Shown here piece after piece: positions 1 through 51,134 of a DNA stretch of 51,134 nt. Numbering within the stretch: the first letter of the stretch is position 1; every line of letters begins with the position of its first letter. The notes beneath the pieces are model-generated. The model ran no database searches. It saw nothing but the letters and a program-made list of their open reading frames with translations, and was not told the DNA's origin. This DNA comes from a virus (taxonomy: Duplodnaviria; Heunggongvirae; Uroviricota; Caudoviricetes), in IMG/VR virus record IMGVR_UViG_2724679172_000007. One strand, 5' to 3'. The position numbers were made by a program, and so were the translations under genes.

Positions 1-604
1 CGTTAGCCAGGTCATATGCAGCCTTGACAGCTTTCGGTGTAGCCGCTTTTCTTTCTTCTGTACTGCTTATTTCATTAGAGAATTCGACACCAACAGCCCG
101 GTTAACCCGGTATTTAAGCACAATCATTTCTTTAGTCACAGCCGTTGCGCCGCTAGGCACGATAACTCGACATAATTCAATTTGATTCTGCCCAATAGTA
201 TTGTCCGTACGCGCGTAAATTCTTGCAGCACTGACAGAAGATGCGCTATCTACCTGTGTCGTTTTTACACCATGTTCAAAATTGGCTTCCAGCACAATAA
301 TGTTGGTAGCCCCTGCCTTTACCGAGACAGTCACATCTTCTATTTGCTGAACGGATATCTGAACATTATTTACATCTACTGAAGCAGCCCCTTTACCTTC
401 TGAGTTTTCAGAAGTTATGCGGACACTCAACCCTGTGCCGGGAACCGGTTCAAATCCACAGTAAAAGCCAGGCAAAACAATATTTTTTAGTTTTCTGTTA
501 AGAGCCAGACTACTATAGAGTTCGAAATATTGAACATCAGCAAGCAACGACTGTGAGACACCAGAGGATAGTGTCATTATGTTGTTCGTTTTATCAGCCC
601 CCAT
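1..604 (-). CDS. Phage tail fibre protein, N-terminal part (5' partial; continues beyond window start)
   Basis: Minus-strand ORF starts at ATG 602-604 (overlapping the stop of the upstream gene) and runs off the window with no stop; the translation contains an ATPKAVKAAYD-type segment; position directly after the baseplate genes matches tail-fibre placement in P1/P2/Mu-like clusters. Confidence 0.4.
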   Translation of the reverse strand, partial: MGADKTNNIMTLSSGVSQSLLADVQYFELYSSLALNRKLKNIVLPGFYCGFEPVPGTGLSVRITSENSEGKGAASVDVNNVQISVQQIEDVTVSVKAGATNIIVLEANFEHGVKTTQVDSASSVSAARIYARTDNTIGQNQIELCRVIVPSGATAVTKEMIVLKYRVNRAVGVEFSNEISSTEERKAATPKAVKAAYDLAN

Positions 605-606
605 AA

Positions 607-1053
607 TCAACCCTCAACTTGCTCGATTGTCATGAGAATACTGTAACGTTTACCTTTATAGAGGGTATCTTGCTGGGTGCAAAGCACACCAAAAGCCTGT
701 TCCTCAGCATCAACAAGCACAAGCGTGTTAAAGTCGTAAGGCGTGTTATCCGGCATTCTTTCTTGAGGGAAGGCTGCATTGATCGTGATAATCCCATCCA
801 CGCTGGACAATATCAGATCGGACACAGCAAACTGTTGAGCGCCACTCAATTTAAAATCGAGCGGAATGTCCGCTATATTCCAGCCTCCTGCACCATTAGC
901 AGTTACCAGACTAGATTTGCACCAATACGCCTTAGAGATAACAAAACGCGCACCTTTGCCGATCGCCGACTCTGCGCGGCGTGAATAATAGTAGGAAAGT
1001 AATTGCGCCTTATACAGGCGGTTACCATCTCTTGCCTTTAAATTTTCAGCCAT
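607..1053 (-). CDS. Phage tail protein (tail-fibre-associated, P1 R-like by position)
   Basis: 148-aa ORF with a good SD (GAAGGGG) before the ATG; lies between the baseplate genes and the tail fibre gene; no recognisable catalytic motif. Confidence 0.35.
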   Translation of the reverse strand: MAENLKARDGNRLYKAQLLSYYYSRRAESAIGKGARFVISKAYWCKSSLVTANGAGGWNIADIPLDFKLSGAQQFAVSDLILSSVDGIITINAAFPQERMPDNTPYDFNTLVLVDAEEQAFGVLCTQQDTLYKGKRYSILMTIEQVEG

Positions 1054-1118
1054 ACGAACATAGCCCCTTCATAAGCAATGAACCAAAGGAGAGTATGCTC
1101 AGTTTGTGATTTCCGTTG

Positions 1119-1144
1119 TTCTTCCCCCAAATGCGGGGGAAGAA
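1119..1144. terminator. GC-rich hairpin between tail genes (possible intrinsic terminator/attenuator)
   Basis: Inverted repeat ttcttccccc-aaatg-cgggggaagaa in the intergenic gap between the 1148..1993 and 607..1053 genes. Confidence 0.4.
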
Positions 1145-1147
1145 TTA

Positions 1148-1993
1148 TTAAACAGATTGAAGGTGGTAATCCAAAGGCCACGCATCGAGTGGGGTTACAT
1201 CAAGATGTAATTGCTTTTCTGCCGTTCGGTTCGGTATGGCATTAAGAGAAATATTGTCTGCCTGGCAGGAGGTATCACTACGGGATAGCATATCAGCCAT
1301 ACTCTCAGTAACATAAACACCTTCAATTACCGAAACATCCGTAGACAGGTAATTTAATATTTCTGCCACTTCAGGGAATACAGCACTAAGCCGAAACGAG
1401 ACGCCATCAAAAACAATATGCAATGGCAACAAAGGGGCTATTACTGTTTCGAAGTCAGATAACAATTTCTGCACAGCGGCTTCTTTATCCTGCTCTCCAT
1501 ATGAGCGATATAGCTTGTTCTGATCAACAACGACCAGCCCCCTTGATGTCAGGAAGAGCTCACCGAATTGAGCCTGTGCCGTAGGTATTTCTATTTCGGT
1601 CGCAAAATATGAACCATAGGGGTGTTTTTCTATATTTACAGGTGCATACAGCGGTTCCCAACTAACAGGAATACAACCGAATTCACGCCAGAATGTCTGC
1701 TCAATAGGCAAGATAGTACCTTTAAAGTGCACTTCATCTAAACGCTGCGCCAGAAGCATTGGCCTACGGGCATTATCTTTTTCAGTGATAACGAAAAAAC
1801 GCCCGTATTCAGCAATGCGGGCATCCATATCCTCACCGTCCATAGTGAAGAAGGATTTTCTGTTACTTATTCTTGTTAATATTGGTTCTACTGCCTCATT
1901 CCAGACATCCTGTAAAGCGTCTATAAATGCACTCCAGAGATGTGAATCCTGTTTTACTTTAGTTAATCGTTCCTTAAGCCAATTATCTTTCAT
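1148..1993 (-). CDS. Baseplate protein (gpI/P1 gp16-like by position)
   Basis: 281-aa ORF immediately downstream of the baseplate J-like gene on the same strand; W-J-I gene order is typical of contractile-tail baseplate wedge modules. Confidence 0.4.
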   Translation of the reverse strand: MKDNWLKERLTKVKQDSHLWSAFIDALQDVWNEAVEPILTRISNRKSFFTMDGEDMDARIAEYGRFFVITEKDNARRPMLLAQRLDEVHFKGTILPIEQTFWREFGCIPVSWEPLYAPVNIEKHPYGSYFATEIEIPTAQAQFGELFLTSRGLVVVDQNKLYRSYGEQDKEAAVQKLLSDFETVIAPLLPLHIVFDGVSFRLSAVFPEVAEILNYLSTDVSVIEGVYVTESMADMLSRSDTSCQADNISLNAIPNRTAEKQLHLDVTPLDAWPLDYHLQSV

Positions 1994-2003
1994 GCTAACC
2001 TCA

Positions 2004-3434
2004 TTACGGGTAAGAAATGCTGAACGTTGAAGATTTTACGTTAAGATAAATGAAGTCATTAAAGTAAACAGCATCTTTCATATTTTGTATTGTTATGTCG
2101 TAAGACAGAAACATATCCAGAGACTCTATTACTCGCCAAATATCCTTAACTTTTACCTGTGCATAACATTGCTGGGAATCATCATCACTCTGTAGTAATA
2201 AACTGAATGATGACGAATCACGGCCAAAATTATCTTCCAACGCTGCTTTAATAGCATTTTGAGCATCGTCTATCAGAACATTTTTACGTGCAATACCTAT
2301 AAAATTTATAGTAAATGGCTGTTCATTTGTATCTACATACTCGAACCGCTTGTTCAACTCATTTGGAACATTCTCTAGAGCTTTCAGTATTTCTGATTTT
2401 AGCTGAGACTGGCTTACACCCGGCTTATGTCCGCAAAAGAAAATTTTGTTGATGTTTCGAACGTCAAACCCAGTTATTTTCTCTTGTAACGCTTCGCCCC
2501 AAACGTTCAACCATGAAGTTCCATGAACAACATTCTGAATGAATTGGCGATAATCACCGCCCCATACCACTTGTTCATCGTATGCAACATAATACTGAGC
2601 ACGATTTCGAGTTTCTTCTGTAGTTTCCATACCACTACCACCGGTAATGATCGAATCAGTTTTAAACTCTAGTGACTCCACATATTGAGCGATATTTCCA
2701 GCCGGTTCTAACTTTTGTCCTTCAGCCAAAGTATAGTCGCCAAGGCTAGCCATAACATCGATTCGAACCTGACAGCCTGCTGGAGGCATCATACCCATAG
2801 AACCATCACCAAACTTGACTCCAAGTTGTTCTGTAGGTTTATATGCCAATGAATAGTGCTTACTCTTGTCTCTGGACATTCTAAATAATGGGTTATATGT
2901 CCATTTTTCTTCTACTCCATCTGTAATAACATAAACATCCAGGCTAGAGACTTCTTTTGTTAACTCTCTGGAAAGCAACAATGTCAGAAATAAAGTTTCC
3001 TTCTCAATATCAAACGTAATGCTAACAGCTTCATGCTGTTTAGTTTCTACGCCAGAAACAGTTCCTCCAGCAGGAATTACAACACTGTTAATAATTGCCA
3101 AAGGTGTTTGGTCATTGGCAAGCAATTCAGCCCCGGCTGGTAACGTAATATCCCGATCAGTTTTATTGGTTATAGACGTTGTTCCGTATGAAGCACTAAC
3201 AAATCGCCCTACGTAGCTACGGTCTTCAGCAACCGCTAAAATACTTGAGCGGCGCGTTGCCGTTGAAATAAGTCCCTCAGTGAGGCCGCGACTTGCAAAT
3301 GTACGGGCAATATAAATAAGCTGCGATCCGAATATAGCGTGCATCTGCACAAACTGACTATTTACAAATCGTGACCACCATGTATTTTCATTTAACTTGG
3401 CGTTAAATTTGTCCAGTAATTCTGTAATCGTCAC
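2004..3434 (-). CDS. Baseplate J-like protein
   Basis: 476-aa ORF whose start overlaps the stop of the upstream W-like gene (translational coupling); size and position match the baseplate J/gp6 family. Confidence 0.5.
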   Translation of the reverse strand: MTITELLDKFNAKLNENTWWSRFVNSQFVQMHAIFGSQLIYIARTFASRGLTEGLISTATRRSSILAVAEDRSYVGRFVSASYGTTSITNKTDRDITLPAGAELLANDQTPLAIINSVVIPAGGTVSGVETKQHEAVSITFDIEKETLFLTLLLSRELTKEVSSLDVYVITDGVEEKWTYNPLFRMSRDKSKHYSLAYKPTEQLGVKFGDGSMGMMPPAGCQVRIDVMASLGDYTLAEGQKLEPAGNIAQYVESLEFKTDSIITGGSGMETTEETRNRAQYYVAYDEQVVWGGDYRQFIQNVVHGTSWLNVWGEALQEKITGFDVRNINKIFFCGHKPGVSQSQLKSEILKALENVPNELNKRFEYVDTNEQPFTINFIGIARKNVLIDDAQNAIKAALEDNFGRDSSSFSLLLQSDDDSQQCYAQVKVKDIWRVIESLDMFLSYDITIQNMKDAVYFNDFIYLNVKSSTFSISYP

Positions 3435-3805
3435 GCGCCCACCCCACTTGATTTCTGCATAACAATATCCATGCTCCCACCTTTCGCATAAAAACTAATT
3501 AATAAAGAATCTTCAGAAATTGATGTGCAACGAATCCCTTGCACATCCAAACCTGGCAAGTCTTGTCGTAGTTTTTTCATCATTCTCCCTTCAATAGCCA
3601 CTTCAACTATGTGCGAAGTTTCAGAGCCGAATGGTTCATGCTTAAATTCTTCCATTGGACTCCCCCAAGAGGGTAAACCATAAACACTCCCTTCAGGGGT
3701 TCGTAGCCACTCGTCAAGTCGGGCCATCCATGCTGCGGTACTTCCTTCTGCAATAATGACACCGCTCTCATTCGTTTGAAGTCTTGCGTCTATTTCGTAA
3801 AGCAT
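3431..3805 (-). CDS. Baseplate wedge protein (GPW/gp25-like)
   Basis: 124-aa ORF directly after the tape-measure-like gene and before the J-like gene; size and residue pattern resemble GPW/gp25 proteins. Confidence 0.45.
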   Translation of the reverse strand: MLYEIDARLQTNESGVIIAEGSTAAWMARLDEWLRTPEGSVYGLPSWGSPMEEFKHEPFGSETSHIVEVAIEGRMMKKLRQDLPGLDVQGIRCTSISEDSLLISFYAKGGSMDIVMQKSSGVGA

Positions 3806-3810
3806 CAGTA

Positions 3811-6800
3811 TTAATCCTCAAGCAGAGCATCCAGCGACTGGTCATTAATAGTTGTGCTCGCACGTGGTCGCGGCTGCGGCTGCGATGTTTTGACAACATT
3901 ATCCGGATCGCCTTTTGTATTGTTCTTGTTCACATTCAGCAGATCGTTCAGGATAGAGCAGATGTTATCCAGCGCCTTCAACATAGCAGGATCGTTATTT
4001 ATAGTGTCAGTAGTTAATGGTTGTCTTATTCCGCTTCGTGCGAGATCGGTTACAGTAGGGAGTTGTGGCGGCATAGCAAGAAAAGGTTCTTGCACAGCTG
4101 AAGCAGAGCCAAATATGGCGTTATTGGCACCAGTTGCTATTCCCCTAATGCTATTAGCGGTTTGTTGAATCCCCCCATTCAGCCAGTCTCCAACATTTCT
4201 TGTTAATGGGCTAATAGCTCGCGCAATCGCACTATTCTGCCCAGTAGACTGCATTACAAGATCGTTCAATATCCCTGTACTATCAATCCCCCCAACAAGT
4301 CGTGAAAGGTTATCGCCAACGGCAGGAATTACTGCGGTTCCTGTCTGTTTAAGCCCTGACACCGTGGAATCAAATAGCGAACCAAAGAAGCTCTTATCCT
4401 CACCTGTAACCACCTTGTAGCCGTTGTCATAAATCTGCACATCACTTGGTGCCGTGATAGTTCGTTTTCCAGAGGTAACTACTGGCGCAGCTCCCGCCAT
4501 AGCCTGGTTGATTGCCAGAGCCTGCTCCTGCTGTGGAGTTTTCGGTGCTGGCGCTGCAGACGAAAAGCCCGCCATAGCCTGGCTGATTGCCAGAGCCTGC
4601 TCCTGCTGTGGGGTTTTCGGTGCTGGCGCTGCAGACGAAAAGCCCGCCATAGCCTGGCTGATTGCCAGAGCCTGCTCCTGCTGTGGGGTTTTCGGTGCTG
4701 GCGCTGCAGACGAAAAGCCCGCCATAGCCTGGCTGATTGCCAGAGCCTGCTCCTGCTGTGGGGTTTTCGGTGCTGGCGCTGCAGACGAAAAGCCCGCCAT
4801 AGCCTGGCTGATTGCCAGAGCCTGCTCCTGCTGTGGGGTTTTCGGTGCTGGCGCTGCAGACGAAAAGCCCGCCATAGCCTGGCTGATTGCCAGAGCCTGC
4901 TCCTGCTGTGGGGTTTTCGGTGCTGGCGCTGCAGACGAAAAGCCCGCCATAGCCTGGCTGATTGCCAGAGCCTGCTCCTGCTGTGGGGTTTTCGGTGCTG
5001 GCGCTGCAGACGAAAAGCCCGCCATAGCCTGGCTGATTGCCAGAGCCTGCTCCTGCTGTGGGGTTTTCGGTGCTGGCGCTGCAGACGAAAAGCCCGCCAT
5101 AGCCTGGCTGATTGCCAGAGCCTGCTCCTGCTGTGGGGTTTTCGGTGCTGGCGCTGCAGACGAAAAGCCCGCCATAGCCTGGCTGATTGCCAGAGCCTGC
5201 TCCTGCTGTGGGGTTTTCGGTGCTGGCGCTGCAGACGAAAAGCCCGCCATAGCCTGGCTGATTGCCAGAGCCTGCTCCTGCTGTGGAGTTTTCGGAGTAG
5301 AAGGGGATACTTGATCTCCCGGAAGTAGATCAATGATTTCTGTATCGTGATTAACAGTGCGTTTTTGTTGTATGGCTGTTGCGATATCAGCCACTTGAGA
5401 AGCTTTTTTAAATCCAAAAGATTTACCGGTTAAGCCGGATATCTTTTCAGTAAGAGCCTGATCCATTCCTTTCGCTTTTTCGGAAAGCGAAGATATAGAA
5501 CCAAACGAAGTAGCCAACGCAAAATCCTTTACCAGGTCCAGACTTGTTCCAGCAAGGCTGGTAGCCGCGCCGCCAAATAAATTACTTGCACCACTGATTC
5601 CGCTTTCATTTATTGCGATTAACCGCTCAAGCAAACTCGATGGAGAGCCGGTATTAACATCAGCGTTCTCTGGATTAATCGGTTGTGGTTGGTTACCTGT
5701 TTTTTGTGGCTTTTTGACTGCCTGGGCATGTTGTGCAACCTCAATTGGCTGTTGTGTTGCTGTCGGAACGGCATTCAAAACTGGTTGAGCTGGAGATTTT
5801 CCATTAGCATATTTTACCTTGCGACCAACACTATATTGCGAATCGCGGGCAATTAGCTGACCACCATTTTCTTTCTGAATTTTATTAATCCGCGCCAATG
5901 TTTCATCAGAGAATTGCCCCTCCCATCGACCAGTGTTTGTGTTAAATGCTCCAAGTGCGTTCTTAATGAACTCATTATTAACTGCCGGATTTCCGCCTTC
6001 TTTCGTCGCAATTGCACGAACTAATTGCGTCATAACCTCTGGTTTGCTGACATCTATTTTTTCATTAGGCGATACACCAAGATATTTACTGACGTTATCA
6101 ATATATTGGTTAGTATTGTTCTCATTTGGCGGTGCCCATTTTGAAATGATGCTGGATACCGTCTGTAACTTCTGATATCCCGCTGCGGCACTGGTGCCGT
6201 TGTAATAGCTGGAAACCTGGTTTGCCAGTGCCCTGATCCCTTCTTCAGGTGTGTTAAATCGCGCAAAACGTTGTTCACCTTTTGCATTTGGCGATTCCAG
6301 CGTCGCCCCTTCCTGGTTGGCAAAAACAAGATTGCCGAGATTATTATTTCGGTAATTGCGGTTTTTAGCGTTGCTGCCGCCAATATTCAGATCCGCTGCA
6401 ATGGTGTTGTTGGCAGGTGCACTAAATTCAGTTGGAGAAGTATACCCGTGCTCACCAACTCCATCCTCGCCATTACGCCCACCTTGTAATTGTTCACCTA
6501 GAGAATGAATCGCATCGACAGTTTTTTTGGTGCCGTCTTCAACAGCTTTTTTTACTTGTTTCGTGTTTTCGTCAGTGGATAAAAATGTATCCTTAAGGCT
6601 ACCAAAAACAGATTTGGTGATATCTACCGCGCCGTTAACACCACGAGCAATATCTCCGGTATCAAAATTCTGAAGTTTTTCACCTGCTCTTTCAAATCCT
6701 AGCGCAGAAATTCCTTTCCCTATCAAGTTCGTTGCGCCCGACACCAAGCCCCCCATATCGAGCACATTAGCTGTTGCGTAAGCCGTTTTTTGCTGTTCGG

Positions 6801-8391
6801 ATACAGCATCATCGTCACTTAATCCAAAGGCTGCCTTTTGCGCATCTGTATCAGTGTAACCATCTATAGCGTCATATCCCGCCATAGCCAGCGATCCGAT
6901 GATAGGGATAGCTCTTGCAGCTGTAGAAGCAGCTGATTTAACACCTATTTTTGCAGCACTTTTGAGGGCTACGGATTCGGTTTTTTTCTTTGCAACAGTT
7001 TCACCTGTTTTAACTGTGGCCTCTTCGGCAACAACACCTGCTGGCTTAACTGCCTTTGCTGTGTTTTTTGTTTCTTTAGCAATACCCTTAGATGCGTCGC
7101 TTGTGGTGCTGATGTCTTTGGCTTTACTAACCTTTGTTTTAACAGTCTTTGCAGCTCCAGCACCAGCTCCAGCAGCAGCGGTTCCGGCAGCGGCTTTTTC
7201 ACCAACAGAAAGGGCTTTTTTCCCCAGATTGCGACCTTTCCTTTTCGGTTTGTTCCGTTTATTTTTACCAGCCTGATCGCCAATATTGATTTTATTTCTT
7301 CTGCTTGCTCGATTTCTCCAGAGATCACTTAAGCCGAACTTATTCCCAGAAGATACTGATTTGCGTAGCTTAACTACTTCGTCGGAGACATTTTCCAGAC
7401 CATCAATTATTTTGTTGTCATTGGTCTGAAGAATTTTTGTTTGCTCTTCTACTGCTTGTGCTGATTTTGTCTCAACAGCATTATTAAATGCTGTTGCAGA
7501 GGTTGCTTTTTGAGTATTAACCACCGCCGGATAAGTGATAGCTGGAGATGTCGCTTTCGAAGGTGAAGCCTCACCTTTCCCCTTTTCTACCCATTCTTTA
7601 AGAGATTCTGCTTTACCTGTGATCTCTTTAGTAATGTCGTACATGCCGCGAGCAGCCATCCACAACGGACCACCAGCGCCAACACCTGCGGCATCTGTTA
7701 AAGACTCTTCACTGGAAGACTGATTGCCATCTACCCCTATAATGGAGCCTAATTTCCGGAGGAAGCCTTCTTGTAGTTTGGCGTCGGCCTTATGTGCTTT
7801 CTGCCATTCTTTTTTTCTGGCTATATCTTCGTTGTTTTTCTGGGATACAAAGCGTCCGTTACTATCCCGAAGCGGTCCTTTTTGGCTTTGGGGGGATTGT
7901 GGTTCAAGAGGAGCAGAATTAGCGGCTACTGGCACAGAACCTTTCAACTTTTGGGCTGACTGGCGTGATGACGCAAAATGAACGCGCTCTGATGTGTTGG
8001 TTGCAACAATGAGACGTTCTTCTCCGTTGTTGATCTGCGTCCTCCCTTTTTTCATCGGAAGGCGTTTTATATATGGGTTAGCTTGGGTGTTCTTGGCATC
8101 ATCAGAGACATAGGGTTCGCTTGCTATGAGTCTACGGGATAGTCTTTGACTTACTTTACCTTGATTTTCACCAAGTTGAGTTATAGACCCTCTACCAGAG
8201 AGAATGGCGTCTTTGATCTCAGCAAGAGCGTTAAGTTCGTTTGTGCTCGCCCCCTGAATAGCGTCAATTATTGCGATACGGTCTTTATTCTCTTTCAAAA
8301 TAACCTCTCTTTTGCCAGCGGCGATCAACGTTTCCCGGCTTGAGCTTTGTATTTTTCTTCCAGGGCTTTTGACATATGGAGTGCTCGCCAT
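3811..8391 (-). CDS. Tail tape-measure / structural injection protein (P1 Sit-like), with internal 25-aa tandem repeats
   Basis: 1526-aa ORF, Ala/Gly/Ser/Lys-rich and low-complexity; contains about 11 consecutive copies of KTPQQEQALAISQAMAGFSSAAPAP; followed by baseplate genes as in P1 (sit-pmgA-bplA-16-R-S). Confidence 0.6.
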   Translation of the reverse strand: MASTPYVKSPGRKIQSSSRETLIAAGKREVILKENKDRIAIIDAIQGASTNELNALAEIKDAILSGRGSITQLGENQGKVSQRLSRRLIASEPYVSDDAKNTQANPYIKRLPMKKGRTQINNGEERLIVATNTSERVHFASSRQSAQKLKGSVPVAANSAPLEPQSPQSQKGPLRDSNGRFVSQKNNEDIARKKEWQKAHKADAKLQEGFLRKLGSIIGVDGNQSSSEESLTDAAGVGAGGPLWMAARGMYDITKEITGKAESLKEWVEKGKGEASPSKATSPAITYPAVVNTQKATSATAFNNAVETKSAQAVEEQTKILQTNDNKIIDGLENVSDEVVKLRKSVSSGNKFGLSDLWRNRASRRNKINIGDQAGKNKRNKPKRKGRNLGKKALSVGEKAAAGTAAAGAGAGAAKTVKTKVSKAKDISTTSDASKGIAKETKNTAKAVKPAGVVAEEATVKTGETVAKKKTESVALKSAAKIGVKSAASTAARAIPIIGSLAMAGYDAIDGYTDTDAQKAAFGLSDDDAVSEQQKTAYATANVLDMGGLVSGATNLIGKGISALGFERAGEKLQNFDTGDIARGVNGAVDITKSVFGSLKDTFLSTDENTKQVKKAVEDGTKKTVDAIHSLGEQLQGGRNGEDGVGEHGYTSPTEFSAPANNTIAADLNIGGSNAKNRNYRNNNLGNLVFANQEGATLESPNAKGEQRFARFNTPEEGIRALANQVSSYYNGTSAAAGYQKLQTVSSIISKWAPPNENNTNQYIDNVSKYLGVSPNEKIDVSKPEVMTQLVRAIATKEGGNPAVNNEFIKNALGAFNTNTGRWEGQFSDETLARINKIQKENGGQLIARDSQYSVGRKVKYANGKSPAQPVLNAVPTATQQPIEVAQHAQAVKKPQKTGNQPQPINPENADVNTGSPSSLLERLIAINESGISGASNLFGGAATSLAGTSLDLVKDFALATSFGSISSLSEKAKGMDQALTEKISGLTGKSFGFKKASQVADIATAIQQKRTVNHDTEIIDLLPGDQVSPSTPKTPQQEQALAISQAMAGFSSAAPAPKTPQQEQALAISQAMAGFSSAAPAPKTPQQEQALAISQAMAGFSSAAPAPKTPQQEQALAISQAMAGFSSAAPAPKTPQQEQALAISQAMAGFSSAAPAPKTPQQEQALAISQAMAGFSSAAPAPKTPQQEQALAISQAMAGFSSAAPAPKTPQQEQALAISQAMAGFSSAAPAPKTPQQEQALAISQAMAGFSSAAPAPKTPQQEQALAISQAMAGFSSAAPAPKTPQQEQALAINQAMAGAAPVVTSGKRTITAPSDVQIYDNGYKVVTGEDKSFFGSLFDSTVSGLKQTGTAVIPAVGDNLSRLVGGIDSTGILNDLVMQSTGQNSAIARAISPLTRNVGDWLNGGIQQTANSIRGIATGANNAIFGSASAVQEPFLAMPPQLPTVTDLARSGIRQPLTTDTINNDPAMLKALDNICSILNDLLNVNKNNTKGDPDNVVKTSQPQPRPRASTTINDQSLDALLED
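4491..5295. repeat. Tandem direct repeat, 75-bp unit, about 10.7 copies, in-frame within the tape-measure-like gene
   Basis: Unit agcctggctgattgccagagcctgctcctgctgtggggttttcggtgctggcgctgcagacgaaaagcccgccat starts at 4501, 4576, 4651 ... 5251 (period 75); internal copies are identical, the first and last differ by 1-2 nt. Confidence 0.95.
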
Positions 8392-8445
8392 TGTGGCAAT
8401 TGTTCAACGTCACTAACGGGCTGATATCCATACAGAGTCAGGTTG

Positions 8446-9267
8446 TTAATAATGGTTAGCCATCCATTCAGATCTAATTGATGGGATAAACTCTCTATTG
8501 AGAAAGGGGACGTACAGTGTGGTTGTCACATCTGCACCCTCCTTAGCGTTTTTGCAATGTTGCGGAGGCAGGATCAGTCGGCTTGAGCCTCTCTCAATAG
8601 ACATTTTCAGGCCGTGGCGTAGGTCTTTTTGCATAAGCTGTATGCGAGCCACAAGCGGGGTAAATTCGGTTTCAAGCGCCATGCTTTCAATGATGTCAAA
8701 GCGTCGGTTAGCGGCCTGCGTGAAGTCCTCCGGATCGTCTTCAAGCGCCGTGCATAAAGCGAGTTCAGCAATTCGCATCCGTGCTACGCCAGCACTGTAT
8801 TCGGGAGTTTTCATATCAGGAAGTGACGCTCGCATTCGTTCAAGGAGTTCCGCGCCTTTCCCGGTTAATGGTTTAAGTATCCAGTCAGTTGGTACTCCAT
8901 TTACTGGTACGTTGGTTTTCACGTAAGGAGGTACAGTGAGTATTTCTACTGTTTGGGCCAGGTCGCTCAGGTTAATATCTGCATGATGCGTATTACCGCA
9001 GTGACTGCACTCATAGGAGTAGGTCATTACTGCATCGGGGCGCGAATTAACAAATATCCACCAAAGAGCAGTTCTGCGGTCCTGAACTGTCCAGTTAGCA
9101 CTGTCGTTAATTTCACCATCCTGCATAGAGTTAAGGTACTCTGTAGTCGTTGCCTCATCTTCTGCCGGGTTCAGGTCAGAATATTTCAGCGCATCCTTCA
9201 CGGTAGGGGCGTGGAACTGAATTTCTGTCTCAGGATGGGAAGGCAATGGGAATTTTGGAATGTTCAA
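8446..9267 (-). CDS. Phage morphogenesis protein (hypothetical; Cys/His cluster CSHCGNTHH)
   Basis: 273-aa ORF immediately upstream of the tape-measure-like gene on the same strand. Confidence 0.4.
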   Translation of the reverse strand: MNIPKFPLPSHPETEIQFHAPTVKDALKYSDLNPAEDEATTTEYLNSMQDGEINDSANWTVQDRRTALWWIFVNSRPDAVMTYSYECSHCGNTHHADINLSDLAQTVEILTVPPYVKTNVPVNGVPTDWILKPLTGKGAELLERMRASLPDMKTPEYSAGVARMRIAELALCTALEDDPEDFTQAANRRFDIIESMALETEFTPLVARIQLMQKDLRHGLKMSIERGSSRLILPPQHCKNAKEGADVTTTLYVPFLNREFIPSIRSEWMANHY

Positions 9268-9374
9268 TTATTCCTCCGAAAAGCAGGTATCTGTTCATTT
9301 TCCAGAGGATAGGGAGTGTGTGATTTGCGATGGGGATTGAATGAAGATCTTTGCCGGTCGAGAAGCGATTATTG

Positions 9375-9630
9375 AGGGTGATTTTTACACCTTAAGTGAC
9401 GCTACTCACATATCCACAGAGTATTTTTATAAACCTTTTTCCATTTTTAATCCTTTTTAGATCCTTTTTAGGCGTCGCTGGAGCCAGTAGTGGCGCGGGC
9501 TGTAGAGGAGGCTGGTGTAAGATTTGCCCTCAATTAAATACGATCGGTGTAAGATTTGCCCTCAGAAGGTGTAAGATTTGCCCTCAAAAGGTGTAGTAAT
9601 TGCCCTCAAAGTGGTGTAAAAATTGCCCTC
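9375..9630. promoter_or_regulatory. Iteron-type replication origin region (incC-like): DnaA-box-like site, AT-rich stretch with GATC, five 19-bp direct iterons
   Basis: ATATCCACA at 9410-9418 (8/9 match to the DnaA box TTATCCACA); AT-rich 9421-9480; iterons GGTGTAAGATTTGCCCTCA at 9514, 9546, 9568, 9590 (variant) and 9612 (variant) on a 22-bp period, plus an inverted iteron-like copy near 9375-9391; immediately upstream of repA. Confidence 0.7.
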
Positions 9631-9655
9631 ACCATTTGAAGGATCACACAGGGTT

Positions 9656-10411
9656 ATGAACAGAGCGGAATTAACAGCAAAAGCCGTCAGCCTGATTGAG
9701 TCAGCGACACCTATTAGTCGTAGTCTGGCACAAGCCAATGAGATCACGGAGGCTGCTTATCACCTGACTCGCGACCAAAAGCGACTGTTGTTTATTGTGG
9801 TGGGAAGACTTCGCTATGCTTCTAAGGATGGCGTTCTTGGTTCAGGTGCCTGTGAGTTGACGGTCAACGAATATGCAGAGATGTATAATTTGCCCTCTGC
9901 TGAAGCCAGCAAGGATATTCGTAAGGCCATTTCAGGGCTTAGCGAGAAGAAAGTTACGATATATAACCCTGATGAATCGACCGAATCAGAAGACAGTTAT
10001 GAGTCTTATCCCTGGATGATTAAGGATGCCTATTCACCACGGCGCGGGACTTACATTATTCATCTTAATCCATATCTCATGCCGTTTTTTACTCTGCTTG
10101 ATAAGAGATTCACAAGGCTGAATTTTACCGAAGTATCTCGCCTTACAAATCCTTATTCTATGCGGCTTTATGAGTCCTTATGCCAGTACAGGAAGGATGA
10201 TGGAAGCGGCTTTGCCATACTTGGCGTCGAATGGATGCGGGAGCGTTATGGGTTACCAAAAAGCTATCAGCGGTATGCCGAATTTAAGAGAAGTTTTTTA
10301 ACGAAGGCTGTAGCAGAGATTGAAAAAAATACAAAAATGAAAATAGTCTTCTCAGAGGTGACGGAAGGCGGCAAAGTTACCAGGATAAAATTTACCTATC
10401 AGCAGTCTTAA
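9656..10411 (+). CDS. repA: Iteron-binding plasmid replication initiator RepA (Rep_3-like)
   Basis: ORF flanked on both sides by arrays of the same 19-bp iteron; start assigned to the ATG at 9656 just downstream of the last upstream iteron; architecture parallels P1 oriR (incC-repA-incA). Confidence 0.75.
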   Translation: MNRAELTAKAVSLIESATPISRSLAQANEITEAAYHLTRDQKRLLFIVVGRLRYASKDGVLGSGACELTVNEYAEMYNLPSAEASKDIRKAISGLSEKKVTIYNPDESTESEDSYESYPWMIKDAYSPRRGTYIIHLNPYLMPFFTLLDKRFTRLNFTEVSRLTNPYSMRLYESLCQYRKDDGSGFAILGVEWMRERYGLPKSYQRYAEFKRSFLTKAVAEIEKNTKMKIVFSEVTEGGKVTRIKFTYQQS

Positions 10412-10412
10412 G

Positions 10413-10704
10413 GGCAATTTTTACACCCCTCTCAAGGTGTAGAATTTGCCCTTAACGATCGGCAATTGAGGGCAATTTTTACATCTTAATTGCATGTATC
10501 TCGTTATTAGCAAGTTGTGTTTTTATATAACGTATTGATATGTAAGGATTATGTAAAAATCGCCCTCAACCAATATCGTGCGTATCGTGCATTCTTATTG
10601 CGCTTTTTTATTATCATTCACTGTGTTAACTGATTGATATTATTGAAATATGTAAAGAATGCCTTCATTGCTGATGGATTGATGATGTAAAAAATGCCCT
10701 CAAC
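10413..10704. repeat. Downstream iteron cluster (incA-like copy-control locus)
   Basis: At least six iteron copies in both orientations (agggcaatttttacaccc at 10413, ggtgtagaatttgccctta at 10436, tgagggcaatttttacatc at 10470, atgtaaaaatcgccctcaa at 10551, atgtaaagaatgccttca at 10648, atgtaaaaaatgccctcaa at 10686). Confidence 0.65.
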
Positions 10705-10792
10705 ATTGCGCTACCTTCCCTACCCGCTATCGTTGAGGTCGTGGGTGCTGACGGGAAATGAGCAACCCTCCAGCACACATAATTAAAGCTAT

Positions 10793-11500
10793 TCAGAATT
10801 TGATCACTCCACTCACAGCCCCCTTTAACGCGCTTGTAGCCATGCCAGCGGCACCGTTGACCAAAGCAGAAACACCTGAGCCTGCGGATGTGTATTTCTG
10901 GAAAGTGATTGGATATGACAAGAACTCTGACACCTGGTCTCGTGAGCGGGTGATTTCCCCAAGTTGAGTGGGGAATACGCGCATTTCCTCTTCCAGTTCT
11001 TTACCGCCATCCTGAGTTACCCGGTAGAGCCGGATCTTCATTAGATATTCAGGAGGAAGGTTTATTGTTCCGTCCGGGTTTGTCACGCGGGAACGACGCT
11101 CTTTGAACCAGTTCATGATCTTGCCGTCTTCGGTATCCCTTACGGTCATCGTGACTGGTCCGGCGGTGACGTAGGTTGGCTTGCTGAACTCTACGCTACC
11201 TATCACCTTGTTTTCTGTCTCGATATTTCCGCTGCTGTAGGTGATATCCTTCACGAACATATCGAAACCGTTCAGACCGTCCACTTCAACCGTCCACTGC
11301 CATCCCTGGGCGTAACGAATACGCATAGCGGCAGCAACAATATTTTTCCCGTAGGCAATATCGCTGCTGTAGTTCCCACTTACCCCGCCGCCGGATATTG
11401 CTTTATCCAGAATGTCGCTAATGAGGTTGCTGGTGAATGATTTTGTGTTAAATGACAGTGCGGTGGTCAACGTTCTGCCAACGCTGCTGAAAATACTCAC
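10793..11500 (-). CDS. Phage tail structural protein (possibly tail tube)
   Basis: 235-aa ORF in the minus-strand structural operon downstream of the sheath-like gene; no specific motif recognised. Confidence 0.3.
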   Translation of the reverse strand: MSIFSSVGRTLTTALSFNTKSFTSNLISDILDKAISGGGVSGNYSSDIAYGKNIVAAAMRIRYAQGWQWTVEVDGLNGFDMFVKDITYSSGNIETENKVIGSVEFSKPTYVTAGPVTMTVRDTEDGKIMNWFKERRSRVTNPDGTINLPPEYLMKIRLYRVTQDGGKELEEEMRVFPTQLGEITRSRDQVSEFLSYPITFQKYTSAGSGVSALVNGAAGMATSALKGAVSGVIKF

Positions 11501-11515
11501 TCTGCGCCTCCAGCG

Positions 11516-12076
11516 TTAAAAAATGGTAGCCCCCGGAATAATCGCCCGGTTTGAGGACATTTTTTCTTCAATCTCCTGAACGCGGGCATATAACGTGGCT
11601 TCATCAGGTAGATCTGAGTAGTCAAATTTCCCGTCGATGGACGCTCGACGCTGGCGGGCGACATTTCTGACATTGATAAGCGCCTCCAGGTATTCTTCCA
11701 ACATTCCAATGATTGCAGGCGGCACTTGCCATTCGTCCAGTTTTCTGTCGCGGAGATTAACCAGATACAGCATCCGAAAAGGCCATCGTTCTGAACCTGT
11801 CAGCTCTAATTCAATAAAGCCGGATAGTTCATCCGAATAGACCAAAAGGCCATTGCTGTCGGTGACGTGAACAAGAGATAGATAATCTTCCGGCAATGGG
11901 ATTGCGGTGCCACCAGCTTTTTCGAGTTTTAGTGTCTTCACTACCCCGGCCCTGTCCTGATACGTGGTCAGCGCTTTAATCAGGAAGGCTTTCAGCGTGT
12001 CTTCTTCACGCACAAGCAGTGGGTTAAATCGCGTTTTAACGCTTTCTAATAATTCGGTTGGTGTCATCGTAGCCAC
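11516..12076 (-). CDS. Phage structural/assembly protein (hypothetical)
   Basis: 186-aa ORF in the structural operon. Confidence 0.35.
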   Translation of the reverse strand: MATMTPTELLESVKTRFNPLLVREEDTLKAFLIKALTTYQDRAGVVKTLKLEKAGGTAIPLPEDYLSLVHVTDSNGLLVYSDELSGFIELELTGSERWPFRMLYLVNLRDRKLDEWQVPPAIIGMLEEYLEALINVRNVARQRRASIDGKFDYSDLPDEATLYARVQEIEEKMSSNRAIIPGATIF

Positions 12077-12121
12077 AACTCAAATTCAGAGGAAATCCCG
12101 TCCGGAAGGACGGGAAAGAGA

Positions 12122-12613
12122 TCACTCTACCCAGTTGTAAACAATACGCAGGGAAGGTTTCACGACTGCCGTTACGTCTTCGGAAGAGAAGTCCACGGCG
12201 TCGGAATACACTTTGCAGTGAGAGTAGGTACGAATCAGACCTTTGTGGTTGCCGCTGTTGGATTCAGCCGCTGCCTGGAAGGTGATATCAAGATACTCTT
12301 TGCCATAAACCATTTGTTTAACGGCTGCGAGTACATCCCCTTCGATTGTCTCAGAGCAGGTGACCTGGAACTCACCAGAGTTGCGCAATGGCCCGTGTTG
12401 GTTGAACTTCATGCCGCCGGGGGCATAATCCTCCACGTCTTCGCGTGTCATTTCCGGTAACTGAGTGGTACGAACAAGTACAGACAGGTTTTCGTAACCT
12501 TTAATAGTCATCCAGAATTCTGAACCAATAAGTTTTTCGCCTGCTGCCAGGTTTTTATTAAACCGGGATTTCAGGAAGGCGATATCGGCTTTTGTATTTG
12601 CAAAACCGGACAT
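12122..12613 (-). CDS. Phage tail protein (tube-like size, hypothetical)
   Basis: 163-aa ORF in the structural operon; followed by a GC hairpin (cccgtcc-ggaa-ggacggg at 12096-12113). Confidence 0.35.
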   Translation of the reverse strand: MSGFANTKADIAFLKSRFNKNLAAGEKLIGSEFWMTIKGYENLSVLVRTTQLPEMTREDVEDYAPGGMKFNQHGPLRNSGEFQVTCSETIEGDVLAAVKQMVYGKEYLDITFQAAAESNSGNHKGLIRTYSHCKVYSDAVDFSSEDVTAVVKPSLRIVYNWVE

Positions 12614-12621
12614 AATTACTC

Positions 12622-13212
12622 CTACACAAAAACAGATGAGATATTGCTACGGTTGATCGATGTATTACCGCTGCATTGCAGGGTTACCGTGTTATGAGTG
12701 AAATAGCCTTCTGGTGTGCGCGGGGCGTCCAGTTGGTAACTCACGCTTTTGATAACAACGTCGGTAAGGGCTATGTTCCTACCTATGTTTAACGTTACTG
12801 TCTCCGGGCGACGACCGAATGGCGCTACATTGTTCAGTTCCGGCGATTCCATCTTCAGCAATGCTGTAATGGCTGCGTTCACTTCAAGTTGCGCGTTCGT
12901 TGTCGCCATGAAATCAATTACCAGATTAAATTCAGGCGGTTGCTGACCTTCCCAAACAAGCATTGAGTTGAAGAGGGTTTTTGTTGTTACGCCGGTTGCG
13001 GTCTGAAGCGTATCTGCAAGAGAGCCAGCCGCAGCGCTAATACCACCAAGCAAACCTCCTACTGACTGGTTTTCAAATGGTGATTGCCACATTGATGATA
13101 GTTCTGCGGTAGATCCTTCACCGATATAACCGACGACCATATCCTCTGAAGAGAGGATATAAACCTTCATTAACGGACTTATTCCGTCAGGCATTATCGC
13201 GCCGCAAATCAA
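12622..13212 (-). CDS. Phage structural protein (hypothetical)
   Basis: 196-aa ORF in the structural operon. Confidence 0.35.
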   Translation of the reverse strand: MICGAIMPDGISPLMKVYILSSEDMVVGYIGEGSTAELSSMWQSPFENQSVGGLLGGISAAAGSLADTLQTATGVTTKTLFNSMLVWEGQQPPEFNLVIDFMATTNAQLEVNAAITALLKMESPELNNVAPFGRRPETVTLNIGRNIALTDVVIKSVSYQLDAPRTPEGYFTHNTVTLQCSGNTSINRSNISSVFV

Positions 13213-13261
13213 ACGCTATTTCTCCCTGGTAGAGGCCACCTTTGCAGGCGGCCTATGTCAC

Positions 13262-14002
13262 TTACAAACCGCGTTTTTTGCGAATGCGCATTGATTTTTT
13301 GCGGTTGATATTCGCTACGGATGTATGTGCTTTGCGGCGTGCTTTTTTCAGCGCCTGTTTTTGCAATGACGTCATGCGGCGAGGACGCGGGCGTTTACGG
13401 ATGATGGTAACCTTGCCATCACGAACCACTTTTTTACGTACCGCTTCCAGCATTGCGCTATCACCACCAGCAACGGTGTAAATGGCAATAGCTGTTTCCA
13501 TCATGTCGGTGTCGCTTTCGGAAAGAGCGTCAAAAACACGTTCGGCAGCTGAGTCATCTTCATCGTCGATCATTTCGGTTACATCGTCCTGATCAGCGCC
13601 AAGCGCAACAGCTGCATCAGCAAGAGCTGCGAGAGCATCGTTATAAGCATCGATTTGTTCATCGGTGAAATCGGTGCCTTCATCGATATCAGCCAGGCCA
13701 GCCATAGTGATTGCTAATGCATCAAATGAGTCAGCCTCCGGATCACCATCTTCAACCCAACCAGCAAGCATGGACGCTGCCAGGCTGCGCATATCACCTT
13801 GTGCACGGGATTCAACCGCTTCCATCATCGCGGTTTCAATGTCGTCTTTGGGCTTTGGTTGAGTGTCCTTTCCTTTCTGTCCTGCGCTTTCCAGCATGGC
13901 GTTATCATTATTGTCCTGAGTGGATTTATCACCGCTTTCAAAGCAGCCAGAACCGAAAATCGCACGCATAAACGGATCTGCAGTATAATTTTTCATATTC
14001 AA
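13262..14002 (-). CDS. Phage structural protein with acidic body and strongly basic C-terminal tail
   Basis: 246-aa ORF; Asp/Glu-rich over most of its length, C-terminus RKRPRPRRMTSLQKQALKKARRKAHTSVANINRKKSMRIRKKRGL suggests nucleic-acid binding. Confidence 0.35.
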   Translation of the reverse strand: MNMKNYTADPFMRAIFGSGCFESGDKSTQDNNDNAMLESAGQKGKDTQPKPKDDIETAMMEAVESRAQGDMRSLAASMLAGWVEDGDPEADSFDALAITMAGLADIDEGTDFTDEQIDAYNDALAALADAAVALGADQDDVTEMIDDEDDSAAERVFDALSESDTDMMETAIAIYTVAGGDSAMLEAVRKKVVRDGKVTIIRKRPRPRRMTSLQKQALKKARRKAHTSVANINRKKSMRIRKKRGL

Positions 14003-14039
14003 ACCTCTCTCCCCCGCATCATTTAGCGGGGGTTATAAA

Positions 14040-15698
14040 TCAGCGCATCAGAATTGGCTTACCGACGATTCGGCGAGCTGTACCGGTCGGACAAACAGAC
14101 CAGGCCACTTCCCACAGATCGATGTCCTTTTGGACAACCTGAACAACATATGGATCTTCACCCTGGGACTTGTCACGTGGAGTAACCAGCGCACCGGCTG
14201 CAACGTAACGGTCAAGCAATTCAGTCATTGCTTTCATTAGCGCTTCTTTGGTAATGCCATCCGGTTCGTGCTTAATCGCCTGAGCAACTTCGTAGAAATT
14301 GCGTGCGATAGCGTTCATCAGGGACGATACGTGCTGGAATCGCAGATAGTTGTTTTTGCTGTAAGTTGTTAAAGAGTCGTCAATGTAAACGGACCCGTCA
14401 GCAGCAACTGAAACTGGATTAATGCGCGCAAGAACGAACGCTTCACGATCAACTGCACCGATATTTGGAATTCGGGCAATGTTCTGTCGATCAATAATCG
14501 CGCGTGATATACCTGCCGGTGCGTAATGCCAACCACCAACATCCGGTACCAGCGCCACTCCTTTTGCCTTCGCTACGAATGCGTCGCAGCTAATGCCATA
14601 GACGACATTCATTCCAGTGAAAGTATCTCGGCAGGAGAGCGGGAAGTAGTAACGGCTTGGTTGATGTGAGCCGCCAAAACTATGGCTTTTCGCTTCTGAA
14701 ATAGCGTTTTCAGGTGTCTGGTTGCCCTTCAGGTCATAGAACATGTCTACGCGAACATCTTCAGCCAGCTTTTTGATTGCGGCTAAGGCGGATGCGTCAT
14801 AACAACCCAATGACAGCAATGCGGTGTAATTAACCTCTGAAGCTTCGAGAACCTTTAATGCTTCCAGATAGTCTGCAGCGGCAATTTCGGACAGATTTCC
14901 ATCAGTACCACCTTCAAAAGCCACATCCTCAAAAATGAGTTGAGCAGCGGATGCTTCTGCATTATCTGCCAGTACGGCACCAATGCGAGTGGACTGGCTT
15001 TCAAGCAGTGTCGGAATCCATGCTGGTTGGCCCATGTCGTTGGTGCCTTCTGGATTGAAAGACACTTGGTGGCTTTCCAGCACCTCAATGGACCCATCGG
15101 TTTGTTTTTCTTTCAGCGTCAGCGTAAAGAGTTTGCTTTCTTCATCATCGCGAGTTAGTGATAACGTGCGATTTTGAGATGCATCACCATCTTTGATGAA
15201 GAATAATGCCTTCTCTCCACCTTTAATCTGGGGCGTCTCTTTGGGTGTGAAGGTCACTGATTGAGTCGTTGCAGTTGGAGCAACACCAACGCTTAATGTG
15301 TCACCTAGATTTGCTGTGGTTTCAGTAGGTTCAACGGAAAGTTCTTTGCTCGCCTTTGCCGCTTTTGCTTTGCCCACAACGGAAACAGAAATACCCGGCA
15401 CCTTCATGTCTTTAGCGCAAACTCGAACGACATATCCAGAGCCGCCTTTTACTGCACGCTCCACGTGGCGATATGGTTCAAATGCCGCGCCCAGGCGAGG
15501 GTGAATCGGTGAACCTAATACGCTTTGATAAGTCGTATCGTCAACTTTCAGTACCTTACCCGGTGCGCCACGACGCGATATTACAAGCCCAGCAAAGACG
15601 GATGCGCCACCGCTGGTATTGGTGAGGGTAGCGTCAGCATTTACTGACATTACAGCAACGCCAGCTGCCTGCCCTACCGAAAAACTAATCTTATTCAT
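14040..15698 (-). CDS. Tail sheath-like protein
   Basis: 552-aa ORF; size and position next to the major head-like gene match P1 genes 22/23; weak resemblance to sheath C-terminal region (GGWH segment). Confidence 0.45.
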   Translation of the reverse strand: MNKISFSVGQAAGVAVMSVNADATLTNTSGGASVFAGLVISRRGAPGKVLKVDDTTYQSVLGSPIHPRLGAAFEPYRHVERAVKGGSGYVVRVCAKDMKVPGISVSVVGKAKAAKASKELSVEPTETTANLGDTLSVGVAPTATTQSVTFTPKETPQIKGGEKALFFIKDGDASQNRTLSLTRDDEESKLFTLTLKEKQTDGSIEVLESHQVSFNPEGTNDMGQPAWIPTLLESQSTRIGAVLADNAEASAAQLIFEDVAFEGGTDGNLSEIAAADYLEALKVLEASEVNYTALLSLGCYDASALAAIKKLAEDVRVDMFYDLKGNQTPENAISEAKSHSFGGSHQPSRYYFPLSCRDTFTGMNVVYGISCDAFVAKAKGVALVPDVGGWHYAPAGISRAIIDRQNIARIPNIGAVDREAFVLARINPVSVAADGSVYIDDSLTTYSKNNYLRFQHVSSLMNAIARNFYEVAQAIKHEPDGITKEALMKAMTELLDRYVAAGALVTPRDKSQGEDPYVVQVVQKDIDLWEVAWSVCPTGTARRIVGKPILMR

Positions 15699-15765
15699 GC
15701 TGGTTCTTATCCTCTAAAGCGAGAGAACGAGGCAAGGCTGCCCACGGTTAATGGGCAGCCTCTGA

Positions 15766-16044
15766 TCAGGATTCGCTTACCGTGAAGGTATCGCCTACGG
15801 TTACTTCTTTCGTAGTTGGTTCAACACTGACGGTGCTTACGCTTTTATGTGCCTCCCTAACAGTGACTGTGCACTGTGCGGTTTTATTGCCGTCATTTGT
15901 TTTGATTGTCAGCACTGCCTCCCCGGCCTTAAGAGCGGTACATGTAGTGCCATCAACCTGGACAATATCAGGGTGGTCTGACTCAACAGTGAAAGATTTG
16001 TCTGTTGCGTCAGGTGGCGTGATAGTTACTTGAATGTTTGCCAT
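15766..16044 (-). CDS. Bacterial Ig-like (Big_2-type) domain protein, probable virion decoration protein
   Basis: 92-aa ORF with a Thr/Val-rich beta-strand pattern typical of Ig-like domains; strong SD (GGAGAAAAAATG). Confidence 0.5.
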   Translation of the reverse strand: MANIQVTITPPDATDKSFTVESDHPDIVQVDGTTCTALKAGEAVLTIKTNDGNKTAQCTVTVREAHKSVSTVSVEPTTKEVTVGDTFTVSES

Positions 16045-16190
16045 TTTTTCTCCTGGACGCCCCTTAATCAGGGGCGTGTTTTTGCCTTACTTCTGCTTTG
16101 TTTTTTTCTGTGCCTTTGAAGTGTTCGCGGCGATAGTTTCACCTTCATCTACGTCAAGTGACGTTGGTGATACCGACACGTTCGCCACCA

Positions 16191-17888
16191 TCACTTTTTT
16201 TCGTTAACCTTGCCTGTCAGCATGTCGATAGCACCTTCTTTGGCACGAGTCAGACGCAGGCGGGTGAAGTAGTTTTCACCGTTGCGAGGATGTACTTCGT
16301 TGATGGCACTGCCCCAGAGAGTGGTACGGTTAACGAGAGACGGATTGGTTTCGTGAACGTAAGGGATTGCTGGGACTGCATCACCAGCAATCAGACCGGC
16401 TTTACCGATGCCTTCGCCACGCCCATAGAAGAAGATGTCATCCAGCCCGAAGTCATATCCCTGTGCCAGGAATTGCTCACAGACAGGTTGCGGCACTTCG
16501 TAAATACGAATCGTGCCAAACAGGGTGCCGATGTACTGTACATACGGCGACTGAACGTAACCTGGTGCGATCTGGAAGTGCTGTGGAGGCAGAGAGCGCA
16601 GGAAGTTCGCGGCGTCACTACCAGCAAAGCCGCCACGAATACCCGTTGTCAGGGTACGATTTGCCATTTCTTGAGACAGAGCGTTTACTGCGTGACGCAG
16701 GAGGCCGACCCAGGACTCATAGTTTTGAGCTTCCGGCAGAGCCACATCAAATTCACGACCATAAACGGTATGGAATACCAGGGTGCGCAGACGCATGATG
16801 TCGGTTTCATGGGAGATCCAGTTACGCATCGCGGAGAACTGAAGTGCCGCTAATTCAAGGCCGTGCTCACGGCTTAAATCGGATGCGGACATTACCGTGT
16901 GTTCGGAAGCAAGTACGTACTGGGACGGACGAACTTCGTACTTACGCATAGCCTGGTTGATCACAGGAATCAGGCTTGGATTGCGCTCGATGTTAATTTC
17001 GACCTGAACAGCAATTTCAGTACCTTCTGGCGGAGCCTGGGTAAATGTAATGTCAATGACACCAGTGTCATAGGCAACTTTGGCAGTCGCTGAGAAAGCT
17101 TTACCTTTGCTGTCTTTAGCATTGAAATAAAGGTTGCCATCGCCGTCGTCAACTTTGGACGGTTTGCGGTTGATCAGCAGTTTGTTATAACCAGCGCGAA
17201 GCGGGCAGGATTGTCCCTCAAAATTTTGGATGTCGAACTGGAAGGTTTTGGTGCTGCCATCCCCTTTAGTGGAAAGGGTATACAGGCGCTTCATTTGAGA
17301 ATAAACACCAGCTGACTGCATATTCAGTTCGTCACCTTGTTTGAAGGTGCCGAATTTTGTGCCTGCTACGTTGACCAGTTCATAAATATTTGACTCGTCA
17401 CGATCACAAGGAACAAAAGTACAGGCATCACTGGTAGCAGCGCCCAGAGAGGCAGGCAGAATTAGAGCAGCATATTGAGCAACTTTCATTACGCCGTCAG
17501 AGCTACGCATTGATTGCGCGACAGACTCAAACATTGCCTTACCCGTGCCTTCGTGGGTATCACTGGCACATTCAGTCATTAGGCGTTCAAGAGCCATGTG
17601 TGCGTTCGCCAGGATGTCACTTGCCGGGTAATGACCATGTTGACGTTTATACTCATGCAGAGACATAGCCCACCCACCAGTGATCTGACGAGCGACCTCT
17701 GGATTTACGCCTTCAAACATAGGCACTTTCTGGATTGCTTTATCCAGGTTTTCCATCATTACTGCCTGGTCAGCAATCATGTTGCCTGCTGCATCGGTGG
17801 TCGGATCGACGGTCATAGCCATGACGCTTGCCGCCCGATTCATAATCTCGCGCTCGCGATCACGAGCTGGCTGAATGTTTTTATTCAC
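16191..17888 (-). CDS. Major head protein-like structural protein
   Basis: 565-aa ORF at the head of the minus-strand structural operon; size matches the P1 gp23 precursor; preceded by a promoter-like TTGACT and the AAATCACAAA element. Confidence 0.4.
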   Translation of the reverse strand: MNKNIQPARDREREIMNRAASVMAMTVDPTTDAAGNMIADQAVMMENLDKAIQKVPMFEGVNPEVARQITGGWAMSLHEYKRQHGHYPASDILANAHMALERLMTECASDTHEGTGKAMFESVAQSMRSSDGVMKVAQYAALILPASLGAATSDACTFVPCDRDESNIYELVNVAGTKFGTFKQGDELNMQSAGVYSQMKRLYTLSTKGDGSTKTFQFDIQNFEGQSCPLRAGYNKLLINRKPSKVDDGDGNLYFNAKDSKGKAFSATAKVAYDTGVIDITFTQAPPEGTEIAVQVEINIERNPSLIPVINQAMRKYEVRPSQYVLASEHTVMSASDLSREHGLELAALQFSAMRNWISHETDIMRLRTLVFHTVYGREFDVALPEAQNYESWVGLLRHAVNALSQEMANRTLTTGIRGGFAGSDAANFLRSLPPQHFQIAPGYVQSPYVQYIGTLFGTIRIYEVPQPVCEQFLAQGYDFGLDDIFFYGRGEGIGKAGLIAGDAVPAIPYVHETNPSLVNRTTLWGSAINEVHPRNGENYFTRLRLTRAKEGAIDMLTGKVNEKK

Positions 17889-18020
17889 GGTTAAGCCCTA
17901 AATTCGGGCGCGGCGTGAAGGTTCTTTTGACGGGCTAACAATACCTACTTTGTGATTTAGTCAATAGGTTTAGTAAAATAAAATCTATTAACACACATGT
18001 TGTTATGTGGTTTAATTTTA

Positions 18021-18035
18021 GTTTTCTAACACAAA
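18021..18035. promoter_or_regulatory. Operator-like site (GTTTTCTAACACAAA), member of a dispersed repeat family
   Basis: 15-mer nearly identical to sites at 27901-27938, 40195-40209 and 45445-45460; located in a divergent promoter region. Confidence 0.4.
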
Positions 18036-18046
18036 TCATTAGAGTT

Positions 18047-18439
18047 ATGGCGTATCGAATCTTTGTTTCGTATAAAAATGGCGCTAAGAGCCACTCTCTG
18101 AACACAACAAGTCGCTTTCTTGTTGAGGCGCAGTTGGCATCAATTCTTGCCGAAAGTGAGATACTCTCGCTCGCTGAACGGATCGTTATCCAGTTTTCTG
18201 GTAGAGATATACTCAATGTCCCCGCCCTCACCCCGGCATCCGAAGTTATGGAATCAATTAAATGGCCTGTATGCGGATGTCCTGCCAGGGTTGAAGAGCC
18301 GGTAACTGCAACGCTCTACATGCCGAAAGCTGTAAGAGATTGGCTTGCTATGGTTGGCAATGGGAAAGTCAGTGCTGGACTTCGCAAGTTAATTGAAATG
18401 GCAGATATTCCTGAGTTAAAAAATGCATGGCGACAATGA
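18047..18439 (+). CDS. Hypothetical protein
   Basis: ORF on the strand opposite to the structural operons, downstream of the operator-like site; start placed at the first ATG after the operator. Confidence 0.35.
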   Translation: MAYRIFVSYKNGAKSHSLNTTSRFLVEAQLASILAESEILSLAERIVIQFSGRDILNVPALTPASEVMESIKWPVCGCPARVEEPVTATLYMPKAVRDWLAMVGNGKVSAGLRKLIEMADIPELKNAWRQ

Positions 18440-18455
18440 GTAAACAAGGGACGAA

Positions 18456-18914
18456 ATGAGTCACGTTAACCCATCAAAAACACAATATCGCTTAATGCTG
18501 GCGATCGCGTCAGCTATACCAACCAGCCTGAATCCCCCGACAGGCTATCCCGCTGTTGTTGATGATTGTTTTCAGTATTACGGAGAAGACATCCTGAGCC
18601 AGTCAAAAGCGCTCAAGCAGTTATGTAAGGCAGGTATTCTTCACTGTATCGGAGATCCGGACGATTTTGTTGTTATGCTGGCGGATCGTGACTCTTTTCT
18701 ACTGTCCTGGAAAGCTGGTGCGCGCGAAGCACGTTTGGGGAATGGTATTGGTTACATAGACTATAGCGATTGTCCGCTGGCATTTGCTGGTGGATATATG
18801 CATTGGCATGAGCGAAATAGGGGCCGTCAGCGTCAGTATCGTTTGAGTGACTTTAACGTCTGTCACGGTTTCGAAGAAGCTGACAGCCAGGACATCTGGC
18901 TTCAGGAGCCTTGA
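18456..18914 (+). CDS. Hypothetical protein
   Basis: 152-aa ORF 17 nt downstream of the previous gene. Confidence 0.4.
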   Translation: MSHVNPSKTQYRLMLAIASAIPTSLNPPTGYPAVVDDCFQYYGEDILSQSKALKQLCKAGILHCIGDPDDFVVMLADRDSFLLSWKAGAREARLGNGIGYIDYSDCPLAFAGGYMHWHERNRGRQRQYRLSDFNVCHGFEEADSQDIWLQEP

Positions 18915-19213
18915 TCCCCCTTCCCTTCCCAAATCTCCCTGTTTCTTTGGTTATTCAGTGCGTTTCGTTGGTTGCATTCGTCGATCGTGCTGAATAACTG
19001 TTCAGCGTATGTCGGATACTTGTTTAACAGCACTGGCGTGTCTTCTGGCACTAAACAAGGGGAGTAATCAATCAGATTTGCCTGCGGCTTGCTGGTGGCT
19101 TCTACGGTAATTTTCACTGGCACGCTGGTTGATGGCTTTTGCCCGTTCCCGCTGCATCCTGATAACGTCATCAGGCACACGCACATCGTTAATCCCAGCA
19201 CGGCGTAACGCAT
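18902..19213 (-). CDS. Outer-membrane spanin subunit (Rz1-like lipoprotein)
   Basis: Signal peptide with lipobox (MRYAVLGLTMCVCLMTLSGC); Pro-rich mature part; start embedded in the 3' end of the Rz-like gene in another frame, the classic overlapped spanin architecture. Confidence 0.55.
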   Translation of the reverse strand: MRYAVLGLTMCVCLMTLSGCSGNGQKPSTSVPVKITVEATSKPQANLIDYSPCLVPEDTPVLLNKYPTYAEQLFSTIDECNQRNALNNQRNREIWEGKGDQGS

Positions 19214-19541
19214 TTTCAAGGCGAGTGATTTCATTCTGGCTTTCCTCCCGTTGTTTGATTAGGTTGGCATTCAGTTCTGCTGTTTTGCGCTGGTACTCCT
19301 TTTCCAGTGCTTTAATTCTTTCGTTTTCGGTCAGCATGGCTGAGCGAGCGTTCTCACTTAACTGTAATGCGGTAGAAAGCGTGTTGTTCGTGCTTTCCAG
19401 TTGTGATTTTGAGTCTTCAAGCGCTCGGACATACCTGATGTGTTCGATAACTGCCGTCGTTGTTCGGTAAATTCCAGAAATGGCTAAAAGCGCAATTACA
19501 ATCAAAATTATCTTTTTCAAAACCATCCTCTTTAGGTTCAT
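19068..19541 (-). CDS. Inner-membrane spanin subunit (Rz-like)
   Basis: 157 aa; N-terminal transmembrane segment (KKIILIVIALLAISGIY) followed by a long charged coiled-coil; overlaps the lipoprotein gene. Confidence 0.6.
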   Translation of the reverse strand: MNLKRMVLKKIILIVIALLAISGIYRTTTAVIEHIRYVRALEDSKSQLESTNNTLSTALQLSENARSAMLTENERIKALEKEYQRKTAELNANLIKQREESQNEITRLENALRRAGINDVRVPDDVIRMQRERAKAINQRASENYRRSHQQAAGKSD

Positions 19542-19596
19542 TTTTGGTGTTAAACATGTACCAATTCACATCCTTTTGTGTTCCTAAGTGGTGTTG

Positions 19597-20400
19597 CTAT
19601 GGTTCCTTTTTGGTGTTCTTTTGGAGCGCATCGATAACGCCTTGTGGCATGATTAAACTGATTGCCGGACTCATTACTGCATCATCCAGTAGAGAACCAG
19701 TTAACGTGATGGCGACAGCGTTCTCTAAACCTTTGGTTGCCTGAGTGGTTGACGTTTTAATGCGACCTGTAAGGGCTACGACACTCTCACTTGCTGAGTT
19801 AATTTCGGAGAGTAAAACTTCGGCGGCTGTCACTGCTTCCCGTAAAGCTTCAATTTCATCCTGAGTAATGACTGGAGCCTGAGCGCCCCCAGCACCACCC
19901 TGTCCACCATTGCTATCACCACCAGCACTTCCAGCAGCTTCTATTTTTGCGTTAATGGCGTTCATGGCGGTTTTCAGAGCATCAAGTTTTAGCGCCGTCA
20001 ATGCGTCCGTTAGAGATTGCGGAATGGAAACATTCCCCATCCCCTCAACAAGGGCGAAAGCAGGTATGGGGGTCAGCTCGTTACCTTTTACGTAGCATTC
20101 CCAGCCAATCTTCATCTGTAACAGCTCTGATGGCTTGGTGTAAGGGGAAAGAGAATCAGCCAGTAATGAAGACGCTTTGCTGGCCTCATTTAGCTGTTCA
20201 GAAAAGCCAAGCAATTGAGTAGTCCAGGCCGAAACAGAATCAGGATAGGTTTTATCGGCGTGAACTATTCCCTGTATGGCGCTGGCGAGTGATGAGGCTT
20301 TTACAGACGCTGCCCGGCTTATGGTTATAGATTCTGGTGTAGAGATACCGGCATCTGACAGAATTTTGAAGGCTTTAACTTCACCTATTGAATCAAGCAT
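19597..20400 (-). CDS. Hypothetical protein with Gly/Ala-rich linker
   Basis: Start reassigned to the ATG at 20398-20400, which overlaps the PAAR-like stop codon (TAATG). Confidence 0.4.
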   Translation of the reverse strand: MLDSIGEVKAFKILSDAGISTPESITISRAASVKASSLASAIQGIVHADKTYPDSVSAWTTQLLGFSEQLNEASKASSLLADSLSPYTKPSELLQMKIGWECYVKGNELTPIPAFALVEGMGNVSIPQSLTDALTALKLDALKTAMNAINAKIEAAGSAGGDSNGGQGGAGGAQAPVITQDEIEALREAVTAAEVLLSEINSASESVVALTGRIKTSTTQATKGLENAVAITLTGSLLDDAVMSPAISLIMPQGVIDALQKNTKKEP

Positions 20401-20684
20401 TATGCAACCTGAAAAATATCCTCGCCGTTGGCGATAACAGAACCACAAGAAAGCGGATCGCCTACACAGACAACTCCCTTTCCACCTATCGAAAACCATA
20501 CTCGCGTCGATACAGCTGCCCCTGGATGTGCACTGTTACCGTCAGTGTGACTGGGAAACATGGCACCATCTACAACAACTGGCTTACCGTTAACGGTGAA
20601 CCAGGGAACAGTTTCAGCTACCAGTCGCGGCGGAAATCCTCCGTGACCAGAGCAAAGGGTGTCGCTGGTGGCTATTGCGCTCAT
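20400..20684 (-). CDS. PAAR-like protein (putative spike tip)
   Basis: 94 aa; Gly/Pro/His/Cys-rich with VNGKPVVVDG and GDPLSCGSVI segments resembling PAAR repeats. Confidence 0.45.
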   Translation of the reverse strand: MSAIATSDTLCSGHGGFPPRLVAETVPWFTVNGKPVVVDGAMFPSHTDGNSAHPGAAVSTRVWFSIGGKGVVCVGDPLSCGSVIANGEDIFQVA

Positions 20685-20729
20685 TCTTCACCTCCTGGTT
20701 ATCCTCCTATTGTCATCACTTTGTTATTT

Positions 20730-20930
20730 CGTCATTCAAACTGAGAGTTCAATTTCGGAATATTTTTGTATTCTCAATTCATTCTCAAATAAATCTCACT
20801 GTCAGACCATCATTCATTGGGTGATTAAGATATTCTCAAAATGAACTCAATAATCACTCTTTTTTATCTCTTTTGGTGTGGATTTTTGGGGGCCTCTCTT
20901 TTAAAATTGCATTTTGATTCTCAAATGTGT
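20730..20930. promoter_or_regulatory. Putative parC-like centromere/promoter region upstream of parM
   Basis: Four copies of ATTCTCAA (20769, 20780, 20831, 20916) in an AT-rich region immediately upstream of parM. Confidence 0.4.
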
Positions 20931-20950
20931 CTCAGAAGTGGAGCAAGAAG

Positions 20951-21907
20951 ATGCGCATTTTTATCGATGATGGTTCAACCAATATCAAAATGCTGTGGGA
21001 GCACGACGGGGAAACTCGCACTCACATCAGCCCTAACAGCTTTAAGCGCGGATGGTCAGCAACATTTGGTGCGGGCAAGCCGTTTAACTATGTCATTGAC
21101 GACGAAAAGTATTCGTATGATTTGATCTCGCCAGATGTTCTGCCGACGAATAACGTGGAATGGCAATACAGCCCGCTTAACGTCCTGGCTGTTCACCATG
21201 CCCTGCTGACAAGTGGCATTGAGCCGCAGGAAGTAGAAATTGTGGTCACGCTGCCTCTGGCGGAGTTTTACGACGACGACGCGCAATACAATCTCGATAA
21301 CATCGAGCGCAAGAAAGCCAGCCTTATGCGCCCCGTCACGCTGAATAAAGGCAATGTGTTCACGATTAAGAAAGTTACGGTACGCCCGGAGTCTATTCCG
21401 GCAGGAATTGGCCTGTGCGACAATCTGAACCCTGCCCATTCTGTTCTTATCGTCGATTTGGGTGGAACTACCCTTGATGTTTCAATGGTCGCCGGGCAAA
21501 TGACGGCAGTTTCCCGTGTTTTTGGCGATTCGAATCTTGGCGTCTCTCTGGTTACCAGGGAAGTAAGGCAAGCACTTGCCAGAGCCAATACCGAAACGTC
21601 AAATTACAATGTCGATCAGCTCATTATTAACCGCCACGATGAAGATTATCTGAACGACAATATCAATGACCCATCAGCGATTGGTGATGTGAAAAAGGCC
21701 ATTGCCGCAAGCATTGACCGTCTGCGTACCCGCGTTCTTGATGTGATTGGCGACTTTAAAGGATATACGCATGTCATGGTGATCGGCGGTGGCGCACCGC
21801 TGGTGGCAGATGCAATTCGCGAGCAAGTTAATATTCGTGATGACCGTTTCTTCGTGGCGGATGACCCGCAACTTGCTCTTGTTCATGGCCTGAAAGCAAT
21901 CGGTTAA
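20951..21907 (+). CDS. parM: Actin-like plasmid segregation ATPase ParM/StbA
   Basis: Begins MRIFIDDGSTNIK and contains SPNSFK, NVLAVHHALLTSG, IERKKA, MPESIPAG, IVDLGGTTLD, YTHVMVIGGGA, closely matching plasmid R1 ParM as recalled. Confidence 0.85.
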   Translation: MRIFIDDGSTNIKMLWEHDGETRTHISPNSFKRGWSATFGAGKPFNYVIDDEKYSYDLISPDVLPTNNVEWQYSPLNVLAVHHALLTSGIEPQEVEIVVTLPLAEFYDDDAQYNLDNIERKKASLMRPVTLNKGNVFTIKKVTVRPESIPAGIGLCDNLNPAHSVLIVDLGGTTLDVSMVAGQMTAVSRVFGDSNLGVSLVTREVRQALARANTETSNYNVDQLIINRHDEDYLNDNINDPSAIGDVKKAIAASIDRLRTRVLDVIGDFKGYTHVMVIGGGAPLVADAIREQVNIRDDRFFVADDPQLALVHGLKAIG

Positions 21908-21914
21908 CGAGGTA

Positions 21915-22259
21915 ATGTCCATGTCTCAGGAACGTAAGAAAGTGATGATTTATCTTCGCCCAGAGGCTTATGCCAATGAAAAGGCGGCGAGCGAGAAGAT
22001 AAAAAAACATAGCGATATGGCAAGAACCGCATTGTTGGCAGGGCTTGCGCTGGGAGAAGTCGATAGCAGGCTTCCAGGATTACTGGCTTCCCTGCTGACC
22101 GAAGATAATAATCCGGAGCTGATCCGAAAAATGCTGGCATCCTTCCTGGAACTACCAGCTGCGGTTGAGGAGCGCCCTGCCTCCATTGAGCCAGTGAAGG
22201 AGCAAGTTGTTGCCAAAAGCGCGTCGGCGCGCAATCTGGCTGACTCTCTACCTGATTGA
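21915..22259 (+). CDS. parR: ParR-like centromere-binding adaptor
   Basis: 114-aa ORF 8 nt after parM; ALLAGLALG and LLASLLTEDNN segments resemble R1 ParR; followed by an intrinsic terminator. Confidence 0.55.
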   Translation: MSMSQERKKVMIYLRPEAYANEKAASEKIKKHSDMARTALLAGLALGEVDSRLPGLLASLLTEDNNPELIRKMLASFLELPAAVEERPASIEPVKEQVVAKSASARNLADSLPD

Positions 22260-22276
22260 CAGAAGATGTGCTGGTT

Positions 22277-22303
22277 TAAGGCTGCAAATTGCAGCCTTTT
22301 TTA
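22277..22303 (+). terminator. Rho-independent terminator after parR
   Basis: aaggctgcaaattgcagcc hairpin followed by a TTTTTT run. Confidence 0.6.
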
Positions 22304-22546
22304 TGCCTTAATGGTGCCTAATTGGTGTTTATCTGGCACCAGTTAGGTGCTGTTATGGTGCGGTTTTGTATCTGGTTCCAATTTGGGGCTGATTTCGTGT
22401 TAAATAGGATGCAATATAAGGTGTATTTGGTCTGATTGATGTTATACTTTGCCAAACATTCATGACTCCATTATAGAGCCTGTCCCGCATCAAAAAGGCT
22501 CTTATCTGGAACCGTTTTGATACCAAAATCACACCGAGGAACGGAT

Positions 22547-23188
22547 ATGATTATATTGGTAGTCAGCCAAAAAGGTGGCTGTGGAAAATCAACCACAAGC
22601 GTAAACATCTGTGCGGAGCTTGCCCGCGCAAATAAGGATGTAGTGTTACTAGATGCAGACAAGCAAGGAACAGCTGCCCGCTGGGCAGCTGACCGTAACA
22701 CGGCAGAGGTTTCTCCTGTAATTCATTGTGTCCAGAAGTTTGGTAATATTCGAGAAACACTTCTCGATCTGGATAAGCGTTATGAATTTGTTGTTGTTGA
22801 TACAGCCGGGCGCGATAGCAAAGAGATGCGTACAGGCATAACCGCTGCAGATATTGTGTTGGTCCCATTCAGACCATCTCAACCAGATTTAGACACGCTG
22901 GCACACTTTGTTGAAGTGTTTGAAGAGGCTTTGGACCTGATGCCTAATCCTAGCATTAAGGCGTTCGCAGTCTTAACAATGGCCCCATCCAATCCGGTTG
23001 TGAATGAAACCAATGAGGCCAAAGAGTACCTGGCTGAATATCCGCAACTGAAGTTGCTGAAAACCATCATTCGTGATCGTAAGGTTTACCGCGATTGCAT
23101 GGCTGAAGGGAAGGGCGTTGTTGAGATGGACAACGGGAAAGCTAAAGGTGAAATCCAGATGTTGGTTAAGGAGTTATTAAGTGATTAA
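22547..23188 (+). CDS. parA: Small Walker-type partition ATPase (ParA/ParF-like, type Ib)
   Basis: Deviant Walker A QKGGCGKST near the N-terminus (start set at the ATG at 22547, 6 nt after a GAGGAA SD); about 214 aa, typical of type Ib ParA. Confidence 0.75.
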   Translation: MIILVVSQKGGCGKSTTSVNICAELARANKDVVLLDADKQGTAARWAADRNTAEVSPVIHCVQKFGNIRETLLDLDKRYEFVVVDTAGRDSKEMRTGITAADIVLVPFRPSQPDLDTLAHFVEVFEEALDLMPNPSIKAFAVLTMAPSNPVVNETNEAKEYLAEYPQLKLLKTIIRDRKVYRDCMAEGKGVVEMDNGKAKGEIQMLVKELLSD

Positions 23189-23468
23189 GCCTCGTAAATC
23201 GGTAAAAGCCCCCGAAGTAAAAGACCCCGATCTTGAACGCCGAATTGAGGATTTTGCAAGTAAGGCTGATTTGGTGCCGGGTGAGCAACCAGAAGACAAC
23301 AAAGTGCTCGATAAGGACGCTCCACGTGATTTTAAATCTATTCGTGTTGGTTTCAATGAATACGAGTACCAGGTACTTGATGCGTTGAGCAAAAAGCATA
23401 ATCGCAGCAAATTGAATATGATCCGCCATGCTATCCTCATGTTAGCGGAGTCTGAGGAAGCAAAATAA
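23181..23468 (+). CDS. ParG-like ribbon-helix-helix partition protein
   Basis: 95-aa basic/acidic small protein, GTG start overlapping the parA stop (GTGA); C-terminal region compatible with an RHH fold. Confidence 0.5.
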   Translation: MIKPRKSVKAPEVKDPDLERRIEDFASKADLVPGEQPEDNKVLDKDAPRDFKSIRVGFNEYEYQVLDALSKKHNRSKLNMIRHAILMLAESEEAK

Positions 23469-23508
23469 AGTCTTTCAGGTTGGTTTTAGAACTTAAAAAG
23501 TCTTGAAC

Positions 23509-23560
23509 CAAAGGTGCACCAATACACCACTAATTTGGTGCACCTTTACATCCTTTTTGG
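23509..23560 (+). terminator. Inverted repeat/terminator downstream of the par operon (possible second centromere-like site)
   Basis: Arms caaaggtgcacc / ggtgcaccttt with a 16-nt loop, followed by a T-run (cctttttgg); the GGTGCAC core also occurs upstream of parA. Confidence 0.45.
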
Positions 23561-23736
23561 TTCCAATTGTGTACCATTTGTCATTAATTTACTTATGCGC
23601 AAAAGTGGGCTTCATGAAAAAGCTCATTATTGAAATAACGATAGAAAGTAATTTCTAATCAACTAGTGGTTGTCAGCCTATTCGGCTTATAAGATCATAC
23701 GCTGTTATACGTAGTTTACGCTTTGAGGAATCCACA

Positions 23737-25354
23737 ATGAGTGAGGCAGAAGCCCGCCCGACTAACTTTATTCGTCAGATCATCGATGAAGATCTGGCCA
23801 GTGGTAAGCACACCACAGTACATACCCGTTTCCCGCCGGAACCGAATGGCTATCTGCATATTGGTCATGCGAAATCTATCTGCCTGAACTTCGGGATCGC
23901 CCAGGACTATAAAGGCCAGTGCAACCTGCGTTTCGACGACACTAACCCGGTAAAAGAAGATATCGAGTACGTCGAGTCGATTAAAAACGACGTTGAATGG
24001 TTAGGTTTTCACTGGTCTGGCAACATCCGTTACTCCTCCGATTATTTTGACAAACTCCATGCCTATGCTGTTGAACTGATCAACAAAGGCCTGGCGTATG
24101 TTGACGAACTGACGCCGGAACAGATCCGCGAATACCGCGGCACCCTGACGCAGCCGGGTAAAAACAGCCCGTACCGCGACCGCAGCGTTGAAGAGAACCT
24201 GGCGCTGTTCGAAAAAATGCGTACCAAATTCACCGTTTATCGTGATGCGCGATCCGGTGCTGTACCGCATTAAGTTTGCTGAACATCACCAGACTGGCAA
24301 CAAGTGGTGCATCTACCCGATGTACGACTTCACCCACTGCATCAGCGATGCGCTGGAAGGTATTACGCACTCTCTGTGTACGCTTGAGTTCCAGGACAAC
24401 CGTCGTCTGTATGACTGGGTACTGGACAACATCACCATTCCTGTTCACCCGCGCCAGTACGAATTCTCGCGCCTGAATCTGGAATACACTGTGATGTCCA
24501 AGCGTAAGCTGAACCTGCTGGTGACCGACAAGCACGTTGAAGGCTGGGATGACCCGCGTATGCCGACCATTTCCGGTCTGCGTCGTCGTGGTTACACTGC
24601 GGCTTCTATTCGTGAGTTCTGCAAACGCATCGGCGTGACCAAGCAGGACAACACCATTGAAATGGCGTCGCTGGAATCCTGCATCCGTGAAGATCTCAAC
24701 GAAAACGCGCCGCGCGCAATGGCGGTTATCGATCCGGTGAAACTGGTTATCGAAAACTACCAGGGCGAAGGCGAAATGGTCACCATGCCGAACCATCCGA
24801 ACAAACCGGAAATGGGGAGCCGTCAGGTGCCGTTTAGCGGTGAGATTTGGATCGACCGCGCCGATTTCCGCGAAGAAGCTAACAAGCAGTACAAGCGTCT
24901 GGTGCTGGGTAAAGAAGTGCGTCTGCGTAATGCTTACGTCATTAAGGCAGAACGCGTGGAGAAAGATGCCGAAGGCAATATCACCACCATCTTCTGTACT
25001 TATGACGCCGACACCTTAAGCAAAGATCCGGCAGATGGTCGTAAAGTGAAAGGCGTTATTCACTGGGTGAGCGCGGCACATGCGCTGCCGGTTGAAATCC
25101 GCCTGTACGATCGTCTGTTCAGCGTGCCGAACCCTGGTGCTGCGGAAGATTTCCTGTCGGTGATTAACCCGGAATCGCTGGTGATCAAACAGGGCTTTGC
25201 TGAACCGTCTCTGAAAGACGCGGTAGCGGGTAAAGCATTCCAGTTTGAGCGTGAAGGTTATTTCTGCCTCGACAGCCGCCATTCTACGGCGGAAAAACCG
25301 GTATTTAACCGCACCGTTGGGCTGCGTGATACCTGGGCGAAAGTAGGCGAGTAA
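23737..25354 (+). pseudogene. glnS: Glutaminyl-tRNA synthetase gene (glnS) disrupted by an internal frameshifting indel
   Basis: The N-terminal ORF (23737..24273; HIGH motif in [12 protein letters not shown]) and the C-terminal ORF (24188..25354; VMSKR motif) are consecutive GlnS pieces in different frames; the frame breaks at 24223-24232, where 10 nt (accaaattca) replace roughly 57 nt of the wild-type sequence as recalled. Confidence 0.8.
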
Positions 25355-25400
25355 TTTTAAGTTCAGTTAGGTTAATAGGTATTTCGCCACATAAAAAAGT

Positions 25401-25427
25401 AAACGCCGCTACTGCGGCGTTTTTTAC
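25401..25427. terminator. Bidirectional rho-independent terminator (glnS / dam convergent)
   Basis: Hairpin cgccgc-tact-gcggcg with an A-run upstream and a T-run downstream. Confidence 0.65.
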
Positions 25428-26329
25428 TTCATTATTGCAATTATATCGTTAGCAACTACACGTGTTGACGCCTTGCAGGACACCGACCGTCTGGCTGCCA
25501 TATGATGTACTTTAAACCCGTTTCCTTCATATAGTTCACGGATGTTTGGCGCACCACTATTTGTTATCACTACCTTAGCGCCGCGCTGGTGGGCTTCCAC
25601 CAATAGAGATACCAGCCGTTTCTGTTCGTCGAAACGGAAGCTATTTCCTGAATAACTGGTAAACCCTTCTGTATCCGGCAGCGGTTCATACGGCGGATCG
25701 CAAAAAATCACATCGCCTTCACCAGCCGCCTCGATGACGCCAGCAAAGTCACCTGATACAAAGGACGTGTTTTTGAGTACGTCATCAGCCAAAAATGCCT
25801 CCATCTCTGCATGTGGGAAGTAGGGCGCTTTGTATTTGCCATACCCCACGTTGAACTCGCCATTTTGGTTGTACCGCGTTACGCCATTAAAACAGTGCCG
25901 ATTAAGGTACAAAAAGGCGGCAGCATGATGTAGCTGGTCATACTTTCCTCTGTTAAATGCCTCACGCACTTCGAGGTAAGCGTCAGCGTTGTTGTAATTT
26001 TGGAAAAAACTATATGACAGCGTGACGAGCGAATGTCCTTCTCGCTGCAATGTCTGATAGAAGTTAATCAGGTCACCGTTAATATCATTAAGCAGGTTGT
26101 GGCAAAATCCTGCATTCGTAAATACGGAACCGCCACCAACGAATGGTTCTATTAACCGCTTACCGTGTGGTAGATGCTCAAGCACTGTAGGCAATTCTGA
26201 GAATTTACCACCTACCCATTTGAATATCGGACGCTCATATTCATCTGGAGTCCGAATGGTGCGCATATAGCTAATTTCAGCCATCGTATCCTGTTTTTCT
26301 ATGGCTATGCTTGCTATAGATTTACTCAT
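25424..26329 (-). CDS. dam: DNA adenine methyltransferase (Dam-like, D12-class N6-MTase)
   Basis: Contains the DPPY catalytic motif and an FVGGGSV-type SAM-binding motif; start set at the ATG at 26327-26329, preceded by an AAGGGGG SD and placed 2 nt after the upstream gene's stop. Confidence 0.75.
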   Translation of the reverse strand: MSKSIASIAIEKQDTMAEISYMRTIRTPDEYERPIFKWVGGKFSELPTVLEHLPHGKRLIEPFVGGGSVFTNAGFCHNLLNDINGDLINFYQTLQREGHSLVTLSYSFFQNYNNADAYLEVREAFNRGKYDQLHHAAAFLYLNRHCFNGVTRYNQNGEFNVGYGKYKAPYFPHAEMEAFLADDVLKNTSFVSGDFAGVIEAAGEGDVIFCDPPYEPLPDTEGFTSYSGNSFRFDEQKRLVSLLVEAHQRGAKVVITNSGAPNIRELYEGNGFKVHHMAARRSVSCKASTRVVANDIIAIMK

Positions 26330-27002
26330 AGAGCACCCCCTTATTCGCTTCGAAAACTGCCTTTGCGAATCCATGTGGAGTAGCACTTCGAAAATTAGCC
26401 CTGTCAGGCCCTGGTGGCGCGGCATGGATTCTGTTATCTGGCTTGCCTAATGATTCGTCCATTAGGGCATCAGGCATGACAAAGCCCTGGCCGCTCCAGA
26501 GGCATGTTTTTTTGGTGTAGTTATCTTCCTGACAATATGCAGTGAAGAAGTAAGGGTGAAAGATGTGATCTGGCTTACGCCAGAATGTCGATATTTTGCT
26601 GACCGGATTTTCAATCATGTACGGACAACCGATCATCTTTGCAATGTCATAACACTGCCAGACAACCTGCATTGCTTTGAACTGGAAAACCGGATCTTTA
26701 TTAGCCTTGTCCGAAAACCAGCGCGCGCCGGAAACAGCCAGGTCAGTACACGGTGGGAACCCGGCCAGAAACACGATGCGCTGCAAATTCTTACGGAGAA
26801 AAGCGTATACTTCATCGCTATCGATGATCGCACTAATACGCGTCAGAACGGCACCTGATTGCATCCGCTCGTCACTGGTCGATAAGTGCTGTGGATCGAC
26901 GATAGCGGCATCGACACCGTATTCCAGCCAGGGGGCAACCATTGCCCCCGTAAAATCACAAAGACTCACAACAAGCGGTCGGTTATTATCGTTCTGCTTC
27001 AC
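26322..27002 (-). CDS. Putative DNA cytosine-5 methyltransferase-like protein (short, atypical)
   Basis: [12 protein letters not shown] resembles C5-MTase motif IV (GGPPCQxFSxAG) and IENP resembles motif VI (ENV); only about 226 aa, so the target-recognition domain seems absent; tightly coupled to dam. Start uncertain (GTG 27002 or upstream). Confidence 0.4.
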
Positions 27003-27891
27003 CGCCAATGGCCTCCACCAGCGCGTTAAACAGTGCAGATAATTCGCCCGTAAAGAGCACGAAATCAGCATCAAATCGTTGTGCTACATCCTCCCGGTCG
27101 ATATCGTCATTCTGGTCATAGAGATCATCACAGAATGTCAGGGCTTTGATACTCATATCATCGTTGACTCTGAACGACGCGCGTTCCATCCAGTTAATTG
27201 CAACGGTCGTAGCTACTTTCCCCGCCTCAATGTGAGACATAATCTCGTCGGACTGTAGATCAACTTTGTTGCAGCGAACGGCACCACCATTATCGAGCAG
27301 ACCCTTTAATGTGGCGTCTTCACCTGCTGTAAATCCGGCAGGGAAGCCGCTTTTAAACCACTCGGTCATTGTAATTTCCAGCGGTTCGCGTGGTGTGAAT
27401 GGAATGACAGGCAGGCTGCTGAGCGATTTTCGCAATAAAGCCAGCTGGTCCTCTGCCTTTTTGGCGCTGCTTGCCTCAACGAATACCAGATGGTTGCTGC
27501 GGTCGATCAGGATTTTGGCAAGTGATTTTCTCGTGAACGCGCGAGGCAAAAGTGAATGCAGGACTTCATCTTTAAGACTGTCTCTTTCCGTTTTCTTCAG
27601 CTTGCGGGCTTGCTCTTCTTCGAGTTTCAGGACTTTTTTCTGCAACTCTTCCTTGAGCACCTGCGAGGGGAGAATTTTTTCTTCTCGCTTATGCTGTATT
27701 AGCAGAAAACCCTGGTATTCATGGGTGAGGTTGTCACCAAGAACGGAGGTCCAACCAGCTTTAGCCATATCCTGAGAACCGCATGGGGTAAACACAAACT
27801 TGCTAAGGGCTGCATTTACTTCTGCAGTATCCCAGCTAACTTCGCGTGAAAGACGATAGATGAAGATATTTTTGAAAGCGACTGATCTCAT
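26986..27891 (-). CDS. rdgC: Recombination-associated protein RdgC
   Basis: 301 aa; segments [81 protein letters not shown] match E. coli RdgC as recalled. Confidence 0.8.
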
Positions 27892-27900
27892 GTCTCACCA

Positions 27901-27938
27901 TTTGTGTTAGAAAATACATATTAATTATCTAACACAAA
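27901..27938. promoter_or_regulatory. Pair of inverted operator-like sites in the rdgC promoter region
   Basis: tttgtgttagaaaat (27901-27915) and atctaacacaaa (27927-27938) in opposite orientation, same motif as at 18021, 40195 and 45445. Confidence 0.45.
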
Positions 27939-27950
27939 TGGGTGCATTTT

Positions 27951-28604
27951 CTATCCTTTCTTGAAATCGAAGTTGCCAGCAGTGGCCTGAAAGGTTCCTC
28001 CTGCCTTGAAAGCTATGTCTCCGTTAGCGGTGACAGCTATATTTTCCCCATTAACATTGATGTTGTTGGCTGATTTGACGTTAACACTCCCTCCTGCATT
28101 CACGATTACATCAGCCGGACCAATGATATATATCTGCCCGGACTCATTCATGCCAATCCTTGAGCCTGCTGCCGTATTGGCAATTTCATAGCCGCCACCA
28201 GCAGTTCGTACTTCAAGAATATTGTTGCGGTGAATAACGAAGTCTTTCGTTGCTGAGATTTGGGGGCGGGGAGGTGCTCCATCTACTTCCGGCGGCGTCC
28301 AGCCGTTGCCTTTGCCAGATGCTTCTGGTGCAACGTTTGGAATTCCTCCCGGTGCATCCTGAGCGGCACCAACTATCATTGGGCGTCTGGTGTCTATTCG
28401 ACCGTTAACATCTAAATAAGGAAACTCTACCCAGACCAGGTCACCTTTGACTGTGGGTACAAAAGCGTTTCCGATGGGTAACAGGTATTCCGCCCAGGGT
28501 AGATCGTCATCAGGAACGCCATTCCAGTCAGGTAAAACACGGACTTGAGCACGCATAAGCCCTGCCGGGTGCACAGTTCCAACAATTTGCGCTCTACGCT
28601 TCAT
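27951..28604 (-). CDS. Baseplate central spike protein (gpV-like)
   Basis: 217 aa; OB-fold-like N-terminal part and a C-terminal Gly/Asn/Val-rich beta-helix repeat (VNAGGSVNVKSANNINVNGENIAVTANGDIAFKAGG). Confidence 0.55.
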   Translation of the reverse strand: MKRRAQIVGTVHPAGLMRAQVRVLPDWNGVPDDDLPWAEYLLPIGNAFVPTVKGDLVWVEFPYLDVNGRIDTRRPMIVGAAQDAPGGIPNVAPEASGKGNGWTPPEVDGAPPRPQISATKDFVIHRNNILEVRTAGGGYEIANTAAGSRIGMNESGQIYIIGPADVIVNAGGSVNVKSANNINVNGENIAVTANGDIAFKAGGTFQATAGNFDFKKG

Positions 28605-29581
28605 TTGTTCGGCACTCCTAATATCATTCGTGTTGTGTAGCCTACGCGGTCCTCAAAGTGCGCAACATTTTTTACTATCAGCTTACGGGGCATTGATTCA
28701 TCAATGCGGTTTTCCTGGTCATAGCGGTATACGATAATCTCTATTACCATCCCCGGTTTTATATCAGGATTGCCTGCGACTTCTATATCCATTTTGGGGA
28801 CGAGAGACAGCTGCATATTGCGAAGAGTTTCCATATCAGAGTCGGATATATAACGCACTGGGAGTGAGCTATCGCCATACTCGACGTAGCCATCGGTCAT
28901 GGAATACCCAACAAAACGATATTGATTCTTTGCTGTTGTCGCATGTTCCTGTTGGAGTAGGCGCATTTTGGACAAAGTGTATTCTGCTTTAGGGTTATTC
29001 CCCTCGTAGGTAAATGATGGCGTTTGCTTCATCAGATCAGCCAGGGTGTAAAAGTTAAATTTCCCCCGGCATACCCAACATAATGCACCTTTGTCTCGCG
29101 CTATCTCCGAAAGCATTTTTGACGGTTTGCCACCGGCATTCAGATGATATGTAACTGCGCGTTTTAGCACGCTGCTGGTAATTTTAAGCTTGCCGGAATA
29201 TGCCTTGAATATAGCGTCTGGTGTTTTGTTGGTATGTAAATTTGTGCGCGGGGAGGGGATCTTAAACCTGCGCACGTCTTCACTGACAGCAATAACGGTA
29301 ACAACATCACCAGCCAGCATTGCAGACGTAACAAAGAAATCTGTTTTAAAAGTGCCTGCATTACCGTTTGGATCGCCCATTTCAGCCACCAGCGATGCAC
29401 CGTATTTGGCTTTCCAGTCATCAATTACGGTGCCGGTAGCGTCATGAATTTCCAGTTTTAGCAAAGGGGCTTTGAGGCTGGTTTTTTCTACATATACTGC
29501 GGTAAAAATCCAGTCTCGAGGCACTTTGTTATCGTTAATGAGCACTGACTGTAGAAAATATTGTTGTAACTCCTGGGCCAC
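28601..29581 (-). CDS. Baseplate hub-like protein (hypothetical)
   Basis: 326-aa ORF translationally coupled to the gpV-like gene. Confidence 0.35.
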   Translation of the reverse strand: MAQELQQYFLQSVLINDNKVPRDWIFTAVYVEKTSLKAPLLKLEIHDATGTVIDDWKAKYGASLVAEMGDPNGNAGTFKTDFFVTSAMLAGDVVTVIAVSEDVRRFKIPSPRTNLHTNKTPDAIFKAYSGKLKITSSVLKRAVTYHLNAGGKPSKMLSEIARDKGALCWVCRGKFNFYTLADLMKQTPSFTYEGNNPKAEYTLSKMRLLQQEHATTAKNQYRFVGYSMTDGYVEYGDSSLPVRYISDSDMETLRNMQLSLVPKMDIEVAGNPDIKPGMVIEIIVYRYDQENRIDESMPRKLIVKNVAHFEDRVGYTTRMILGVPNK

Positions 29582-29584
29582 TTA

Positions 29585-30352
29585 TCACCCCATAGATATC
29601 GAGGTTTCGGTAATAATACGTTTTGCGTCCAACTCCCATGCTGTGATCACGTCTGTAATCACACTTATCGGCGCTTGTGTGGCATAAATACGCTCTTCTC
29701 CAATTGGTGCTGAAACATCCGTAAAGCCGACTTCTTTGGCATCCTGTATCGAGCAAATCAGCGGGACCGGGACACGAACAAGGTGAGTGGTTGCTTCAAA
29801 TTGTGTACCTGTCATCAGGCGAAGCCGTGCGCCCAGCGAATTACACATCAGACTCATGGTCGCTTTATCAGTTGCCATTAACGTAACGTCATACGTCAGA
29901 ATGGCCTGGGTGTATTCCAGTTCTGCTAAAGGCATTCCGGTATCCGGTTCGCAAAAACTGGCTACTTTTTTGCGGTCAATCTGCTGATCATCGTTGATAT
30001 AATTGATATCCATAGTGCGTGAGATATTGACCAGGGGGAGAGCATCCCGGTTAATGTTCTGGTTTTCAGGTTTTCTCCCTTGCCCGGCATTTGCGCGACG
30101 AACTGCTTTAAGAAACTCGATCGCATTGTCGAAACGGGCCACATAGACACGCTCTGCTGGTGGACGATTCAGGAATGACGCAAAGCGTTTTTCTTCCGGC
30201 GCGGGGGCCACCAGTAAGATATCAGAAAAGATATTGCTGATTAGCGTAGCAAACGCGTTATCCACGTTTTCAAAGCCCGTGGTCTGGAATTTTCCTGTGC
30301 GTGAGGTTTGCCATTCACCTGTTCGCGCCAGGAGGGTTTTATTTGAAGTCAT
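29585..30352 (-). CDS. Phage structural protein (hypothetical)
   Basis: 255-aa ORF with SD GGAGTGA; in an operon with the baseplate hub/spike genes. Confidence 0.3.
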   Translation of the reverse strand: MTSNKTLLARTGEWQTSRTGKFQTTGFENVDNAFATLISNIFSDILLVAPAPEEKRFASFLNRPPAERVYVARFDNAIEFLKAVRRANAGQGRKPENQNINRDALPLVNISRTMDINYINDDQQIDRKKVASFCEPDTGMPLAELEYTQAILTYDVTLMATDKATMSLMCNSLGARLRLMTGTQFEATTHLVRVPVPLICSIQDAKEVGFTDVSAPIGEERIYATQAPISVITDVITAWELDAKRIITETSISMG

Positions 30353-31140
30353 TCGATCACTCCGTTTTGAGTCGTATCAAAATTCCTGGCTGGTATGCAG
30401 TAGTAAAGCGAACCAACATGCTGTGTGCCGTAGCTAAAAATACGGTGCACGTACCACCAGCGGCGGGCTACGCCGTTTACCATCTCTTCATTCCATTCAA
30501 GAATTGAGCCGACGGGGACGTTATTTGCTGCAATACGCAGAATCAGAACATCATCGGTTAAGCCATCCTGCTCACCGTCTGCGTCAATCGCATGGAAAGA
30601 GTCACGCCCGTCCGGGTTATCCAGCACATAAACGATTTCAGGTTCCTGGTAAGTCAGTTCGCGTTGGTTGTTATCCAGTTCAGTGAATGACTCTTCTCCT
30701 GTTTCGTCGCTGACTACCCCATATGTGCCAACATCTGGTCGATATAAGAGAGCCTGAAACGCGTCTGGGCTGGATTCAATAATCAGCATCCAGTCTGTGC
30801 GGATTTGGTCGTTAAAGGCTTTATGCCCGTTATAGCGTGCTTTTAGCTGTGGAGTTGGTTCTCTGCCAGCCAGGGAAGGTGGAAGTATGGCTATATCTGA
30901 TTCGCCAGCATCTGGAGTAAGGCCACCGTTGCTATCAGCAAAATTATCATGGCTATCAGCTTTGGCGGCGGGTTGCTCTTCCAGAATGCTGAATGAATCC
31001 GAACTGGTATTGCCATGTTCCGGCGCGCCTCCTGCATTCGCTTCAATCGGCGCTGGCGTTTCTCTCTGCGTGCTGTCATGTTCTGACTCCTTACTTGCCA
31101 GGTTTGCATCGTCAGAAAACCATTCGTCAAAACGGCCCAT
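30349..31140 (-). CDS. Hypothetical protein (acidic, low-complexity N-terminal half)
   Basis: Start placed at the ATG at 31140 with a GAGG SD 8 nt upstream; the track's longer start lacks an SD. Confidence 0.35.
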   Translation of the reverse strand: MGRFDEWFSDDANLASKESEHDSTQRETPAPIEANAGGAPEHGNTSSDSFSILEEQPAAKADSHDNFADSNGGLTPDAGESDIAILPPSLAGREPTPQLKARYNGHKAFNDQIRTDWMLIIESSPDAFQALLYRPDVGTYGVVSDETGEESFTELDNNQRELTYQEPEIVYVLDNPDGRDSFHAIDADGEQDGLTDDVLILRIAANNVPVGSILEWNEEMVNGVARRWWYVHRIFSYGTQHVGSLYYCIPARNFDTTQNGVIE

Positions 31141-31210
31141 AAGCATCCTCAAAGGTCGATTTATCAGGTATCGAGGGTGCATTGTCTGGAGATTGTGATT
31201 TCAATTCATA

Positions 31211-31255
31211 TCCCAGCATGGGACTAAAGTGCTTTACATTGTCCCATATTGGGAC
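31211..31255. promoter_or_regulatory. Putative HigA operator: two copies of the inverted repeat TCCCA-N3-TGGGAC
   Basis: tcccagcatgggac (31211-31224) and gtcccatattgggac (31241-31255) just upstream of higB. Confidence 0.4.
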
Positions 31256-31285
31256 TACTATACTTTCAGAGAGAAGGAATCTGTG

Positions 31286-31588
31286 ATGAAAATAATTTCG
31301 GTAAAAACACTAAGGGATTTCTGGGCGAAGAATCCCGATGCAGAACAGCCATTAAAGGCATGGGTTGATGAAGCAACAAAGGCTGACTGGAAAAATCCGG
31401 CTGAGATCAAAGAACAGTACCGGACAGCCAGCATCCTTAAAAACAGGCGCGTGGTGTTCAATATTAAGGGAAATGATTACAGGTTAATTGTCGCAATTGC
31501 TTATCAGCGAGGATGGATGTTCGTTAAGTTTATTGGAACACATAAGGAATACGATGCCATTGAAGCGGATACAATAGAACTGGAGTAA
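31286..31588 (+). CDS. higB: Type II toxin HigB (RelE/ParE superfamily mRNA interferase)
   Basis: 100 aa; pattern KxLxDFW...KAW...WKNPAEIK...VFNIKGNDYRLI...FIGTHKEYD matches HigB toxins; toxin-first order with a downstream HTH antitoxin. Confidence 0.65.
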   Translation: MKIISVKTLRDFWAKNPDAEQPLKAWVDEATKADWKNPAEIKEQYRTASILKNRRVVFNIKGNDYRLIVAIAYQRGWMFVKFIGTHKEYDAIEADTIELE

Positions 31589-31591
31589 ATC

Positions 31592-31951
31592 ATGAACATT
31601 AAACCTATCCGTACAGAACAAGATTATGAGGCCGCACTGCGTGCGGTCGAACCGATGTTCGATAATGAACCGGAAATGAACACACCGGAAGGCGATTTCT
31701 TTGAGGTTATGTGTCTTCTCATTGAGGAGTACGAGAAAAAACATTACCCAATTGAGCCACCATCACCTATTGAGGCCATTAAATTCCGTATGGAACAGCA
31801 AGGACTGACCGTGAAGGATCTGGAACCGGCAATTGGTAAGTCAAACCGTGTTTACGAAGTGCTTAATGGGACACGAAATTTGACGTTACCTATGATTCGT
31901 CGTTTACATGCCCAGTTTGGTATTCCACTGGAAAGTCTGGTTGGTGTTTAA
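31592..31951 (+). CDS. higA: Antitoxin HigA (XRE-family HTH)
   Basis: 119 aa, 4 nt after higB; C-terminal HTH (LTVKDLEPAIGKSNRVYEVLNGTRNLTLPMIRRLHAQFGIP). Confidence 0.65.
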   Translation: MNIKPIRTEQDYEAALRAVEPMFDNEPEMNTPEGDFFEVMCLLIEEYEKKHYPIEPPSPIEAIKFRMEQQGLTVKDLEPAIGKSNRVYEVLNGTRNLTLPMIRRLHAQFGIPLESLVGV

Positions 31952-31956
31952 GTTTT

Positions 31957-31977
31957 GCGGTCTGGATGACCGCTTTT
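31957..31977 (+). terminator. Intrinsic terminator after higA
   Basis: gcggtc-tggat-gaccgc followed by TTTT. Confidence 0.45.
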
Positions 31978-32011
31978 ACATAAAATCAATGTTTAAATAT
32001 TTGGTAATTAT

Positions 32012-32746
32012 ATGAGCGCTGATTCATCAATAGAAAAGGAAAACTCCTCTACCCAAAATCTGTTAGAAGATGCTGTAAAAGATAAGTTGTTTAATAAGGT
32101 TTTTGCCTACATTTTTATTTCGTTTTTAATTTCTAATTGGCGAGACATATTTATATTACTGAAGTCAAAAGATGATGTTATGTATACATTATCTATAGTG
32201 TTTGTCGGGGAAAAGATCCCATTATTGGGGAATCTTTTTTTACCATCGTTCGTAGCTCATTTTGTTTTGCCTTTTATTTATGGTGTTGTGGCGTCAATAT
32301 TAGCGCCACTGTTAACCCTGTTAATTTCTTTGGTGACAAGCACATTATATGCTAAATTAAGAAAAATAGATGAAATTGCAAATAAAAAAGAACAAATAAG
32401 GACAATTAACAGTGATATTAAGAAAGCCATTAAGAAGCAGAGAGACGTTAAAAAGTATATTGAACAAGAAGAAGAAGAACTTGAATCATTAGAAAAACGG
32501 CTTAAAGAAATTAGGGAACAGATTGAATGTGTGGATAGCGATATCATTCATATTATTAAATTATATAGAGAGAAAGGTGAGAGCTTAAATTCGGTGGATG
32601 ATTTTTATGAATTTTTTACCGCCGTGAAAAACTCATCTTTTCGTTCGGGTGATACAAATGACAGGGAAACACTTGAGGAGCTTCTCTCAAAGCTTTCTGA
32701 TTCACTTGAAAAAATTAAATGCGATGCTAATAAAAAGGTGGGATAA
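32012..32746 (+). CDS. Low-GC membrane-anchored coiled-coil protein (unknown function; candidate exclusion/abortive-infection effector)
   Basis: 244 aa; conspicuously AT-rich codon usage compared with flanks; hydrophobic segments (FAYIFISFLISNW; LFLPSFVAHFVLPFIYGVVASILAPLLTLLISLVTSTLY) followed by a charged heptad-like region (KKEQIRTINSDIKKAIKKQRDVKKYIEQEEEELESLEKRLKEIREQIE). Confidence 0.5.
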   Translation: MSADSSIEKENSSTQNLLEDAVKDKLFNKVFAYIFISFLISNWRDIFILLKSKDDVMYTLSIVFVGEKIPLLGNLFLPSFVAHFVLPFIYGVVASILAPLLTLLISLVTSTLYAKLRKIDEIANKKEQIRTINSDIKKAIKKQRDVKKYIEQEEEELESLEKRLKEIREQIECVDSDIIHIIKLYREKGESLNSVDDFYEFFTAVKNSSFRSGDTNDRETLEELLSKLSDSLEKIKCDANKKVG

Positions 32747-32767
32747 ACCCACCTTTGTTAATTTTTT
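32734..32767. terminator. Bidirectional intrinsic terminator between convergent genes
   Basis: aaaggtggg-ataaa-cccaccttt hairpin followed by a T-run; overlaps the stop of the 32012..32746 gene. Confidence 0.5.
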
Positions 32768-33948
32768 ATGTACTCCATGAACATTTTTTCAGCTTGTGCT
32801 GGTGGTGTTCCAGCCATGACAAGCGCATCAATGAACGCCTGCTTCTTCAGTGCGAACTGATCGGCCAGGCGTTGCTGAAGCTCCTTGTTTTTCTGTTTCT
32901 CACGTTGCAACGCCGCTTCTTTTGCTGCCGCCCGTTTTTTCTGTGCGTCTGACAACTTTCTGACCTTGGTCAGTTGGTCACGTAGCTTGTCAATCTTGCC
33001 GTTGTCCTTTGCCAGTTTTGTGCTTAAAGCGGCCTGGCGCTTCTGATAGAGCCTCCATTCTCGCTTGGCAGCGTCAACGTTCGTTTTACTGCTACGATTG
33101 CGATTAAACTCCTTCTCGTCTTCTTTTGAGAAGTGTTTGGTTGTACGGCGGCGATCGTCACCAAATGCAATTTGCGTTGCAGCCTTTTGTAGCGCACGAG
33201 CAATACTCATTTGCCAACTGGCGGACTGTAACCGCGTCATTGAGTGGATCACGTGTTTACAGGCGACGCCTTGCAGCTTCGGGTTGCGAACTTTTGGATA
33301 GGCGTATTCTTTTGGCGGTGCCAGGGCAAAGTTACCCGCAGTGGCGATGTAACGATACCAGTATTGATGACGACCACAGTCACAATCGAAAGACACTCGC
33401 CCGGCGCACAGTGATTTAGTGATTTTGAGAGCTGATTTATCGTCTTCTGCGATATCATCAACCATCTGATCCCATTCTTCAAAGCGTATCCGGACGATAT
33501 GGTGCTGGTGGACGGATATATCCGATGCTTCTACGCGGATATTAATCACATTGTGGCGAAGAGATACGGGTGTAGCTCTTTTGATACCAGATCCGTCATC
33601 CACGGCGTTATTTGCACGCTTAATATCGATTGCCTGGCTGGATGCCACCAGCTGGGCGTATGTGATGCCAGCCGTCTTGCTGTCATATTTTTCGCGCGTT
33701 TTACTCCGGAGCTTTTCGAAACCTTTCAGGTCGTCTCGCGTGAAGAACGTGCCGCCTTTTTTCTTCCCTAACTTGAGAATATCTTCGGCGGATTTGTTCC
33801 TCAGTCTACCTGGCGTCAGCGTCCGGTGAGCTTGCCGGCGCTTACGGGTTTGTTCTTTCCTGATAAGGTCGAATAAACGCGTGAAGTCCTTAGAGGACAG
33901 GCCGTCAGTGATATAGCGCCCGTCCTGGTTTTTCAGGAAATCAGGCAT
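32758..33948 (-). CDS. SWIM-type zinc-finger-containing protein with basic coiled-coil C-terminus (function unknown)
   Basis: 396 aa; CxC-x(n)-CxH signature (FDCDCGRHQYW ... VACKHVIH); C-terminal Lys/Arg/Gln/Ala-rich region; good SD (GGAGATAG). Confidence 0.45.
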   Translation of the reverse strand: MPDFLKNQDGRYITDGLSSKDFTRLFDLIRKEQTRKRRQAHRTLTPGRLRNKSAEDILKLGKKKGGTFFTRDDLKGFEKLRSKTREKYDSKTAGITYAQLVASSQAIDIKRANNAVDDGSGIKRATPVSLRHNVINIRVEASDISVHQHHIVRIRFEEWDQMVDDIAEDDKSALKITKSLCAGRVSFDCDCGRHQYWYRYIATAGNFALAPPKEYAYPKVRNPKLQGVACKHVIHSMTRLQSASWQMSIARALQKAATQIAFGDDRRRTTKHFSKEDEKEFNRNRSSKTNVDAAKREWRLYQKRQAALSTKLAKDNGKIDKLRDQLTKVRKLSDAQKKRAAAKEAALQREKQKNKELQQRLADQFALKKQAFIDALVMAGTPPAQAEKMFMEYIKN

Positions 33949-34270
33949 TTTCTATCTCCGGTTCCGCGCTCGCGTAATCACGGATCTTATTCCTCAGCCA
34001 TGCCACATCAGGAAGAGTTAACGTGGTCCCGGCGGGCATTTCTTCCATTTCTGACTCATGGCCCACCAGCACCCGGAATACCCAGCGCAAATCTGCATTG
34101 CCATACGCCCTGTAGGCTGCAAGGTCTGAACGATATACTTCATCAATCTTTATCGTGTACTGGAAATTATCAGAGTGATACTCCGATACCCGCTTAATCA
34201 TTTCCTGGTGAAACAGCGCACGAAAAATATCGTCTTCAATGTACCTATCGTCGAGTCTGCTATAGCCCAT
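33941..34270 (-). CDS. Hypothetical protein (first gene of the two-gene operon with the SWIM protein)
   Basis: 109-aa ORF with SD GAGGGG; stop overlaps the start of the downstream gene. Confidence 0.45.
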   Translation of the reverse strand: MGYSRLDDRYIEDDIFRALFHQEMIKRVSEYHSDNFQYTIKIDEVYRSDLAAYRAYGNADLRWVFRVLVGHESEMEEMPAGTTLTLPDVAWLRNKIRDYASAEPEIENA

Positions 34271-34331
34271 AACAAAGCCCCTCAGTCATAACCTGGGGAA
34301 AACTGTATGCAGGGTGTGAAATGCGAGAAAG

Positions 34332-34357
34332 CAGCGTCACCAGGCCTGGTGACGCTG
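34332..34357. terminator. Perfect 26-bp palindrome (terminator/operator) downstream of the higBA-2 operon
   Basis: cagcgtcaccagg|cctggtgacgctg. Confidence 0.4.
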
Positions 34358-34362
34358 TGAAA

Positions 34363-34656
34363 TTATGCGTGGAAAAATAATGGACGGATGTTTGGGCGAG
34401 TGGTTTGCGAAGCAACCCAAAGCTCATACTGGGATTGCATACCGGTCCACATTTCGGCACTGGTTCCAAGAGCGGACTCCAGACGAAGTGCCATATCAGC
34501 AGATATACCTGCTTTTTCATTCAGAATTCGGGAAAGCGCCGTGCGAGTAATGCCTAATGCCGCAGCGGCGTCTGTGACTGACATGTCTCCCAAATATTCA
34601 CGAAGAACCGCGCCTGGATGCGCGGGATTATGCATACGACTCATAGTGTTCCTCAA
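34363..34656 (-). CDS. higA: Antitoxin HigA-2 family (HTH, antidote protein)
   Basis: 97 aa; MHNPAHPG...[37 protein letters not shown] matches the HigA antidote family pattern. Confidence 0.6.
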
Positions 34657-34931
34657 TGATAATCCTGATAGTCAACTAGAATTGCGTCTTCTCCTTCAAA
34701 TCGGAAGGTAAGTCGCCAGTTACCGTTTACCGATATTGCCCAGTGACCTTTAAGGTCCGCCCCCTTTAGAGGGTGCAATTCCCATCCAGGCGCAGACATA
34801 TCGTCCGGGCGTTTAGCTGTATTAAGCGCAGTCAATTGAATGCGTAGCTTAACCGCATGTTTGGCCTGAATGCCTGCGGTTGAACCTGTCTTGAAAAAGC
34901 GTTCAAGCCCTTTATGGCGAAATGACTTAAT
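34653..34931 (-). CDS. higB: Toxin HigB-2 (plasmid maintenance system killer protein family)
   Basis: [16 protein letters not shown]...[40 protein letters not shown] matches the killer-protein family; probable TTG start at 34931; stop overlaps the antitoxin start. Confidence 0.55.
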
Positions 34932-35136
34932 CAAAATAATTCCATTCGTGCGTGCAACCTGTGTATATACGCTACACGCAGAAAGAGTAAAATGCAAGCA
35001 CTATCCGTATAGACAGAGTTTTTTCGCCACCCTGGAATTTATTGACTGTCAACAAGTGACTTTCATTAATCTTAAGGCGTGGACCAGCTCGATAGTGAGC
35101 TGGGTGTTATTTACCGATCGAATGGATTCGAAAAGA

Positions 35137-35270
35137 TGAATATTTTTAATAAGCTGATTGATTTATTGAATAAATTCATTAGTGCTTCTTTAACTCAGCA
35201 GGTATCCACGTCAGTGTTTTTGTTACTCTTCTACCTGGTATTGAGGGAGTTAACAAAGCTACTAATGTGA
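35137..35270 (+). CDS. Small hydrophobic protein (44 aa), possible membrane peptide
   Basis: AT-rich small ORF MNIFNKLIDLLNKFISASLTQQVSTSVFLLLFYLVLRELTKLLM after a GC hairpin (ccagctc-gatagt-gagctgg); weak SD. Confidence 0.25.
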
Positions 35271-35924
35271 TCAAAGTATCACGGTATCTTCATCAACTTC
35301 TTTCCCAGCCAGTGACTTTGGCTGGGAGGTGCCTGCTTTAACTTTTTCATGCCCAATAATGGACAGGATCGAAGCGAGTATGCCTGTTTTTTGCTCTTTC
35401 TCGACTGTGCCGGTCATCTGCTCTACGTAATCTGCACTGGCAACGTTGTGGTATACGGTCGCGTAGCAACACAGGATCATCAGAATATGCTCCGGCCTGA
35501 TATCCTGCCAGTTCACCCTGTAGACTTCTTCTCCGTTACCGTTGTATTCGGTATCAACGATAGAGTCGGGGATTTCGAAAGCACCTTTGTTATTTTGCGG
35601 CAGGGATAATAGCTTCTGGAGTTTTAACTCTCTGTATCTTTCCATCCCGACGATGATTGCTGCTCTGCCATCGGCATGACGGGTCTTGAGAGTCACCTGG
35701 CTTGCTCCGGTGCCAGCGGAGATCGTTGGCGTAATTTCGTCTACCAGTACCTTAAATTTGCTTTTCCGCAGGGCTGCTATAGCTGGAGGAATTTTTTGCT
35801 TTTGCTCCAATGCTGACGCGGGAAGGGGTTTTACTTCGTTAATAATGAGAGCACCGTCTTTCAGTATTGCAGTGAGCATTTGAGGCTTGCTGGTGGTCAG
35901 GCTGAATATTGCGATCTTTTCCAT
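35271..35924 (-). CDS. Hypothetical protein
   Basis: 217 aa; start set at the ATG at 35922-35924, preceded by a strong SD (GGAGGAAGG); the longer upstream start in the track lacks an SD. Confidence 0.45.
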   Translation of the reverse strand: MEKIAIFSLTTSKPQMLTAILKDGALIINEVKPLPASALEQKQKIPPAIAALRKSKFKVLVDEITPTISAGTGASQVTLKTRHADGRAAIIVGMERYRELKLQKLLSLPQNNKGAFEIPDSIVDTEYNGNGEEVYRVNWQDIRPEHILMILCCYATVYHNVASADYVEQMTGTVEKEQKTGILASILSIIGHEKVKAGTSQPKSLAGKEVDEDTVIL

Positions 35925-36207
35925 TGTCCTTCCTCCACGGATGACGGATACAAAAAAAGGCCGCACATGGCGGCCTGCTTTGGCGTTATGACTCCCTACC
36001 GCGCTTCGGCTGAAAGTTAATCGTCAAAAGAACCTTCAACGGGAGCCGTTAGCGCGATGGATTATGTGCAGTTTGTGATTTCCAAAATAGTGTCAACCAC
36101 TTTTTGTGGATTTTATTTTTTGACCGAAATTTGGCCTAAATCATGTTGATGTAGTTGATTGTTTTTGTAACATAAAACTTCATTTTGTTTACATGAAGGA
36201 CGGTGTA

Positions 36208-36816
36208 GTGAAGTTAAGGGTTTTAGGGACCGCGCTCGCGGCTATGTTGGGATGCGTATCTGTTAATACAGCCAATGCAACTGCGTTACCTGCACAATTC
36301 AGGGCAGGGCAGCAGGTTATGAATAACGCTGGTGGGGATCATTCACAAGCGGCAATTATGGACTTTTGCAAGAGAGAGGGCATTCCATTACGGCCTGTTG
36401 GAACTCAGTTTATTGGTAAAACTGACTTTTGCGTTTTTGCATATACAGCATATCTGACGGACAAAGCTATAACAAAAACAGGTTATTCAACCAAAGATAC
36501 TCTTTCCAGATTAAGTCAGGGATGGCAGCAATTCGAAGTGTATCGCCAGCAAGGATTAGGTGAGTTATTACAACCACTTTTTATGCTTGCGCTGGTGCCC
36601 GAGGGGCAGCAATTTTTGGTTAAAAAGGGAATGCTTCGCCAAAGTGATATTGCCGGGTTCGATAGCATGATGGCTTATGAGCGCAAACTAACCGAGCAGC
36701 GAAATAAAAAACCATCTGCTTCATGTGTGCAAAGTAAAACAGCAGAATACAGTGCAGTAGCCGGGCCTTTAGCCAAACAAATGGCAGAGCAATGGTGTAA
36801 AAAATACGGGCAATAA
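36208..36816 (+). CDS. Putative lipoprotein (secreted, unknown function)
   Basis: Signal peptide with lipobox (KLRVLGTALAAMLGC); probable GTG start 7 nt after a GAAGGA SD. Confidence 0.4.
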   Translation: MKLRVLGTALAAMLGCVSVNTANATALPAQFRAGQQVMNNAGGDHSQAAIMDFCKREGIPLRPVGTQFIGKTDFCVFAYTAYLTDKAITKTGYSTKDTLSRLSQGWQQFEVYRQQGLGELLQPLFMLALVPEGQQFLVKKGMLRQSDIAGFDSMMAYERKLTEQRNKKPSASCVQSKTAEYSAVAGPLAKQMAEQWCKKYGQ

Positions 36817-36836
36817 GTTACGCAGCGGAGGCAGAA

Positions 36837-37229
36837 TTGAAAAGATTGGCTATTGCTTTACTGGCGTCTTTCCCTTTGATCGCGAGCGCCGGAAATTTAC
36901 AAGTTAAGTGCGGTCGGTTTGATATAAAAATCTATCCGGATGCCATATTTCTGAATGGGAATAAGGTTGATAACGCACACCGAAAAACTGAATCTGACGT
37001 AATGAGCTATGTGTTCCAGGAGTATGCGGAGATGGGGGGAACTTACACGCTGTACTCGCTGGATGTTCCTTCTCGCGGTGATATGACATTATCCCATCAA
37101 TGGCAGAACGCCGATGGCGAAGCTCTGCGCGAGGTTAAAACAGAAAAATGTGGCACTTTCCATTCTTTTAAAGGGAAAGCGCCAAATGTTAAATCTGTGC
37201 TTGAAAAACAGCGCGCAGGTGAGCTTTAA
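36837..37229 (+). CDS. Secreted protein (signal peptide, unknown function)
   Basis: N-terminal signal peptide MKRLAIALLASFPLIASA; 130 aa; in an operon with the upstream lipoprotein gene. Confidence 0.45.
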   Translation: MKRLAIALLASFPLIASAGNLQVKCGRFDIKIYPDAIFLNGNKVDNAHRKTESDVMSYVFQEYAEMGGTYTLYSLDVPSRGDMTLSHQWQNADGEALREVKTEKCGTFHSFKGKAPNVKSVLEKQRAGEL

Positions 37230-37537
37230 ACACCTTTAACCACGGAGATGCCGTTCCCTGCACGATAGCGGCGGGGAACGGAATTCTCCATCAGGTCACG
37301 AATTACTCCCGCCTCATGTAGTTCCTCTGTTTCCCAGTATCTGTTTGTCACCAGATCGAGGCTGGCTATGACCTTGTGCCGGTCATTAGGCATAGCCAAT
37401 TTTTCTGCTATAACCATCAGTGAAAACTCTTCATCCAGTAGGATTTGATACCAGACTTTTGACAGCTCCAACTCTCTAATGAGGGTGAAGCGCCGCTCAA
37501 GTGTGGCGGCAGAATAAGTGAAATCTATTTTTTTCAT
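37226..37537 (-). CDS. Hypothetical protein
   Basis: 103-aa ORF downstream of the antirepressor gene. Confidence 0.4.
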   Translation of the reverse strand: MKKIDFTYSAATLERRFTLIRELELSKVWYQILLDEEFSLMVIAEKLAMPNDRHKVIASLDLVTNRYWETEELHEAGVIRDLMENSVPRRYRAGNGISVVKGV

Positions 37538-37596
37538 CGTGCGGATAATCCGATTATTTGGCAGTTAAATCCCCGGCGTCGCCGGGGATGCAGCAT

Positions 37597-38523
37597 TTAA
37601 CTAACAATCCAGTCCATAGCAATAACATCCTCTGGAGCTAAATCAATAGCATGGATTTTCCCGTCACGGATGGTGCGCCAGTGCTTTCGTGATCCACCTT
37701 CGGGCCACACCCATATACCTTCAGGCCAGGAAGAACGACGACACACTGTTGCGTATCCAGTCCTGATCTTCTCTCTGACGGTATGTAGTGACAGATTATC
37801 CTTTGGGCTTTCAGGCACAGGATGGTGGATTGCCTGAAACATCCCCATCTTTGGATGATACCAGCGTTTATTGCGTGGTTCTGCCTCCGACATCACCTGC
37901 TTAAAGGCTTTCCGGAAGGGGGCCAGGGCCACAATGGAGCGTCGCGCAAGCAAACCCTCTGGAGTTAAAAACTCATGCGTATCGGTGGGAATCCGGAAAG
38001 CGTTAACCAGGTTGCGACATTTGGCTTCAGTCAGGCCACATTTCGCCGCCAGCTGGCGGTAGCCAATGTAACCTTCCGGCATATTGCCTTTCTTGATTTG
38101 CTCGAGTGTTTCAGCGACCATCGATACTTGTGCTGATACCTCGGCTACCTGGGCATTTACGGCGTTGATCCGGCGTTCATGCTCAAGATGCATTTGCGCC
38201 ATTTCAGCCAGAATTTCGGCTTTTGATTTTAACTGTACCCGGGCATTCTCCAGTTCGCGCCAGCGGTCCACCAGCCGGGCGGTGAATTCGGGAGAGAGCT
38301 GCGCAACGACAATAATGCTGTCTCGTTTGCCTTGCTCGCCTTCGAAGACGTAATAGCTCGCCGGGCGGCCTGCGGTGGGCTTTTCCTCAATTTGAGGAAA
38401 AGATATTACGCCCCGTTCCGCCAGGTGTTCAATGGTGCGTTTAACGTTATCAGGGCGCTTACCTACCAGTTCCGCGATCTCAATGCTGGTCATTGTCGCT
38501 TTTTGAGAGATGGACAGATTCAT
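37597..38523 (-). CDS. Phage regulatory protein, Rha family / antirepressor
   Basis: N-terminal region (MTSIEIAELVGKRPDNVKRTIEHLAERGVISFPQIEE) matches the Rha-domain pattern; C-terminal antirepressor-like domain. Confidence 0.6.
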   Translation of the reverse strand: MNLSISQKATMTSIEIAELVGKRPDNVKRTIEHLAERGVISFPQIEEKPTAGRPASYYVFEGEQGKRDSIIVVAQLSPEFTARLVDRWRELENARVQLKSKAEILAEMAQMHLEHERRINAVNAQVAEVSAQVSMVAETLEQIKKGNMPEGYIGYRQLAAKCGLTEAKCRNLVNAFRIPTDTHEFLTPEGLLARRSIVALAPFRKAFKQVMSEAEPRNKRWYHPKMGMFQAIHHPVPESPKDNLSLHTVREKIRTGYATVCRRSSWPEGIWVWPEGGSRKHWRTIRDGKIHAIDLAPEDVIAMDWIVS

Positions 38524-38738
38524 CAGTGCGCCTCCACGCAGTTCATCGGCAGATTCCAGTAATTGAGGATCTCCATCGCATCAAGAGTGAAGCGAGCAGC
38601 AAAAATGCAGGGTTCTTCGGGAAGGTATGAGCGCGCCTCTGCTTCGGTAGCAGCCATGACGCAGATATACAGGTGTTTTTGGCAGGAATAGAAACGCCAG
38701 ATAAATTCAGAATGAGTTGGGGTAGGGATAGTAGCCAT
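38523..38738 (-). CDS. Hypothetical small protein
   Basis: 71-aa ORF whose stop overlaps the start of the Rha gene. Confidence 0.35.
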   Translation of the reverse strand: MATIPTPTHSEFIWRFYSCQKHLYICVMAATEAEARSYLPEEPCIFAARFTLDAMEILNYWNLPMNCVEAH

Positions 38739-39048
38739 ATTGGCAGCCTCCTTTGACTAAGTTAAGGAGCTACCGCGTGAGGTTCCAATCTCAATGGCGG
38801 TAGCACTGACTGGGTTGGAACTACCGGCGTCAAAGGGAACCGGCCTGCCTTTCGGCAGCCCAGCCAGCACTACCATTGATCTCTGAGCTAAACGCTACGT
38901 ATGGCTGTGCGATGGCATGACACAAAAAAGACGCTTTCGGCGTCTGTGTCGCCTTTGACATTATCCGGGGTTCCAATCCCGGCACCCGTTTTTCTAAGGT
39001 GCCGTAGAAATATACCCCACGATAATGCCAGGGCGCAACAGTCAGTAT

Positions 39049-39216
39049 TTTATGCTTTGGCGGATTTCTTCCGGGCTTGCTTGCAGGCGTAGGCCATTGC
39101 TTTAACTTTCACTTCATCCAGCTTCCCGGTGATCACTTCTTTTCCGGGAGTGACAAACCAGTCATAGCAACCGCCAGTGATGTTCTGGATTTGAAAGTTG
39201 AGGTAGCGAACAGTCA
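39049..39216 (-). CDS. Small ORF (55 aa), hypothetical
   Basis: ATG preceded by SD GGGGGTG; translation MTVRYLNFQIQNITGGCYDWFVTPGKEVITGKLDEVKVKAMAYACKQARKKSAKA; not in the supplied track because it is under 60 aa. Confidence 0.25.
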
Positions 39217-39548
39217 TTTTGACACCCCCGACGCGAGTAAAGAATGCAGATTATCGCGTGAGTGGTGGACGACGAGTGATGGGAAAAGACTGTAGTTGTT
39301 CATAGTGTAGTGACTCCTTGCTTTCGGAGCCGCCATCGACTGTTCCACGGTCTGGTGGCGGCGCAATAAAGGCTGGAACACCGTGAGTCAACGGGGGCTT
39401 TTCAGCCACCTATATTGCACCGCCATAGGTATGACGGCGGCAATAATACGAAAAACTAAACAGTTTGTCTCAAAAAGTTGACCGGTGTGCCAATCGGTAG
39501 TGAATGTACATCGGAGAAATTTACAATTCAACTTAAAATGTTAGAAAA

Positions 39549-40127
39549 TTAATTTATCAATTCAATCGCCATCTGATACAACGTCATTTCATCGGCATTG
39601 TGCCGCATGAAATCTGCTTTTCCGCCTATTTTTCCGTCAGCATGAACAGGGACCAGCCAGGGATATTGTTCTCGGACCTCGGCTGGCGCTGCGTACTGGT
39701 GGTGCCATTTACACAAAGGGAGGACATATTTATGCGCGTTCTCTGCCGTTCTCCCGAAGATATGGTGCAGGGATACCACTGGGCTATGTTGCCCGTGAAT
39801 ATGGCAGGCAATGCAGGGGAGAGCACCGATAGCGGTCTGTATCCGGCGTTCATCGGCTGTGAGTGATCTGCCTTTCAGGCCGCGTGACGTGCGTGTTTTT
39901 TTGGACGGAGCGGATACAGCTTTATCTTTTCTCCGCTGTTCATATTGCTTTGCTTTTTCATTTTTCTTTTGCCGATATTCAGGCGATGCGGCCTTTTCTC
40001 TCGCTCGCTGCTGCTGGCGTTGAGCTTGTTGAAGGCGCTTTGCCCTTTGTTCCTCTCGCCAGGCCGGGTCAGCCAATTTTTGCATGGCTTTTTGTCTCTG
40101 TTTCTCCCAATAACTCTGTTTCTGCAT
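39549..40127 (-). CDS. ref: HNH endonuclease with basic N-terminal region (P1 Ref-like recombination enhancement function)
   Basis: 192 aa; Lys/Arg/Gln-rich N-terminal half, then an HNH-like core (ALPCIACHIHGQHSPVVSLHHIFGRTAENAHKYVLPLCKWHHQ); flanked by operator-like sites. Confidence 0.5.
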   Translation of the reverse strand: MQKQSYWEKQRQKAMQKLADPAWREEQRAKRLQQAQRQQQRAREKAASPEYRQKKNEKAKQYEQRRKDKAVSAPSKKTRTSRGLKGRSLTADERRIQTAIGALPCIACHIHGQHSPVVSLHHIFGRTAENAHKYVLPLCKWHHQYAAPAEVREQYPWLVPVHADGKIGGKADFMRHNADEMTLYQMAIELIN

Positions 40128-40194
40128 GATGGCAGTCTCTTACTTTTCAACGATTTTTCTATGATTGATCAAAATGGTTAGATATTCAAAATTG

Positions 40195-40209
40195 ATTTTC
40201 TAACACAAA
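40195..40209. promoter_or_regulatory. Operator-like site (ATTTTCTAACACAAA) in the divergent ref / DUF4406 promoter region
   Basis: Exact 15-mer shared with the other dispersed sites. Confidence 0.4.
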
Positions 40210-40399
40210 ACATTAATATCATCACTGATAAATGTTTGGAGGACATGATGCTTATAGCTTTAAGTGCGATCCACCAGCCATCTGTGAATGAGATTGGCCT
40301 GTTCTATGTGTTGTTTTTCGGGGCGTTGGCGCTACTTGAGCTTGGTATTGAGCTTTTCGCAGTGCTTATGTTTTGCGTCACGATTTTGGGGAAATTTTG

Positions 40400-41023
40400 A
40401 TGGTGAAACGTGTTTTGAAAATTTACATCGCGGGGCCGATGACTGGTTATCCAGACTACAACCGTGCGGCGTTTAATGCGAAAGCGAGCGAGCTGATGTC
40501 TGAAGGGCATATCGTTCTGAATCCAGCTGTGTTACCTGGTGGCCTTTGCCAGAGTGAATACATGGATATTTGCCTGGCAATGGTGCGTTCTGCTGATGCG
40601 ATCTATCTGCTCAATCAATGGGAAGAATCGGTTGGTGCTCGCGCAGAGCACGCGCTGGCTGAAAAGCTGGGGCTGACTGTAATTTATGAGTCACAAACCA
40701 ACATTGAATGCCAGGTTGCTCCGCATATTTACCGTGAACTGGTAAATGCGTTACGTGATGTTGCTATTGAATGTCACGGCACGGATCAGCTTCGCGCCCG
40801 CTTAAGCAAAACCCTTTCCAGTTACCTGTCTTTGGTTGAAGGATACAACCTCCGGCAGCGGAGAATGGTCAAATTAATCACGCGTTTATCTCAATCCCTG
40901 GCAAATGCCGAACCAACTAATCCGCTACCTAATGACGCAATGAATTATCTGAAGTCATGCGGCGTTGTTTCTGAAGATGCAGTTCGTTTTGTGGAGTTTA
41001 TGTCTCAGAGGATGTCAGCGTGA
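40400..41023 (+). CDS. DUF4406-like (nucleoside 2-deoxyribosyltransferase-like fold) protein with C-terminal extension
   Basis: N-terminus VLKIYIAGPMTGYPDYN matches the signature of the DUF4406 family as recalled; start set at the ATG at 40400 after a GGGGAAA SD. Confidence 0.45.
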   Translation: MVKRVLKIYIAGPMTGYPDYNRAAFNAKASELMSEGHIVLNPAVLPGGLCQSEYMDICLAMVRSADAIYLLNQWEESVGARAEHALAEKLGLTVIYESQTNIECQVAPHIYRELVNALRDVAIECHGTDQLRARLSKTLSSYLSLVEGYNLRQRRMVKLITRLSQSLANAEPTNPLPNDAMNYLKSCGVVSEDAVRFVEFMSQRMSA

Positions 41024-41337
41024 GCTGGCGGGGATGGGGAAGGGCGGAAATCATGATACTCCGCCAGTGCGCCGGGACTATGACAGTCGTGAGTATTGGG
41101 AGGCTGATCGGGCGTACCGGTAGTGCTGTCAGAACCAAAGCGCGGCAACTGCGGATCTGCATGATTCTGAAAGGAGACTTTCACCCGTCAGCCAAATACC
41201 GGCAGGGCGATATAGAACTGGCACGGCAGCTTCATCGGTGTGGTGTTCCCCGCCGTGAGATCGCAGAAAAACTCGAAATGCCCTTGAGCATGATTAATCA
41301 GTACGTTTATTTCGAAAGGAGAGTACATGAAGTCTGA
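41020..41337 (+). CDS. Small putative DNA-binding protein (HTH-like)
   Basis: 105 aa, start overlaps the upstream stop; two helix-turn-helix-like segments. Confidence 0.35.
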   Translation: MSWRGWGRAEIMILRQCAGTMTVVSIGRLIGRTGSAVRTKARQLRICMILKGDFHPSAKYRQGDIELARQLHRCGVPRREIAEKLEMPLSMINQYVYFERRVHEV

Positions 41338-41815
41338 AGGTTTAACGCCAGCACAACTGGCAGAGCGTAACGCTGAGTATGTAACGGAAATTTCCCGACT
41401 TGAGAAAGAACGCTCGGCGCTGGCGGCGGAGAATGCTGGGCTGAAACATGCAATGGCTGTAACTCTTGAGCATGTGTCGGTCACGGATGCAGGGCAGGCC
41501 GGAGTTGCTGCAATGATTATCAACGATGCCCTGCACCACAGCGAAACTCCAGCCACCGATGCTTTTCTGGCTGAAATTCGTGCGGAGGCTCGCAACGAGG
41601 GGATTAACTATACCGCAAGCCGTCTTGCTGCTGCTTTCAACCACGGATTTATCAATAAGTCTTTACGTGAAGTTTTCGACGTTACACGCATGATTCTGTC
41701 AGCGAAAGAAGAGTTGGCTAATGAACCGCACCCGATTGATGGCCTGTCCGGTGAATATGCGGAGAAATCCCTTGAAGAATGGGCGGAACAGATTCGCAAA
41801 GGAGCTGACAAGTGA
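41327..41815 (+). CDS. Ea22-like family paralogue (shares central module with the 46781..47401 gene)
   Basis: Central segment ALAAENAGLKHAMAVTLEHVSVTDAGQAGVAAMIINDALHHSETPATDAFLAE is nearly identical at protein level to the paralogue at 46781; C-terminal EQIRKG tail. Confidence 0.45.
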   Translation: MKSEGLTPAQLAERNAEYVTEISRLEKERSALAAENAGLKHAMAVTLEHVSVTDAGQAGVAAMIINDALHHSETPATDAFLAEIRAEARNEGINYTASRLAAAFNHGFINKSLREVFDVTRMILSAKEELANEPHPIDGLSGEYAEKSLEEWAEQIRKGADK

Positions 41816-42222
41816 AGAAGATGATTTTTGTCGCGGCATTGTTGGTGAATATCCAACAAGTGCATGCTTCAGCAGCTATTGTAGCCTCTACCGCCGCGAC
41901 TACGGCTGCTGTAGCTGCTGCGAACTCTGCGAATATCGCAAACCAACAGGCACAGCGTGCTGCTAATGCATCAGCCAGCGTTCACTCAATCACCATTAAG
42001 AGCAGTAAGCAAAATCTGGGATTCATAACGTGCGGCACGCGTTCTAATGAAGCTGTAGGTTCACTTGGATGTACGGTATATGGGGGTAGTGAGAATAGAG
42101 AAATTCCATGGAAAACGTGGCCCGGATACGTTCTTGGCTCGAAGCTCCCGGCCAGTTATGAAGTAAACGCCGTATCGTTTGATCACTATAACGGCGTGGC
42201 AACGGTCTATTTTGCATATTGA
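41812..42222 (+). CDS. Small secreted protein (signal peptide)
   Basis: Signal-peptide-like N-terminus (MKKMIFVAALLVNIQQVHASAAIVAS); start overlaps the upstream stop. Confidence 0.4.
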   Translation: MKKMIFVAALLVNIQQVHASAAIVASTAATTAAVAAANSANIANQQAQRAANASASVHSITIKSSKQNLGFITCGTRSNEAVGSLGCTVYGGSENREIPWKTWPGYVLGSKLPASYEVNAVSFDHYNGVATVYFAY

Positions 42223-42230
42223 GGCTCCGC

Positions 42231-43031
42231 ATGAAATTCTCCAAATTTTCTGAGTTGGTGAATCGTATTTTGTTGAATCGTATTTTGTCCAACAACCACA
42301 GCCATCGTCGCGATATGGATGTAACGATCGTTGTTCATTCGCCTGGCAGCATTGGTTCAACACCCTCAGTTGAGGTTCAGTCAATTCACGCTGGTTTTGA
42401 TTGGGATTCCGGGAAAGTGCTGATTTTCCCAGCACAGCCACTGACCACGCTAACACCAGAACAGATTACTGATATTACTGATAGTGTGCGCAAAGGTCAG
42501 TCCTGGCACGCATATCAGGAATACAAGAAGCATCAAGAGCAGTTGGAAAAATTATCGATTGAACTTGATACCGCAAAACAGCGCATTGCAGAGCTGGAGG
42601 GTAATCGCGCGGCGCTGGCTGCGGAGAATGCGAGACTGAAGGCGATATGTGAGGATCGCCGCACGTTCATTATGAATGGCGTGCAGCTTGGTTTTATCAA
42701 GGTGCCAACAGTGGAAATAGATCCAGCTCTTGAAACAATTCGTATCGCCCTATCACCACAAAAAACCACTCCTGCGACCGACACTTTCCTGGATGAAGTG
42801 AAGACTGAAGCACGCAAGGAGGGCGCTTACTTTGTGGCGAATAGAATGCTGGCTGCCTGGGAAGCTGGTTTTATTGATGATACTGCGAAGAACGCCGCGG
42901 ATATTGCCCGGATGATTCTTACCTCTACTGAGTTTATGGCTAATGCGCGGGAAGGCGATTTTGACCGCTCATTCTCTGATGGTGTTCTCGAAGATATCGC
43001 TGAACAGCTTCGCAAAGGAGGCAGCCAGTGA
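42231..43031 (+). CDS. Ea22-like family paralogue
   Basis: Start at the ATG at 42231 after a GAGG SD; central coiled-coil (LEKLSIELDTAKQRIAELEGNRAALAAENARLKA) and C-terminal AEQLRKGGSQ tail shared with the family. Confidence 0.45.
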   Translation: MKFSKFSELVNRILLNRILSNNHSHRRDMDVTIVVHSPGSIGSTPSVEVQSIHAGFDWDSGKVLIFPAQPLTTLTPEQITDITDSVRKGQSWHAYQEYKKHQEQLEKLSIELDTAKQRIAELEGNRAALAAENARLKAICEDRRTFIMNGVQLGFIKVPTVEIDPALETIRIALSPQKTTPATDTFLDEVKTEARKEGAYFVANRMLAAWEAGFIDDTAKNAADIARMILTSTEFMANAREGDFDRSFSDGVLEDIAEQLRKGGSQ

Positions 43032-43669
43032 GCGAGCTTTACTATCAGACGTTACGTGAACGTTTTTCACCGAAACCAGCGCCTAAATGCTCTGTTTGTG
43101 GCGAGGAAATGTCAATGCAGCGCATATCTGGATCACATGTTGTTTATGCCTGTTCCGGCATGGAGGACGACGGATGCTTCAAAACTGGACGAACTTATGC
43201 TGACGAGCATTACAAAAAATCGCGCATAACAGTAGTTGATGATAGCGATCCTGATGTGATTGAACTGCTGGAAGAGAACATGGAGATGGCTCTAACGCTT
43301 GAGAAGCTGCGTGTTGAGCTGGAGGCTGCTAAACAGCGTATTGCCGAATATGAAAGCAATTGCGGGGCGATGGTGGCGGAATGCCAAAGCAAAAAAGCAG
43401 CACTTGAGGCAATTCTTAGCCATTGCCCAATTAATCATCCAGATATAGACATCGCATGTATAGCGAACATCGCTCATAACGAATTAGGCGAGGCGAAAAG
43501 CACTACATCTAAGGCATACCTTGTAGAAATACAGGCACAAGGGGTGGAGGCATTCGCTTTGACGATGCGCGATACCGGAGATGATCCATTTTTTGATTCC
43601 GTTGCTTCTGCTTGCGCGGATGCAGCTGATAGGTTCGCTGACCAGCTTCGAAAAGGAGGCAAACAGTGA
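43028..43669 (+). CDS. Ea22-like family paralogue with N-terminal Cys-rich zinc-ribbon-like segment
   Basis: GTG start overlapping the upstream stop (GTGA); LEKLRVELEAAKQRIAEYESN coiled-coil; C-terminal ADQLRKGGKQ. Confidence 0.45.
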   Translation: MSELYYQTLRERFSPKPAPKCSVCGEEMSMQRISGSHVVYACSGMEDDGCFKTGRTYADEHYKKSRITVVDDSDPDVIELLEENMEMALTLEKLRVELEAAKQRIAEYESNCGAMVAECQSKKAALEAILSHCPINHPDIDIACIANIAHNELGEAKSTTSKAYLVEIQAQGVEAFALTMRDTGDDPFFDSVASACADAADRFADQLRKGGKQ

Positions 43670-43914
43670 GTAATACCGCACGACTACAGCTTGGTTTTTC
43701 ACCGCTATCAAAAACCATCGTGTTGGCAAAAATGCGTGACTTAGGGGATGGAACAAAACGTCGTGTCGGCAATGATCGCGGTCGTGATGTAACCAACGAG
43801 GCCGCACAACTCGTTTGGCATCTAGTCATGGCTGAAGGCGGTGAAATTAATTGGGAGCTGGATGATGGTTCTCGCATGGTATTAAAGGCAGAAAAGCAGG
43901 AGCCACCACAGTGA
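43666..43914 (+). CDS. Hypothetical small protein
   Basis: 82-aa ORF translationally coupled to its neighbours. Confidence 0.35.
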   Translation: MSNTARLQLGFSPLSKTIVLAKMRDLGDGTKRRVGNDRGRDVTNEAAQLVWHLVMAEGGEINWELDDGSRMVLKAEKQEPPQ

Positions 43915-44219
43915 ATATCGACACCACGATAACGATCGATACGGCCCTAAATACCGGTCTGGCACTTCTCGGTTGGCTTTACATCATGTCCCGTACCTGG
44001 CGATGGCTGGGTTCCATTTTCCTAAAAGAGTGGAAAAAACGGCGCAAACAGGAACTACGCCAGAAGGCATTAGAAGCGTTCTATGACGCATTTGAACTTA
44101 GCCGCATTGAACCAGGCACAACAGCCAGAATAGCGATAAAAGGCGACCTGATGATAGTGATGTTCAGACAGGAGAAACCAAATGACAGAACAGACGATGA
44201 CAAATCGCGAACTTGTTGA
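43911..44219 (+). CDS. Hypothetical small membrane protein
   Basis: 102 aa with a hydrophobic N-terminal segment (LNTGLALLGWLYIM); the C-terminal part carries the EPGTTARIAIKGDLMIVMFRQEK module. Confidence 0.35.
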   Translation: MNIDTTITIDTALNTGLALLGWLYIMSRTWRWLGSIFLKEWKKRRKQELRQKALEAFYDAFELSRIEPGTTARIAIKGDLMIVMFRQEKPNDRTDDDKSRTC

Positions 44220-44406
44220 TGCCGCGATTGAACTTGCTGGCGATTTTTATTCCATGATGGGTTACGAGCATCGACCTGGTTTTAAGTATTGGGAGTCACC
44301 GCATCCGCAAGAACAACAGGTGTTTGAAATGGCCTGCCGTGCTTTTGAGGTTATTCGCGGTTCTGATGTGATGGAGGCCGTTGCCGACTTGGAGGATGAA
44401 GAGTGA
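44182..44406 (+). CDS. Hypothetical small protein
   Basis: 74-aa acidic ORF. Confidence 0.35.
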   Translation: MTEQTMTNRELVDAAIELAGDFYSMMGYEHRPGFKYWESPHPQEQQVFEMACRAFEVIRGSDVMEAVADLEDEE

Positions 44407-44714
44407 GCATCATTAAAGAAATGCCGGTAGAACGTGATGAATATGGCTGCTGGACACATCCGGAGTATGAGAAGTTTTGCGCAGGTCGTGAATATATTTC
44501 CACTGAGGAATTTGACGCCTGGATGAAGGAAAATAATCTTCAGTGGACTATTCGCAGTATGGATGAAGATGATTTTGATCTGGACGCAGCTGGTCCCGAT
44601 ATTGCCGCCTGGGAACCGGAGCGACCAGAGGGTGAAGGCTGGTTTGTTGGCTCTATTCATGACACTGAAGATGGTCCAGTTTGTATCTGGCTGCGGGAGA
44701 AGGTTGCCGCATGA
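44403..44714 (+). CDS. Hypothetical small protein
   Basis: 103-aa acidic ORF; its stop overlaps the phosphatase start. Confidence 0.4.
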
Positions 44715-45403
44715 TCCAGACTATGCATGAAGTGAATTTATATAGCCGTATTGATGGTTCTGGCTACAGAAACATATGGGTTGTTGGTGATCTGCATGGT
44801 TGCTACACCAGACTGATGTCCGAACTCCATCGTGTGGATTTTGACCCGGCGCAGGATTTACTGATATCGGTTGGCGACCTTATCGATCGCGGTACTGAAA
44901 ATGTCGAATGTCTGGAACTATTGCAGATGCCCTGGTTCAGGGCAGTAATGGGGAACCATGAGCGGTTGATGCTTGATGCGTTAAGTCCTGATGGCAACGT
45001 GAATAACTGGCTAATTAATGGCGGACAATGGTTCTTCATGCTGGGCACTGATCAGGAAATATTAGCCAAGGCGCTGGTGGAGCTGGTAAAGCGTCTGCCA
45101 TATATCATTGAGTTGAACACCGGGCATGAAACTATCGTTATAGCCCATGCCGACTATCCAGGTGGAGAGTACCAGTTCGGTAAGGATGTGTCGTTTTTTG
45201 ATGTTGTCTGGTCGCGCAGTCGCGTCGGTGATTCGATAGATGGCATTGGTGGAGAAATCACAGGCGCAGATCGCTTTATCTTTGGGCACACACCGGTACG
45301 AAGACCAAAAGCATACTGGAATCAGCACTACATAGACACGGGCGCGGTTTTTTGCGGAAATCTGACGCTAATGCAGGTGAAGGGAGGGCAGCTTAAAGTC
45401 TGA
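44711..45403 (+). CDS. Serine/threonine protein phosphatase (lambda PPase/PrpA-like metallophosphatase)
   Basis: Metallophosphatase motifs GDLHG, GDLIDRG and GNHE; about 230 aa; ATG overlaps the upstream stop (ATGA). Confidence 0.75.
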
Positions 45404-45444
45404 TCAAATCATTTACGCACTCAAATCACGTTAGAACATTGATT

Positions 45445-45460
45445 TTAGTTTTCTAACATA
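45445..45460. promoter_or_regulatory. Operator-like site (TTAGTTTTCTAACATA) with a partial inverted copy at 45430-45436
   Basis: Same motif family as 18021, 27901 and 40195; lies between the phosphatase gene and the 45501 gene. Confidence 0.35.
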
Positions 45461-45500
45461 TTATTTTACCGATCGGAACAAAACAGAGTCGGTATGCATT

Positions 45501-46496
45501 ATGAGTGCAATAATCACCCCATATGTCGTAAATGAAACTGGTGTGGCTGTCTTTCCTGTAGATAAGCCCACCAGCAATTACATCGGCGCAGGACGCCGTT
45601 TTCTTATATCCCCATTGCCGCGTGAACAGGCTGAAAACACCCCTGATGGTGTCGTTGACCTGAATTATTCACTGGTTGCCAACCAGTCACTGGCACCCTT
45701 TTTTCAAAGTGAGCGTGTATTTAACGCGTTAGGTGGTGAGGATTCTCTCGTTCACTGGGTTAGCACCAACATTCACGATTGCCAGGCGCATGATAAGCGC
45801 GATTGCAGCCACCAGCTAACCACCCATTTCTATAACGGTTCTGCCGTTCGCCTGTGCTGGAAGCATGATGCGGAATACATGATGAAGGGGTACAGCAAGC
45901 TGGAAGACCAACTGTCACTGAATCGCGCCAACTGGGTTATGAACTGGGCTGCCAGCGAGTTAAAACTTCCGCCAGAACGCGATCTGAGCATGGTTGAACT
46001 CACCTTTTGGGCTATTCGACGCAATCTTAAAGACGAGCTACCTGATGAAGCTGGTCGCATTGCATTTTGTCAGCCAAAAACTGAAATCCCTACCGGTACG
46101 CTGAAAGAATCAGATATCACCTGGGAGCGCAGTACGCGCGAGCTGGTGGACATAACCGCAGAGCAGATCGTCAACCTGTCTGTAGATGAGGATTCTGGCC
46201 TCCTATATATGCGCCGTCCAAAAACCTTACTCGGAAAAAGCCCGGCTTATCTCCGGTTTGTGGTGTCTCGCCCGTGTGTAGGCTGCGGCGGCAAGGTTAA
46301 TCACCCGTTCATGTACCGCGCTCGCTCGTTAAACGAACACGACCGCTGGGCTGTTCCTCTTTGCGATGAATGCGCCAGAAGCGCGGAAATTGATGTCCGG
46401 GCATGGGAAAAGGCACATGGCATACGCCTCTACGTTGCCGCCAACCAGCTTTTCGATTTCGCCATCGAGCGCGGAGTGATCACGTTTAATAACTGA
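45501..46496 (+). CDS. Hypothetical protein with C-terminal Cys cluster (CVGCGG ... CDEC)
   Basis: 331-aa ORF downstream of an operator-like site. Confidence 0.45.
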   Translation: MSAIITPYVVNETGVAVFPVDKPTSNYIGAGRRFLISPLPREQAENTPDGVVDLNYSLVANQSLAPFFQSERVFNALGGEDSLVHWVSTNIHDCQAHDKRDCSHQLTTHFYNGSAVRLCWKHDAEYMMKGYSKLEDQLSLNRANWVMNWAASELKLPPERDLSMVELTFWAIRRNLKDELPDEAGRIAFCQPKTEIPTGTLKESDITWERSTRELVDITAEQIVNLSVDEDSGLLYMRRPKTLLGKSPAYLRFVVSRPCVGCGGKVNHPFMYRARSLNEHDRWAVPLCDECARSAEIDVRAWEKAHGIRLYVAANQLFDFAIERGVITFNN

Positions 46497-46592
46497 TTGG
46501 GATAAAGGCATGAGCATGGAGCCAGGCGGCACCATCCGCATTGCTACAAAGGGAGGCCTGGTAATCATGATGTATCGGAAGGAGGAAGCCAA

Positions 46593-46784
46593 ATGAATAA
46601 AGCCTCACCAGCAGAGTTAAGAGCAAGTCTAGAGATGGCGCATAGCCTTGCTCAAATTGGAGTCAGGTTTGTACCAATTCCAGTTGAAACAGACGAAGAA
46701 TTTCAAAGGTTAGCGGCATCTGCAGCACAAAAGCTGGAAATCATGGCAGCGAAAGCAGAGAAAGCGGAAGGAGGCAGACAGTGA
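46593..46784 (+). CDS. Hypothetical small protein
   Basis: 63-aa ORF preceded by SD GGAGGAAG; stop overlaps the next gene's start. Confidence 0.35.
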   Translation: MNKASPAELRASLEMAHSLAQIGVRFVPIPVETDEEFQRLAASAAQKLEIMAAKAEKAEGGRQ

Positions 46785-47401
46785 GTGAAACTAACTATCA
46801 GGAGTTGCGTGAAGCGGCGCAACAGGCTTCGCAAGGAGAATGGATCGCATACATTTTGCCGGGTGAAAACGGTACTACATATCCGGTACATACGTCTGAG
46901 GGTAGGCATTGTGGATTCTTTATGGTCTGGCCTGGCAATGATGGACTGAGGAATGCTGGCGCCAATGCCCGTTATATCGCTGCTATCCCACCAAAAGTTG
47001 CGTTGTCACTACTGGATGAAATTAAACGTCAGGAGGACTCAAATATTGATGCTATGTGCCGTATTGCAGAGCTTGAAACTAATATCGCGGCGCTGGTGGC
47101 AGAGAACGCCGGACTGAAACACGCAATGGCCGTAACTCTTGAGCATGTGTCGGTAACGGATGCAGGGCAGGCCGGAGTTGCTGCGATGATTATTAATGAT
47201 GCCCTGCACCACAGCGAAACGCCAGCTACCGACGCTTTCCTGGCGGAAGTGCGGGCGCAGGGGGTGGATATGGCTCGTAACGCGATGATTGATTTTGTTG
47301 ATGGTGAAGTTGGGCCAAACAAGAACGTTCCGGGGCTGATTAGAGGCGCAGAGATATGCGTAAGTATTGCTGAACAGCTTCGCAAAGGAGGCAACCAGTG
47401 A
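46781..47401 (+). CDS. Ea22-like family paralogue
   Basis: N-terminus MSETNYQELREAAQQASQGEWIAY resembles the Ea22 N-terminal region; central module shared with the 41327 gene; C-terminal AEQLRKGGNQ. Confidence 0.5.
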   Translation: MSETNYQELREAAQQASQGEWIAYILPGENGTTYPVHTSEGRHCGFFMVWPGNDGLRNAGANARYIAAIPPKVALSLLDEIKRQEDSNIDAMCRIAELETNIAALVAENAGLKHAMAVTLEHVSVTDAGQAGVAAMIINDALHHSETPATDAFLAEVRAQGVDMARNAMIDFVDGEVGPNKNVPGLIRGAEICVSIAEQLRKGGNQ

Positions 47402-48042
47402 GCGAAATTAACTATAAAGAACTGCGCGAGGCGGCGAAACAGGCAACGCAAGATGAATGGGTAGCATATATTTTGCCGGGTCATAACGGCATTTATCCTG
47501 CGCGCACGTCTGAGGGTAGGCATTGCGGATACTTTATTGACTGGCCTGGCGTCTGTCAGGGGCGGGAGAGCATCAGCATGAGCATCAGAACCTACGCAGT
47601 GAATTGCAATGACGCATGGCTAAACACCGAAGGTGATGACATCTCCGGCTCATACGTTAAGTACAAAGACCATCAGGAAGTGGTTGCCGCTCTTGAGGCC
47701 AAGTGCGCGGCGCTGGCAGCGGAGAATGCGGTAATAAAGTCTGCAATTCCAGAACCACGGGATATTGAGGACGACAATGACAATATGGATGACGTATCTC
47801 TTGCTGAAGATTTCGGGTTCAATCATGCAATAGAACGGATGAGGAGACGGATTCCTGAAACTCCGGTCACCGACGCTCTCCTGGCTGAAGTACGTGCGCA
47901 GGCGTTTAATGACCTTTGCTCGGTGTTCGTTAAGGACGCGACGGTTGCCGGGCTGGACGATGGCGACATCGTTACGGTGAAAGAAGCGACGGACGCCCTG
48001 CTGCATTGTGCGGAGCAGCTTCGCAAAGGAGGCAACCAGTGA
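47398..48042 (+). CDS. Ea22-like family paralogue
   Basis: N-terminus MSEINYKELREAAKQATQDEWVAY; C-terminal AEQLRKGGNQ; GTGA-type overlap with neighbours. Confidence 0.5.
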   Translation: MSEINYKELREAAKQATQDEWVAYILPGHNGIYPARTSEGRHCGYFIDWPGVCQGRESISMSIRTYAVNCNDAWLNTEGDDISGSYVKYKDHQEVVAALEAKCAALAAENAVIKSAIPEPRDIEDDNDNMDDVSLAEDFGFNHAIERMRRRIPETPVTDALLAEVRAQAFNDLCSVFVKDATVAGLDDGDIVTVKEATDALLHCAEQLRKGGNQ

Positions 48043-48662
48043 GCAAGATTGATTATCAAAAGCTTCGTGAAATCGCTGAAAAAACAAAAATTGCTGGTGA
48101 AGCACCTGTAATGCCTTTCGATCAGCGAATTAATGCGCTTAACGATTTTATGAAGCACTTTTCGCCAGATATCGCGCTGGCATTGTTGGATGAACGGGAA
48201 AGAAACCTGCAATACATCAAAAGCCGCGATCAGGAGAACGAGGATATTGCGCTAACGGTAGGGAAGCTGCGTGTTGAGCTGGAAGCAGCAGAGAACAACC
48301 TTATTGATAGTGAATGCCATGTTGCTGAACTGGAAGAAGCGCTACGCGATAAGCAGGCGTTACTTGAAGCCTCAGAAAAGCGCATAGCAGAACTGGAAGC
48401 ACGGGAAATAAAACCAGCCAAAGGCGAAGTTCTTGTCGTTGTATCTGGTTTGACTGGTTGCGGAAAAAGCGCCATTGCCGGGGAAATAGAAATCGCGATG
48501 AAGGCTATTGGTGTACCGGTTAAGTGGACTAATGGCGATGCAGAAAAGCGCATGACTGGCGCTGACTGGCTGACTGCGATTGAGATGTACAAACCAACTG
48601 TGCGCATCGTGGAAGTTAATGTGCCACGCGCCGCTGGCATTCGCATCAAAGGAGGTGAGTAA
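48040..48662 (+). CDS. Ea22-like protein
   Basis: LLDERERNLQYIKSRDQENEDIALTVGKLRVELEAAE and the C-terminal AAGIRIKGGE closely match lambda Ea22 as recalled; start assigned to a GTG overlapping the upstream stop. Confidence 0.55.
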
Positions 48663-48834
48663 TGCGTGTGGCATGTATCGGCTTGTTACCGTACCCGACT
48701 CGTTTTTGGGCTTCTGCGCTAATTGCAAAGCCACATGTCCTGATGGCTGACAACATCATCCCGGCACCAAAGCGCCGCCATACCGGTATTGCATCGGCAC
48801 GACGAGCAGCAAAGAGACGCAGGAGAGCAAAACG

Positions 48835-49023
48835 ATGAAAAACCGTAAAGCAAAGATTCTGTTAGTTCGTAGAAACGCTCCTGGCGTCTGGCAGTGGGTG
48901 AGACTCAGCAACCGACGGATGGGGTTAATGAAACATTACGGGATGATGGATTGTGGTTTTTGCAAAAAGCCCAGCGCGGCGCAAAACCGCTGGAAAAACC
49001 ACTTGCGTACTAAAGGAGAGTGA
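48835..49023 (+). CDS. Hypothetical small basic protein
   Basis: 62-aa ORF in a chain of translationally coupled small genes. Confidence 0.3.
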   Translation: MKNRKAKILLVRRNAPGVWQWVRLSNRRMGLMKHYGMMDCGFCKKPSAAQNRWKNHLRTKGE

Positions 49024-49024
49024 T

Positions 49025-49234
49025 ATGGCTATCGCTGCAAGTTACACCATGCATCTCTATTGTGACTGCCGTCAGTGCACGGAAGGTGTATATCCAGTGC
49101 CAGACTTCGGTGAGTATATAGGTACGTCATGGGCTGGCTGTGCAAAAGAGGCGCGCAAGGATGGCTGGCGAATAAGCAAAGACAAAACGCGTGCTTTTGC
49201 GCCCGGGCATAAAGTTTTGAGGGTTAACAAATGA
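49025..49234 (+). CDS. Hypothetical small Cys-rich protein
   Basis: ATG preceded by SD GGAGAG; stop overlaps the start of the next gene. Confidence 0.35.
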   Translation: MAIAASYTMHLYCDCRQCTEGVYPVPDFGEYIGTSWAGCAKEARKDGWRISKDKTRAFAPGHKVLRVNK

Positions 49235-50061
49235 CCACTATAACCAAAGAGCGACTACTGACAATCAAGCAGTGGCGCGAAACATACGGACCTGGTAGCA
49301 ACGTTGTACTGCCAGCAGAAGAAGCGGAAGAACTGGCGCGGATTGCGCTGACATCGCTGGAAGCAGAGCCTGTTGGTGAAGTTTCAGAGAAGCAACATGG
49401 CCTTGTTATGGATGGGACGGTAGACCTTGGCGGGAAATCAACTTATCGCATCATTAAGGGAGAAAAAGCGATGAAGTTGTTGCCGTTGGGGACGAAGTTT
49501 TATACCGCACCGCCAGCGCCGATAACGCCGGAGGCCATTGAAAACGCAATTGAATACATCCGCAGTATCGCTTTTCACATCGATGAAGACGATTACCACG
49601 GCAAACATATTGCGTATTTCATGCGACAAGCATTGGCCTGGCTGGAAGGGCATTCATGCAGCAACGACAGACTGGGTAAAGCCGATAATCAACCAGTACG
49701 CGGCAACCAGACTGCCGAATCCAATCGCGGTAATGAGTGGACCGGCAATCCTGATATTGATAACGCCATCATCATGCTCGATCGCATAGATACGCTGGAA
49801 AATTGCGATGATGACCGTATTGAGGCTGTTAAGGCCGTTTTGCGTAGACTGGCTGGCAACCATCCGGATTTTCCGGATAGTTCCCAACAATCGCCCAAGA
49901 AAAGCGTAAAAACCACTCTGGAAAGAGGCTATCTTGAGGCCGCATTAAAGATTAAGCCGGGCCATACGCTAGGCGTCATTGATGCCATGTTGGTTCATGA
50001 AATGGCGAAGGCTTTATTGCCGCTGGTGGCTGATAAAATTCCGAATAAAGCCGATATCTGA
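49231..50061 (+). CDS. Hypothetical protein
   Basis: 276-aa ORF followed by an intrinsic terminator. Confidence 0.45.
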   Translation: MTTITKERLLTIKQWRETYGPGSNVVLPAEEAEELARIALTSLEAEPVGEVSEKQHGLVMDGTVDLGGKSTYRIIKGEKAMKLLPLGTKFYTAPPAPITPEAIENAIEYIRSIAFHIDEDDYHGKHIAYFMRQALAWLEGHSCSNDRLGKADNQPVRGNQTAESNRGNEWTGNPDIDNAIIMLDRIDTLENCDDDRIEAVKAVLRRLAGNHPDFPDSSQQSPKKSVKTTLERGYLEAALKIKPGHTLGVIDAMLVHEMAKALLPLVADKIPNKADI

Positions 50062-50072
50062 TCACCATGCTA

Positions 50073-50104
50073 AAATCCCCTCAATTCACAGAGGGGATTT
50101 TTGT
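50073..50104 (+). terminator. Rho-independent terminator
   Basis: aaatcccctc-aattcacag-aggggattt hairpin followed by a T-run. Confidence 0.5.
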
Positions 50105-50106
50105 AT

Positions 50107-50373
50107 ATGTTGCATAGAGTTTTATGGAAAAGCGTTATTGTCGGCGCGATACTGGCTATATCTGGGTGTGCAATGGTGCAATACAACGACGGTGAAAAGG
50201 TAAGCATACAGTCAGATGGTTGGTATGGCCTGGATAGCCTGCAAAAAACCGCAGATAAAGCCTGTCAGCAATATGGGAAGTCTAAAGCAGTATATCAGCA
50301 TAGCGCGAACGCTAACCCTAATCTAGCGCCCGGTTCTGGTGTTCAGAATACCATCTGGAAATGTGAGCCTTAA
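50107..50373 (+). CDS. Putative lipoprotein
   Basis: Signal peptide with lipobox ([21 protein letters not shown]). Confidence 0.45.
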
Positions 50374-50375
50374 AT

Positions 50376-50627
50376 ATGAGCGACTGGAATATTGCAGCTA
50401 AAAGTCAGGAAGAACGGGATAAGGTTAACGTTGATCTGGCTGCCAGCGGTGTGGCGTACAAAGAGCGATTGAACATACCTGTCATAGCTGAACAGGTAGC
50501 CCGCGAGCAACCAGAGAATCTGCGCACCTATTTCATGGAACGGCTACGGCACTACCGGCAGTTAAGCCTCCAGTTGCCAAAAGGGAGCGATCCGGTGTAT
50601 CAGAACGAGGATGCACCAAAAAAATAA
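50376..50627 (+). CDS. Hypothetical protein
   Basis: 83-aa ORF 2 nt after the lipoprotein gene. Confidence 0.4.
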
Positions 50628-50712
50628 CGGCAAGATGGGGGAGAAATGTGATTAGCCCCCAGCGTGGCGCGCCTACAAACCCCGCTTTCACAAACTATGC
50701 CTTTTCAATGTA

Positions 50713-50732
50713 TACTGTATGAATAAACAGTA
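50713..50732. promoter_or_regulatory. LexA (SOS) box upstream of humD
   Basis: TACTGTATGAATAAACAGTA matches the CTGT-N8-ACAG consensus; 19 nt upstream of the humD start codon. Confidence 0.7.
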
Positions 50733-50750
50733 TCATTAAGGTAAAACGCT

Positions 50751-51134
50751 ATGGGCTTCCCTTCTCCTGCGGCGGATTATGCAGAGAGCCGCATTTCTCT
50801 TGATCAGCAACTAATCAGACATCCTTCCGCGACCTACTTCATGCGGGCGGCAGACAGCCATCACCGTGAGGGAATATTGCAAGGTGCTTTGCTGGTGGTT
50901 GATTCCTCACTTACTCCGGTTGATGGTTCACTGCTTATATGCGCTATGGAGGGTGAATATCGCATAAAGAGATACAGGAAGTATCCGCGCCAGCACCTGG
51001 AGGATTTAAGCACCGGGAAGAAAGAGGCGTTACCAGTAGATGACGATGGATGCACGGGCAGTAATGCTGTTTTTGGTGTGATCACTCATGTCATCAATGA
51101 TGTCCGAAGTGGGGAATTTGATGATTGTCCGGTG
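50751..51134 (+). CDS. humD: UmuD-prime-like SOS mutagenesis protein (P1 HumD-like); 3' end beyond the window
   Basis: Starts at MGFPSPAADYAESRISLDQQLIRHPSATYFMRA, matching the post-cleavage N-terminus of UmuD; no stop before the window end; SD TAAGGT. Confidence 0.7.
   Translation, partial: MGFPSPAADYAESRISLDQQLIRHPSATYFMRAADSHHREGILQGALLVVDSSLTPVDGSLLICAMEGEYRIKRYRKYPRQHLEDLSTGKKEALPVDDDGCTGSNAVFGVITHVINDVRSGEFDDCPV

Follow-up and report, generated by a model that had tools for sequence, protein, structure and literature searches.

Tape-measure length is the textbook determinant of tail length, on evidence from engineered mutants of a few phages. The locus described here raises the question of whether such a gene also changes length in fixed steps in nature, and whether the tail would follow. 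The window, by which we mean the whole stretch of DNA analysed, is the entire 51,134-bp draft contig LRPA01000031.1 of GCA_001550005.1, and its source is a D6-like plasmid prophage of E. coli. The largest ORF of the window contains an array of 75-bp tandem repeats, and its product is the only tail-module protein long enough to span the tail. The gene and its direct neighbours are as follows.

3811-8391, minus strand: sit-like gene encoding 1526 aa, homologous to gp40 of phage D6 and Sit of P1 ('tail injection transglycosylase'), from the ORF list and its translation
8446-9267, minus strand: pmgB-like gene, directly upstream of sit (phrog_1854, D6 orf41)
3431-3805, minus strand: pmgA-like gene, directly downstream of sit (D6 orf39, phrog_1896)

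In a profile search aa 32-1045 of the protein matched positions 1-1023 of phrog_7182 ('tail injection transglycosylase'; E=0, 2306 bits), and the C-terminal 224 aa matched positions 1005-1228 of the same profile. With this full-length homology the protein is, at the level of sequence, a member of the Sit / D6 gp40 family. Outside the array the gene shows 88% nucleotide identity to D6 orf40, and its two flanks are 86% and 74% identical to D6 gp40 in amino acids. The order pmgB - sit - pmgA - bplA - gene 16 - R - S is common to the window and D6/P1, the sizes and order of the ORFs agree with D6 orf36-orf41, and the position of sit between pmgB and pmgA/bplA is conserved. In P1, PmgB is a proposed tape-measure chaperone and PmgA a baseplate wedge protein similar to T4 gp25 (PMC9024508); Sit itself has been assigned as the tape measure (PMC9024508, PMC12810830) and was found in virions by mass spectrometry (PMC9024508), although it is not resolved in the cryo-EM structure (PMC12810830). 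The original prediction of a tape-measure/injection type of gene is upheld by the phrog_7182 match and the D6 gp40 identity, which support the product as a predicted tape-measure/injection protein of a P1/D6-like contractile-tailed phage-plasmid. Another gene labelled 'tape measure' by PGAP was rejected, being a 326-aa homologue of P1 gp6, which has been reassigned to the baseplate hub (PMC9024508).

Three regions can be distinguished in the protein outside the array.

6541-7002, minus strand: region similar to Sit of P1, P7 and SJ46 (aa 464-617, about 42% identity; BLAST; phrog_2533, phrog_24683, phrog_21630)
5944-6369, minus strand: predicted muralytic domain, Enc34-endolysin type with the PHA02564 lysozyme fold (aa 675-816; PDB 7q47_A, 9vvp_L)
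3814-4491, minus strand: conserved C-terminal module (aa 1301-1526; phrog_7182 positions 1005-1228), specific to the D6 lineage

The predicted muralytic domain matches 7q47_A (E=1.5e-15), which is the Enc34 endolysin (PMC8943055), and 9vvp_L, Gp29 (E=3.9e-13), as well as phrog_873 and phrog_2276. A Pfam scan of the whole protein gave no family at E<=0.1. An SLT-type lytic transglycosylase domain like that of P1 Sit was rejected because no Pfam family was found, the muralytic domain resembles the Enc34 endolysin and the similarity to P1 lies elsewhere. The window protein is like P1 Sit in gene position and differs from it in the SLT domain, the only BLAST-level similarity to the P1, P7 and SJ46 proteins being confined to aa 464-617, a region that contains the hydrophobic segment AIPIIGSLAMAGYDAIDGY. 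The C-terminal module is found in the window protein and the D6 lineage but not in P1; a tblastn search against 50,697 phage records matched D6 alone, and its dN/dS against D6 is 0.18. This module would represent the baseplate-proximal end of the protein. The array is located C-terminal to the muralytic domain and before the C-terminal module, where D6 gp40 (1260 aa) has no unit and a diverged stretch of 30 aa.

The array was delimited by TRF at 4493-5295, with a period of 75 bp, 10.7 copies, 99% matches, 0 indels and a score of 1585. With x[i]=x[i+75] true at 674 positions, the block at 4538-5286 is perfectly periodic over 749 bp, which places the array beyond chance. Read in codon register on the coding (minus) strand, ten full units run from 5292 down to 4543, and the features are the following.

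4492-5292, minus strand: minisatellite of 75-bp units in frame with the gene, ten of them full and a last one partial (51 nt); TRF span 4493-5295
5218-5292, minus strand: first unit, type A with ACT as its second codon, a variant that also opens several other arrays (types C, M)
4543-5217, minus strand: nine identical type B units, from the comparison of units within the array
4492-4542, minus strand: terminal partial unit KTPQQEQALAINQAMAG, which runs into the unique sequence AAPVVTSGKRT

Each unit translates as KTPQQEQALAISQAMAGFSSAAPAP (25 residues) in the frame of the 1526-aa ORF. Unit 1 is a single synonymous base apart from units 2-10 (ACT vs ACC), which are identical to one another; the terminal partial unit has ACT together with an S-to-N change, and it is present even in an allele without any full unit (CP066033). 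In some alleles the single Phe of the unit is replaced by Ile or Ser. The original prediction had described about 10.7 near-identical repeats within a tape-measure gene, with internal copies 100% identical and in frame, encoding 25-aa units. All of this agrees with the unit comparison and the open ORF, the count being the one assembled in a draft contig. The units are identical and arranged head to tail, their length is a multiple of three and the ORF stays open, as in a coding minisatellite or in-frame VNTR. An on/off phase-variation switch was rejected, since 75 bp is 3 x 25 and the frame is preserved at every copy number.

We compared complete plasmids of E. coli, Shigella and Salmonella, 69 records by the span of the sit gene, and counted and typed the units directly in 23 arrays. 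The gene spans differ by multiples of 75 bp and correspond to between 0 and 16 full units, with 10, 13 and 16 units all present in complete plasmids (5 units in CP150992, 10 in CP125036 and 16 in CP116989), and the distribution is broad and roughly unimodal, without a sharp optimum. D6 and about 40 relatives carry no unit at all. The first 3,060 nt of sit (5') are 98.8-99.6% identical among alleles having between 0 and 16 units, and the lengths of whole plasmids (90446/90296/89996 and 89623/89248) can be set apart by multiples of exactly 75 bp. Every fully typed array is in frame with the exception of one frameshifted copy in CP058777. Relatives were also checked for an equal count with diverged copies, the outcome against which the original prediction had been set, and 0-16 copies were found instead. 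As judged from these sequences, the array is a minisatellite within coding sequence and in frame, and it varies through the gain and loss of units. The unit was absent from phage isolates in a tblastn search of three units against the 50,697 phage records. No description of the repeat in D6-like phages was found in the literature, although the publication on the D6 genome (PMC5800970) and Moser et al. 2022 might mention it.

More than 30 unit variants occur across the typed arrays, which are mosaic with conserved end units. Strings with common ends differ inside, as in CDEI, CDEEFGEI, CDEFGEHGEI and CDEGEFGEEFGEI, or in the pairs JPQ and JfEGGJPQ, and JGEGEFGGE and JGGEGEFGGEFGFGGE. Independent isolates can carry the same string: CDEEFGEI is found in a human strain from Switzerland and a cat strain from Italy, and CDEI in Swiss and Egyptian strains under one protein accession (WP_224173539.1). 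Variable sites within the unit comprise about 10 nonsynonymous and 6 synonymous positions, and the flanks of the array show purifying selection with a dN/dS of 0.16-0.2; by this comparison the units are under relaxed constraint. The nearest alleles to the window (99.0% identical) have one or two units, OY754373 being 'B' and CP135715 'CB', and the nine consecutive B units of the window are the longest run among the 23 typed arrays, the next longest being of four. The original prediction of a recent expansion fits these nearest alleles and the mosaic structure of the other arrays. The composition of the window array, A followed by nine B, is unusually homogeneous and points either to an allele of one or two units that expanded very recently or to an estimate made by the assembler.

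Among known systems, the Xr region of S. aureus protein A (used in spa typing) and the group B streptococcal alpha C protein behave likewise, with whole-unit gain and loss, a preserved frame, mosaic strings that can be used for typing and a spacer-like product rich in Pro; these are however cellular wall-spanning or antigenic proteins, whereas Sit is a phage virion/injection protein on a plasmid prophage. We know of no hypervariable minisatellite in T5 Pb2 or mycobacteriophage TM4 Tmp. These two proteins have been likened to P1 Sit in uniting ruler and muralytic domain (PMC9024508), and they share with the window protein, a predicted ruler, the joining of a ruler role to an ejected cell-wall hydrolase but belong to siphoviruses. 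PMC8616913 and PMC13585406 cite a catalogue of internal repeats in tape measures (Belcaid et al. 2011). The catalogued repeats are old and diverged, have Trp or Phe as markers of an 11-aa period and are part of the helical ruler; the window units are of 25 aa, identical in DNA, polymorphic among alleles less than 1.2% diverged, and placed after the muralytic domain with no continuous helix predicted. Assignment to the periodic 11-aa class was rejected on account of the 25-aa period and of the single Phe being replaced by Ile or Ser in some alleles.

Taken as a whole, the best explanation is a genuine coding VNTR in sit of a D6-like phage-plasmid, which gains and loses whole units, the extra units plausibly lengthening the tail; we give this reading a probability of roughly 0.55. 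Identical or near-identical 75-bp units would allow misaligned pairing in replication or RecA-mediated unequal exchange, by which units would be gained or lost whole, with the frame always kept and the two end units fixed. Each unit contributes 25 residues, which probably form a single short amphipathic helix and then a Ser/Ala/Pro linker, at a site between the central muralytic part of Sit and the C-terminal module that tolerates from 0 to at least 16 units. An allele with one or two units most likely gave rise to the array of the window by expanding very recently, and more units would give a longer protein thread in the tail tube and plausibly a longer tail.

It is unlikely, in our estimation, that the copy number was generated by the assembler, the array being real in the plasmid and both the 10.7 copies and their homogeneity coming from the resolution of a loop in short-read data; this reading is compatible with the other explanations. 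The contig terminates within a tail-fibre gene, from which it follows that the plasmid of about 90 kb is fragmented and that the contig is a part of it. The 749-bp periodic block exceeds the length of short reads, and other draft contigs (P0129, P0130, P0132) break off within the array. Cluster representatives of a large protein collection, assumed to be mostly draft assemblies, have at most 5 full units, compared with up to 16 in complete plasmids, so that the risk of collapse or expansion raised by the original prediction is a real one. Furthermore, the exact window protein is known from this one contig only and its run of nine identical units is without match in the complete plasmids. The Ec-050 subculture series (T0, T5, T20; Nanopore reads) yielded assemblies of a single strain with 10, 8 and 4 units, and the smallest array, CDEI, is also the shortest path through the unit graph. 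The series falls short of direct proof of change within five passages, because its arrays of 8 and of 4 units are also found in unrelated isolates and the smaller of the two is that shortest path; for the same reasons real instability and assembly differences are inseparable in it. Against an assembler-made count, arrays of 10, 13 and 16 units exist in complete plasmids, the first-unit and last-unit variants of the window are in the expected places and a long-read origin of the contig is possible. A cycle in the assembly graph also needs several truly identical consecutive B units, thus some of the expansion is real.

The units of the array may or may not count toward the tail. Engineered deletions and duplications in lambda gpH, T4 gp29 and the TP901-1 TMP shift tail length in proportion, and in the TM4 tape measure removal of an embedded motif does the same; in the first three, as in the window gene, tandem duplication changes the length of the tape measure in fixed steps. 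As an alpha-helix 25 aa measure about 3.75 nm, near one tube/sheath ring of about 4 nm. Length changes in tape measures have likewise been tied to tail length in the literature (PMC8616913, PMC13585406). With Sit as the predicted tape measure, and such changes altering tails elsewhere, extra units would lengthen the thread and probably the tail; by this analogy, we hold a lengthened tail at a little short of even odds. If helical, ten units would lengthen a P1-type tail, which has about 52 rings (PMC12810830), by as many as about 10 rings. That tail, at 52 rings x about 4 nm, exceeds 1140 aa x 0.15 nm, which argues that the whole P1 Sit chain is needed to span it.

The variable array could instead be a neutral slack spacer, a disordered linker outside the ruler whose copy number drifts while the gene is silent in the plasmid state, with the N-terminal helical part of Sit setting tail length; we regard this as possible but somewhat improbable. 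The ruler of P1 Sit has been argued to be its N-terminal ~750 helical residues (PMC9024508), which would leave the array outside it, and a spacer with slack could double back inside the lumen and leave the tail no longer than before. AlphaFold modelled the array mostly as coil (pLDDT around 30) in a single-sequence prediction of aa 901-1526 with a mean pLDDT of 38, and with one short helix per unit in a 1105-aa homologue (30-row alignment, mean pLDDT 29). Both models are of very low confidence and show long helices in many flanking segments; at these values the structures are unfit for a fold search and the coil or short-helix readings of the array are only hints. The broad spread from 0 to 16 and the relaxed constraint on the units fit weak or no selection on length, and D6 and its unit-free relatives function or persist as they are. 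The neutral reading has to face the proportional effects of the engineered changes in lambda, T4, TP901-1 and TM4, and a P1 tail longer than a fully helical Sit.

Selection on copy number, either for the reach of the muralytic domain or conduit according to the host envelope or for escape from superinfection exclusion or defence, seems to us very doubtful. Exclusion proteins act on tape measures in other phages (Ltp of TP-J34, gp15 of HK97), and Sit is ejected and bears the muralytic domain. Salmonella D6-like prophages are reported to diverge mainly near simB, for superinfection exclusion, and in sit (PMC6799933). However, unit changes show no nonsynonymous enrichment beyond relaxed constraint, and repeat number is a blunt route to evading recognition. 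Equally improbable is a built-in diversity generator, in which unit number would shift fast in the plasmid state, possibly within few passages and possibly aided by the Ref recombination-enhancement nuclease of the element, lysogens then releasing virions of varied tape-measure and tail lengths and penetration depths as bet-hedging for envelope thickness.

As a coding VNTR whose extra units may lengthen the tail, the locus offers a natural set of alleles, almost identical in background, that runs from 0 to 16 steps of 25 residues each. Such a set could test the ruler model and could reveal if the ruler takes in an insert that is non-helical and close to the baseplate end. The phage-plasmid itself has a contractile tail and is common among E. 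coli, Shigella and Salmonella. For genome work the array breaks or distorts short-read assemblies and makes otherwise identical plasmids vary in length by multiples of 75 bp, and the string of units is a fine-scale typing marker for D6-like phage-plasmids.

Other signals within the array were also considered. The ORFs 4454-5314 (plus strand) and 4479-5417 (minus strand, another frame) were rejected as genes, being stop-free by-products of the repeat, and no promoter-like signal in the array rose above shuffle expectation. A terminator-like hairpin on the antisense strand, once per unit, was set aside as a weak pattern match multiplied by the repeat. The units are GC-rich. Two units taken as single-stranded DNA fold better than shuffles (z = -3.1).

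The original prediction of about 10.7 near-identical 75-bp in-frame repeats is confirmed both by Tandem Repeats Finder, in which it is the only strong array of the window (4493-5295, period 75, 10.7 copies, 99% matches, no indels, score 1585), and by direct inspection of the raw sequence. The array is enclosed by the window's longest ORF (3811-8391, minus strand, 1526 aa). In the codon register of the coding strand it consists of ten full 75-nt units, from position 5292 down to 4543, followed by a 51-nt terminal partial unit at 4542-4492, and its periodicity is perfect over 749 bp (4538-5286). Units 2-10 are all identical and unit 1 is one synonymous base apart from them; the partial unit carries the variant base of unit 1 together with one Ser-to-Asn change. 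The 25-aa product of each unit, KTPQQEQALAISQAMAGFSSAAPAP, matches the predicted one. Two ORFs in other frames over the array (4454-5314, plus strand, 286 aa; 4479-5417, minus strand, 312 aa) were rejected as genes; they stay open only through the lack of stop codons in these two frames of the repeat unit.

The gene is 88% identical in nucleotides to orf40 of phage D6 across 77% of its length, the uncovered part being the array, and orf40 is annotated as 'putative tail injection transglycosylase, similar to P1 gene sit'. The protein matches PHROG 7182 along its whole length and the neighbouring genes (pmgB, sit, pmgA, bplA, gene 16, R, S) follow the order of the D6/P1 tail and baseplate genes. 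From these matches and this gene order, the window belongs to a D6-like plasmid prophage that is distantly related to P1. In P1, no virion protein other than Sit is long enough for a tape measure, and Sit has been seen in virions by mass spectrometry (PMC9024508); cryo-EM of P1, with 52 tube rings and 53 sheath rings in the tail, names Sit as the tape measure, the protein itself being unresolved (PMC12810830). BLAST-level similarity between the sit-like protein and P1 Sit is confined to aa 464-617, and the C-terminal 216 aa find a match in D6 only, among 50,697 phage records. One domain bears on the name of the protein:

5944-6369 (aa 675-816): muralytic domain, matching the unusual lysozyme-fold endolysin of Hafnia phage Enc34 (PDB 7Q47, family PHA02564)

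This domain is also homologous to the N-terminus of the 1295-aa 'Gp29' (PDB 9VVP). An SLT domain was rejected in view of the Enc34 match and of a Pfam search of the protein, which found no family. Since the domain is not homologous to SLT transglycosylases, the database name 'transglycosylase' of D6-type Sit is a label borrowed from P1, and the activity is putative. The domain matches podovirus-size genomes as well (~40 kb, e.g. Providencia phage PSTCR3). A 326-aa ORF (28601-29581, minus strand) is the homologue of a gene that PGAP calls 'tail length tape measure protein' in related plasmids; it was rejected as the tape measure, being far below the length needed for a P1-type tail, and its P1 homologue, gp6, has been reassigned to the baseplate hub (PMC9024508).

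Among relatives the array is an in-frame minisatellite which changes by whole units and is tolerated at 0 to 16 copies. The sit-like gene is matched in 111 plasmid records and in 97 of 5,426 complete E. coli genomes, in all cases on plasmids, and the span of the match varies among records by 75-bp steps. Relatives with an equal count and diverged copies, named beforehand as the contrary outcome, were not found; the 69 records with a repeat-type allele hold 0 to 16 full units.

Full units and number of records among the 69 records (not de-duplicated for clonal relatedness; CP028585 and AP019805, of equal gene span, were shifted from 8 to 7 units on direct count for CP028585)
0 units: 3
1 unit: 4
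2 units: 7
3 units: 11
4 units: 10
5 units: 10
6 units: 5
7 units: ~5
8 units: ~5
9 units: 4
10 units: 2
13 units: 1
16 units: 2

Over the first 3,060 nt (5') of the gene, alleles with 0-10, 13 and 16 units share 98.8-99.6% identity, and the same units occur too in sit alleles only 75-90% identical in the N-terminal part. No unit was found in D6, in ~40 D6-type plasmids (Salmonella ones included) or in a more distant lineage, all of which have a short unrelated stretch in its place. Typing 23 arrays unit by unit gave more than 30 nucleotide unit types (one letter each, written in array order) and mosaic arrays in which first and last units are kept and the interior varies, as in CDEI / CDEEFGEI / CDEFGEHGEI / CDEGEFGEEFGEI, in JPQ / JfEGGJPQ and in JGEGEFGGE / JGGEGEFGGEFGFGGE. 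Fixed ends with a varied interior are, judging from unit order, what unequal exchange or slippage leaves behind in a minisatellite.

In a Shigella flexneri plasmid (CP058777) the gene is unannotated and has a frameshift past the eighth unit, either a sequencing error of a long-read-only assembly or a true pseudogene. The Sit protein cluster of record P0004 holds 877 distinct member sequences at 90% identity, with lengths in two 25-aa-step series (1314/1339/1364 and 1326/1351) offset by 12 or 13 residues; this offset may reflect the two alternative N-termini of its members, MASTPYV... and MDISPL..., which lie 12-13 residues apart.

In the single strain Ec-050, sampled prior to and following serial subculture, the plasmids measure 90,446 bp with 10 units, 90,296 bp with 8 and 89,996 bp with 4, hence length differences of exactly 150 and 450 bp. 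The study comprised 20 propagation steps, with 0-9 chromosomal SNVs (PMC11039899). The series resembles change within five passages and is treated here as ambiguous, because an ST167 cat isolate, which is unrelated, has exactly the same 8-unit array, the 4-unit array (equal protein accession) is found again in an Egyptian isolate, and CDEI is the shortest path through the unit graph, as expected of a collapsed assembly. CDEI would result from recurrent recombination of the first E unit with the last just as from such a collapse.

The assembly collapse or expansion foreseen for this array has a direct counterpart in the drafts, which clearly struggle with it: three 'partial' Sit proteins from other drafts (P0129, P0130 and P0132, on contigs of ~19-20 kb) stop in the first or second unit, so that their contigs end in the array, which therefore breaks draft assemblies. 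Five full units is the maximum among the 120 best cluster representatives of a large protein collection, assumed to be mostly draft assemblies. The window is itself a whole contig of a draft assembly (LRPA01000031.1, GCA_001550005.1) that takes up ~51 kb of a plasmid of ~90 kb, and its edge falls 606 nt into the tail-fibre gene S (1-606, minus strand), at a conserved ...AATPKAVKAAYDLAN motif; the plasmid is thus fragmented there, probably at sequence shared with other prophages or at an invertible segment. The exact 1526-aa protein is on record from this contig alone. Its nine identical units are the longest run seen, the next being four, and the closest alleles, OY754373 (array B) and CP135715 (array CB), are 99.0% identical to it. 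The array is either a very recent expansion from a B or CB allele or an assembler's estimate of the number. The predicted recent expansion is favoured by these nearest alleles, and the count is possibly the assembler's; some true expansion is needed either way, because a loop in the assembly graph requires consecutive identical units.

The unit has a G+C content of 62.7%, against 45.1% in the rest of the gene. With dN/dS of 0.16-0.18 in the flanks of the array relative to D6, and ~10 nonsynonymous and 6 synonymous variable sites among unit types, the comparison indicates relaxed constraint on the units and not diversifying selection; even the single Phe is substituted in some alleles. AlphaFold without an alignment places helices on either flank and coil across the array at pLDDT ~30, and a shallow alignment of a two-unit homologue gave an equally poor model with a short helix, QQEQALAISQA, in one unit. 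The unit sequence could be read as three turns of an amphipathic helix (stripe A8-I11-M15-F18) with a Ser/Ala/Pro linker after them. As single-stranded DNA, two units fold better than shuffles (z = -3.1), which may favour slippage. The element also encodes two recombination-related proteins, either of which could affect how short repeats, the sit array among them, recombine:

39549-40127, minus strand: Ref-type RecA-dependent recombination-enhancement nuclease (PF16786, E=4.6e-35)
26986-27891, minus strand: RdgC homologue (PF04381, E=2.3e-102)

When parts of lambda gpH, T4 gp29 or the TP901-1 TMP are deleted or duplicated by engineering, tail length changes proportionally; the same holds for removal of a motif embedded in the tape measure of TM4. 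A myovirus tail ring measures ~4 nm. For the 52 tube rings of P1 this gives an estimated tail of ~210 nm, in conflict with the 120 nm assumed in PMC9024508. As 1140 aa x 0.15 nm amounts to 171 nm, less than the ~210-nm tube, the whole Sit chain probably spans the tail tube, and for this reason units placed between the C-terminal module and the remainder of Sit should lengthen the thread, 25 aa as helix corresponding to 3.75 nm or about one ring. That tandem repeats add to the length of tape measures is recognised (PMC13585406, PMC8616913). We give a probability of roughly 45% to an effect of unit number on tail length. Against it, the array segment is probably no continuous helix, the trimeric thread takes up just part of the lumen and could leave room for a slack spacer with tail length unchanged, and the broad spread of copy number suggests weak selection. 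That the array is a neutral spacer is a tentative but credible alternative. An adaptive role of another kind, for instance in how far the muralytic domain reaches or in evading exclusion, seems improbable; the sole hint of one is the reported divergence of Salmonella D6-like prophages around simB and within sit (PMC6799933).

Tape-measure repeats and coding VNTRs are in general a known kind of feature, and a search for a description of the sit array in the searchable literature found none. It differs from known repeats in that its copies are perfect at the DNA level, form a population series of 0-16 copies in nearly identical backgrounds, lie past the muralytic domain in what is likely a non-helical spacer and reside in a phage-plasmid with long replication periods in which the gene is silent. 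The array opens no new question; it offers an unusually clean natural experiment for the ruler model and a practical caution to anyone assembling or comparing plasmids.

Elsewhere in the element, the plasmid-borne glutaminyl-tRNA synthetase gene glnS (23737-25354) is split into two ORFs of 178 and 388 aa by a 47-bp deletion with a 12-bp replacement at ~24222-24230, and is therefore a pseudogene or an assembly error; it is intact (554 aa) in OY754373 and is reported for all D6-like genomes. A 22-bp repeat, GGTGTAAGAATTGCCCTCAAAA (9546-9631, 3.9 copies, 87% matches), lies directly upstream of, and overlaps the start of, a RepB-like replication initiator ORF (9623-10411), and its copies are presumably plasmid iterons.

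Follow-up and report, generated by a model that had tools for sequence, protein, structure and literature searches.

Why should a plasmid replicon lie on the plus strand between the minus-strand tail genes of a phage, and what kind of replicon is it? The question is raised by a locus in the viral sequence IMGVR_UViG_2724679172_000007, and "the window" refers here to the whole 51,134-nucleotide stretch of DNA that was analysed. A first-pass annotation of this DNA had recognised a repA gene preceded by five direct repeats, a DnaA-box-like site and an AT-rich stretch and followed by at least six repeats of mixed orientation, and each of these elements was recovered with the positions given below. 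Our analysis favours a reading, held at a probability of roughly 85% and built on sequence comparison, in which the locus would be the low-copy plasmid-maintenance (prophage) replicon of a D6-type phage-plasmid, would belong to the lineage of F ori2(oriS)-repE-incC and would be carried as an exchangeable cassette. The initiator gene and its flanks are arranged as follows.

8446-9267, minus strand: pmgB-like morphogenesis gene, the left flank (D6 orf41, 'similar to P1 pmgB'; a weak match to Pfam T4_baseplate)
9656-10411, plus strand: repA, an intact ORF of 251 aa encoding a Rep_3 (WH1+WH2) initiator, homologue of F RepE
9882-9898, plus strand: iteron-like site TGTATAATTTGCCCTCT inside repA (18.6 bits, weight matrix), present in all relatives but within coding sequence
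10793-11500, minus strand: tub-like tail tube gene, the right flank (D6 orf43, 'similar to P1 tub'; 50% identity to P1 Tub)

The first-pass description of a plus-strand replicon between minus-strand tail genes, dividing the tape-measure side from the tube and sheath side, agrees with this map. Beyond pmgB lies the sit/tape-measure gene, and beyond tub lie pmgC, bplB, pmgG, 21 and the sheath gene. The pmgB-like gene has a TTG start with GGAGGA (Shine-Dalgarno) 5' of it, both read from the sequence.

The repA product belongs to the Rep_3 family (PF01051 and PF21205), with both winged-helix domains exceeding the Pfam gathering scores: Rep3_N matches at 2.9e-29 (102.7 bits, cutoff 22.4) and Rep3_C at 9e-16 (58.3 bits, cutoff 21.1). 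This points to a full-length initiator and not to the truncated or inactive RepA that the first-pass annotation had named as fatal to its proposal. At the protein level RepA is 100% identical to gp085 of Escherichia phage D6. It matches the PDB chains of RepE at E = 1e-73 to 4e-74 and shares 50% identity with F RepE over 228 aa, the two proteins being 251 aa each. Scored with the NCBIfam RepE equivalog model NF010305, RepA reaches 280.6 bits, below the cutoff of 342, and is thereby classed as a homologue rather than an equivalog. Details of RepE such as chaperone dependence and operator binding by the dimer may therefore not transfer.

Upstream of repA, the origin region contains the following elements.

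9373-9389, minus strand: inverted iteron lying beyond the DnaA box as seen from repA (25.0 bits), kept in 7/7 F-type relatives
9410-9418, plus strand: DnaA-box-like site ATATCCACA, 8/9 consensus positions
9420-9470, no strand: AT-rich region of 51 bp (19.6% GC) with phased T5 tracts and one GATC, aligning with the F ori2 AT-rich region
9516-9532, 9548-9564, 9570-9586, 9592-9608 and 9615-9631, plus strand: five direct iterons, from repeat and weight-matrix scans

The 17-bp iteron consensus TGTAARATTTGCCCTCA has 12 matches at three mismatches or fewer in the 51-kb window, where 0.37 are expected; all 12 fall inside 9373-10702, and 0 of 100 shuffles reach that number. A weight matrix built from the iteron copies recognises 13 sites, 11 of them at 25 bits or above. 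The directly repeated 17-22-bp sites that adjoin rep in Rep_3 replicons are present here as a 22-bp tandem array, in which the five direct iterons are spaced 32, 22, 22 and 23 bp from start to start and the fifth ends 24 bp 5' of the repA ATG. A spacer of 70% GC separates this array from the AT-rich region, which has five T5 tracts at 8-12 bp intervals and is a probable DNA-unwinding element. The inverted iteron at 9373-9389 was missing from the repeats listed in the first-pass annotation.

A sigma-70 promoter scan of 9200-10850 returned a single candidate, within the 3' end of repA, and none upstream of the gene at the scan threshold. Read by eye rather than by the scan, an extended -10-like TGTAAAAAT lies within the fifth direct iteron. 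An Rfam scan of 9000-11000 at E <= 1 matched no RNA family and so gives no sign of an antisense-RNA control element.

A second set of iterons begins at the end of repA.

10409-10425 (minus strand, overlapping the repA stop codon), 10438-10454 (plus strand) and 10467-10483 (minus strand): proximal downstream iterons, at positions kept in relatives
10552-10568, 10651-10667 (weak, 16 bits) and 10686-10702, plus strand: distal downstream iterons, in a region of 31% GC
10578-10603, plus strand: a pair of overlapping terminator-like hairpins with a T run after them, from a consensus scan only

The six downstream iterons follow the orientation order - + - + + +, and the hairpins between them are a possible repA terminator. 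Conservation of both arrays was read from an alignment of the inter-gene region with that of seven F-type relatives, whose identity to the window there is 84-99%; L021 (pSa1423-160k) was given no weight because it has many single-base indels there. In the seven relatives the iterons are 95.5% conserved, the DnaA box 100%, the AT-rich stretch 94% and repA 93%, against 82% for the remaining non-coding DNA upstream and 66% downstream, and the distal downstream iterons are conserved while their spacers diverge. Conservation so markedly above that of the surrounding non-coding DNA suggests that the iterons and the DnaA box are under selection. Near-matches to the DnaA box show no enrichment in the window (12 found against 11.5 expected); the site at 9410-9418 counts because its position aligns with the DnaA boxes of F ori2 and because it is invariant in the seven relatives. 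The 13-site layout, weak and intragenic sites included, is retained in D6 and in relatives L012, L019 and L020. In relative L013 an IS splits the last iteron from the others, and that iteron has one mismatch.

The first-pass annotation had likened this architecture to P1 incC-repA-incA, and the comparison stands for layout and fails for homology. P1 and the window share the order iterons-rep-iterons and a presumed control logic, and in both the first downstream iteron adjoins the stop codon. Both initiators are in the Rep_3 superfamily; the P1-type RepA of the E. coli plasmid NZ_CP066033.1 matches Rep3_N at 2e-6. Common descent with the P1 prophage replicon oriR/incC-repA-incA (IncY) nevertheless deserves hardly any credence. 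The 50% identity of RepA to F RepE contrasts with a best BLASTP segment against P1 RepA at E = 0.057, which is no real alignment, and a tblastn search of the window with P1 RepA gave no match. The iterons are unrelated (TGTAARATTTGCCCTCA in the window, the 19-bp GATGTGTGCTGGAGGGAAA in P1), and the cluster of five GATC repeats in P1 oriR has no counterpart in the window replicon. The only iterons of the P1 incC/incA kind are an exact core and a degenerate copy, which lie at 10740-10780, outside the working arrays. In P1 the replicon adjoins parAB and does not lie between tub and pmgB. Finally, a true P1-type cassette is present in relatives and is clearly different from that of the window.

By homology the replicon is instead a relative of F ori2-repE-incC (RepFIA), in a sister lineage rather than RepFIA proper. 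The two origins can be aligned at the DnaA box, at TATTTTTATAA and TTTTTAGATC and over the stretch that leads up to the first iteron, and they share the succession of DnaA box, AT-rich stretch and direct iterons at 22-bp spacing. The F iteron TGTGACAAATTGCCCTCAG has TTGCCCTCA in common with the window iteron, whereas the other half reads TGTAARAT in the window and TGTGACAA in F. In both, the second iteron array begins at the rep stop codon, but the downstream iterons are all inverted in F incC and of mixed orientation here. F ori2 has two DnaA boxes and four origin iterons (PMC13028717), while the window has one and five. F RepFIA also has an inverted-repeat operator between its iterons and the repE ORF; such an operator is absent from 9632-9655, the 24 bp between the last iteron and the ATG in the window.

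Outside the D6 group the closest initiators, at 60-63% identity, are those of Pantoea sp. App145 pAPP145_3 (399 kb) and of an Erwinia aeris 93-kb contig. These Erwiniaceae replicons use a near-identical iteron, TGTAGnAnTTGCCCTCA, and share the DnaA boxes, the AT-rich stretch and the five direct iterons, the last of which stops ~25 bp short of the start codon. Within that short interval no palindrome like the F operator could be seen by eye. They differ from the window in having a second DnaA box and 7-8 downstream iterons that are all inverted, and no phage tail genes adjoin them.

The closest phage counterpart is the replicon of D6. DNA identity with D6 is 98.9% over the region, spanning its annotated 'replication initiation protein', and the D6 GenBank record describes gp085/orf42 as 'replication initiation protein ... 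putative plasmid replication initiation' and labels the surrounding genes pmgB, sit, tub, pmgC, bplB, pmgG, 21 and 22 after the P1 genes that they resemble. The two loci share RepA, flanking genes, orientation and the 13-site iteron layout; essentially nothing differs within the replicon, and the tub flank is 92.4% identical. The arrangement that marks a D6-type replicon, a gp085 orthologue between opposite-strand pmgB-like and tub-like genes, is thus the one found in the window.

The 1.45-kb cassette occurs in 111 PLSDB plasmids (108 non-mobilizable) from E. coli, Shigella and Salmonella; among the records listed, sizes are mostly ~80-97 kb. Most records matched by a 3-kb query share both flanking genes, and the best overall match, with 99.8% identity over 3 kb, is NZ_CP076307.1, a complete plasmid from E. 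coli. The first-pass annotation had called the placement unusual, yet this position is the standard one in phage D6 and in the 111 plasmids that carry the cassette. All cassette-bearing records examined were typed as MOB-suite rep_cluster_1704, the sole replicon type assigned to them except in one 216-kb cointegrate. That record, NZ_CP021720.1, was considered as evidence on IncFIA compatibility and is uninformative, being a cointegrate with IncFII and other replicons. A non-phage context was likewise considered for the identical RepA in NZ_CP027382.1 (36 kb), which proved to be a partial linear D6-like contig.

Earlier papers refer to the iterons of D6-like elements and to their replication and partition genes lying apart (PMC6799933; PMC7969092). 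Pfeifer et al. describe replication and partition in the D6 subgroup (P1-g2) as 'separated by 14 persistent genes' (PMC7969092), with which the ParM-like partition gene at 20951-21904 in the window agrees. Given the D6 annotation and these mentions, the replicon and its position are already on record, and the feature is a known, annotated and expected component of D6-like phage-plasmids. Our literature search, with the primary D6 genome paper outside it, returned no paper linking phage D6 with RepE, RepFIA or mini-F, no description of replicase exchange in the D6 subgroup and no replication, copy-number or incompatibility test of the cassette.

How, then, did a replicon come to lie between tub and pmgB? 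In P1, Cronobacter phage JK004 and two P1-like plasmids the gap between these genes is just 12-15 bp, and D6-type elements have ~1.5 kb of replicon in the same place. A Citrobacter plasmid with a D6-type tub has a junction without a rep gene, occupied by a 310-bp repeat-rich spacer, and in other isolates the same junction hosts an IS200/IS605 element and an icd-like/Rha-family regulator module. Comparison of the replicon location across related phage-plasmids, as the first-pass annotation had advised, places the replicon of D6-like elements in this tub/pmgB slot, which mostly holds the F-type cassette and in nine D6-like PLSDB plasmids with near-identical flanks holds a P1-type replicon. The narrow gap in P1-type phages and these nine relatives bear out the earlier suggestion of modular insertion.

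In NZ_CP066033.1 (relative L011), one carrier of the P1-type allele, pmgB is 98.7% and tub 92.2% identical to the window genes. Its different replicon lies in the slot in the same orientation and encodes a 286-aa RepA that is 84% identical to P1 RepA. Of the 12 P1-type iterons in this cassette, five precede repA and seven follow it; a TTATCCACA box and a GATC cluster are also present. Alignment of the two alleles places the cassette boundary and the P1-type remains in the window as follows.

~9323/9324, no strand: left cassette breakpoint; homology of the F-type alleles (window, D6, L007) with the P1-type allele (L011) is confined to the DNA on its left
10740-10758, plus strand: degenerate P1-type iteron CGTGGGTGCTGACGGGAAA, 16/19 to the P1-type-allele iteron; in D6 and L019, absent in L007, L017 and L018
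10766-10780, minus strand: exact P1-type iteron core ATGTGTGCTGGAGGG, 0 expected by chance, 13 bp from the tub stop codon

On the right side the F-type and P1-type alleles are homologous from ~10766, and the breakpoint falls in a P1-type iteron. The ATGTGTGCTGGAGGG core is colinear with the last incA-like iteron of L011 and matches annotated P1 incA iterons. E. fergusonii pEF-4 retains further P1-type iteron copies, and the deeper F-type lineage (L007, L017 and L018) has lost them. The whole unit, ~9324-10765, is a swappable cassette whose place between tub and pmgB stays fixed. Because the F-type cassette abuts leftover P1-type iterons, it probably displaced most of a P1-type replicon; the relics, rather than a dated tree, give this direction. 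On the most economical view the two alleles now pass between closely related backbones through recombination in the flanking tail genes; in support, the window pmgB shares 98.7% identity with its counterpart in the P1-type carrier and 81-93% with the pmgB genes of other F-type carriers. For the P1 subgroup, an earlier study describes IncY and p0111 replicases replacing one another at a fixed position (PMC7969092), and Pfeifer et al. proposed replicon swapping as a phage-plasmid escape from incompatibility (PMC10879196). The alternation of cassettes and the relic P1-type iterons are the only points here that are mildly new.

The relic iterons show that replicon decay has taken place at this site, and the window is only 51 kb of an element of ~87-92 kb, outside which part a second replicon could lie. 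The F-type replicon might on these grounds be seen as a passenger or decaying remnant in an element maintained by another replicon. We consider this very unlikely in view of an intact repA ORF that is identical across many complete circular plasmids, and of NZ_CP076307.1 and the other non-cointegrate cassette-bearing records examined, which are typed with this replicon alone. The conservation of iterons and DnaA box markedly above the surrounding non-coding DNA also speaks against decay, and neither P1 RepA nor P1 RepL has a match in the window.

The location among late genes could also suggest a lytic-cycle origin in place of a prophage-maintenance origin. P1 has an interrupted tail-gene block too: the immI region and repL, its lytic replicon, separate pmgC from pmgF/bplB. 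A lytic role here is extremely unlikely, however: a Rep_3 initiator with iterons and a downstream control array is a known design of low-copy plasmid replicons (F, P1; PMC13028717), and D6-like elements are reported with a separate repL (PMC6799933; bioRxiv 10.1101/2025.09.12.675607).

The low-copy maintenance replicon that we favour can be modelled on the mechanism of the F replicon (PMC13028717). By analogy with F, RepA monomers would bind the five 22-bp-phased iterons at 9516-9631, and RepA together with host DnaA at 9410-9418 would open the 20%-GC stretch at 9420-9470, where the host replisome would load for theta replication. Following F incC and P1 incA, the six downstream iterons and the inverted copy at 9373 would be the copy-number and incompatibility determinants that keep copy number low, acting through titration of RepA and through pairing (looping) with the origin iterons. 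The weakest step concerns repA expression. RepA bound to the iterons nearest the promoter probably represses its own gene, as happens in P1, whose PrepA lies within incC; we infer this because the iterons reach to 24 bp from the ATG and there is no operator palindrome.

Whether the slot contributes more than a site of insertion is a separate question. In the P1 record LPsit, upstream of pmgC, is the sole late promoter annotated for the pmgC-tub-pmgB-sit run, and these genes, contiguous downstream of LPsit, are presumably one late operon. In D6-type elements the replicon splits the tub/pmgB gene run and is head-on to it, and late transcription may have to cross repA and the origin antisense to reach pmgB and sit. 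The unrelated F-type and P1-type cassettes sit in identical orientation in the slot. A search with a P1 late-promoter pattern, derived from two annotated P1 promoters, gave 3 matches in the window against 2.5 expected, none of them near the replicon. It is conceivable, and in our estimate doubtful, that the tub/pmgB position is itself functional, with late antisense transcription across repA and the origin stopping plasmid-mode replication and the relic iterons serving as a decoy. The leftover P1-type iterons at 10740-10780 might in that role bind P1-type RepA, as an incompatibility decoy against relatives carrying the P1-type allele. If the position is functional in this way, lytic onset would automatically shut down plasmid-mode replication via antisense late transcription.

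Our results provide a model for how D6-like phage-plasmids maintain themselves as plasmids. A recent survey states that common plasmid-typing databases omit the D6 replication gene (bioRxiv 10.1101/2025.09.12.675607). The kinship with F RepE/ori2 supplies a ready mechanistic model, from which testable predictions follow on compatibility with IncFIA plasmids. Replicon swapping is illustrated compactly by the relic iterons and by the P1-type cassette that other carriers have in this slot. As the probable maintenance replicon, this cassette would determine the persistence of D6-like phage-plasmids in E. coli, Shigella and Salmonella and which plasmids can coexist with them.

The slot between the tub-like and pmgB-like tail genes, occupied in the window by the F-type replicon, holds a P1-type allele in the D6-like plasmid L011 (NZ_CP066033.1), whose flanks are near-identical to those of the window. 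There, positions 1323-2771 contain a P1-type repA with 84% identity to P1 RepA together with 12 P1-type iterons, an allele common to nine plasmids in PLSDB (MOB-suite rep_cluster_2221). P1-type sequence is also found beside tub in the window itself:

Window 10740-10780: an exact P1-type (IncY-like) iteron together with a degenerate copy, in the interval separating the final F-type iteron from the stop codon of tub.

This pair looks like a remnant of a displaced P1-type replicon.

The same junction has further contents among related elements. Citrobacter freundii L008 (NZ_CP114569.1), which has a D6-type tub, is without a rep gene between tub and pmgB, and the D6-like plasmids L012 (CP055626.1) and L013 (NZ_CP095127.1) carry additional modules:

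L008 4703-5012: 310-bp AT-rich spacer with dense direct and inverted repeats (ATGTACAT, TGTATTTACA, TGTAATTACA).
L012 3233-4383: icd-like gene and a gene for a Rha-family regulator, with the relic iteron on one side and tub on the other.
L013 2785-4432: IS200/IS605 element with tnpA plus another transposase gene, separating iteron 12 from iteron 13.

The repeat spacer of L008 could be a protein-binding array. A RepA identical to that of the window is encoded on L022 (CALWLV010000256.1), an 11-kb metagenome contig binned as 'uncultured Roseburia sp.'. Its neighbours there are D6-type sit, pmgB, tub, pmgC and bplB, at 95-99% identity. The contig almost certainly comes from an enterobacterial phage-plasmid and was placed in the wrong bin.

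Iteron-like sequences also occur elsewhere in the window:

Window 9882-9898: within the repA coding region, 2 mismatches, 18.6 bits.
Window 31465-31481, minus strand: solitary sequence TGTAATCATTTCCCTTA, distant from the replicon, 14.6 bits.

The first is retained in all relatives; RepA may bind it as an internal site, or its retention could simply reflect coding constraint. The second is probably a chance match.

Beyond pmgB, a further tail gene varies in length:

Window 3811-8391, minus strand: sit-like gene, 1526 aa.

It contains a tandem repeat at window 4493-5295 (75-bp, 25-codon unit; 10.7 copies; 99% identity). The product is 1526 aa in the window compared with 1260 aa in Escherichia phage D6 and 1414 aa in the near-identical complete E. 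coli plasmid NZ_CP076307.1, and the length of this putative tail-ruler/transglycosylase therefore differs among isolates.

Across window 8446-11500, identity to D6 is mosaic, reaching 98.9% for pmgB and 99.6% for repA but only 92.4% for tub. This pattern of sequence identity points to recombination inside the tail genes that flank the replicon.

Follow-up and report, generated by a model that had tools for sequence, protein, structure and literature searches.

A dispersed asymmetric motif as the probable operator set of a C1-type repressor in a D6-like phage-plasmid

Genes and operator-like sites in the window

The window, i.e. the whole 51,134-nucleotide stretch of DNA analysed, corresponded to a D6-like, P1-related phage-plasmid, with 98.3% identity to Escherichia phage D6 across 12 kb. 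D6-like elements matched 139 plasmid records from E. coli, Salmonella and Shigella. Some D6-like relatives or remnants were carried by resistance plasmids, and plasmid pK91, examined whole, contained a D6-like remnant only.

An earlier note made from the letters of the window had described a dispersed 15-bp motif and proposed a C1-like immunity regulon. The gene contexts it gave were confirmed: an rdgC-methyltransferase operon (RdgC and a D12 methyltransferase), a divergent region flanked by genes assigned to Ref and DUF4406, and the genes starting at 18047 and 45501. The sites and the two RNAs referred to below are as follows, with scores from the position matrix described in the next section.

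18015–18036, plus strand: operator-like site ATTTTAGTTTTCTAACACAAAT, score 27.6
27900–27921, minus strand: putative proximal operator of the rdgC(hrdC)-methyltransferase operon, score 19.6
27918–27939, plus strand: putative distal operator of the same operon, score 22.1
38793–38880: C4 RNA
38924–39002: isrK
39534–39555, minus strand: putative operator at the ref 3' end, score 25.4
40171–40192, minus strand: weak inverted partner half-site TATCTAACC (plus strand GGTTAGATA, 40176–40184), score 8.1
40189–40210, plus strand: putative operator in the divergent ref / orf88-DUF4406 region, score 24.0
45424–45445, minus strand: weak inverted partner half-site GTTCTAACG (plus strand CGTTAGAAC, 45429–45437), score 8.5
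45442–45463, plus strand: putative operator upstream of the pdcB-like DUF968 gene (ATG at 45501), score 26.2

The copies of the 15-mer reported at 18021–18035 (plus strand, one mismatch), 27901–27915 (minus strand, exact) and 40195–40209 (plus strand, exact) were recovered as such. That reported at 27927–27938 was real with shifted bounds, its actual position being 27924–27938 on the plus strand with one mismatch to the 15-mer. The segment 45445–45460 showed four mismatches to the 15-mer, the true core TTTCTAACA lying within it at 45450–45458. The supposedly partial copy at 39539–39549 was a genuine site of full strength on the minus strand, and the partial copy at 45430–45436 corresponded to the weak partner in inverted orientation, at a distance of exactly 21 bp from the main site.

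The ATG of the orf52-like gene (18047) came 15 nt after the end of the core of the first site, and this site preceded the divergent major capsid gene (minus strand, start 17888) by 127 nt. The core was invariant among 20 relatives while the nearby bases were variable. Upstream of rdgC, two sites were present in inverted orientation with core starts 21 bp apart. The proximal core TTTCTAACA (27905–27913) ended 13 nt before the rdgC ATG (27891). The proximal site was kept in all D6-like relatives with an HrdC 77–99% identical, and was the only member of the pair retained in a relative with an HrdC 68% identical. The distal core TATCTAACA (27926–27934) carried a T-to-A variant fixed in all relatives having the pair. 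On the rdgC strand the distal site contained a -10-like hexamer GATAAT (27929–27924) within a promoter-like TAGAAA-18-GATAAT arrangement, and the start region of this predicted promoter was covered by the proximal site. Symmetric changes in the flanks of the rdgC pair were considered as a sign of a genome-wide change in repressor specificity; this was rejected, because the other operators of the same genomes showed no parallel change.

The site at the ref 3' end had its core at 39539–39547, one base after the ref stop codon (39549–39551), and was invariant among 21 relatives. It faced the minus-strand small ORFs, the isrK-like RNA, the C4 antisense RNA, icd and the antirepressor gene. In the divergent region, the core at 40197–40205 was conserved in relatives, and the site that contains it preceded the ref ATG (40127, minus strand) by about 70 nt and the plus-strand genes by about 40 nt. 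Its half-site partner was 21 bp from the 40197 core and contained TATCTAAC, conserved in relatives; its score alone is below the chance ceiling. The core of the 45442–45463 site (45450–45458) was also conserved in relatives; in relative L007, whose C1 is only 44% identical, the same motif was present just upstream of the DUF968 gene (position 624). Its half-site, 21 bp from the 45450 core, contained a conserved GTTAGAAC with two to three variable bases just outside.

Extent and significance of the motif

The motif was judged to be asymmetric, as the earlier note had it. The operator would cover approximately 20 bp, with the consensus aAATTAGTTTTCTAACAcaaa and an invariant core TTTCTAAC. Searched with up to three mismatches, the original 15-mer was not significantly enriched in the window (5 copies for 2.4 expected, with 11 of 100 shuffles reaching 5). 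The exact 9-mer core TTTCTAACA was found five times for 0.5 expected, a count reached in none of 100 shuffles. A position matrix built only from D6 sites outside the window region detected exactly six strong sites in the window (scores 19.6–27.6), the next real match scoring 11.3 and the best of 30 shuffled controls 16.7. All six were intergenic, in line with the confinement to intergenic or promoter DNA that had been claimed. Far from being frequent inside genes, as chance would have it, the motif showed a single core-like copy in the coding DNA of the window (CTTCTAACA, 32061–32069, minus strand, without the flanks), which looks like a chance match.

In the complete D6 genome, 13–14 sites were found. 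The most intergenic-enriched 8-mer of this genome was TTCTAACA, with 11 of its 12 copies in the 10% of the DNA that is non-coding (p = 7e-11). The sites were located at 194 (c1), 4627 (lpa), 21260 (downstream of repL), 64111/64129 (hrdC-dmt), 75975 (ref 3' end / immI), 76630 (ref) and 89943 (operon ending in isaA), among others. The motif preceded c1 by 22 bp and lpa by 85 bp; the site at lpa, absent from the matrix training set, scored 23.5, the best shuffled score being 16.2. Outside the window, five D6 sites (8.9–21.3 kb) were oriented against the annotated genes. Several promoters had, in addition, an inverted and usually weaker site at a fixed offset of 21 bp, visible as a peak in the spacing distribution. 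As 21 bp correspond to two helical turns, such pairs suggest two repressor molecules lying side by side.

The C1 repressor and its lineages

By tblastn, neither c1 nor lpa was present in the window, in agreement with the absence of a repressor gene noted earlier. A C1-like repressor elsewhere in the element, as the proposed regulon supposed, was found in D6 as gene 1 (227–1264), a member of the C1 family lying outside the window. Its product shares 21% identity with P1 C1 over 240 amino acids (pairwise E 2e-8) and is 62 residues longer. The representative of its protein cluster (99% identical) and other database homologues carry the precomputed Pfam assignment PF27008, Phage_P7_repressor_C1. 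Searches with the C1 alignment gave one further homologue in a second protein search and no match in a profile search of the genome contigs. The C1 sequence had no match among solved structures. No operators were annotated in the D6 GenBank record, keyword searches of the literature returned no paper on D6 operators, and a text search with the motif string returned unrelated papers only.

D6-type sites matched the positions of the P1-annotated Oc1, Olpa, Odmt, Oref, Omat, Orlf/Oc4, Ossb(-isaA) and pmgR/S/T sites. For the window, the likeness to the layout of P1 C1 operators pointed out in the earlier note was borne out by contexts corresponding to Odmt, Oref, Omat and Oc4. The proximal rdgC site was the positional counterpart of Odmt/Op68 and the 40189–40210 site that of Oref; the 39534–39555 site had the position of Omat, which overlaps the ref stop, and in role the position of Oc4. 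In a P1-like contig (L119), P1-type sites occupied exactly the two places, upstream of ref and at its stop codon, that are taken by D6-type sites in the window.

In relatives with a C1 only 44–51% identical, the core was kept and the spacers and flanks had diverged. Each of four C1 lineages possessed its own intergenic-enriched variant of a common TCTAA core, enriched in its own element only: GCTCTAAT in P1, TTTCTAAC in D6, ATTCTAAGG in Leclercia/Citrobacter and ATTCTAAA in Pantoea. The P1 variant had 13 of its 15 copies within annotated operators, and the Pantoea variant had a p of about 1e-3, obtained from one weakly annotated 19-kb stretch. The base following TCTAA was T in P1, C in D6, G in Leclercia/Citrobacter and A in Pantoea. 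Correspondingly, TTCTAACA was absent from P1 and GCTCTAAT was not enriched in D6.

Since the P1/P7 consensus ATTGCTCTAATAAATTT had no match in the window at up to three mismatches and C1 is only 21% identical to its P1 homologue, the pairing of C1 with these sites rests on position and co-variation. From the sites, their positions, their conservation and their co-variation with lineage, we infer that the protein bound to them is C1 and that its binding is repressive. The motif is very probably the operator set of a C1-type master lysogeny repressor of the D6-like phage-plasmid. The proposal of a C1-like immunity regulon thus finds support in a C1-family gene outside the window, the c1 and lpa sites, the P1 contexts and the lineage co-variation.

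Alternative explanations

The motif might be a promoter core, made of a -10-like hexamer and a conserved start region, recognized by RNA polymerase with or without an early activator. In 11 of the 13 D6 sites a TAnnnT hexamer stands immediately before the core, and seven sites face a start codon 13–60 nt away. However, this hexamer is far less conserved than TTTCTAAC in the information profile, and TCTAAC has neither the A2 nor the T6 that are key to a -10 hexamer. Five sites are oriented against every annotated gene, pairing in inverted orientation at a constant 21 bp is no property of promoters, and the motif parallels the P1 operator in position and core. We consider this explanation improbable.

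Just as improbable, in our opinion, is the binding of another phage or host protein, for example of the Xre/HigA or antirepressor type or a nucleoid protein. The element encodes several putative DNA binders besides C1, and the role of C1 itself is deduced from sequence. Against this, the motif variant follows the C1 lineage in four clades and the site positions mirror the P1 C1 regulon, c1 and lpa included; we know of no host consensus that fits TTTCTAACA.

Chance matches or functionless leftover repeats of module boundaries, which the AT-rich intergenic DNA and the unremarkable enrichment of the 15-mer might favour, have a negligible likelihood, chance being already contradicted by the statistics (the exact core count, the rank of the D6 8-mer, the matrix scores) and by the invariance of the core in diverged relatives, and the boundaries by mosaic breakpoints between the window and D6 that do not coincide with the sites.

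A model of D6-type immunity

With the motif taken as a C1 operator, we propose the following model. In the prophage state, the C1 repressor would be produced from its gene outside the window, and one C1 molecule would occupy each asymmetric site of about 20 bp. Each site would lie on or just downstream of an early promoter, so that C1 binding would block transcription. The targets within the window would be the rdgC-methylase operon, ref, the orf88-DUF4406-ppp operon, the pdcB operon, orf52-53 and a second c4-icd-antirepressor module. Operators of the same kind in the rest of the element would control c1, the late-gene activator gene lpa and other early operons. If C1 activity were lost, all of the lytic programme would be turned on simultaneously. 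Two observations speak against the model: sigma-70 promoter predictions were weak or absent around most sites, and the five D6 sites at 8.9–21.3 kb are oriented against the annotated genes.

Phage-plasmids of the D6 type occur commonly in E. coli, Salmonella and Shigella. The operator sequence would define the genes silent in their prophages, and would allow a simple prediction of immunity groups among P1-like elements from sequence only. The sites also offer material for studying the recognition of an asymmetric sequence by a monomeric repressor. The clade-specific core variants are worth testing, as is the Tus-like model presented below.

Comparison with known systems

Tus is a monomer that binds asymmetric DNA. 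The predicted structures of D6-type C1s, obtained with intermediate confidence (pLDDT 70 and 82, pTM 0.45–0.47), matched only E. coli Tus, with low TM-scores (0.28–0.42). At the sequence level, no similarity between C1 and Tus was detectable (hhalign probability 0.6%). With TerB, AACTAAA alone is in common, a short match that may be due to chance. Tus/Ter arrests replication forks, whereas D6-type C1 is proposed to repress transcription. Among the papers listed in literature searches, none treated a C1 repressor together with Tus. P1-like C1s might be Tus-fold monomeric clamps reading TCTAA, with the neighbouring bases largely setting immunity specificity, an idea that we consider plausible though somewhat less likely than not. 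If true, such a clamp would account for the reading of a long asymmetric site by a monomer, and bound operators might then act as oriented roadblocks.

Lambda CI, as proposed here for C1, is a prophage repressor that silences the lytic promoters and regulates its own gene. The lambda operators are symmetric, bound by dimers and clustered at two loci, whereas the D6-type sites are single, asymmetric and distributed genome-wide over a dozen or more promoters.

The late promoters of P1 that depend on Lpa form another class of dispersed intergenic motif. They comprise a box about 22 nt upstream of the start (-22 box AAGTGACTT), 4 nt and a -10 hexamer, upstream of structural and lysis operons. P1 Lpa was found in D6 by tblastn (31% identity, E 4e-13), and a candidate D6-type late box, AAATCACA-N7-(T/C/G)AnnnT, was present upstream of structural operons and unrelated to TTTCTAACA. 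The motif was rejected as such a box, as the late box differs in sequence and location and the motif lies at early genes.

For P1 C1, 22 operators are known; they are dispersed and have an asymmetric consensus of 17 bp (PMC8546580). Like the D6 sites, the operators (Op sites) of P1 and P7 are numerous, dispersed, asymmetric and confined to promoter regions. The shared contexts are c1, lpa, ref, the ref 3' end, the dmt operon, c4/immI, the region downstream of repL and pmgR/S. P1 and D6 have in common the TCTAA core and repressors of a homologous family. The D6 recognition sequence TTTCTAACA differs from the P1/P7 consensus, and the paired D6 sites diverge with cores 21 bp apart, whereas the bivalent operators of P1 converge and overlap by 6 bp. 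The P1 antirepressor Coi and corepressor Lxc, which are accessory and not operator-defining features, had no meaningful match in D6 by tblastn. Judged from these sequences, the D6 system appears to work like that of P1 and to form a different specificity group. The operator set is what is expected in a relative of P1, with a recognition sequence of its own.

Identity of the element and location of the repressor gene

Over a 12-kb stretch the window shared 98.3% identity with Escherichia phage D6, a plasmid prophage related to P1, and it also matched 139 plasmid records, with E. coli and Salmonella predominating. The counterpart of the window in the D6 genome was located by blastn at 37047-85831, with several mosaic replacements. 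The earlier note was right that the window holds no repressor gene: neither c1 nor lpa was found within it by tblastn. Both have D6 homologues annotated outside the window region, the first being the C1-like repressor that the note suggested seeking elsewhere in the element:

D6 227-1264: C1-like prophage repressor
D6 4161-4553: Lpa-like late activator

No operator features are annotated in the D6 record.

An asymmetric intergenic motif

The 15-mer initially described was present with 0-1 mismatches at 18021, 27901 (minus strand), 27924 and 40195, and the copies at 39539 and 45430 were reclassified. With up to three mismatches, this 15-mer was seen five times in the window versus 2.4 expected, which is not significant. 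Alignment of all copies gave aAATTAGTTTTCTAACAcaaa as a longer consensus, within which the core TTTCTAAC was invariant, and bore out the reported asymmetry of the motif. The exact 9-mer TTTCTAACA had five copies in the window versus 0.5 expected, a count reached in 0 of 100 shuffles. When a position matrix was built solely from D6 sites lying beyond the window region, it detected exactly six sites in the window (scores 19.6-27.6), the shuffle maximum being 16.7 and the next real match 11.3. Because 39534-39555 was among the six, the 39539 copy is a full site and not, as previously stated, a partial one. The partial copy at 45430 is a weak inverted partner, as is a comparable one at 40176. When the 8-mers of the complete D6 genome were counted without bias, TTCTAACA ranked first for intergenic enrichment, with 11 of its 12 copies inside the non-coding 10% (p = 7e-11). 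The neighbouring gene names were confirmed with Pfam, and the six sites are:

18015-18036, plus strand: core end 15 nt 5' of the orf52-like start
27900-27921, minus strand: proximal rdgC site, core end 13 nt 5' of the rdgC start
27918-27939, plus strand: distal rdgC site, including GATAAT, the -10 of TAGAAA-18-GATAAT
39534-39555, minus strand: starts 1 base past the ref stop codon
40189-40210, plus strand: divergent ref / orf88-DUF4406 region
45442-45463, plus strand: 42 nt 5' of the DUF968 (pdcB-like) gene

TAGAAA-18-GATAAT was the sole promoter-like match at the distal rdgC site. The 39534-39555 site faces a minus-strand module comprising an isrK-like RNA, a C4 antisense RNA, icd and the antirepressor gene. 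The two RNAs (Rfam; C4 at 38793-38880, 77 bits; isrK-like at 38924-39002, 63 bits; both minus strand) lie 5' of icd and the antirepressor gene in what is a second immI-like module, another being present in D6 at ~20-21 kb. At 36164-36172, ~30-40 bp 5' of a simB-like gene, TTTGTAACA (D6 72195: TTTATAACA) is a possible degenerate operator, with a D6 matrix score of 10.9 that falls within the range of shuffled sequences.

Where an inverted partner occurred upstream of strong D6 sites, its offset was always exactly 21 bp, within a tested range of 10 to 40. The rdgC pair forms a palindrome (27895-27945) with arms of 14-18 bp. Its outer arm bases, beyond the core, changed together on both sides by lineage, with double compensatory changes in 6 of 17 pairs and no parallel change at the other operators of the same genomes. 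A hairpin or cruciform, or template-switch repair in a quasi-palindrome, could account for this.

Positions shared with P1

In the P1 GenBank record, 20 sites are labelled as C1 operators, among them components of bivalent operators, and their extraction reproduced the consensus ATTGCTCTAATAAATTT. This is consistent with published work, according to which P1 C1 recognises 22 scattered operators whose 17-bp consensus is asymmetric (PMC8546580). The D6-type sites share P1 operator contexts:

Odmt, 5' of uhr-hrdC-dmt: window 27900/27918 pair
Oref, 5' of ref: window 40189
Omat, overlapping the ref stop: window 39534
Oc4, preceding c4-icd-ant: window 39534 and D6 21260
Orlf, directly after repL: D6 21260
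Oc1 sites, 5' of c1: D6 194, 22 bp from c1
Olpa, 5' of lpa: D6 4627 (score 23.5; absent from the matrix training set)
Ossb, heading the operon that ends in isaA: D6 89943

In the P1-like viral contig L119, P1-type sites 5' of ref and at the ref stop occupied exactly the positions of the D6-type sites in the window. Five consecutive operator-like sites at D6 8910-11380 and 21260 are all plus-directed, the annotated genes there being all on the minus strand; D6 7850-9085 is a 1.2 kb segment without annotated gene.

Conservation and co-variation with the repressor lineage

In relatives, operator cores were invariant, with variable spacers and flanks. Upstream of rdgC the cores were kept in those D6-like viral contigs whose HrdC is 77-99% identical, and the proximal site alone was retained in a contig with HrdC 68% identical; the cores 5' of orf52 and of pdcB and those flanking ref were likewise invariant. 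Two metagenomic relatives with C1 51% and 44% identical retained TTTTCTAACA 5' of c1, lpa and the dUTPase operon and 3' of a pmgS-like gene, and one of them also 5' of the DUF968 gene. In Leclercia and Citrobacter plasmids, whose C1 proteins are ~30% identical to D6 C1 and 49% to each other, the top intergenic-enriched words were TTCTAAG and ATTCTAAGG, located 5' of c1, beside cre and 5' of ref. In a Pantoea plasmid whose C1 belongs to a fourth lineage, the word was ATTCTAAA, with weaker statistics. In P1, 13 of 15 copies of GCTCTAAT lay within annotated operators. When the words were counted across elements, each was enriched solely in its own.

Since the site variant co-varies with the C1 lineage, C1 is the putative binding protein, and this tracking is the best available evidence for it. 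Binding by another protein appears improbable, as it would leave both the co-variation and the P1-like positions unaccounted for. A promoter core, to which the TAnnnT hexamer immediately 5' of the core would point, is just as improbable, being contradicted by site orientation, inverted pairs and the conservation pattern. Chance is ruled out by the motif statistics and is the least credible reading. We therefore regard the motif set as very likely C1-type operators of the D6-like phage-plasmid, the interpretation proposed from the sequence, now supported by P1-like positions, conservation and repressor-lineage co-variation.

The 2-3 bases flanking the weak pdcB partner half-site (45426-45428) read CAC, TAC, TGC, TGT, TTT or CGC among near-identical relatives. 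The conjugative multidrug-resistance plasmid pK91 of Salmonella Typhi (NZ_CP029871, loci L008/L009) carries a D6-like remnant with c1 at 68% identity, a cre-like recombinase, dUTPase and phd/doc, in which phage structural genes are absent.

A structural lead for C1

No solved structure was sequence-related to C1. For two AlphaFold models, P0001 (representative of the D6 C1 cluster; pLDDT 70) and P0010 (another D6-type C1 protein; pLDDT 82), E. coli Tus-Ter DNA was the sole match among solved structures at E <= 1e-3 (best 5e-7, 194-308 aligned columns), the next having E > 0.07. Because TM-scores were low (0.28-0.42) and profile comparison gave no sequence similarity between C1 and Tus, this modelled likeness is a lead rather than a result. 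Tus clamps an asymmetric site as a monomer, and a Tus-like monomeric clamp would fit a repressor of asymmetric operators. TerB is 22 bp long (PMC4499146). No paper linking C1 with Tus was found in the literature searched.

Comparison with the P1 system

A second dispersed motif, AAATCACA-N7-(T/C/G)AnnnT, occurred on the minus strand at 1092-1112, 9306-9326, 17938-17958, 31181-31201 and 36061-36081, 5' of the R, pmgB, major capsid (23), gene 7 and mat operons. The corresponding places in P1 are occupied by the Lpa-dependent late promoters LPs, LPsit, LP23, LP26 and LPmat; the motif is probably the D6-type late-promoter box, unlike AAGTGACTT-N4-TAnnnT of P1.

The C1 proteins of D6 and P1 are distantly homologous (21% identity, pairwise E 2e-8), and no homologues of Coi or Lxc were found in D6 by tblastn. 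The P1 and D6 operator consensuses have TCTAA and AT-rich flanks in common and little else, and the P1 consensus had no match in the window at up to three mismatches. The paired D6-type sites point outward, whereas P1 bivalent operators point inward with a 6-bp overlap. The D6-type system would be a new specificity, with a different paired-site geometry, within a known kind of system and not a new kind.

Follow-up and report, generated by a model that had tools for sequence, protein, structure and literature searches.

The partition loci most similar to the one considered here belong to several well-described types. The parMRC locus of plasmids R1/NR1 (stbAB) has the gene order parC-parM-parR, and in R1 iterons spaced by 11 bp flank the promoter region. 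In TP228 (ParF/ParG/parH), parH consists of short boxes with A/T spacers located upstream of the operon. The linear phage-plasmid N15 uses a type Ia SopAB (sop) system, whose inverted-repeat sites are scattered among phage genes, and phage P1 has a single type Ia system, parABS, which lies beside repA and stabilizes the plasmid prophage at a copy number of ~1. A direct relative is the double locus of plasmid pB171, where par1 is composed of parMR and parC, and par2 of parA-parB with the sites parC1 and parC2. In published loss-frequency assays, pB171 par2, including parC1 and parC2, was functional (PMC4270457). According to a 2026 survey, multiple partition systems occur on ~19% of the PLSDB plasmids having any, and type I-RHH together with type II systems are present on 971 PLSDB accessions (PMC13245405).

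The analyzed stretch of DNA (51,134 nucleotides, hereafter the window) belongs to a D6-like phage-plasmid of the P1 family that shows 98% identity to Escherichia phage D6 and >100 enterobacterial phage-plasmids. As proposed in the initial annotation, it contains two different complete partition cassettes in tandem, namely, par1 (type II, parM/parR) followed by par2 (type Ib, parA with a predicted RHH partner). Each cassette has its own repeat arrays and its own promoter region, and par1 also has its own terminator. The cassettes are located between upfC and glnS/dmt, with P1-homologous virion and methylase genes as flanks, ~10.5 kb from the sole plasmid rep gene detected within the window. In the window, glnS, which adjoins par2, is a pseudogene that has lost 47 bp by deletion. 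Both cassettes were found in all six D6-like relatives inspected, D6 included, and the full region is present in ~100 of ~125–135 matching PLSDB records. StbA, StbB and a "possible ParA" were already annotated at the equivalent place in the GenBank record of D6; a literature search found no paper testing D6-like par loci.

We estimate at about 80% the probability that this region serves segregation in a D6-like P1-family phage-plasmid and that its two partition cassettes are independent and functional. This reading is supported by the gene identities and fold, the architecture of the repeats, the conservation and co-variation, and the purifying selection described below. Like P1, the window belongs to the same phage family, and the role would be to stabilize a plasmid prophage at a copy number of ~1; unlike P1, D6-like elements lack a P1-type ParB and carry their par cassettes away from the rep gene. 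As in pB171, type II and type Ib systems are encoded on adjacent DNA, and the comparison was made via the near-identical locus of pMAR7 (NC_010862, 91797–94306). The suggestion that dual loci are uncommon is contradicted both by the above number of PLSDB accessions and by the pB171/pMAR7 double par locus, which has homologues of both ATPases (43% identity each). The two-system design is already well known and a fairly common pairing, and the gain here is incremental. The cassettes differ from those of pMAR7 in being arranged in tandem with a terminator between them, whereas the pMAR7 cassettes diverge from a shared intergenic region. In addition, the host is a phage-plasmid and not a conjugative virulence plasmid, as in the case of pB171.

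The par1 cassette includes the following features:

20741–20934, plus strand: putative parC (centromere/operator), with 11-bp-phased (A/G)TTCTCA-type iterons in three clusters
20951–21907, plus strand: parM, StbA-type actin-like segregation ATPase, 318 aa
21921–22259, plus strand: parR, StbB-type adaptor, 112 aa, with a predicted N-terminal DNA-binding region
22278–22303, plus strand: strong intrinsic terminator of the par1 operon, 9-bp stem (22278–22298) with 5 G-C pairs, followed by TTTTTT

The ParM sequence contains the Pfam StbA_N (1.8e-69) and ParM C-terminal (3.5e-55) domains, both over the gathering score, matches PHROG 691 "partition protein" (3e-76), and shares 43% of its residues with the pMAR7/pB171-type ParM (E 6e-91). 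The parR gene, located directly downstream after a 13-nt gap from the parM stop, has its own ribosome-binding site; its product belongs to PF10784 Plasmid_stab_B (3.5e-11; 43.2 bits versus a cut-off of 25) and PHROG 8671 (8.6e-60) and shows 32% identity to pMAR7 ParR over the N-terminal 75 residues. The C-terminal tail of ParR, ...NLA(D/N)SLPD, is retained even in the 65%-identical allele of relative L006, and the terminator is kept across all relatives compared. The par1 cassette combines the actin-like ParM/StbA ATPase and the ParR/StbB adaptor of type II (ParMRC) systems with phased upstream iterons that overlap the predicted promoter and form the predicted centromere.

The four ATTCTCAA repeats reported ahead of the ParM/ParR pair are all located within parC (20770, 20781, 20832 and 20917); the 51-kb window contains 6 copies in all, versus 2.2 expected. 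The TCTCA core occurs 7 times in 20700–20950 versus 0.31 expected (P 4e-8). The iterons are clustered at 20767–20799 (3 units), 20829–20850 (2 units) and 20914–20934 (2 units), with an inverted copy at 20745–20766. In a repeat search, parC shows an 18-nt family, ATTCTCAAnnnnnnCTCA, in four copies, and an inverted repeat. The cluster layout is shared by relatives L004–L007, and in L006, where ParR is 65% identical, the units become GTCTC(T/A), so that the iteron sequence changes along with the ParR allele. The probable place of the parM promoter is between clusters 2 and 3, with a conserved TAAAAT at ~20902.

The order of elements and the protein families (StbA_N/ParM and Plasmid_stab_B) are the same as in R1/NR1 parMRC, and the 11-bp-spaced iterons of par1 flank the promoter region as they do in R1. 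In comparison with what is generally known of R1, the iterons are fewer and less regular (~7–9, in three clusters plus one inverted copy) and differ in sequence. The activities considered for both cassettes, namely, DNA binding, ATPase stimulation, autoregulation and stabilisation, are carried over from the R1, pB171 and TP228 paradigms. By this analogy, ParR dimers would coat the 11-bp TCTCA iterons of parC, and the ParR/parC complex would capture the ends of ATP-ParM filaments; a filament growing between two ParR/parC complexes would drive the sister plasmids apart. Since the iterons overlap the parM promoter, bound ParR would in addition act as an autorepressor of the par1 operon.

The par2 cassette encodes two proteins:

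22547–23188, plus strand: parA, type Ib Walker-type partition ATPase, 213 aa
23181–23468, plus strand: candidate par2 centromere-binding protein, homologue of D6 orf61, 95 aa, GTG start

As is characteristic of type Ib, ParA is short (within ~200–215 aa), has a deviant Walker A motif (KGGCGKS, residues 9–15) and lacks an N-terminal DNA-binding domain. TP228 ParF (4dzz) is its best solved-structure match (E 1e-18, full length), and identity to the pB171-type ParA of pMAR7 is 43% over the full length (E 8e-59). The NCBIfam model ParA_partition also covers the full length (8.5e-48), with a score of 162.6 bits that is under the equivalog cut-off of 180.

As for the 95-aa protein, its gene overlaps the parA stop codon by 8 nt, similarly to the pB171 partner, which is of comparable size (91 aa). 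Pfam and NCBIfam searches assign it to no family, and its PHROG (9169) is labelled "unknown function"; it falls into a distinct, unnamed family (124 representative clusters), whose gene is always just downstream of ParA in distant genera. The AlphaFold2 model (pLDDT 83; >90 in the RHH region) predicts a basic N-terminus (MIKPRK), a helix at residues 16–29, a linker and a C-terminal RHH domain at residues 52–92, in agreement with the RHH-like partner proposed in the initial annotation. According to the Foldseek analysis, nearly all top matches of the model are RHH proteins (CopA, ParG, CopG, Arc; probability ≤0.98, rmsd 1–2 Å), and ParG (1p94), one of these top matches, aligns over the whole length of the partner; E-values of 0.16–3 are not significant alone, as expected for a 40-residue domain. 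An Arc-like PHROG matched at 1.8e-4, and profile search aligned CopG and HP0222 in register (E 0.2–0.3). Among 64 family members, the N-terminus follows M-x-K-x-R with a nearly invariant Arg5, and the beta-strand is also conserved. ParG was not recovered by phmmer or profile search, and no homology to pMAR7 ParB was detected (BLASTP E 0.14; hhalign probability 0.7%). The small RHH protein directly downstream of ParA, a type Ib trait, is predicted at the fold level only, and its sequence is not detectably homologous to ParG or pB171 ParB. Function and fold can be proposed for a previously unannotated family (D6 orf61, PHROG 9169).

In another reading, the ParA/95-aa pair is a transcriptional regulator, a copy-control ("cop") module or a ParA-like system positioning other cargo, and the repeats are operators only. 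RHH proteins are often plain repressors, CopG, Arc and antitoxins are among the closest fold matches, and a homologue of the small gene was labelled "cop" in one paper (PMC6799933). We consider this very unlikely: the ATPase is related over its full length to ParF and pB171-type ParA, both of them proven in partition, and the rep gene is 10.5 kb away. The repeats bear on the same question, and their arrays are listed below together with the putative promoter element:

19531–19628, unstranded: A0, remote par2-type array, nine 11-bp-phased units
22304–22425, unstranded: A1, distal upstream array, ~8 well-phased units followed by 3 degenerate ones
22440–22448, plus strand: putative extended -10 element of the parA promoter, TGtTATACT, read by eye
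22459–22535, unstranded: A2, proximal upstream array, seven units, with perfect 11-bp register in six (22470–22535)
23484–23585, unstranded: A3, downstream array, ~9 units

The arrays consist of 11-bp units with a GGYRCC-like core and an A/T spacer and, apart from A0, are located on both sides of the promoter (22304–22535) and after the operon (23484–23585). This arrangement corresponds to type Ib candidate centromere/operator arrays and resembles that of pB171 par2, where repeats surround the promoter and also follow the operon (PMC4270457). The pMAR7 repeats are different, being A/T-rich and TTCATA/ATCACA-like, and the par2 DNA-binding proteins are not detectably homologous.

The A1 cores are GGTGCC, GGTGTT, GGCACC, GGTGCT, GGTGCG, ..., GGTTCC and GGGGCT. 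The in-register units of A2 are ATTATAGAGCC, TGTCCCGCATC, AAAAAGGCTCT, TATCTGGAACC, GTTTTGATACC and AAAATCACACC, and the array ends at the ribosome-binding site GAGG. Among the par2 repeats, GGTGC/GCACC was observed 8 times versus 0.81 expected (P 2e-6), and the 11-bp periodicity of G+C is significant in 22304–22540 (P 0.0002). A PWM was trained only on the flanks of Rahnella, Kangiella and Moraxellaceae homologues. With this PWM, the par2 upstream region ranked first in the 51-kb window (6 sites of ≥9 bits in 380 bp versus 0.29 expected, P 6e-7). A1 has 8 matches versus 0.64 expected (P 4e-7) and is the densest 250-bp stretch in the whole window; matches at 22313, 22324, 22346, 22357, 22374 and 22385 are spaced by 11 bp or its multiples, and one further match, at 22362, is out of phase. 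A3 includes two GGTGCACC palindromes (23513, 23537), GGTTCC (23559), GTACC (23571) and a 13-nt inverted repeat with 100% complementarity; considered alone, it is statistically weak (PWM P 0.03, periodicity P 0.11). Its counterparts occur downstream in all D6-like alleles as well as in Rahnella, Kangiella and Moraxellaceae. An A2-like layout is present directly upstream of parA in the same three taxa and in the held-out locus L012, which repeats the motif pattern. Homologues with a partner of only 35% identity (Acinetobacter, Moraxella) have another repeat, TAGTTCTAAA/AACTAATTT, i.e., protein and repeat co-vary. A candidate DNA motif of the orf61 family can be defined across genera.

Consensus promoter scanning did not report a parA promoter, and no good -35 element was found; the par1 and par2 promoters were both placed by eye and are putative. 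TG(T/C)TATACT is retained in L004–L007 while its surroundings diverge.

The initial annotation described GGTGCAC-containing inverted repeats at 22300–22390 and 23509–23575. Repeats are present at both places, but as parts of 11-bp-periodic arrays rather than simple inverted repeats, and they reach further, as given above; GGTGCAC itself occurs only downstream (23513 and 23537, each as GGTGCACC), whereas the upstream motif is GGTGC/GGCACC. The 9-mer GGTTCCAAT, said to lie on both sides of par2, was located at 22374 and 23559; its other two copies, at 38781 and 38969, belong to c4/isrK immunity RNAs. A0 had not been noticed, and the par2 arrays are more extensive than first described.

A0 occupies the gap between the orf55-like and upfB-like genes, 2.9 kb upstream and beyond par1. 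Its units are TTTAGGTTCA, TTTTTGGTGTT, AAACATGTACC, AATTCACATCC, TTTTGTGTTCC, TAAGTGGTGTT, GCTATGGTTCC, TTTTTGGTGTT and CTTTTGGAGCG, with 7 PWM matches of ≥6 bits versus 0.64 expected (P 5e-6) and an 11-bp G+C periodicity (P 0.01). Position and motif are conserved in D6 and L004–L007 despite sequence divergence, and among all PWM sites of the D6 genome, A0 and the par2 upstream region are the two densest. A scan of A0 found no promoter-like or terminator-like site.

The location of A1 and A2 on either side of the promoter, and of A0 between virion-associated genes, could also be expected of operators. Against a purely regulatory role, type Ib systems use one and the same DNA as operator and centromere, the two-gene module with arrays upstream and downstream is conserved and has the pB171 par2 layout, and the arrays past the stop codon and at the remote site have no obvious operator function. 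The par2 cassette also resembles TP228: ParF is the closest solved ATPase, ParG is among the top fold matches of the partner, and the centromere candidate similarly has short boxes with A/T spacers upstream of the operon. Unlike TP228, the partner has no sequence similarity to ParG, box length and spacing differ, and arrays are also located downstream and at a remote site. As in N15, the candidate sites are scattered among phage genes; here they are arrays of RHH type, of which A0 alone is outside the operon. Such a remote array also distinguishes the locus from pB171.

In the proposed mechanism, the 95-aa RHH protein would bind arrays in which GGYRCC-like hexamers follow each other at one helical turn; the arrays around the parA promoter and after the operon would act like parC1 and parC2 of pB171, with a third array 2.9 kb upstream. 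The basic N-terminal tail of the protein would stimulate the ATPase of nucleoid-bound ParA dimers, and the resulting ParA gradient would space plasmids evenly along the nucleoid. Tentatively, the par2 protein might recognise all the dispersed arrays (A0, A1/A2 and A3), which bracket the par1 operon and two virion-associated genes, although we regard this as doubtful. If so, any pairing or bridging between arrays would fold these 4 kb into one higher-order partition complex and would couple the systems via cross-regulation of par1 and upfB/upfC/orf55 transcripts, a layout unlike that of pB171.

Strong purifying selection acts on all four par genes, with dN/dS of 0.01–0.16 at dS up to >1 (parM, 0.01–0.04; parR, 0.06–0.08; parA, 0.03–0.05 at dS ~1). 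This bears on the possibility that just one cassette works as a partition system, while the other is a remnant in decay or was picked up through recombination as a passenger. On other plasmids with two systems, one may prevail in laboratory conditions; in SCP1, only parABS1 is crucial (PMC13245405). The glnS pseudogene also indicates decay in the neighbourhood of par2. Nevertheless, all four genes are intact with the above dN/dS values at synonymous divergence up to saturation, the 6/6 inspected D6-like relatives retain both cassettes together with the repeat arrays, and motifs, terminator, promoter element and ribosome-binding sites are all conserved, which makes a single working system unlikely.

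With two working cassettes, a replicon present at ~1 copy would be insured twice, by systems that are redundant and differ in mechanism, and redundancy at very low copy number, as suggested in the initial annotation, is plausible. D6-like phage-plasmids have a wide distribution in E. coli, Salmonella and Shigella, at ~1 copy per cell, and knowledge of their segregation hardware helps explain their stability and incompatibility behaviour. The newly mapped cis sites, the remote array included, and the assignments may be useful for engineering P1/D6-type vectors.

The presence of two systems of different types also led to the suggestion of a cointegrate history, i.e., a fusion of two replicons, each bringing its own par system. 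The ParA/partner module does occur alone in plasmids or contigs of other genera, and relative L007 also carries an IncFIA replicon. We found no evidence for such a history, and it seems extremely improbable: no second replicon, relaxase or insertion sequence is located beside the cassettes, which lie between P1-homologous virion and methylase genes with the sole rep gene detected ~10.5 kb away. Four relatives were typed as non-mobilizable, three of them with rep_cluster_1704 only and the fourth (L007) with IncFIA in addition. Recombination breakpoints at window positions ~20895, 22316 and 23466 coincide with the cassette borders, so that module exchange fits rather than replicon fusion. The par1 and par2 cassettes reassort independently among relatives, which could result from selection for avoiding partition incompatibility when relatives co-infect.

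The region at 20300-24000 was found to be 98.1% identical to the corresponding segment of the Escherichia phage D6 (MF356679, 56489-60188), and about 90 plasmids of E. coli, Salmonella and Shigella, almost all of them typed as non-mobilizable, showed 95–99% identity with it. Since D6 positions 37047-85831 are, in addition, colinear with the entire window, the element was assigned as a D6-like member of the P1 phage-plasmid family. The four genes of the region are labeled 'StbA type', 'StbB type', 'possible ParA partitioning function' and 'hypothetical' in the D6 record, and a Salmonella study names them cop, parA, stbB and parM (PMC6799933). According to the initial annotation, they form two partition systems, each with repeats of its own; the gene families, protein fold and repeat arrays bear this out. 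For both cassettes, type II (par1) and type Ib (par2), the description below covers the identity of the genes, the protein fold, the layout of the sites, and the evidence on conservation and selection. The relevant features are as follows.

9656-10411: plasmid replication initiator gene, Rep_3 type, homologue of D6 orf42 (99.6% identical)
19531-19628, no strand assigned: A0, a third par2-type array, from the same PWM scan as the par2 flanks
20400-20684, minus strand: gene of a PAAR-motif protein (Pfam PAAR, 27.2 bits), homologue of P1 upfC
20951-21907, plus strand: parM, with the expected Pfam domains
21921-22259, plus strand: parR, with the expected Pfam domain
22278-22298 and a following T run, plus strand: strong intrinsic terminator, ending the par1 operon
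22547-23188, plus strand: parA
23181-23468, plus strand: gene of the 95-aa partner, with a GTG start after an AAGGAG site and an 8-nt overlap with parA at its stop codon
38793-38880, minus strand: C4 antisense RNA (Rfam, 77 bits)
38924-39002, minus strand: isrK-like Hfq-binding RNA (Rfam, 63 bits)

The repA, parA, parB and parS of P1 are contiguous, whereas the replication initiator gene of the window lies among tail genes, about 10.5 kb from the par cassettes. The PAAR-motif protein, whose gene is divergent from parM and located directly upstream of the par1 centromere (parC), is probably a tail-spike tip protein.

The ATG of parM is preceded by a GGAG ribosome-binding site and agrees with the MRIFIDDGSTNIK start in relatives. 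Four repeats had been reported ahead of parM and parR, and these were confirmed as ATTCTCAA at 20770, 20781, 20832 and 20917; the window contains six copies in total (2.2 expected). The unit that actually repeats is an iteron of 11 bp built on a TCTCA core; this core occurs seven times in 250 bp at this site compared with 0.31 expected (P 4e-8). The iterons form three clusters (20767-20799, 20829-20850 and 20914-20934), and the site also comprises an 18-nt family, ATTCTCAAnnnnnnCTCA, with four members and an inverted copy at 20745-20766. A consensus promoter scan revealed no convincing promoter for either the par1 or the par2 operon, and promoter positions were assigned from conserved -10-like elements. 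Because a conserved TAAAAT is located between the last two iteron clusters, the arrangement suggests that the par1 promoter is embedded in the iteron site, as in R1. The iteron layout is unchanged in relatives; in L006, a D6-like relative with a ParR only 65% identical, the units read GTCTC(T/A). The Rfam search over 19000-26000 detected no RNA family.

As for par2, its ParA is related to TP228 ParF over the full length (E 1e-18) and matches the NCBIfam ParA_partition model at 8.5e-48 with 162.6 bits, below the cut-off of 180. The 95-aa partner (homologue of D6 orf61) has no family in Pfam, even at E ≤ 10, or in NCBIfam, and phmmer finds no matches to it in the PDB. In an exhaustive profile search, small proteins resembling the partner were found in 124 representative clusters; in their alignment, M-x-K-x-R at the N-terminus is nearly invariant, and a block towards the C-terminus reads F-K-x-I-R-V-P-F-N-E-Y-E-Y...G-R-S-K-L-N-x-I-R. 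The AF2 model obtained from a nine-sequence alignment (pLDDT 58) was too poor for use; with the alignment of the partner family, the AlphaFold model reached a pLDDT of 83, exceeding 90 over residues 50-92, and shows an extended segment and, after it, two helices. Nearly all Foldseek matches of this model are ribbon-helix-helix proteins (CopA, ParG, CopG, Arc, TacA and AmrZ), with an rmsd of 1-2 A and a probability of up to 0.98. Weak agreement was also noted at the sequence level, namely, with an Arc-like PHROG (1.8e-4) and with CopG and HP0222, which align in register. Homology with pB171 ParB was considered and rejected, as the ParB of pMAR7 has no detectable relation to the 95-aa protein.

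In the parR-parA spacer, G+C content is significantly periodic at about 11 bp (P 0.0002-0.002), and GGTGC/GCACC is enriched tenfold. In 11-bp frames, each par2 unit combines a GGYRCC-like core with an A/T spacer. About eight clear units precede a conserved TGtTATACT element (22440-22448). From this element to the ribosome-binding site there are another seven, of which six keep perfect register (22470-22535), and about nine follow the partner stop codon (23484-23585). The initial annotation had described a 9-mer and GGTGCAC inverted repeats on both flanks of par2. The 9-mer, GGTTCCAAT, is indeed present on both (22374 and 23559), whereas GGTGCAC is found downstream only (23513 and 23537), each copy within the palindrome GGTGCACC. 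Two further copies of GGTTCCAAT, at 38781 and 38969, were rejected as partition sites: they fall within the immunity RNA region, the former at the 3' edge of the C4 antisense RNA match and the latter inside the isrK-like one. Both RNAs are situated in an immI-type immunity region upstream of icd.

A scan for GGYRCC that tolerated one mismatch lacked specificity, giving equally high scores in other regions, and a PWM built from distant homologues took its place. To avoid circularity, the training set included only the flanks of ParA/partner modules of Rahnella, Kangiella and a Moraxellaceae MAG (ParA 62-68% and partner 44-57% identical). When both strands of the window were scanned, the densest 250 bp in the 51 kb was 22301-22550, and the two par2 flanks contained six sites of at least 9 bits compared with 0.29 expected (P 6e-7). 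The same array was found immediately upstream of ParA in L012, a locus held out of the training. Modules of Acinetobacter and Moraxella, with a partner only 35% identical, contain a different repeat, indicating that the motif co-varies with the protein. The PWM-dense stretch at 36650-36950 is unphased and merely A-rich, and was taken as chance.

The array A0, absent from the initial annotation, lies beyond par1, 2.9 kb upstream of parA. Its nine 11-bp units are perfectly phased and occupy the whole space separating the orf55-like gene from the upfB-like one, with seven PWM matches versus 0.64 expected (P 5e-6) and a periodicity P of 0.01. The position and motif of A0 are kept in D6 and four other D6-like relatives (L004-L007) despite sequence divergence, and the two densest motif places of the complete D6 genome are A0 and the par2 upstream region. 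A search of A0 for promoter-like or terminator-like sites found none. Additional clusters of the same motif were observed in two distant ParA/partner modules from Rahnella and Moraxellaceae (5040-5200 and about 6680-6880 in L009; about 2400-2560 in L011), lying downstream of the operon at distances between about 150 bp and 1.8 kb; thus, dispersed arrays may be a feature of this ParA/partner family.

Both cassettes are retained in D6 and the four other relatives (5/5 inspected). Pairwise dN/dS values of the window versus five relatives, with synonymous divergence saturated in some comparisons, were 0.01-0.04 for parM, 0.06-0.08 for parR, 0.03-0.05 for parA (0.14 versus the near-identical D6, dS 0.014) and 0.07-0.16 for the partner gene. 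The two cassettes reassort independently among relatives, and alleles are mosaic in L004-L007. At the nucleotide level, parM of L004 is 99.2% identical to that of the window but its parA only 83.9%; the respective values for L006 are 80.8% and 92.2%. Similarity breakpoints coincide with the cassette borders (about 20895, 22316 and 23466). This pattern suggests cassette exchange among D6-like phage-plasmids, possibly driven by incompatibility; a cointegrate origin, as proposed in the initial annotation, was not supported. In other genera, ParM was not detected at distances of up to 4 kb from the ParA/partner modules, which indicates that the pairing of par1 with par2 is not an ancestral unit.

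For comparison with known systems, the double par locus of pMAR7 (NC_010862) was used as a stand-in for pB171. Identity to the proteins of the window is 43% for both the ParM and the ParA of pMAR7, and 32% for its ParR in the N-terminal part. The par2 of pB171 comprises parC1 and parC2 and is functional in loss-frequency assays (PMC4270457). Judging from the shared ParM, ParA and ParR homology and this literature, the window holds a relative of the pB171-type double par locus. On the paradigms of R1, pB171 and TP228, DNA binding, ATPase stimulation, autoregulation and stabilisation would be expected of the two cassettes. In pMAR7, parR and parM occupy one strand and parA and parB the other, whereas the window cassettes are in tandem; the window also differs in the DNA-binding protein, its motif and the extra remote array. 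The two-system design is already known and the window locus is a further member, so the additions are modest: a function and a fold are assigned to a protein family that had no annotation, its DNA motif is defined across genera, and the sites are mapped to three locations. Nor are dual par loci as uncommon as had been supposed: about 19% of PLSDB plasmids with any partition system carry more than one, and type I-RHH occurs together with type II in 971 accessions (PMC13245405).

Downstream of par2, the phage-borne glutaminyl-tRNA synthetase gene glnS (23737-25354), intact in D6, has a net 47-bp deletion in the window (D6 glnS nt 490-539; window junction 24225/24226). It is probably a pseudogene, because the deletion leaves it as two ORFs that are out of frame with each other.

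Follow-up and report, generated by a model that had tools for sequence, protein, structure and literature searches.

[quoted passage not shown] Phage D6 itself belongs to the family, as do plasmid prophages of the D6 type, for example pYU39_89 (Gilcrease & Casjens 2018, as cited in PMC6799933), and in D6 the gene is orf62, annotated in GenBank as glutaminyl-tRNA synthetase. It is regarded as a moron with a possible role in fitness or maintenance, an idea modelled on the cysS gene of plasmid pBT1 (PMC6799933). In Salmonella Typhimurium D23580 the pBT1 copy of cysS is reported to stand in for the chromosomal gene, which is down-regulated (Canals et al. 2019, as cited in PMC6799933).

We analysed the glnS locus of an IMG/VR virus record (IMGVR_UViG_2724679172_000007), whose entire 51,134 nt we call the window. 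Its glnS is split by a deletion that we found in no other sequence. We think it probable that this gene is a recent loss-of-function pseudogene, made by a private complex deletion in what would be redundant, ancestral glnS cargo of a D6-like phage-plasmid.

The glnS locus of a D6-like element

Its sequence and gene order place the window within a D6-like (P1-related) phage-plasmid. It matches about 90-100 closed plasmids and phage D6 at 97-98.6% identity across 24-25 kb; the related closed plasmids are ~90 kb in size, non-mobilizable, and come from E. coli, Salmonella and Shigella. The genes follow the same order as in D6, p95_MLI121 and pEC213_2: parM/stbB, a parA-like gene, orf61, glnS on the plus strand, convergent dam, and rdgC, with baseplate/tail genes next (Table 1). 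The orf61 equivalent had no Pfam match. Other viral glnS loci (L011 and L015-L019, at 48-85% aa identity) lack D6-like flanking genes and are for that reason uninformative on the family.

Table 1. Features in and around the glnS gene of the window (strand given relative to the sequence as presented)
Feature	Coordinates	Strand	Basis and remarks
ParA-like P-loop ATPase gene, D6 orf60 equivalent	22517..23188	+	Pfam AAA_31/CbiA/ParA; collinear with D6 orf60 and the p95_MLI121 AAA ATPase
Small partner gene of the ParA-like gene, D6 orf61 equivalent	23181..23468	+	ORF list; position as D6 orf61
Segment homologous to the E. coli chromosomal glnS locus	23666..25364	+	Promoter, 5'UTR, CDS, stop and 10 nt beyond
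Predicted glnS promoter, brought with the gene	23670..23698	+	TTGTCA, 17-nt spacer, GATCAT; consensus scan; aligns with the K-12 upstream region
N-terminal fragment ORF	23737..24273	+	GlnRS residues 1-163, then 15 out-of-frame residues and a TAA stop
Lesion	24223..24232	+	Alignments and SNP table; junction absent from the collections searched
In-frame glnS remainder	24230..25354	+	Residues S181-E554, VMSKR, native stop; first in-frame ATG at 24245
Chromosome-type tract inside plasmid glnS	24601..25364	+	Left limit between 24509 and 24661
Chromosomal C-terminus (..AKVGE*) and 10 nt of chromosomal 3' flank	25341..25364	+	24 nt; alignments
Predicted bidirectional intrinsic terminator hairpin	25401..25422	.	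9 bp, T-runs on both sides; between convergent glnS and dam; two-strand terminator scan
Dam-type N6-adenine DNA methyltransferase gene, D6 orf63 equivalent	25424..26329	-	Pfam PF02086 MethyltransfD12, E=5e-56; convergent with glnS

The window shares the left junction of glnS and both flanking genes with D6 virion DNA and, across three genera, with over 100 closed plasmids, which argues that the capture of the gene was ancestral and that the contig is collinear. The 180 nt upstream are identical or almost so in 12 D6-like sequences. The initial annotation had recognised a host-type glnS in the element, which alignment to K-12, D6 and p95_MLI121 bears out. It had also thought such a gene unexpected for a phage-plasmid backbone; this we revise, as glnS is a published feature of the family (PMC6799933), is D6 orf62, and is encoded by 98 PLSDB records at at least 99% aa identity to the p95_MLI121 protein (tblastn). 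The glnS of D6-like elements is an already known family hallmark, here privately pseudogenised and recombinant.

Alignment to enterobacterial glnS loci, which had also been proposed at the outset, defined both the extent of the captured segment and the position of the indel (Table 1). In a three-way alignment that included K-12 704300-708000, similarity to K-12 starts at ~23655-23669 and stops 10 nt past the glnS stop codon, and no sequence of the chromosomal neighbours nagE or chiP was found around the window's glnS. The -10 element of the promoter holds a Dam site (GATC, 23693-23696), and a Shine-Dalgarno sequence, GAGGA, lies at 23725-29 upstream of the glnS ATG (23737). Dam methylation is reported to repress the chromosomal glnS promoter (Plumbridge & Soll 1987, as cited in PMC11741368). 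The window's copy thus resembles E. coli chromosomal glnS in having carried the Dam-sensitive promoter along; it differs in being phage-plasmid-borne and frameshifted, in lacking residues 164-180, and in a transcript that would end at an element terminator. That terminator had initially been counted as part of the host gene, but chromosomal homology stops at 25364, before the hairpin, which has no homology to the K-12 glnS downstream region and is identical in D6-like relatives. The hairpin is element DNA, predicted to serve glnS and dam alike.

The lesion and its predicted consequence

The norm for glnS in the D6-like family is one uninterrupted 553-codon ORF. In the window the ORF list instead gives two on the plus strand, the N-terminal fragment (178 aa), which carries the HIGH motif, and an ORF at 24188-25354, which carries VMSKR and ends at the native stop codon (TAA, 25352-25354). 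The second is a mechanical ORF, covering the C-terminal part from a TTG at 24188. An antisense ORF at 24230-24796 (minus strand) has no Pfam match, and we treat it as a chance ORF.

Alignment to D6, p95_MLI121 and the K-12 chromosome places the onset of the lesion directly 3' of GAAAAAATGCGT, whose last base is 24222. The 10 nt that follow in the window, ACCAAATTCA, occupy a site at which every aligned reference (phage D6, p95_MLI121, K-12 and other D6-like plasmids) has 57 nt, GCCGGTGGTTTTGAAGAAGGTAAAGCCTGCCTGCGTGCGAAAATCGAYATGGCTTCR. Replacement of 57 nt by 10 nt is a net change of -47 nt and shifts the glnS reading frame by +1. Two of the ten filler bases are ordinary polymorphisms: the A at 24223 (codon 163 ACC) is a natural variant seen in a D6-like IMG/VR contig (L009) and in the chromosome of E. 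coli CFSAN061763, and TTCACCG (24229-24235) is the K-12 allele in the SNP table. The minimal description of the lesion is therefore AAA replacing 50 nt (codons 164-180). The window retains GlnRS residues 1-163 and 181-554 and has lost 164-180, 17 residues in all. The retained parts differ from K-12 GlnRS (b0680; PDB 1o0b, 1gtr) at 5 residues (V97I, Q106K, I112V, A163T and D486E); the D6 protein matches E. coli GlnRS (PDB 1o0b) over residues 1-553, with six substitutions.

Comparison of the whole gene revealed zero further stops or frameshifts outside the lesion, and the window has 0 differences from p95_MLI121 across the 486 nt 5' of the lesion and 2 across the 368 nt 3' of it. Given this near-identity and the lack of further stops, the lesion looks like a recent event. 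The initial annotation, which had read a 57-for-10-nt replacement at 24223-24232 and a net 47-nt loss splitting glnS, was exact to the base, and its remark that the gene bears no other lesions, as fits a recent event, agrees with the undamaged state of the rest of the gene. It had further described HIGH and VMSKR fragments as separate, otherwise intact ORFs; both fragments are present, but the two-piece enzyme that this implied is at odds with the loss of 17 residues and with the lack of a Shine-Dalgarno-like motif in the 20 nt before 24245.

Repeat and template scans suggested no simple mechanism for the deletion. Neither a second copy nor a reverse complement of the filler was found above chance in the window, and the breakpoints in the intact sequence have no direct or inverted repeats and no useful microhomology. 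Nearby repeats comprise a 7-nt TTGAAGA and imperfect 18-nt ones, neither located at the breakpoints. Two specific candidates were set aside: a simple microhomology deletion between two ACC triplets would remove 57 nt in frame, which differs from the observed lesion, and a programmed frameshift would call for signals that we did not find in 24188-24273, where there is no slippery heptamer and no prfB-like +1 site.

The lesion junction appears to be private to the window, being absent from the plasmid, E. coli, phage, viral, genome and metagenome collections searched. BLAST searches of PLSDB and of 5,426 E. coli genomes gave no collinear match to it. A 76-nt query spanning the lesion matched 116 PLSDB records and, among the matches listed, all were in two pieces spanning 123 nt, which means that those records are intact; the top-scoring records of E. 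coli RefSeq and of the phage collection were likewise two-piece and intact. Exact scans of genome, viral and metagenome contigs did not find the junction, and an exact look-up of the 178-aa stub protein found no record. In relatives the gene is whole: among the matches listed, 59 of 60 PLSDB records have a single uninterrupted 553-aa GlnS match, and glnS is intact in all nine full-length IMG/VR loci (9/9) and in D6, p95_MLI121 and pEC213_2. The exception, plasmid unnamed2 of E. coli 2013C-3250 (NZ_CP027382.1), resembles the window in its D6-like context and in carrying a frameshifted glnS, annotated as a pseudogene; it differs in that its lesion, rather than a 47-nt complex deletion, is a frameshift of 1 nt, and lies close to the end of a linear, unfinished contig of uncertain quality. 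dN/dS of glnS was ~0.02 in all comparisons.

The lesion divides the PF00749 catalytic domain (314 positions), of which the N-terminal fragment keeps 2-137 and the C-terminal part 158-313, while 138-157 are absent. HIGH and VMSKR are both present, in different reading frames, and the anticodon-binding domains PF03950 and PF20974 are complete in the C-terminal part. Residues 164-180 lie in what we take, from the E. coli GlnRS-tRNA structure (Rould et al. 1989), to be the acceptor-binding insertion of the Rossmann fold. No purine-rich, Shine-Dalgarno-like motif was found in the 20 nt upstream of the ATG at 24245, nor before the GTG at 24242 or the TTG at 24188. With residues 164-180 gone and the downstream 374 codons lacking translation start signals, we infer that the plasmid glnS copy is a null allele whose fragments are inactive.

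Of 5,426 complete E. coli genomes, all but one (5,425) had at least one glnS match, and the matches fell at 5,428 places on chromosomes. Judging from this count over all E. coli genomes, plasmid carriers appear to keep a chromosomal glnS too. A null plasmid allele would then be tolerated because the host chromosome supplies GlnRS.

Plasmid-type and chromosome-type sequence in one gene

The glnS of the window changes allele type along its length. From 23737 to ~24600 it is plasmid-type, differing from p95_MLI121 at 2 of 854 nt and from the CFSAN061763 chromosome at 29; from ~24601 to 25340 it has 6 differences in 740 nt from that chromosome against 10-26 from D6-like plasmid alleles (5'/3' contrast in allele type, Fisher p=4e-4). 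Taken up to 25364, the 3' tract shows 6 mismatches in 765 nt to E. coli chromosomes such as that of CFSAN061763. When 24600-25372 served as the query, chromosomes were the best matches, at 99.2% identity, and the match ended exactly at 25364. This pattern shows a recombinant gene, plasmid-type in its 5' two-thirds and chromosome-type in its 3' third, and with it exchange with a host glnS. The D6 gene is also mosaic, its 3' third being K-12-like (7 differences in 740 nt, versus 24 from p95_MLI121; p about 1e-4). Mosaics in both the window and D6 show that plasmid and chromosomal glnS exchange sequence repeatedly. For the plasmid-type 5' part, dS against chromosomal alleles is 0.17-0.19, compared with ~0.10 between two chromosomal alleles (codons 1-290), and this higher value fits an old acquisition rather than a recent one.

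Overall, the window's gene is like glnS of D6 and its relatives (orf62) in position, left junction, promoter and terminator, and in 5' two-thirds that are 0-2 nt apart from p95_MLI121 and D6. It is unlike them in its broken ORF, in its chromosome-type 3' third, and in having kept the chromosomal protein end ..AKVGE* and 10 nt beyond.

The right end of the gene sets the window apart in a second way. The family-type end reads ..TGGGCGA followed directly by AGTTAGGTTAA (protein end AKLG*), whereas the window has 24 more nt, of chromosome type, before AGTTAGG. All other D6-like sequences examined are without these 24 nt (25341-25364), their proteins ending in ..AKLG*, and the window's 3' junction was absent from PLSDB, viral_contigs and genome_contigs. 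The 24-nt tail would be either a retained ancestral state or the product of a secondary exchange. An ancestral tail is favoured by the D6-type end being exactly the window sequence minus 24 nt; a secondary one is favoured by the 24 nt missing from every other D6-like sequence checked.

Rival readings and the meaning of a broken copy

We suggest that a family ancestor acquired a near-exact copy of an Escherichia glnS together with its own promoter, and that a recent complex deletion in one element then replaced 50-57 nt by 3-10 nt (net -47) inside the catalytic domain. The retained promoter and Shine-Dalgarno sequence would now yield only a 178-residue N-terminal stub; the dead plasmid copy would be tolerated, the chromosome supplying GlnRS, and exchange with the host glnS would have given the gene its chromosome-type 3' third.

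The one serious rival, given a ~97% identical repeat and chromosome-type alleles both at the lesion and in the 3' third, is an artefact of assembly or polishing: the real glnS would be intact, and chromosomal reads mixed into the consensus would account for the loss of 47 nt, and perhaps for the chromosome-type 3' third and 24-nt tail too. As a repeat shared by plasmid and chromosome, glnS does break short-read assemblies, and nine IMG/VR contigs (L013, L020-L027) end inside it. Both structural differences from the closest relative, pEC213_2, over 24 kb are located in glnS, both junctions (lesion and 3') are unique among the collections searched, and the chromosome-type alleles at 24223, at 24232 and across 24661-25364 form a pattern that mixed read pile-ups could yield. 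The only other broken plasmid glnS found, described above, has a 1-nt frameshift close to where an unfinished contig ends. However, apart from the two glnS indels, the window aligns to pEC213_2 without a gap for ~24 kb, which argues that it is not a noisy assembly, and a 50-nt deletion with a 3-nt filler is atypical of consensus errors. Both junction sequences are foreign to the two parental types and would therefore not arise by simple mixing of reads or by a switch of path in a de Bruijn graph, and mosaic glnS alleles are known in finished genomes too, such as D6 with its K-12-like 3' third. We consider an artefact unlikely.

A second possibility, which we regard as doubtful, is that the glnS copy acts as a portable 1.7-kb homology at which D6-like phage-plasmids repeatedly recombine, and perhaps transiently integrate, at the host glnS, so that the 3' third, the alleles at the lesion site and the lesion itself would be scars of one exchange. 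What the sequence offers for such a role is the mosaicism of the window and D6 alleles; integration, or a lesion arising in the same event, is not among it.

Some class I synthetases tolerate splitting, and the HIGH- and KMSKS-containing halves might reassemble into a functional two-piece enzyme, or the stub might act alone, for example by binding tRNA-Gln or ATP. The halves are undamaged ORFs with their signature motifs, and the in-frame ATG at 24245 stands 26 nt upstream of the stub's stop codon, which makes coupled re-initiation conceivable. We nevertheless find either role very improbable: no Shine-Dalgarno-like sequence lies in the 20 nt before this ATG, the gene has lost 17 catalytic or acceptor-binding residues beyond mere separation, and the split is private, ~100 relatives keeping a single 553-aa ORF with dN/dS ~0.02. 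In a naturally split synthetase each piece would have its own start signals and the split would be conserved without loss of core residues; here the second piece has no such signals, the allele is private and the residues are gone.

The initial annotation had also raised a recent capture of host DNA, left over from transduction or recombination, and a contig chimeric between plasmid and chromosome. Both can be dismissed as barely credible: identity to chromosomal glnS is 95-99% in essentially all E. coli genomes, and the gene's 3' third, stop codon and 10 nt beyond are closest to chromosomes, but the window has its left junction, terminator and both neighbours in common with D6 virion DNA and over 100 closed plasmids, it is collinear with numerous independent finished molecules, the flanking nagE and chiP are absent, and the 5' two-thirds are a distinct plasmid-type allele at the dS from chromosomes given above.

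If the window's glnS is indeed a recent pseudogene in ancestral cargo, it bears on the comparison with pBT1. Like pBT1 cysS, this glnS duplicates, on an extrachromosomal element, the gene for an essential aminoacyl-tRNA synthetase; unlike it, the plasmid copy is here the broken one, and so cannot be the essential copy in its host. The plasmid-addiction model drawn from pBT1 cysS requires a functional plasmid copy and a chromosomal copy that is silenced or lost; the copy in the window is frameshifted, and 5,425 of the 5,426 E. coli genomes had a glnS match.

Taken alone, a private pseudogene carries little weight, and its modest value is that of a natural knock-out; the locus also gives a practical warning for the assembly of glnS in D6-like elements. 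The contrast between ~100 relatives with intact glnS (dN/dS ~0.02) and one or two with a broken gene is striking. If the sequence is right, the element persists with a dead glnS, and plasmid carriage would not require the gene in at least one host. The mosaic alleles show, in addition, sequence exchange between a host gene that is essential and its copy on the phage-plasmid, which bears on how these elements interact with the chromosome.

Interrupted glnS in related elements

Besides the window's own copy, the sole disrupted D6-like glnS among the matches listed was that of NZ_CP027382.1 (34676-36336; 4677-6337 in locus L032), which carries a 1-nt frameshift, is annotated as a pseudogene, and lies close to one end of a linear contig of 36.5 kb that is unfinished. 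Nine D6-like viral contigs from IMG/VR (L013 and L020-L027) have contig ends that fall within glnS, showing that the gene, as a repeat shared by plasmid and chromosome, is a routine break point in short-read assemblies.

Repeats and RNA matches outside glnS

The 75-nt repeat within the Sit-like transglycosylase ORF differs in copy number from both the closest relative, plasmid pEC213_2, and phage D6. The 22-nt array lies directly 5' of the RepB-family ORF and overlaps its start; the array probably represents the iterons of the plasmid's replication origin. Directly downstream of the parA-like/orf61 operon is a perfect inverted repeat, identical in D6, in which the palindrome GGTGCACC occurs twice. 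This repeat might terminate the operon or act as a binding site of centromere-like type. The region containing C4 and isrK (38793-39002) is a P1 immI-type immunity region, 5' of icd/ant-like genes.

Sequence features of the window
Feature	Position	Strand	Details
Sit-like transglycosylase ORF	3811-8391	-	1526 aa
75-nt tandem repeat	4493-5295		10.7 copies, 99% identity; within transglycosylase ORF
22-nt repeat	9546-9631		~3.9 copies; GGTGTAAGAATTGCCCTCAAAA
RepB-family replication initiator ORF	9623-10411
Perfect 13-bp inverted repeat	23510-23547		AAAGGTGCACCAA / TTGGTGCACCTTT; 12-nt loop
Captured glnS promoter	23670-23698		GATC retained within -10 element (GATCAT)
24-nt tract	25341-25364		restores chromosomal GlnRS C-terminus; adds 10 nt chromosomal 3' flank
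C4 antisense RNA	38793-38880	-	Rfam, 77 bits, over gathering score
isrK	38924-39002	-	Rfam, 63 bits, over gathering score

The glnS promoter and methyltransferase module

Dam repression of the chromosomal glnS promoter is reported in PMC11741368. The captured promoter retains a GATC in its -10 element, and the convergent neighbor of glnS is an element-encoded Dam-type methyltransferase gene (25424-26329); this arrangement suggests that plasmid glnS could escape repression on under-methylated, newly replicated DNA. The methyltransferase module varies among relatives (window 25424-27074 versus p95_MLI121 15751-17907): in the window, as in D6, the Dam-type ORF is distinct from the ORF of a putative cytosine methylase, whereas p95_MLI121 has a single fused Dam-family gene of 2157 nt, and dam of pEC213_2 is a truncated pseudogene.

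Mosaic glnS alleles

At the 3' end of the window's glnS, the 24-nt tract is absent from all other D6-like sequences checked, and the junction GAGTAATTTTAAGTTCAGTTAGGTTAAT had no match in PLSDB, viral_contigs or genome_contigs; the tract may be either ancestral or secondary. Phage D6, the source of locus L001, was grown on K-12 C600.

Allele comparison revealed that glnS in D6-like elements mixes plasmid-type and host-chromosome-type tracts: the 3' third of the window's gene (24601-25364) is nearest to E. coli CFSAN061763-like chromosomes, and that of D6 (L001 7249-7988) is K-12-like. Such mosaic alleles imply that an essential host gene, glnS, and its phage-plasmid copy recombine again and again.
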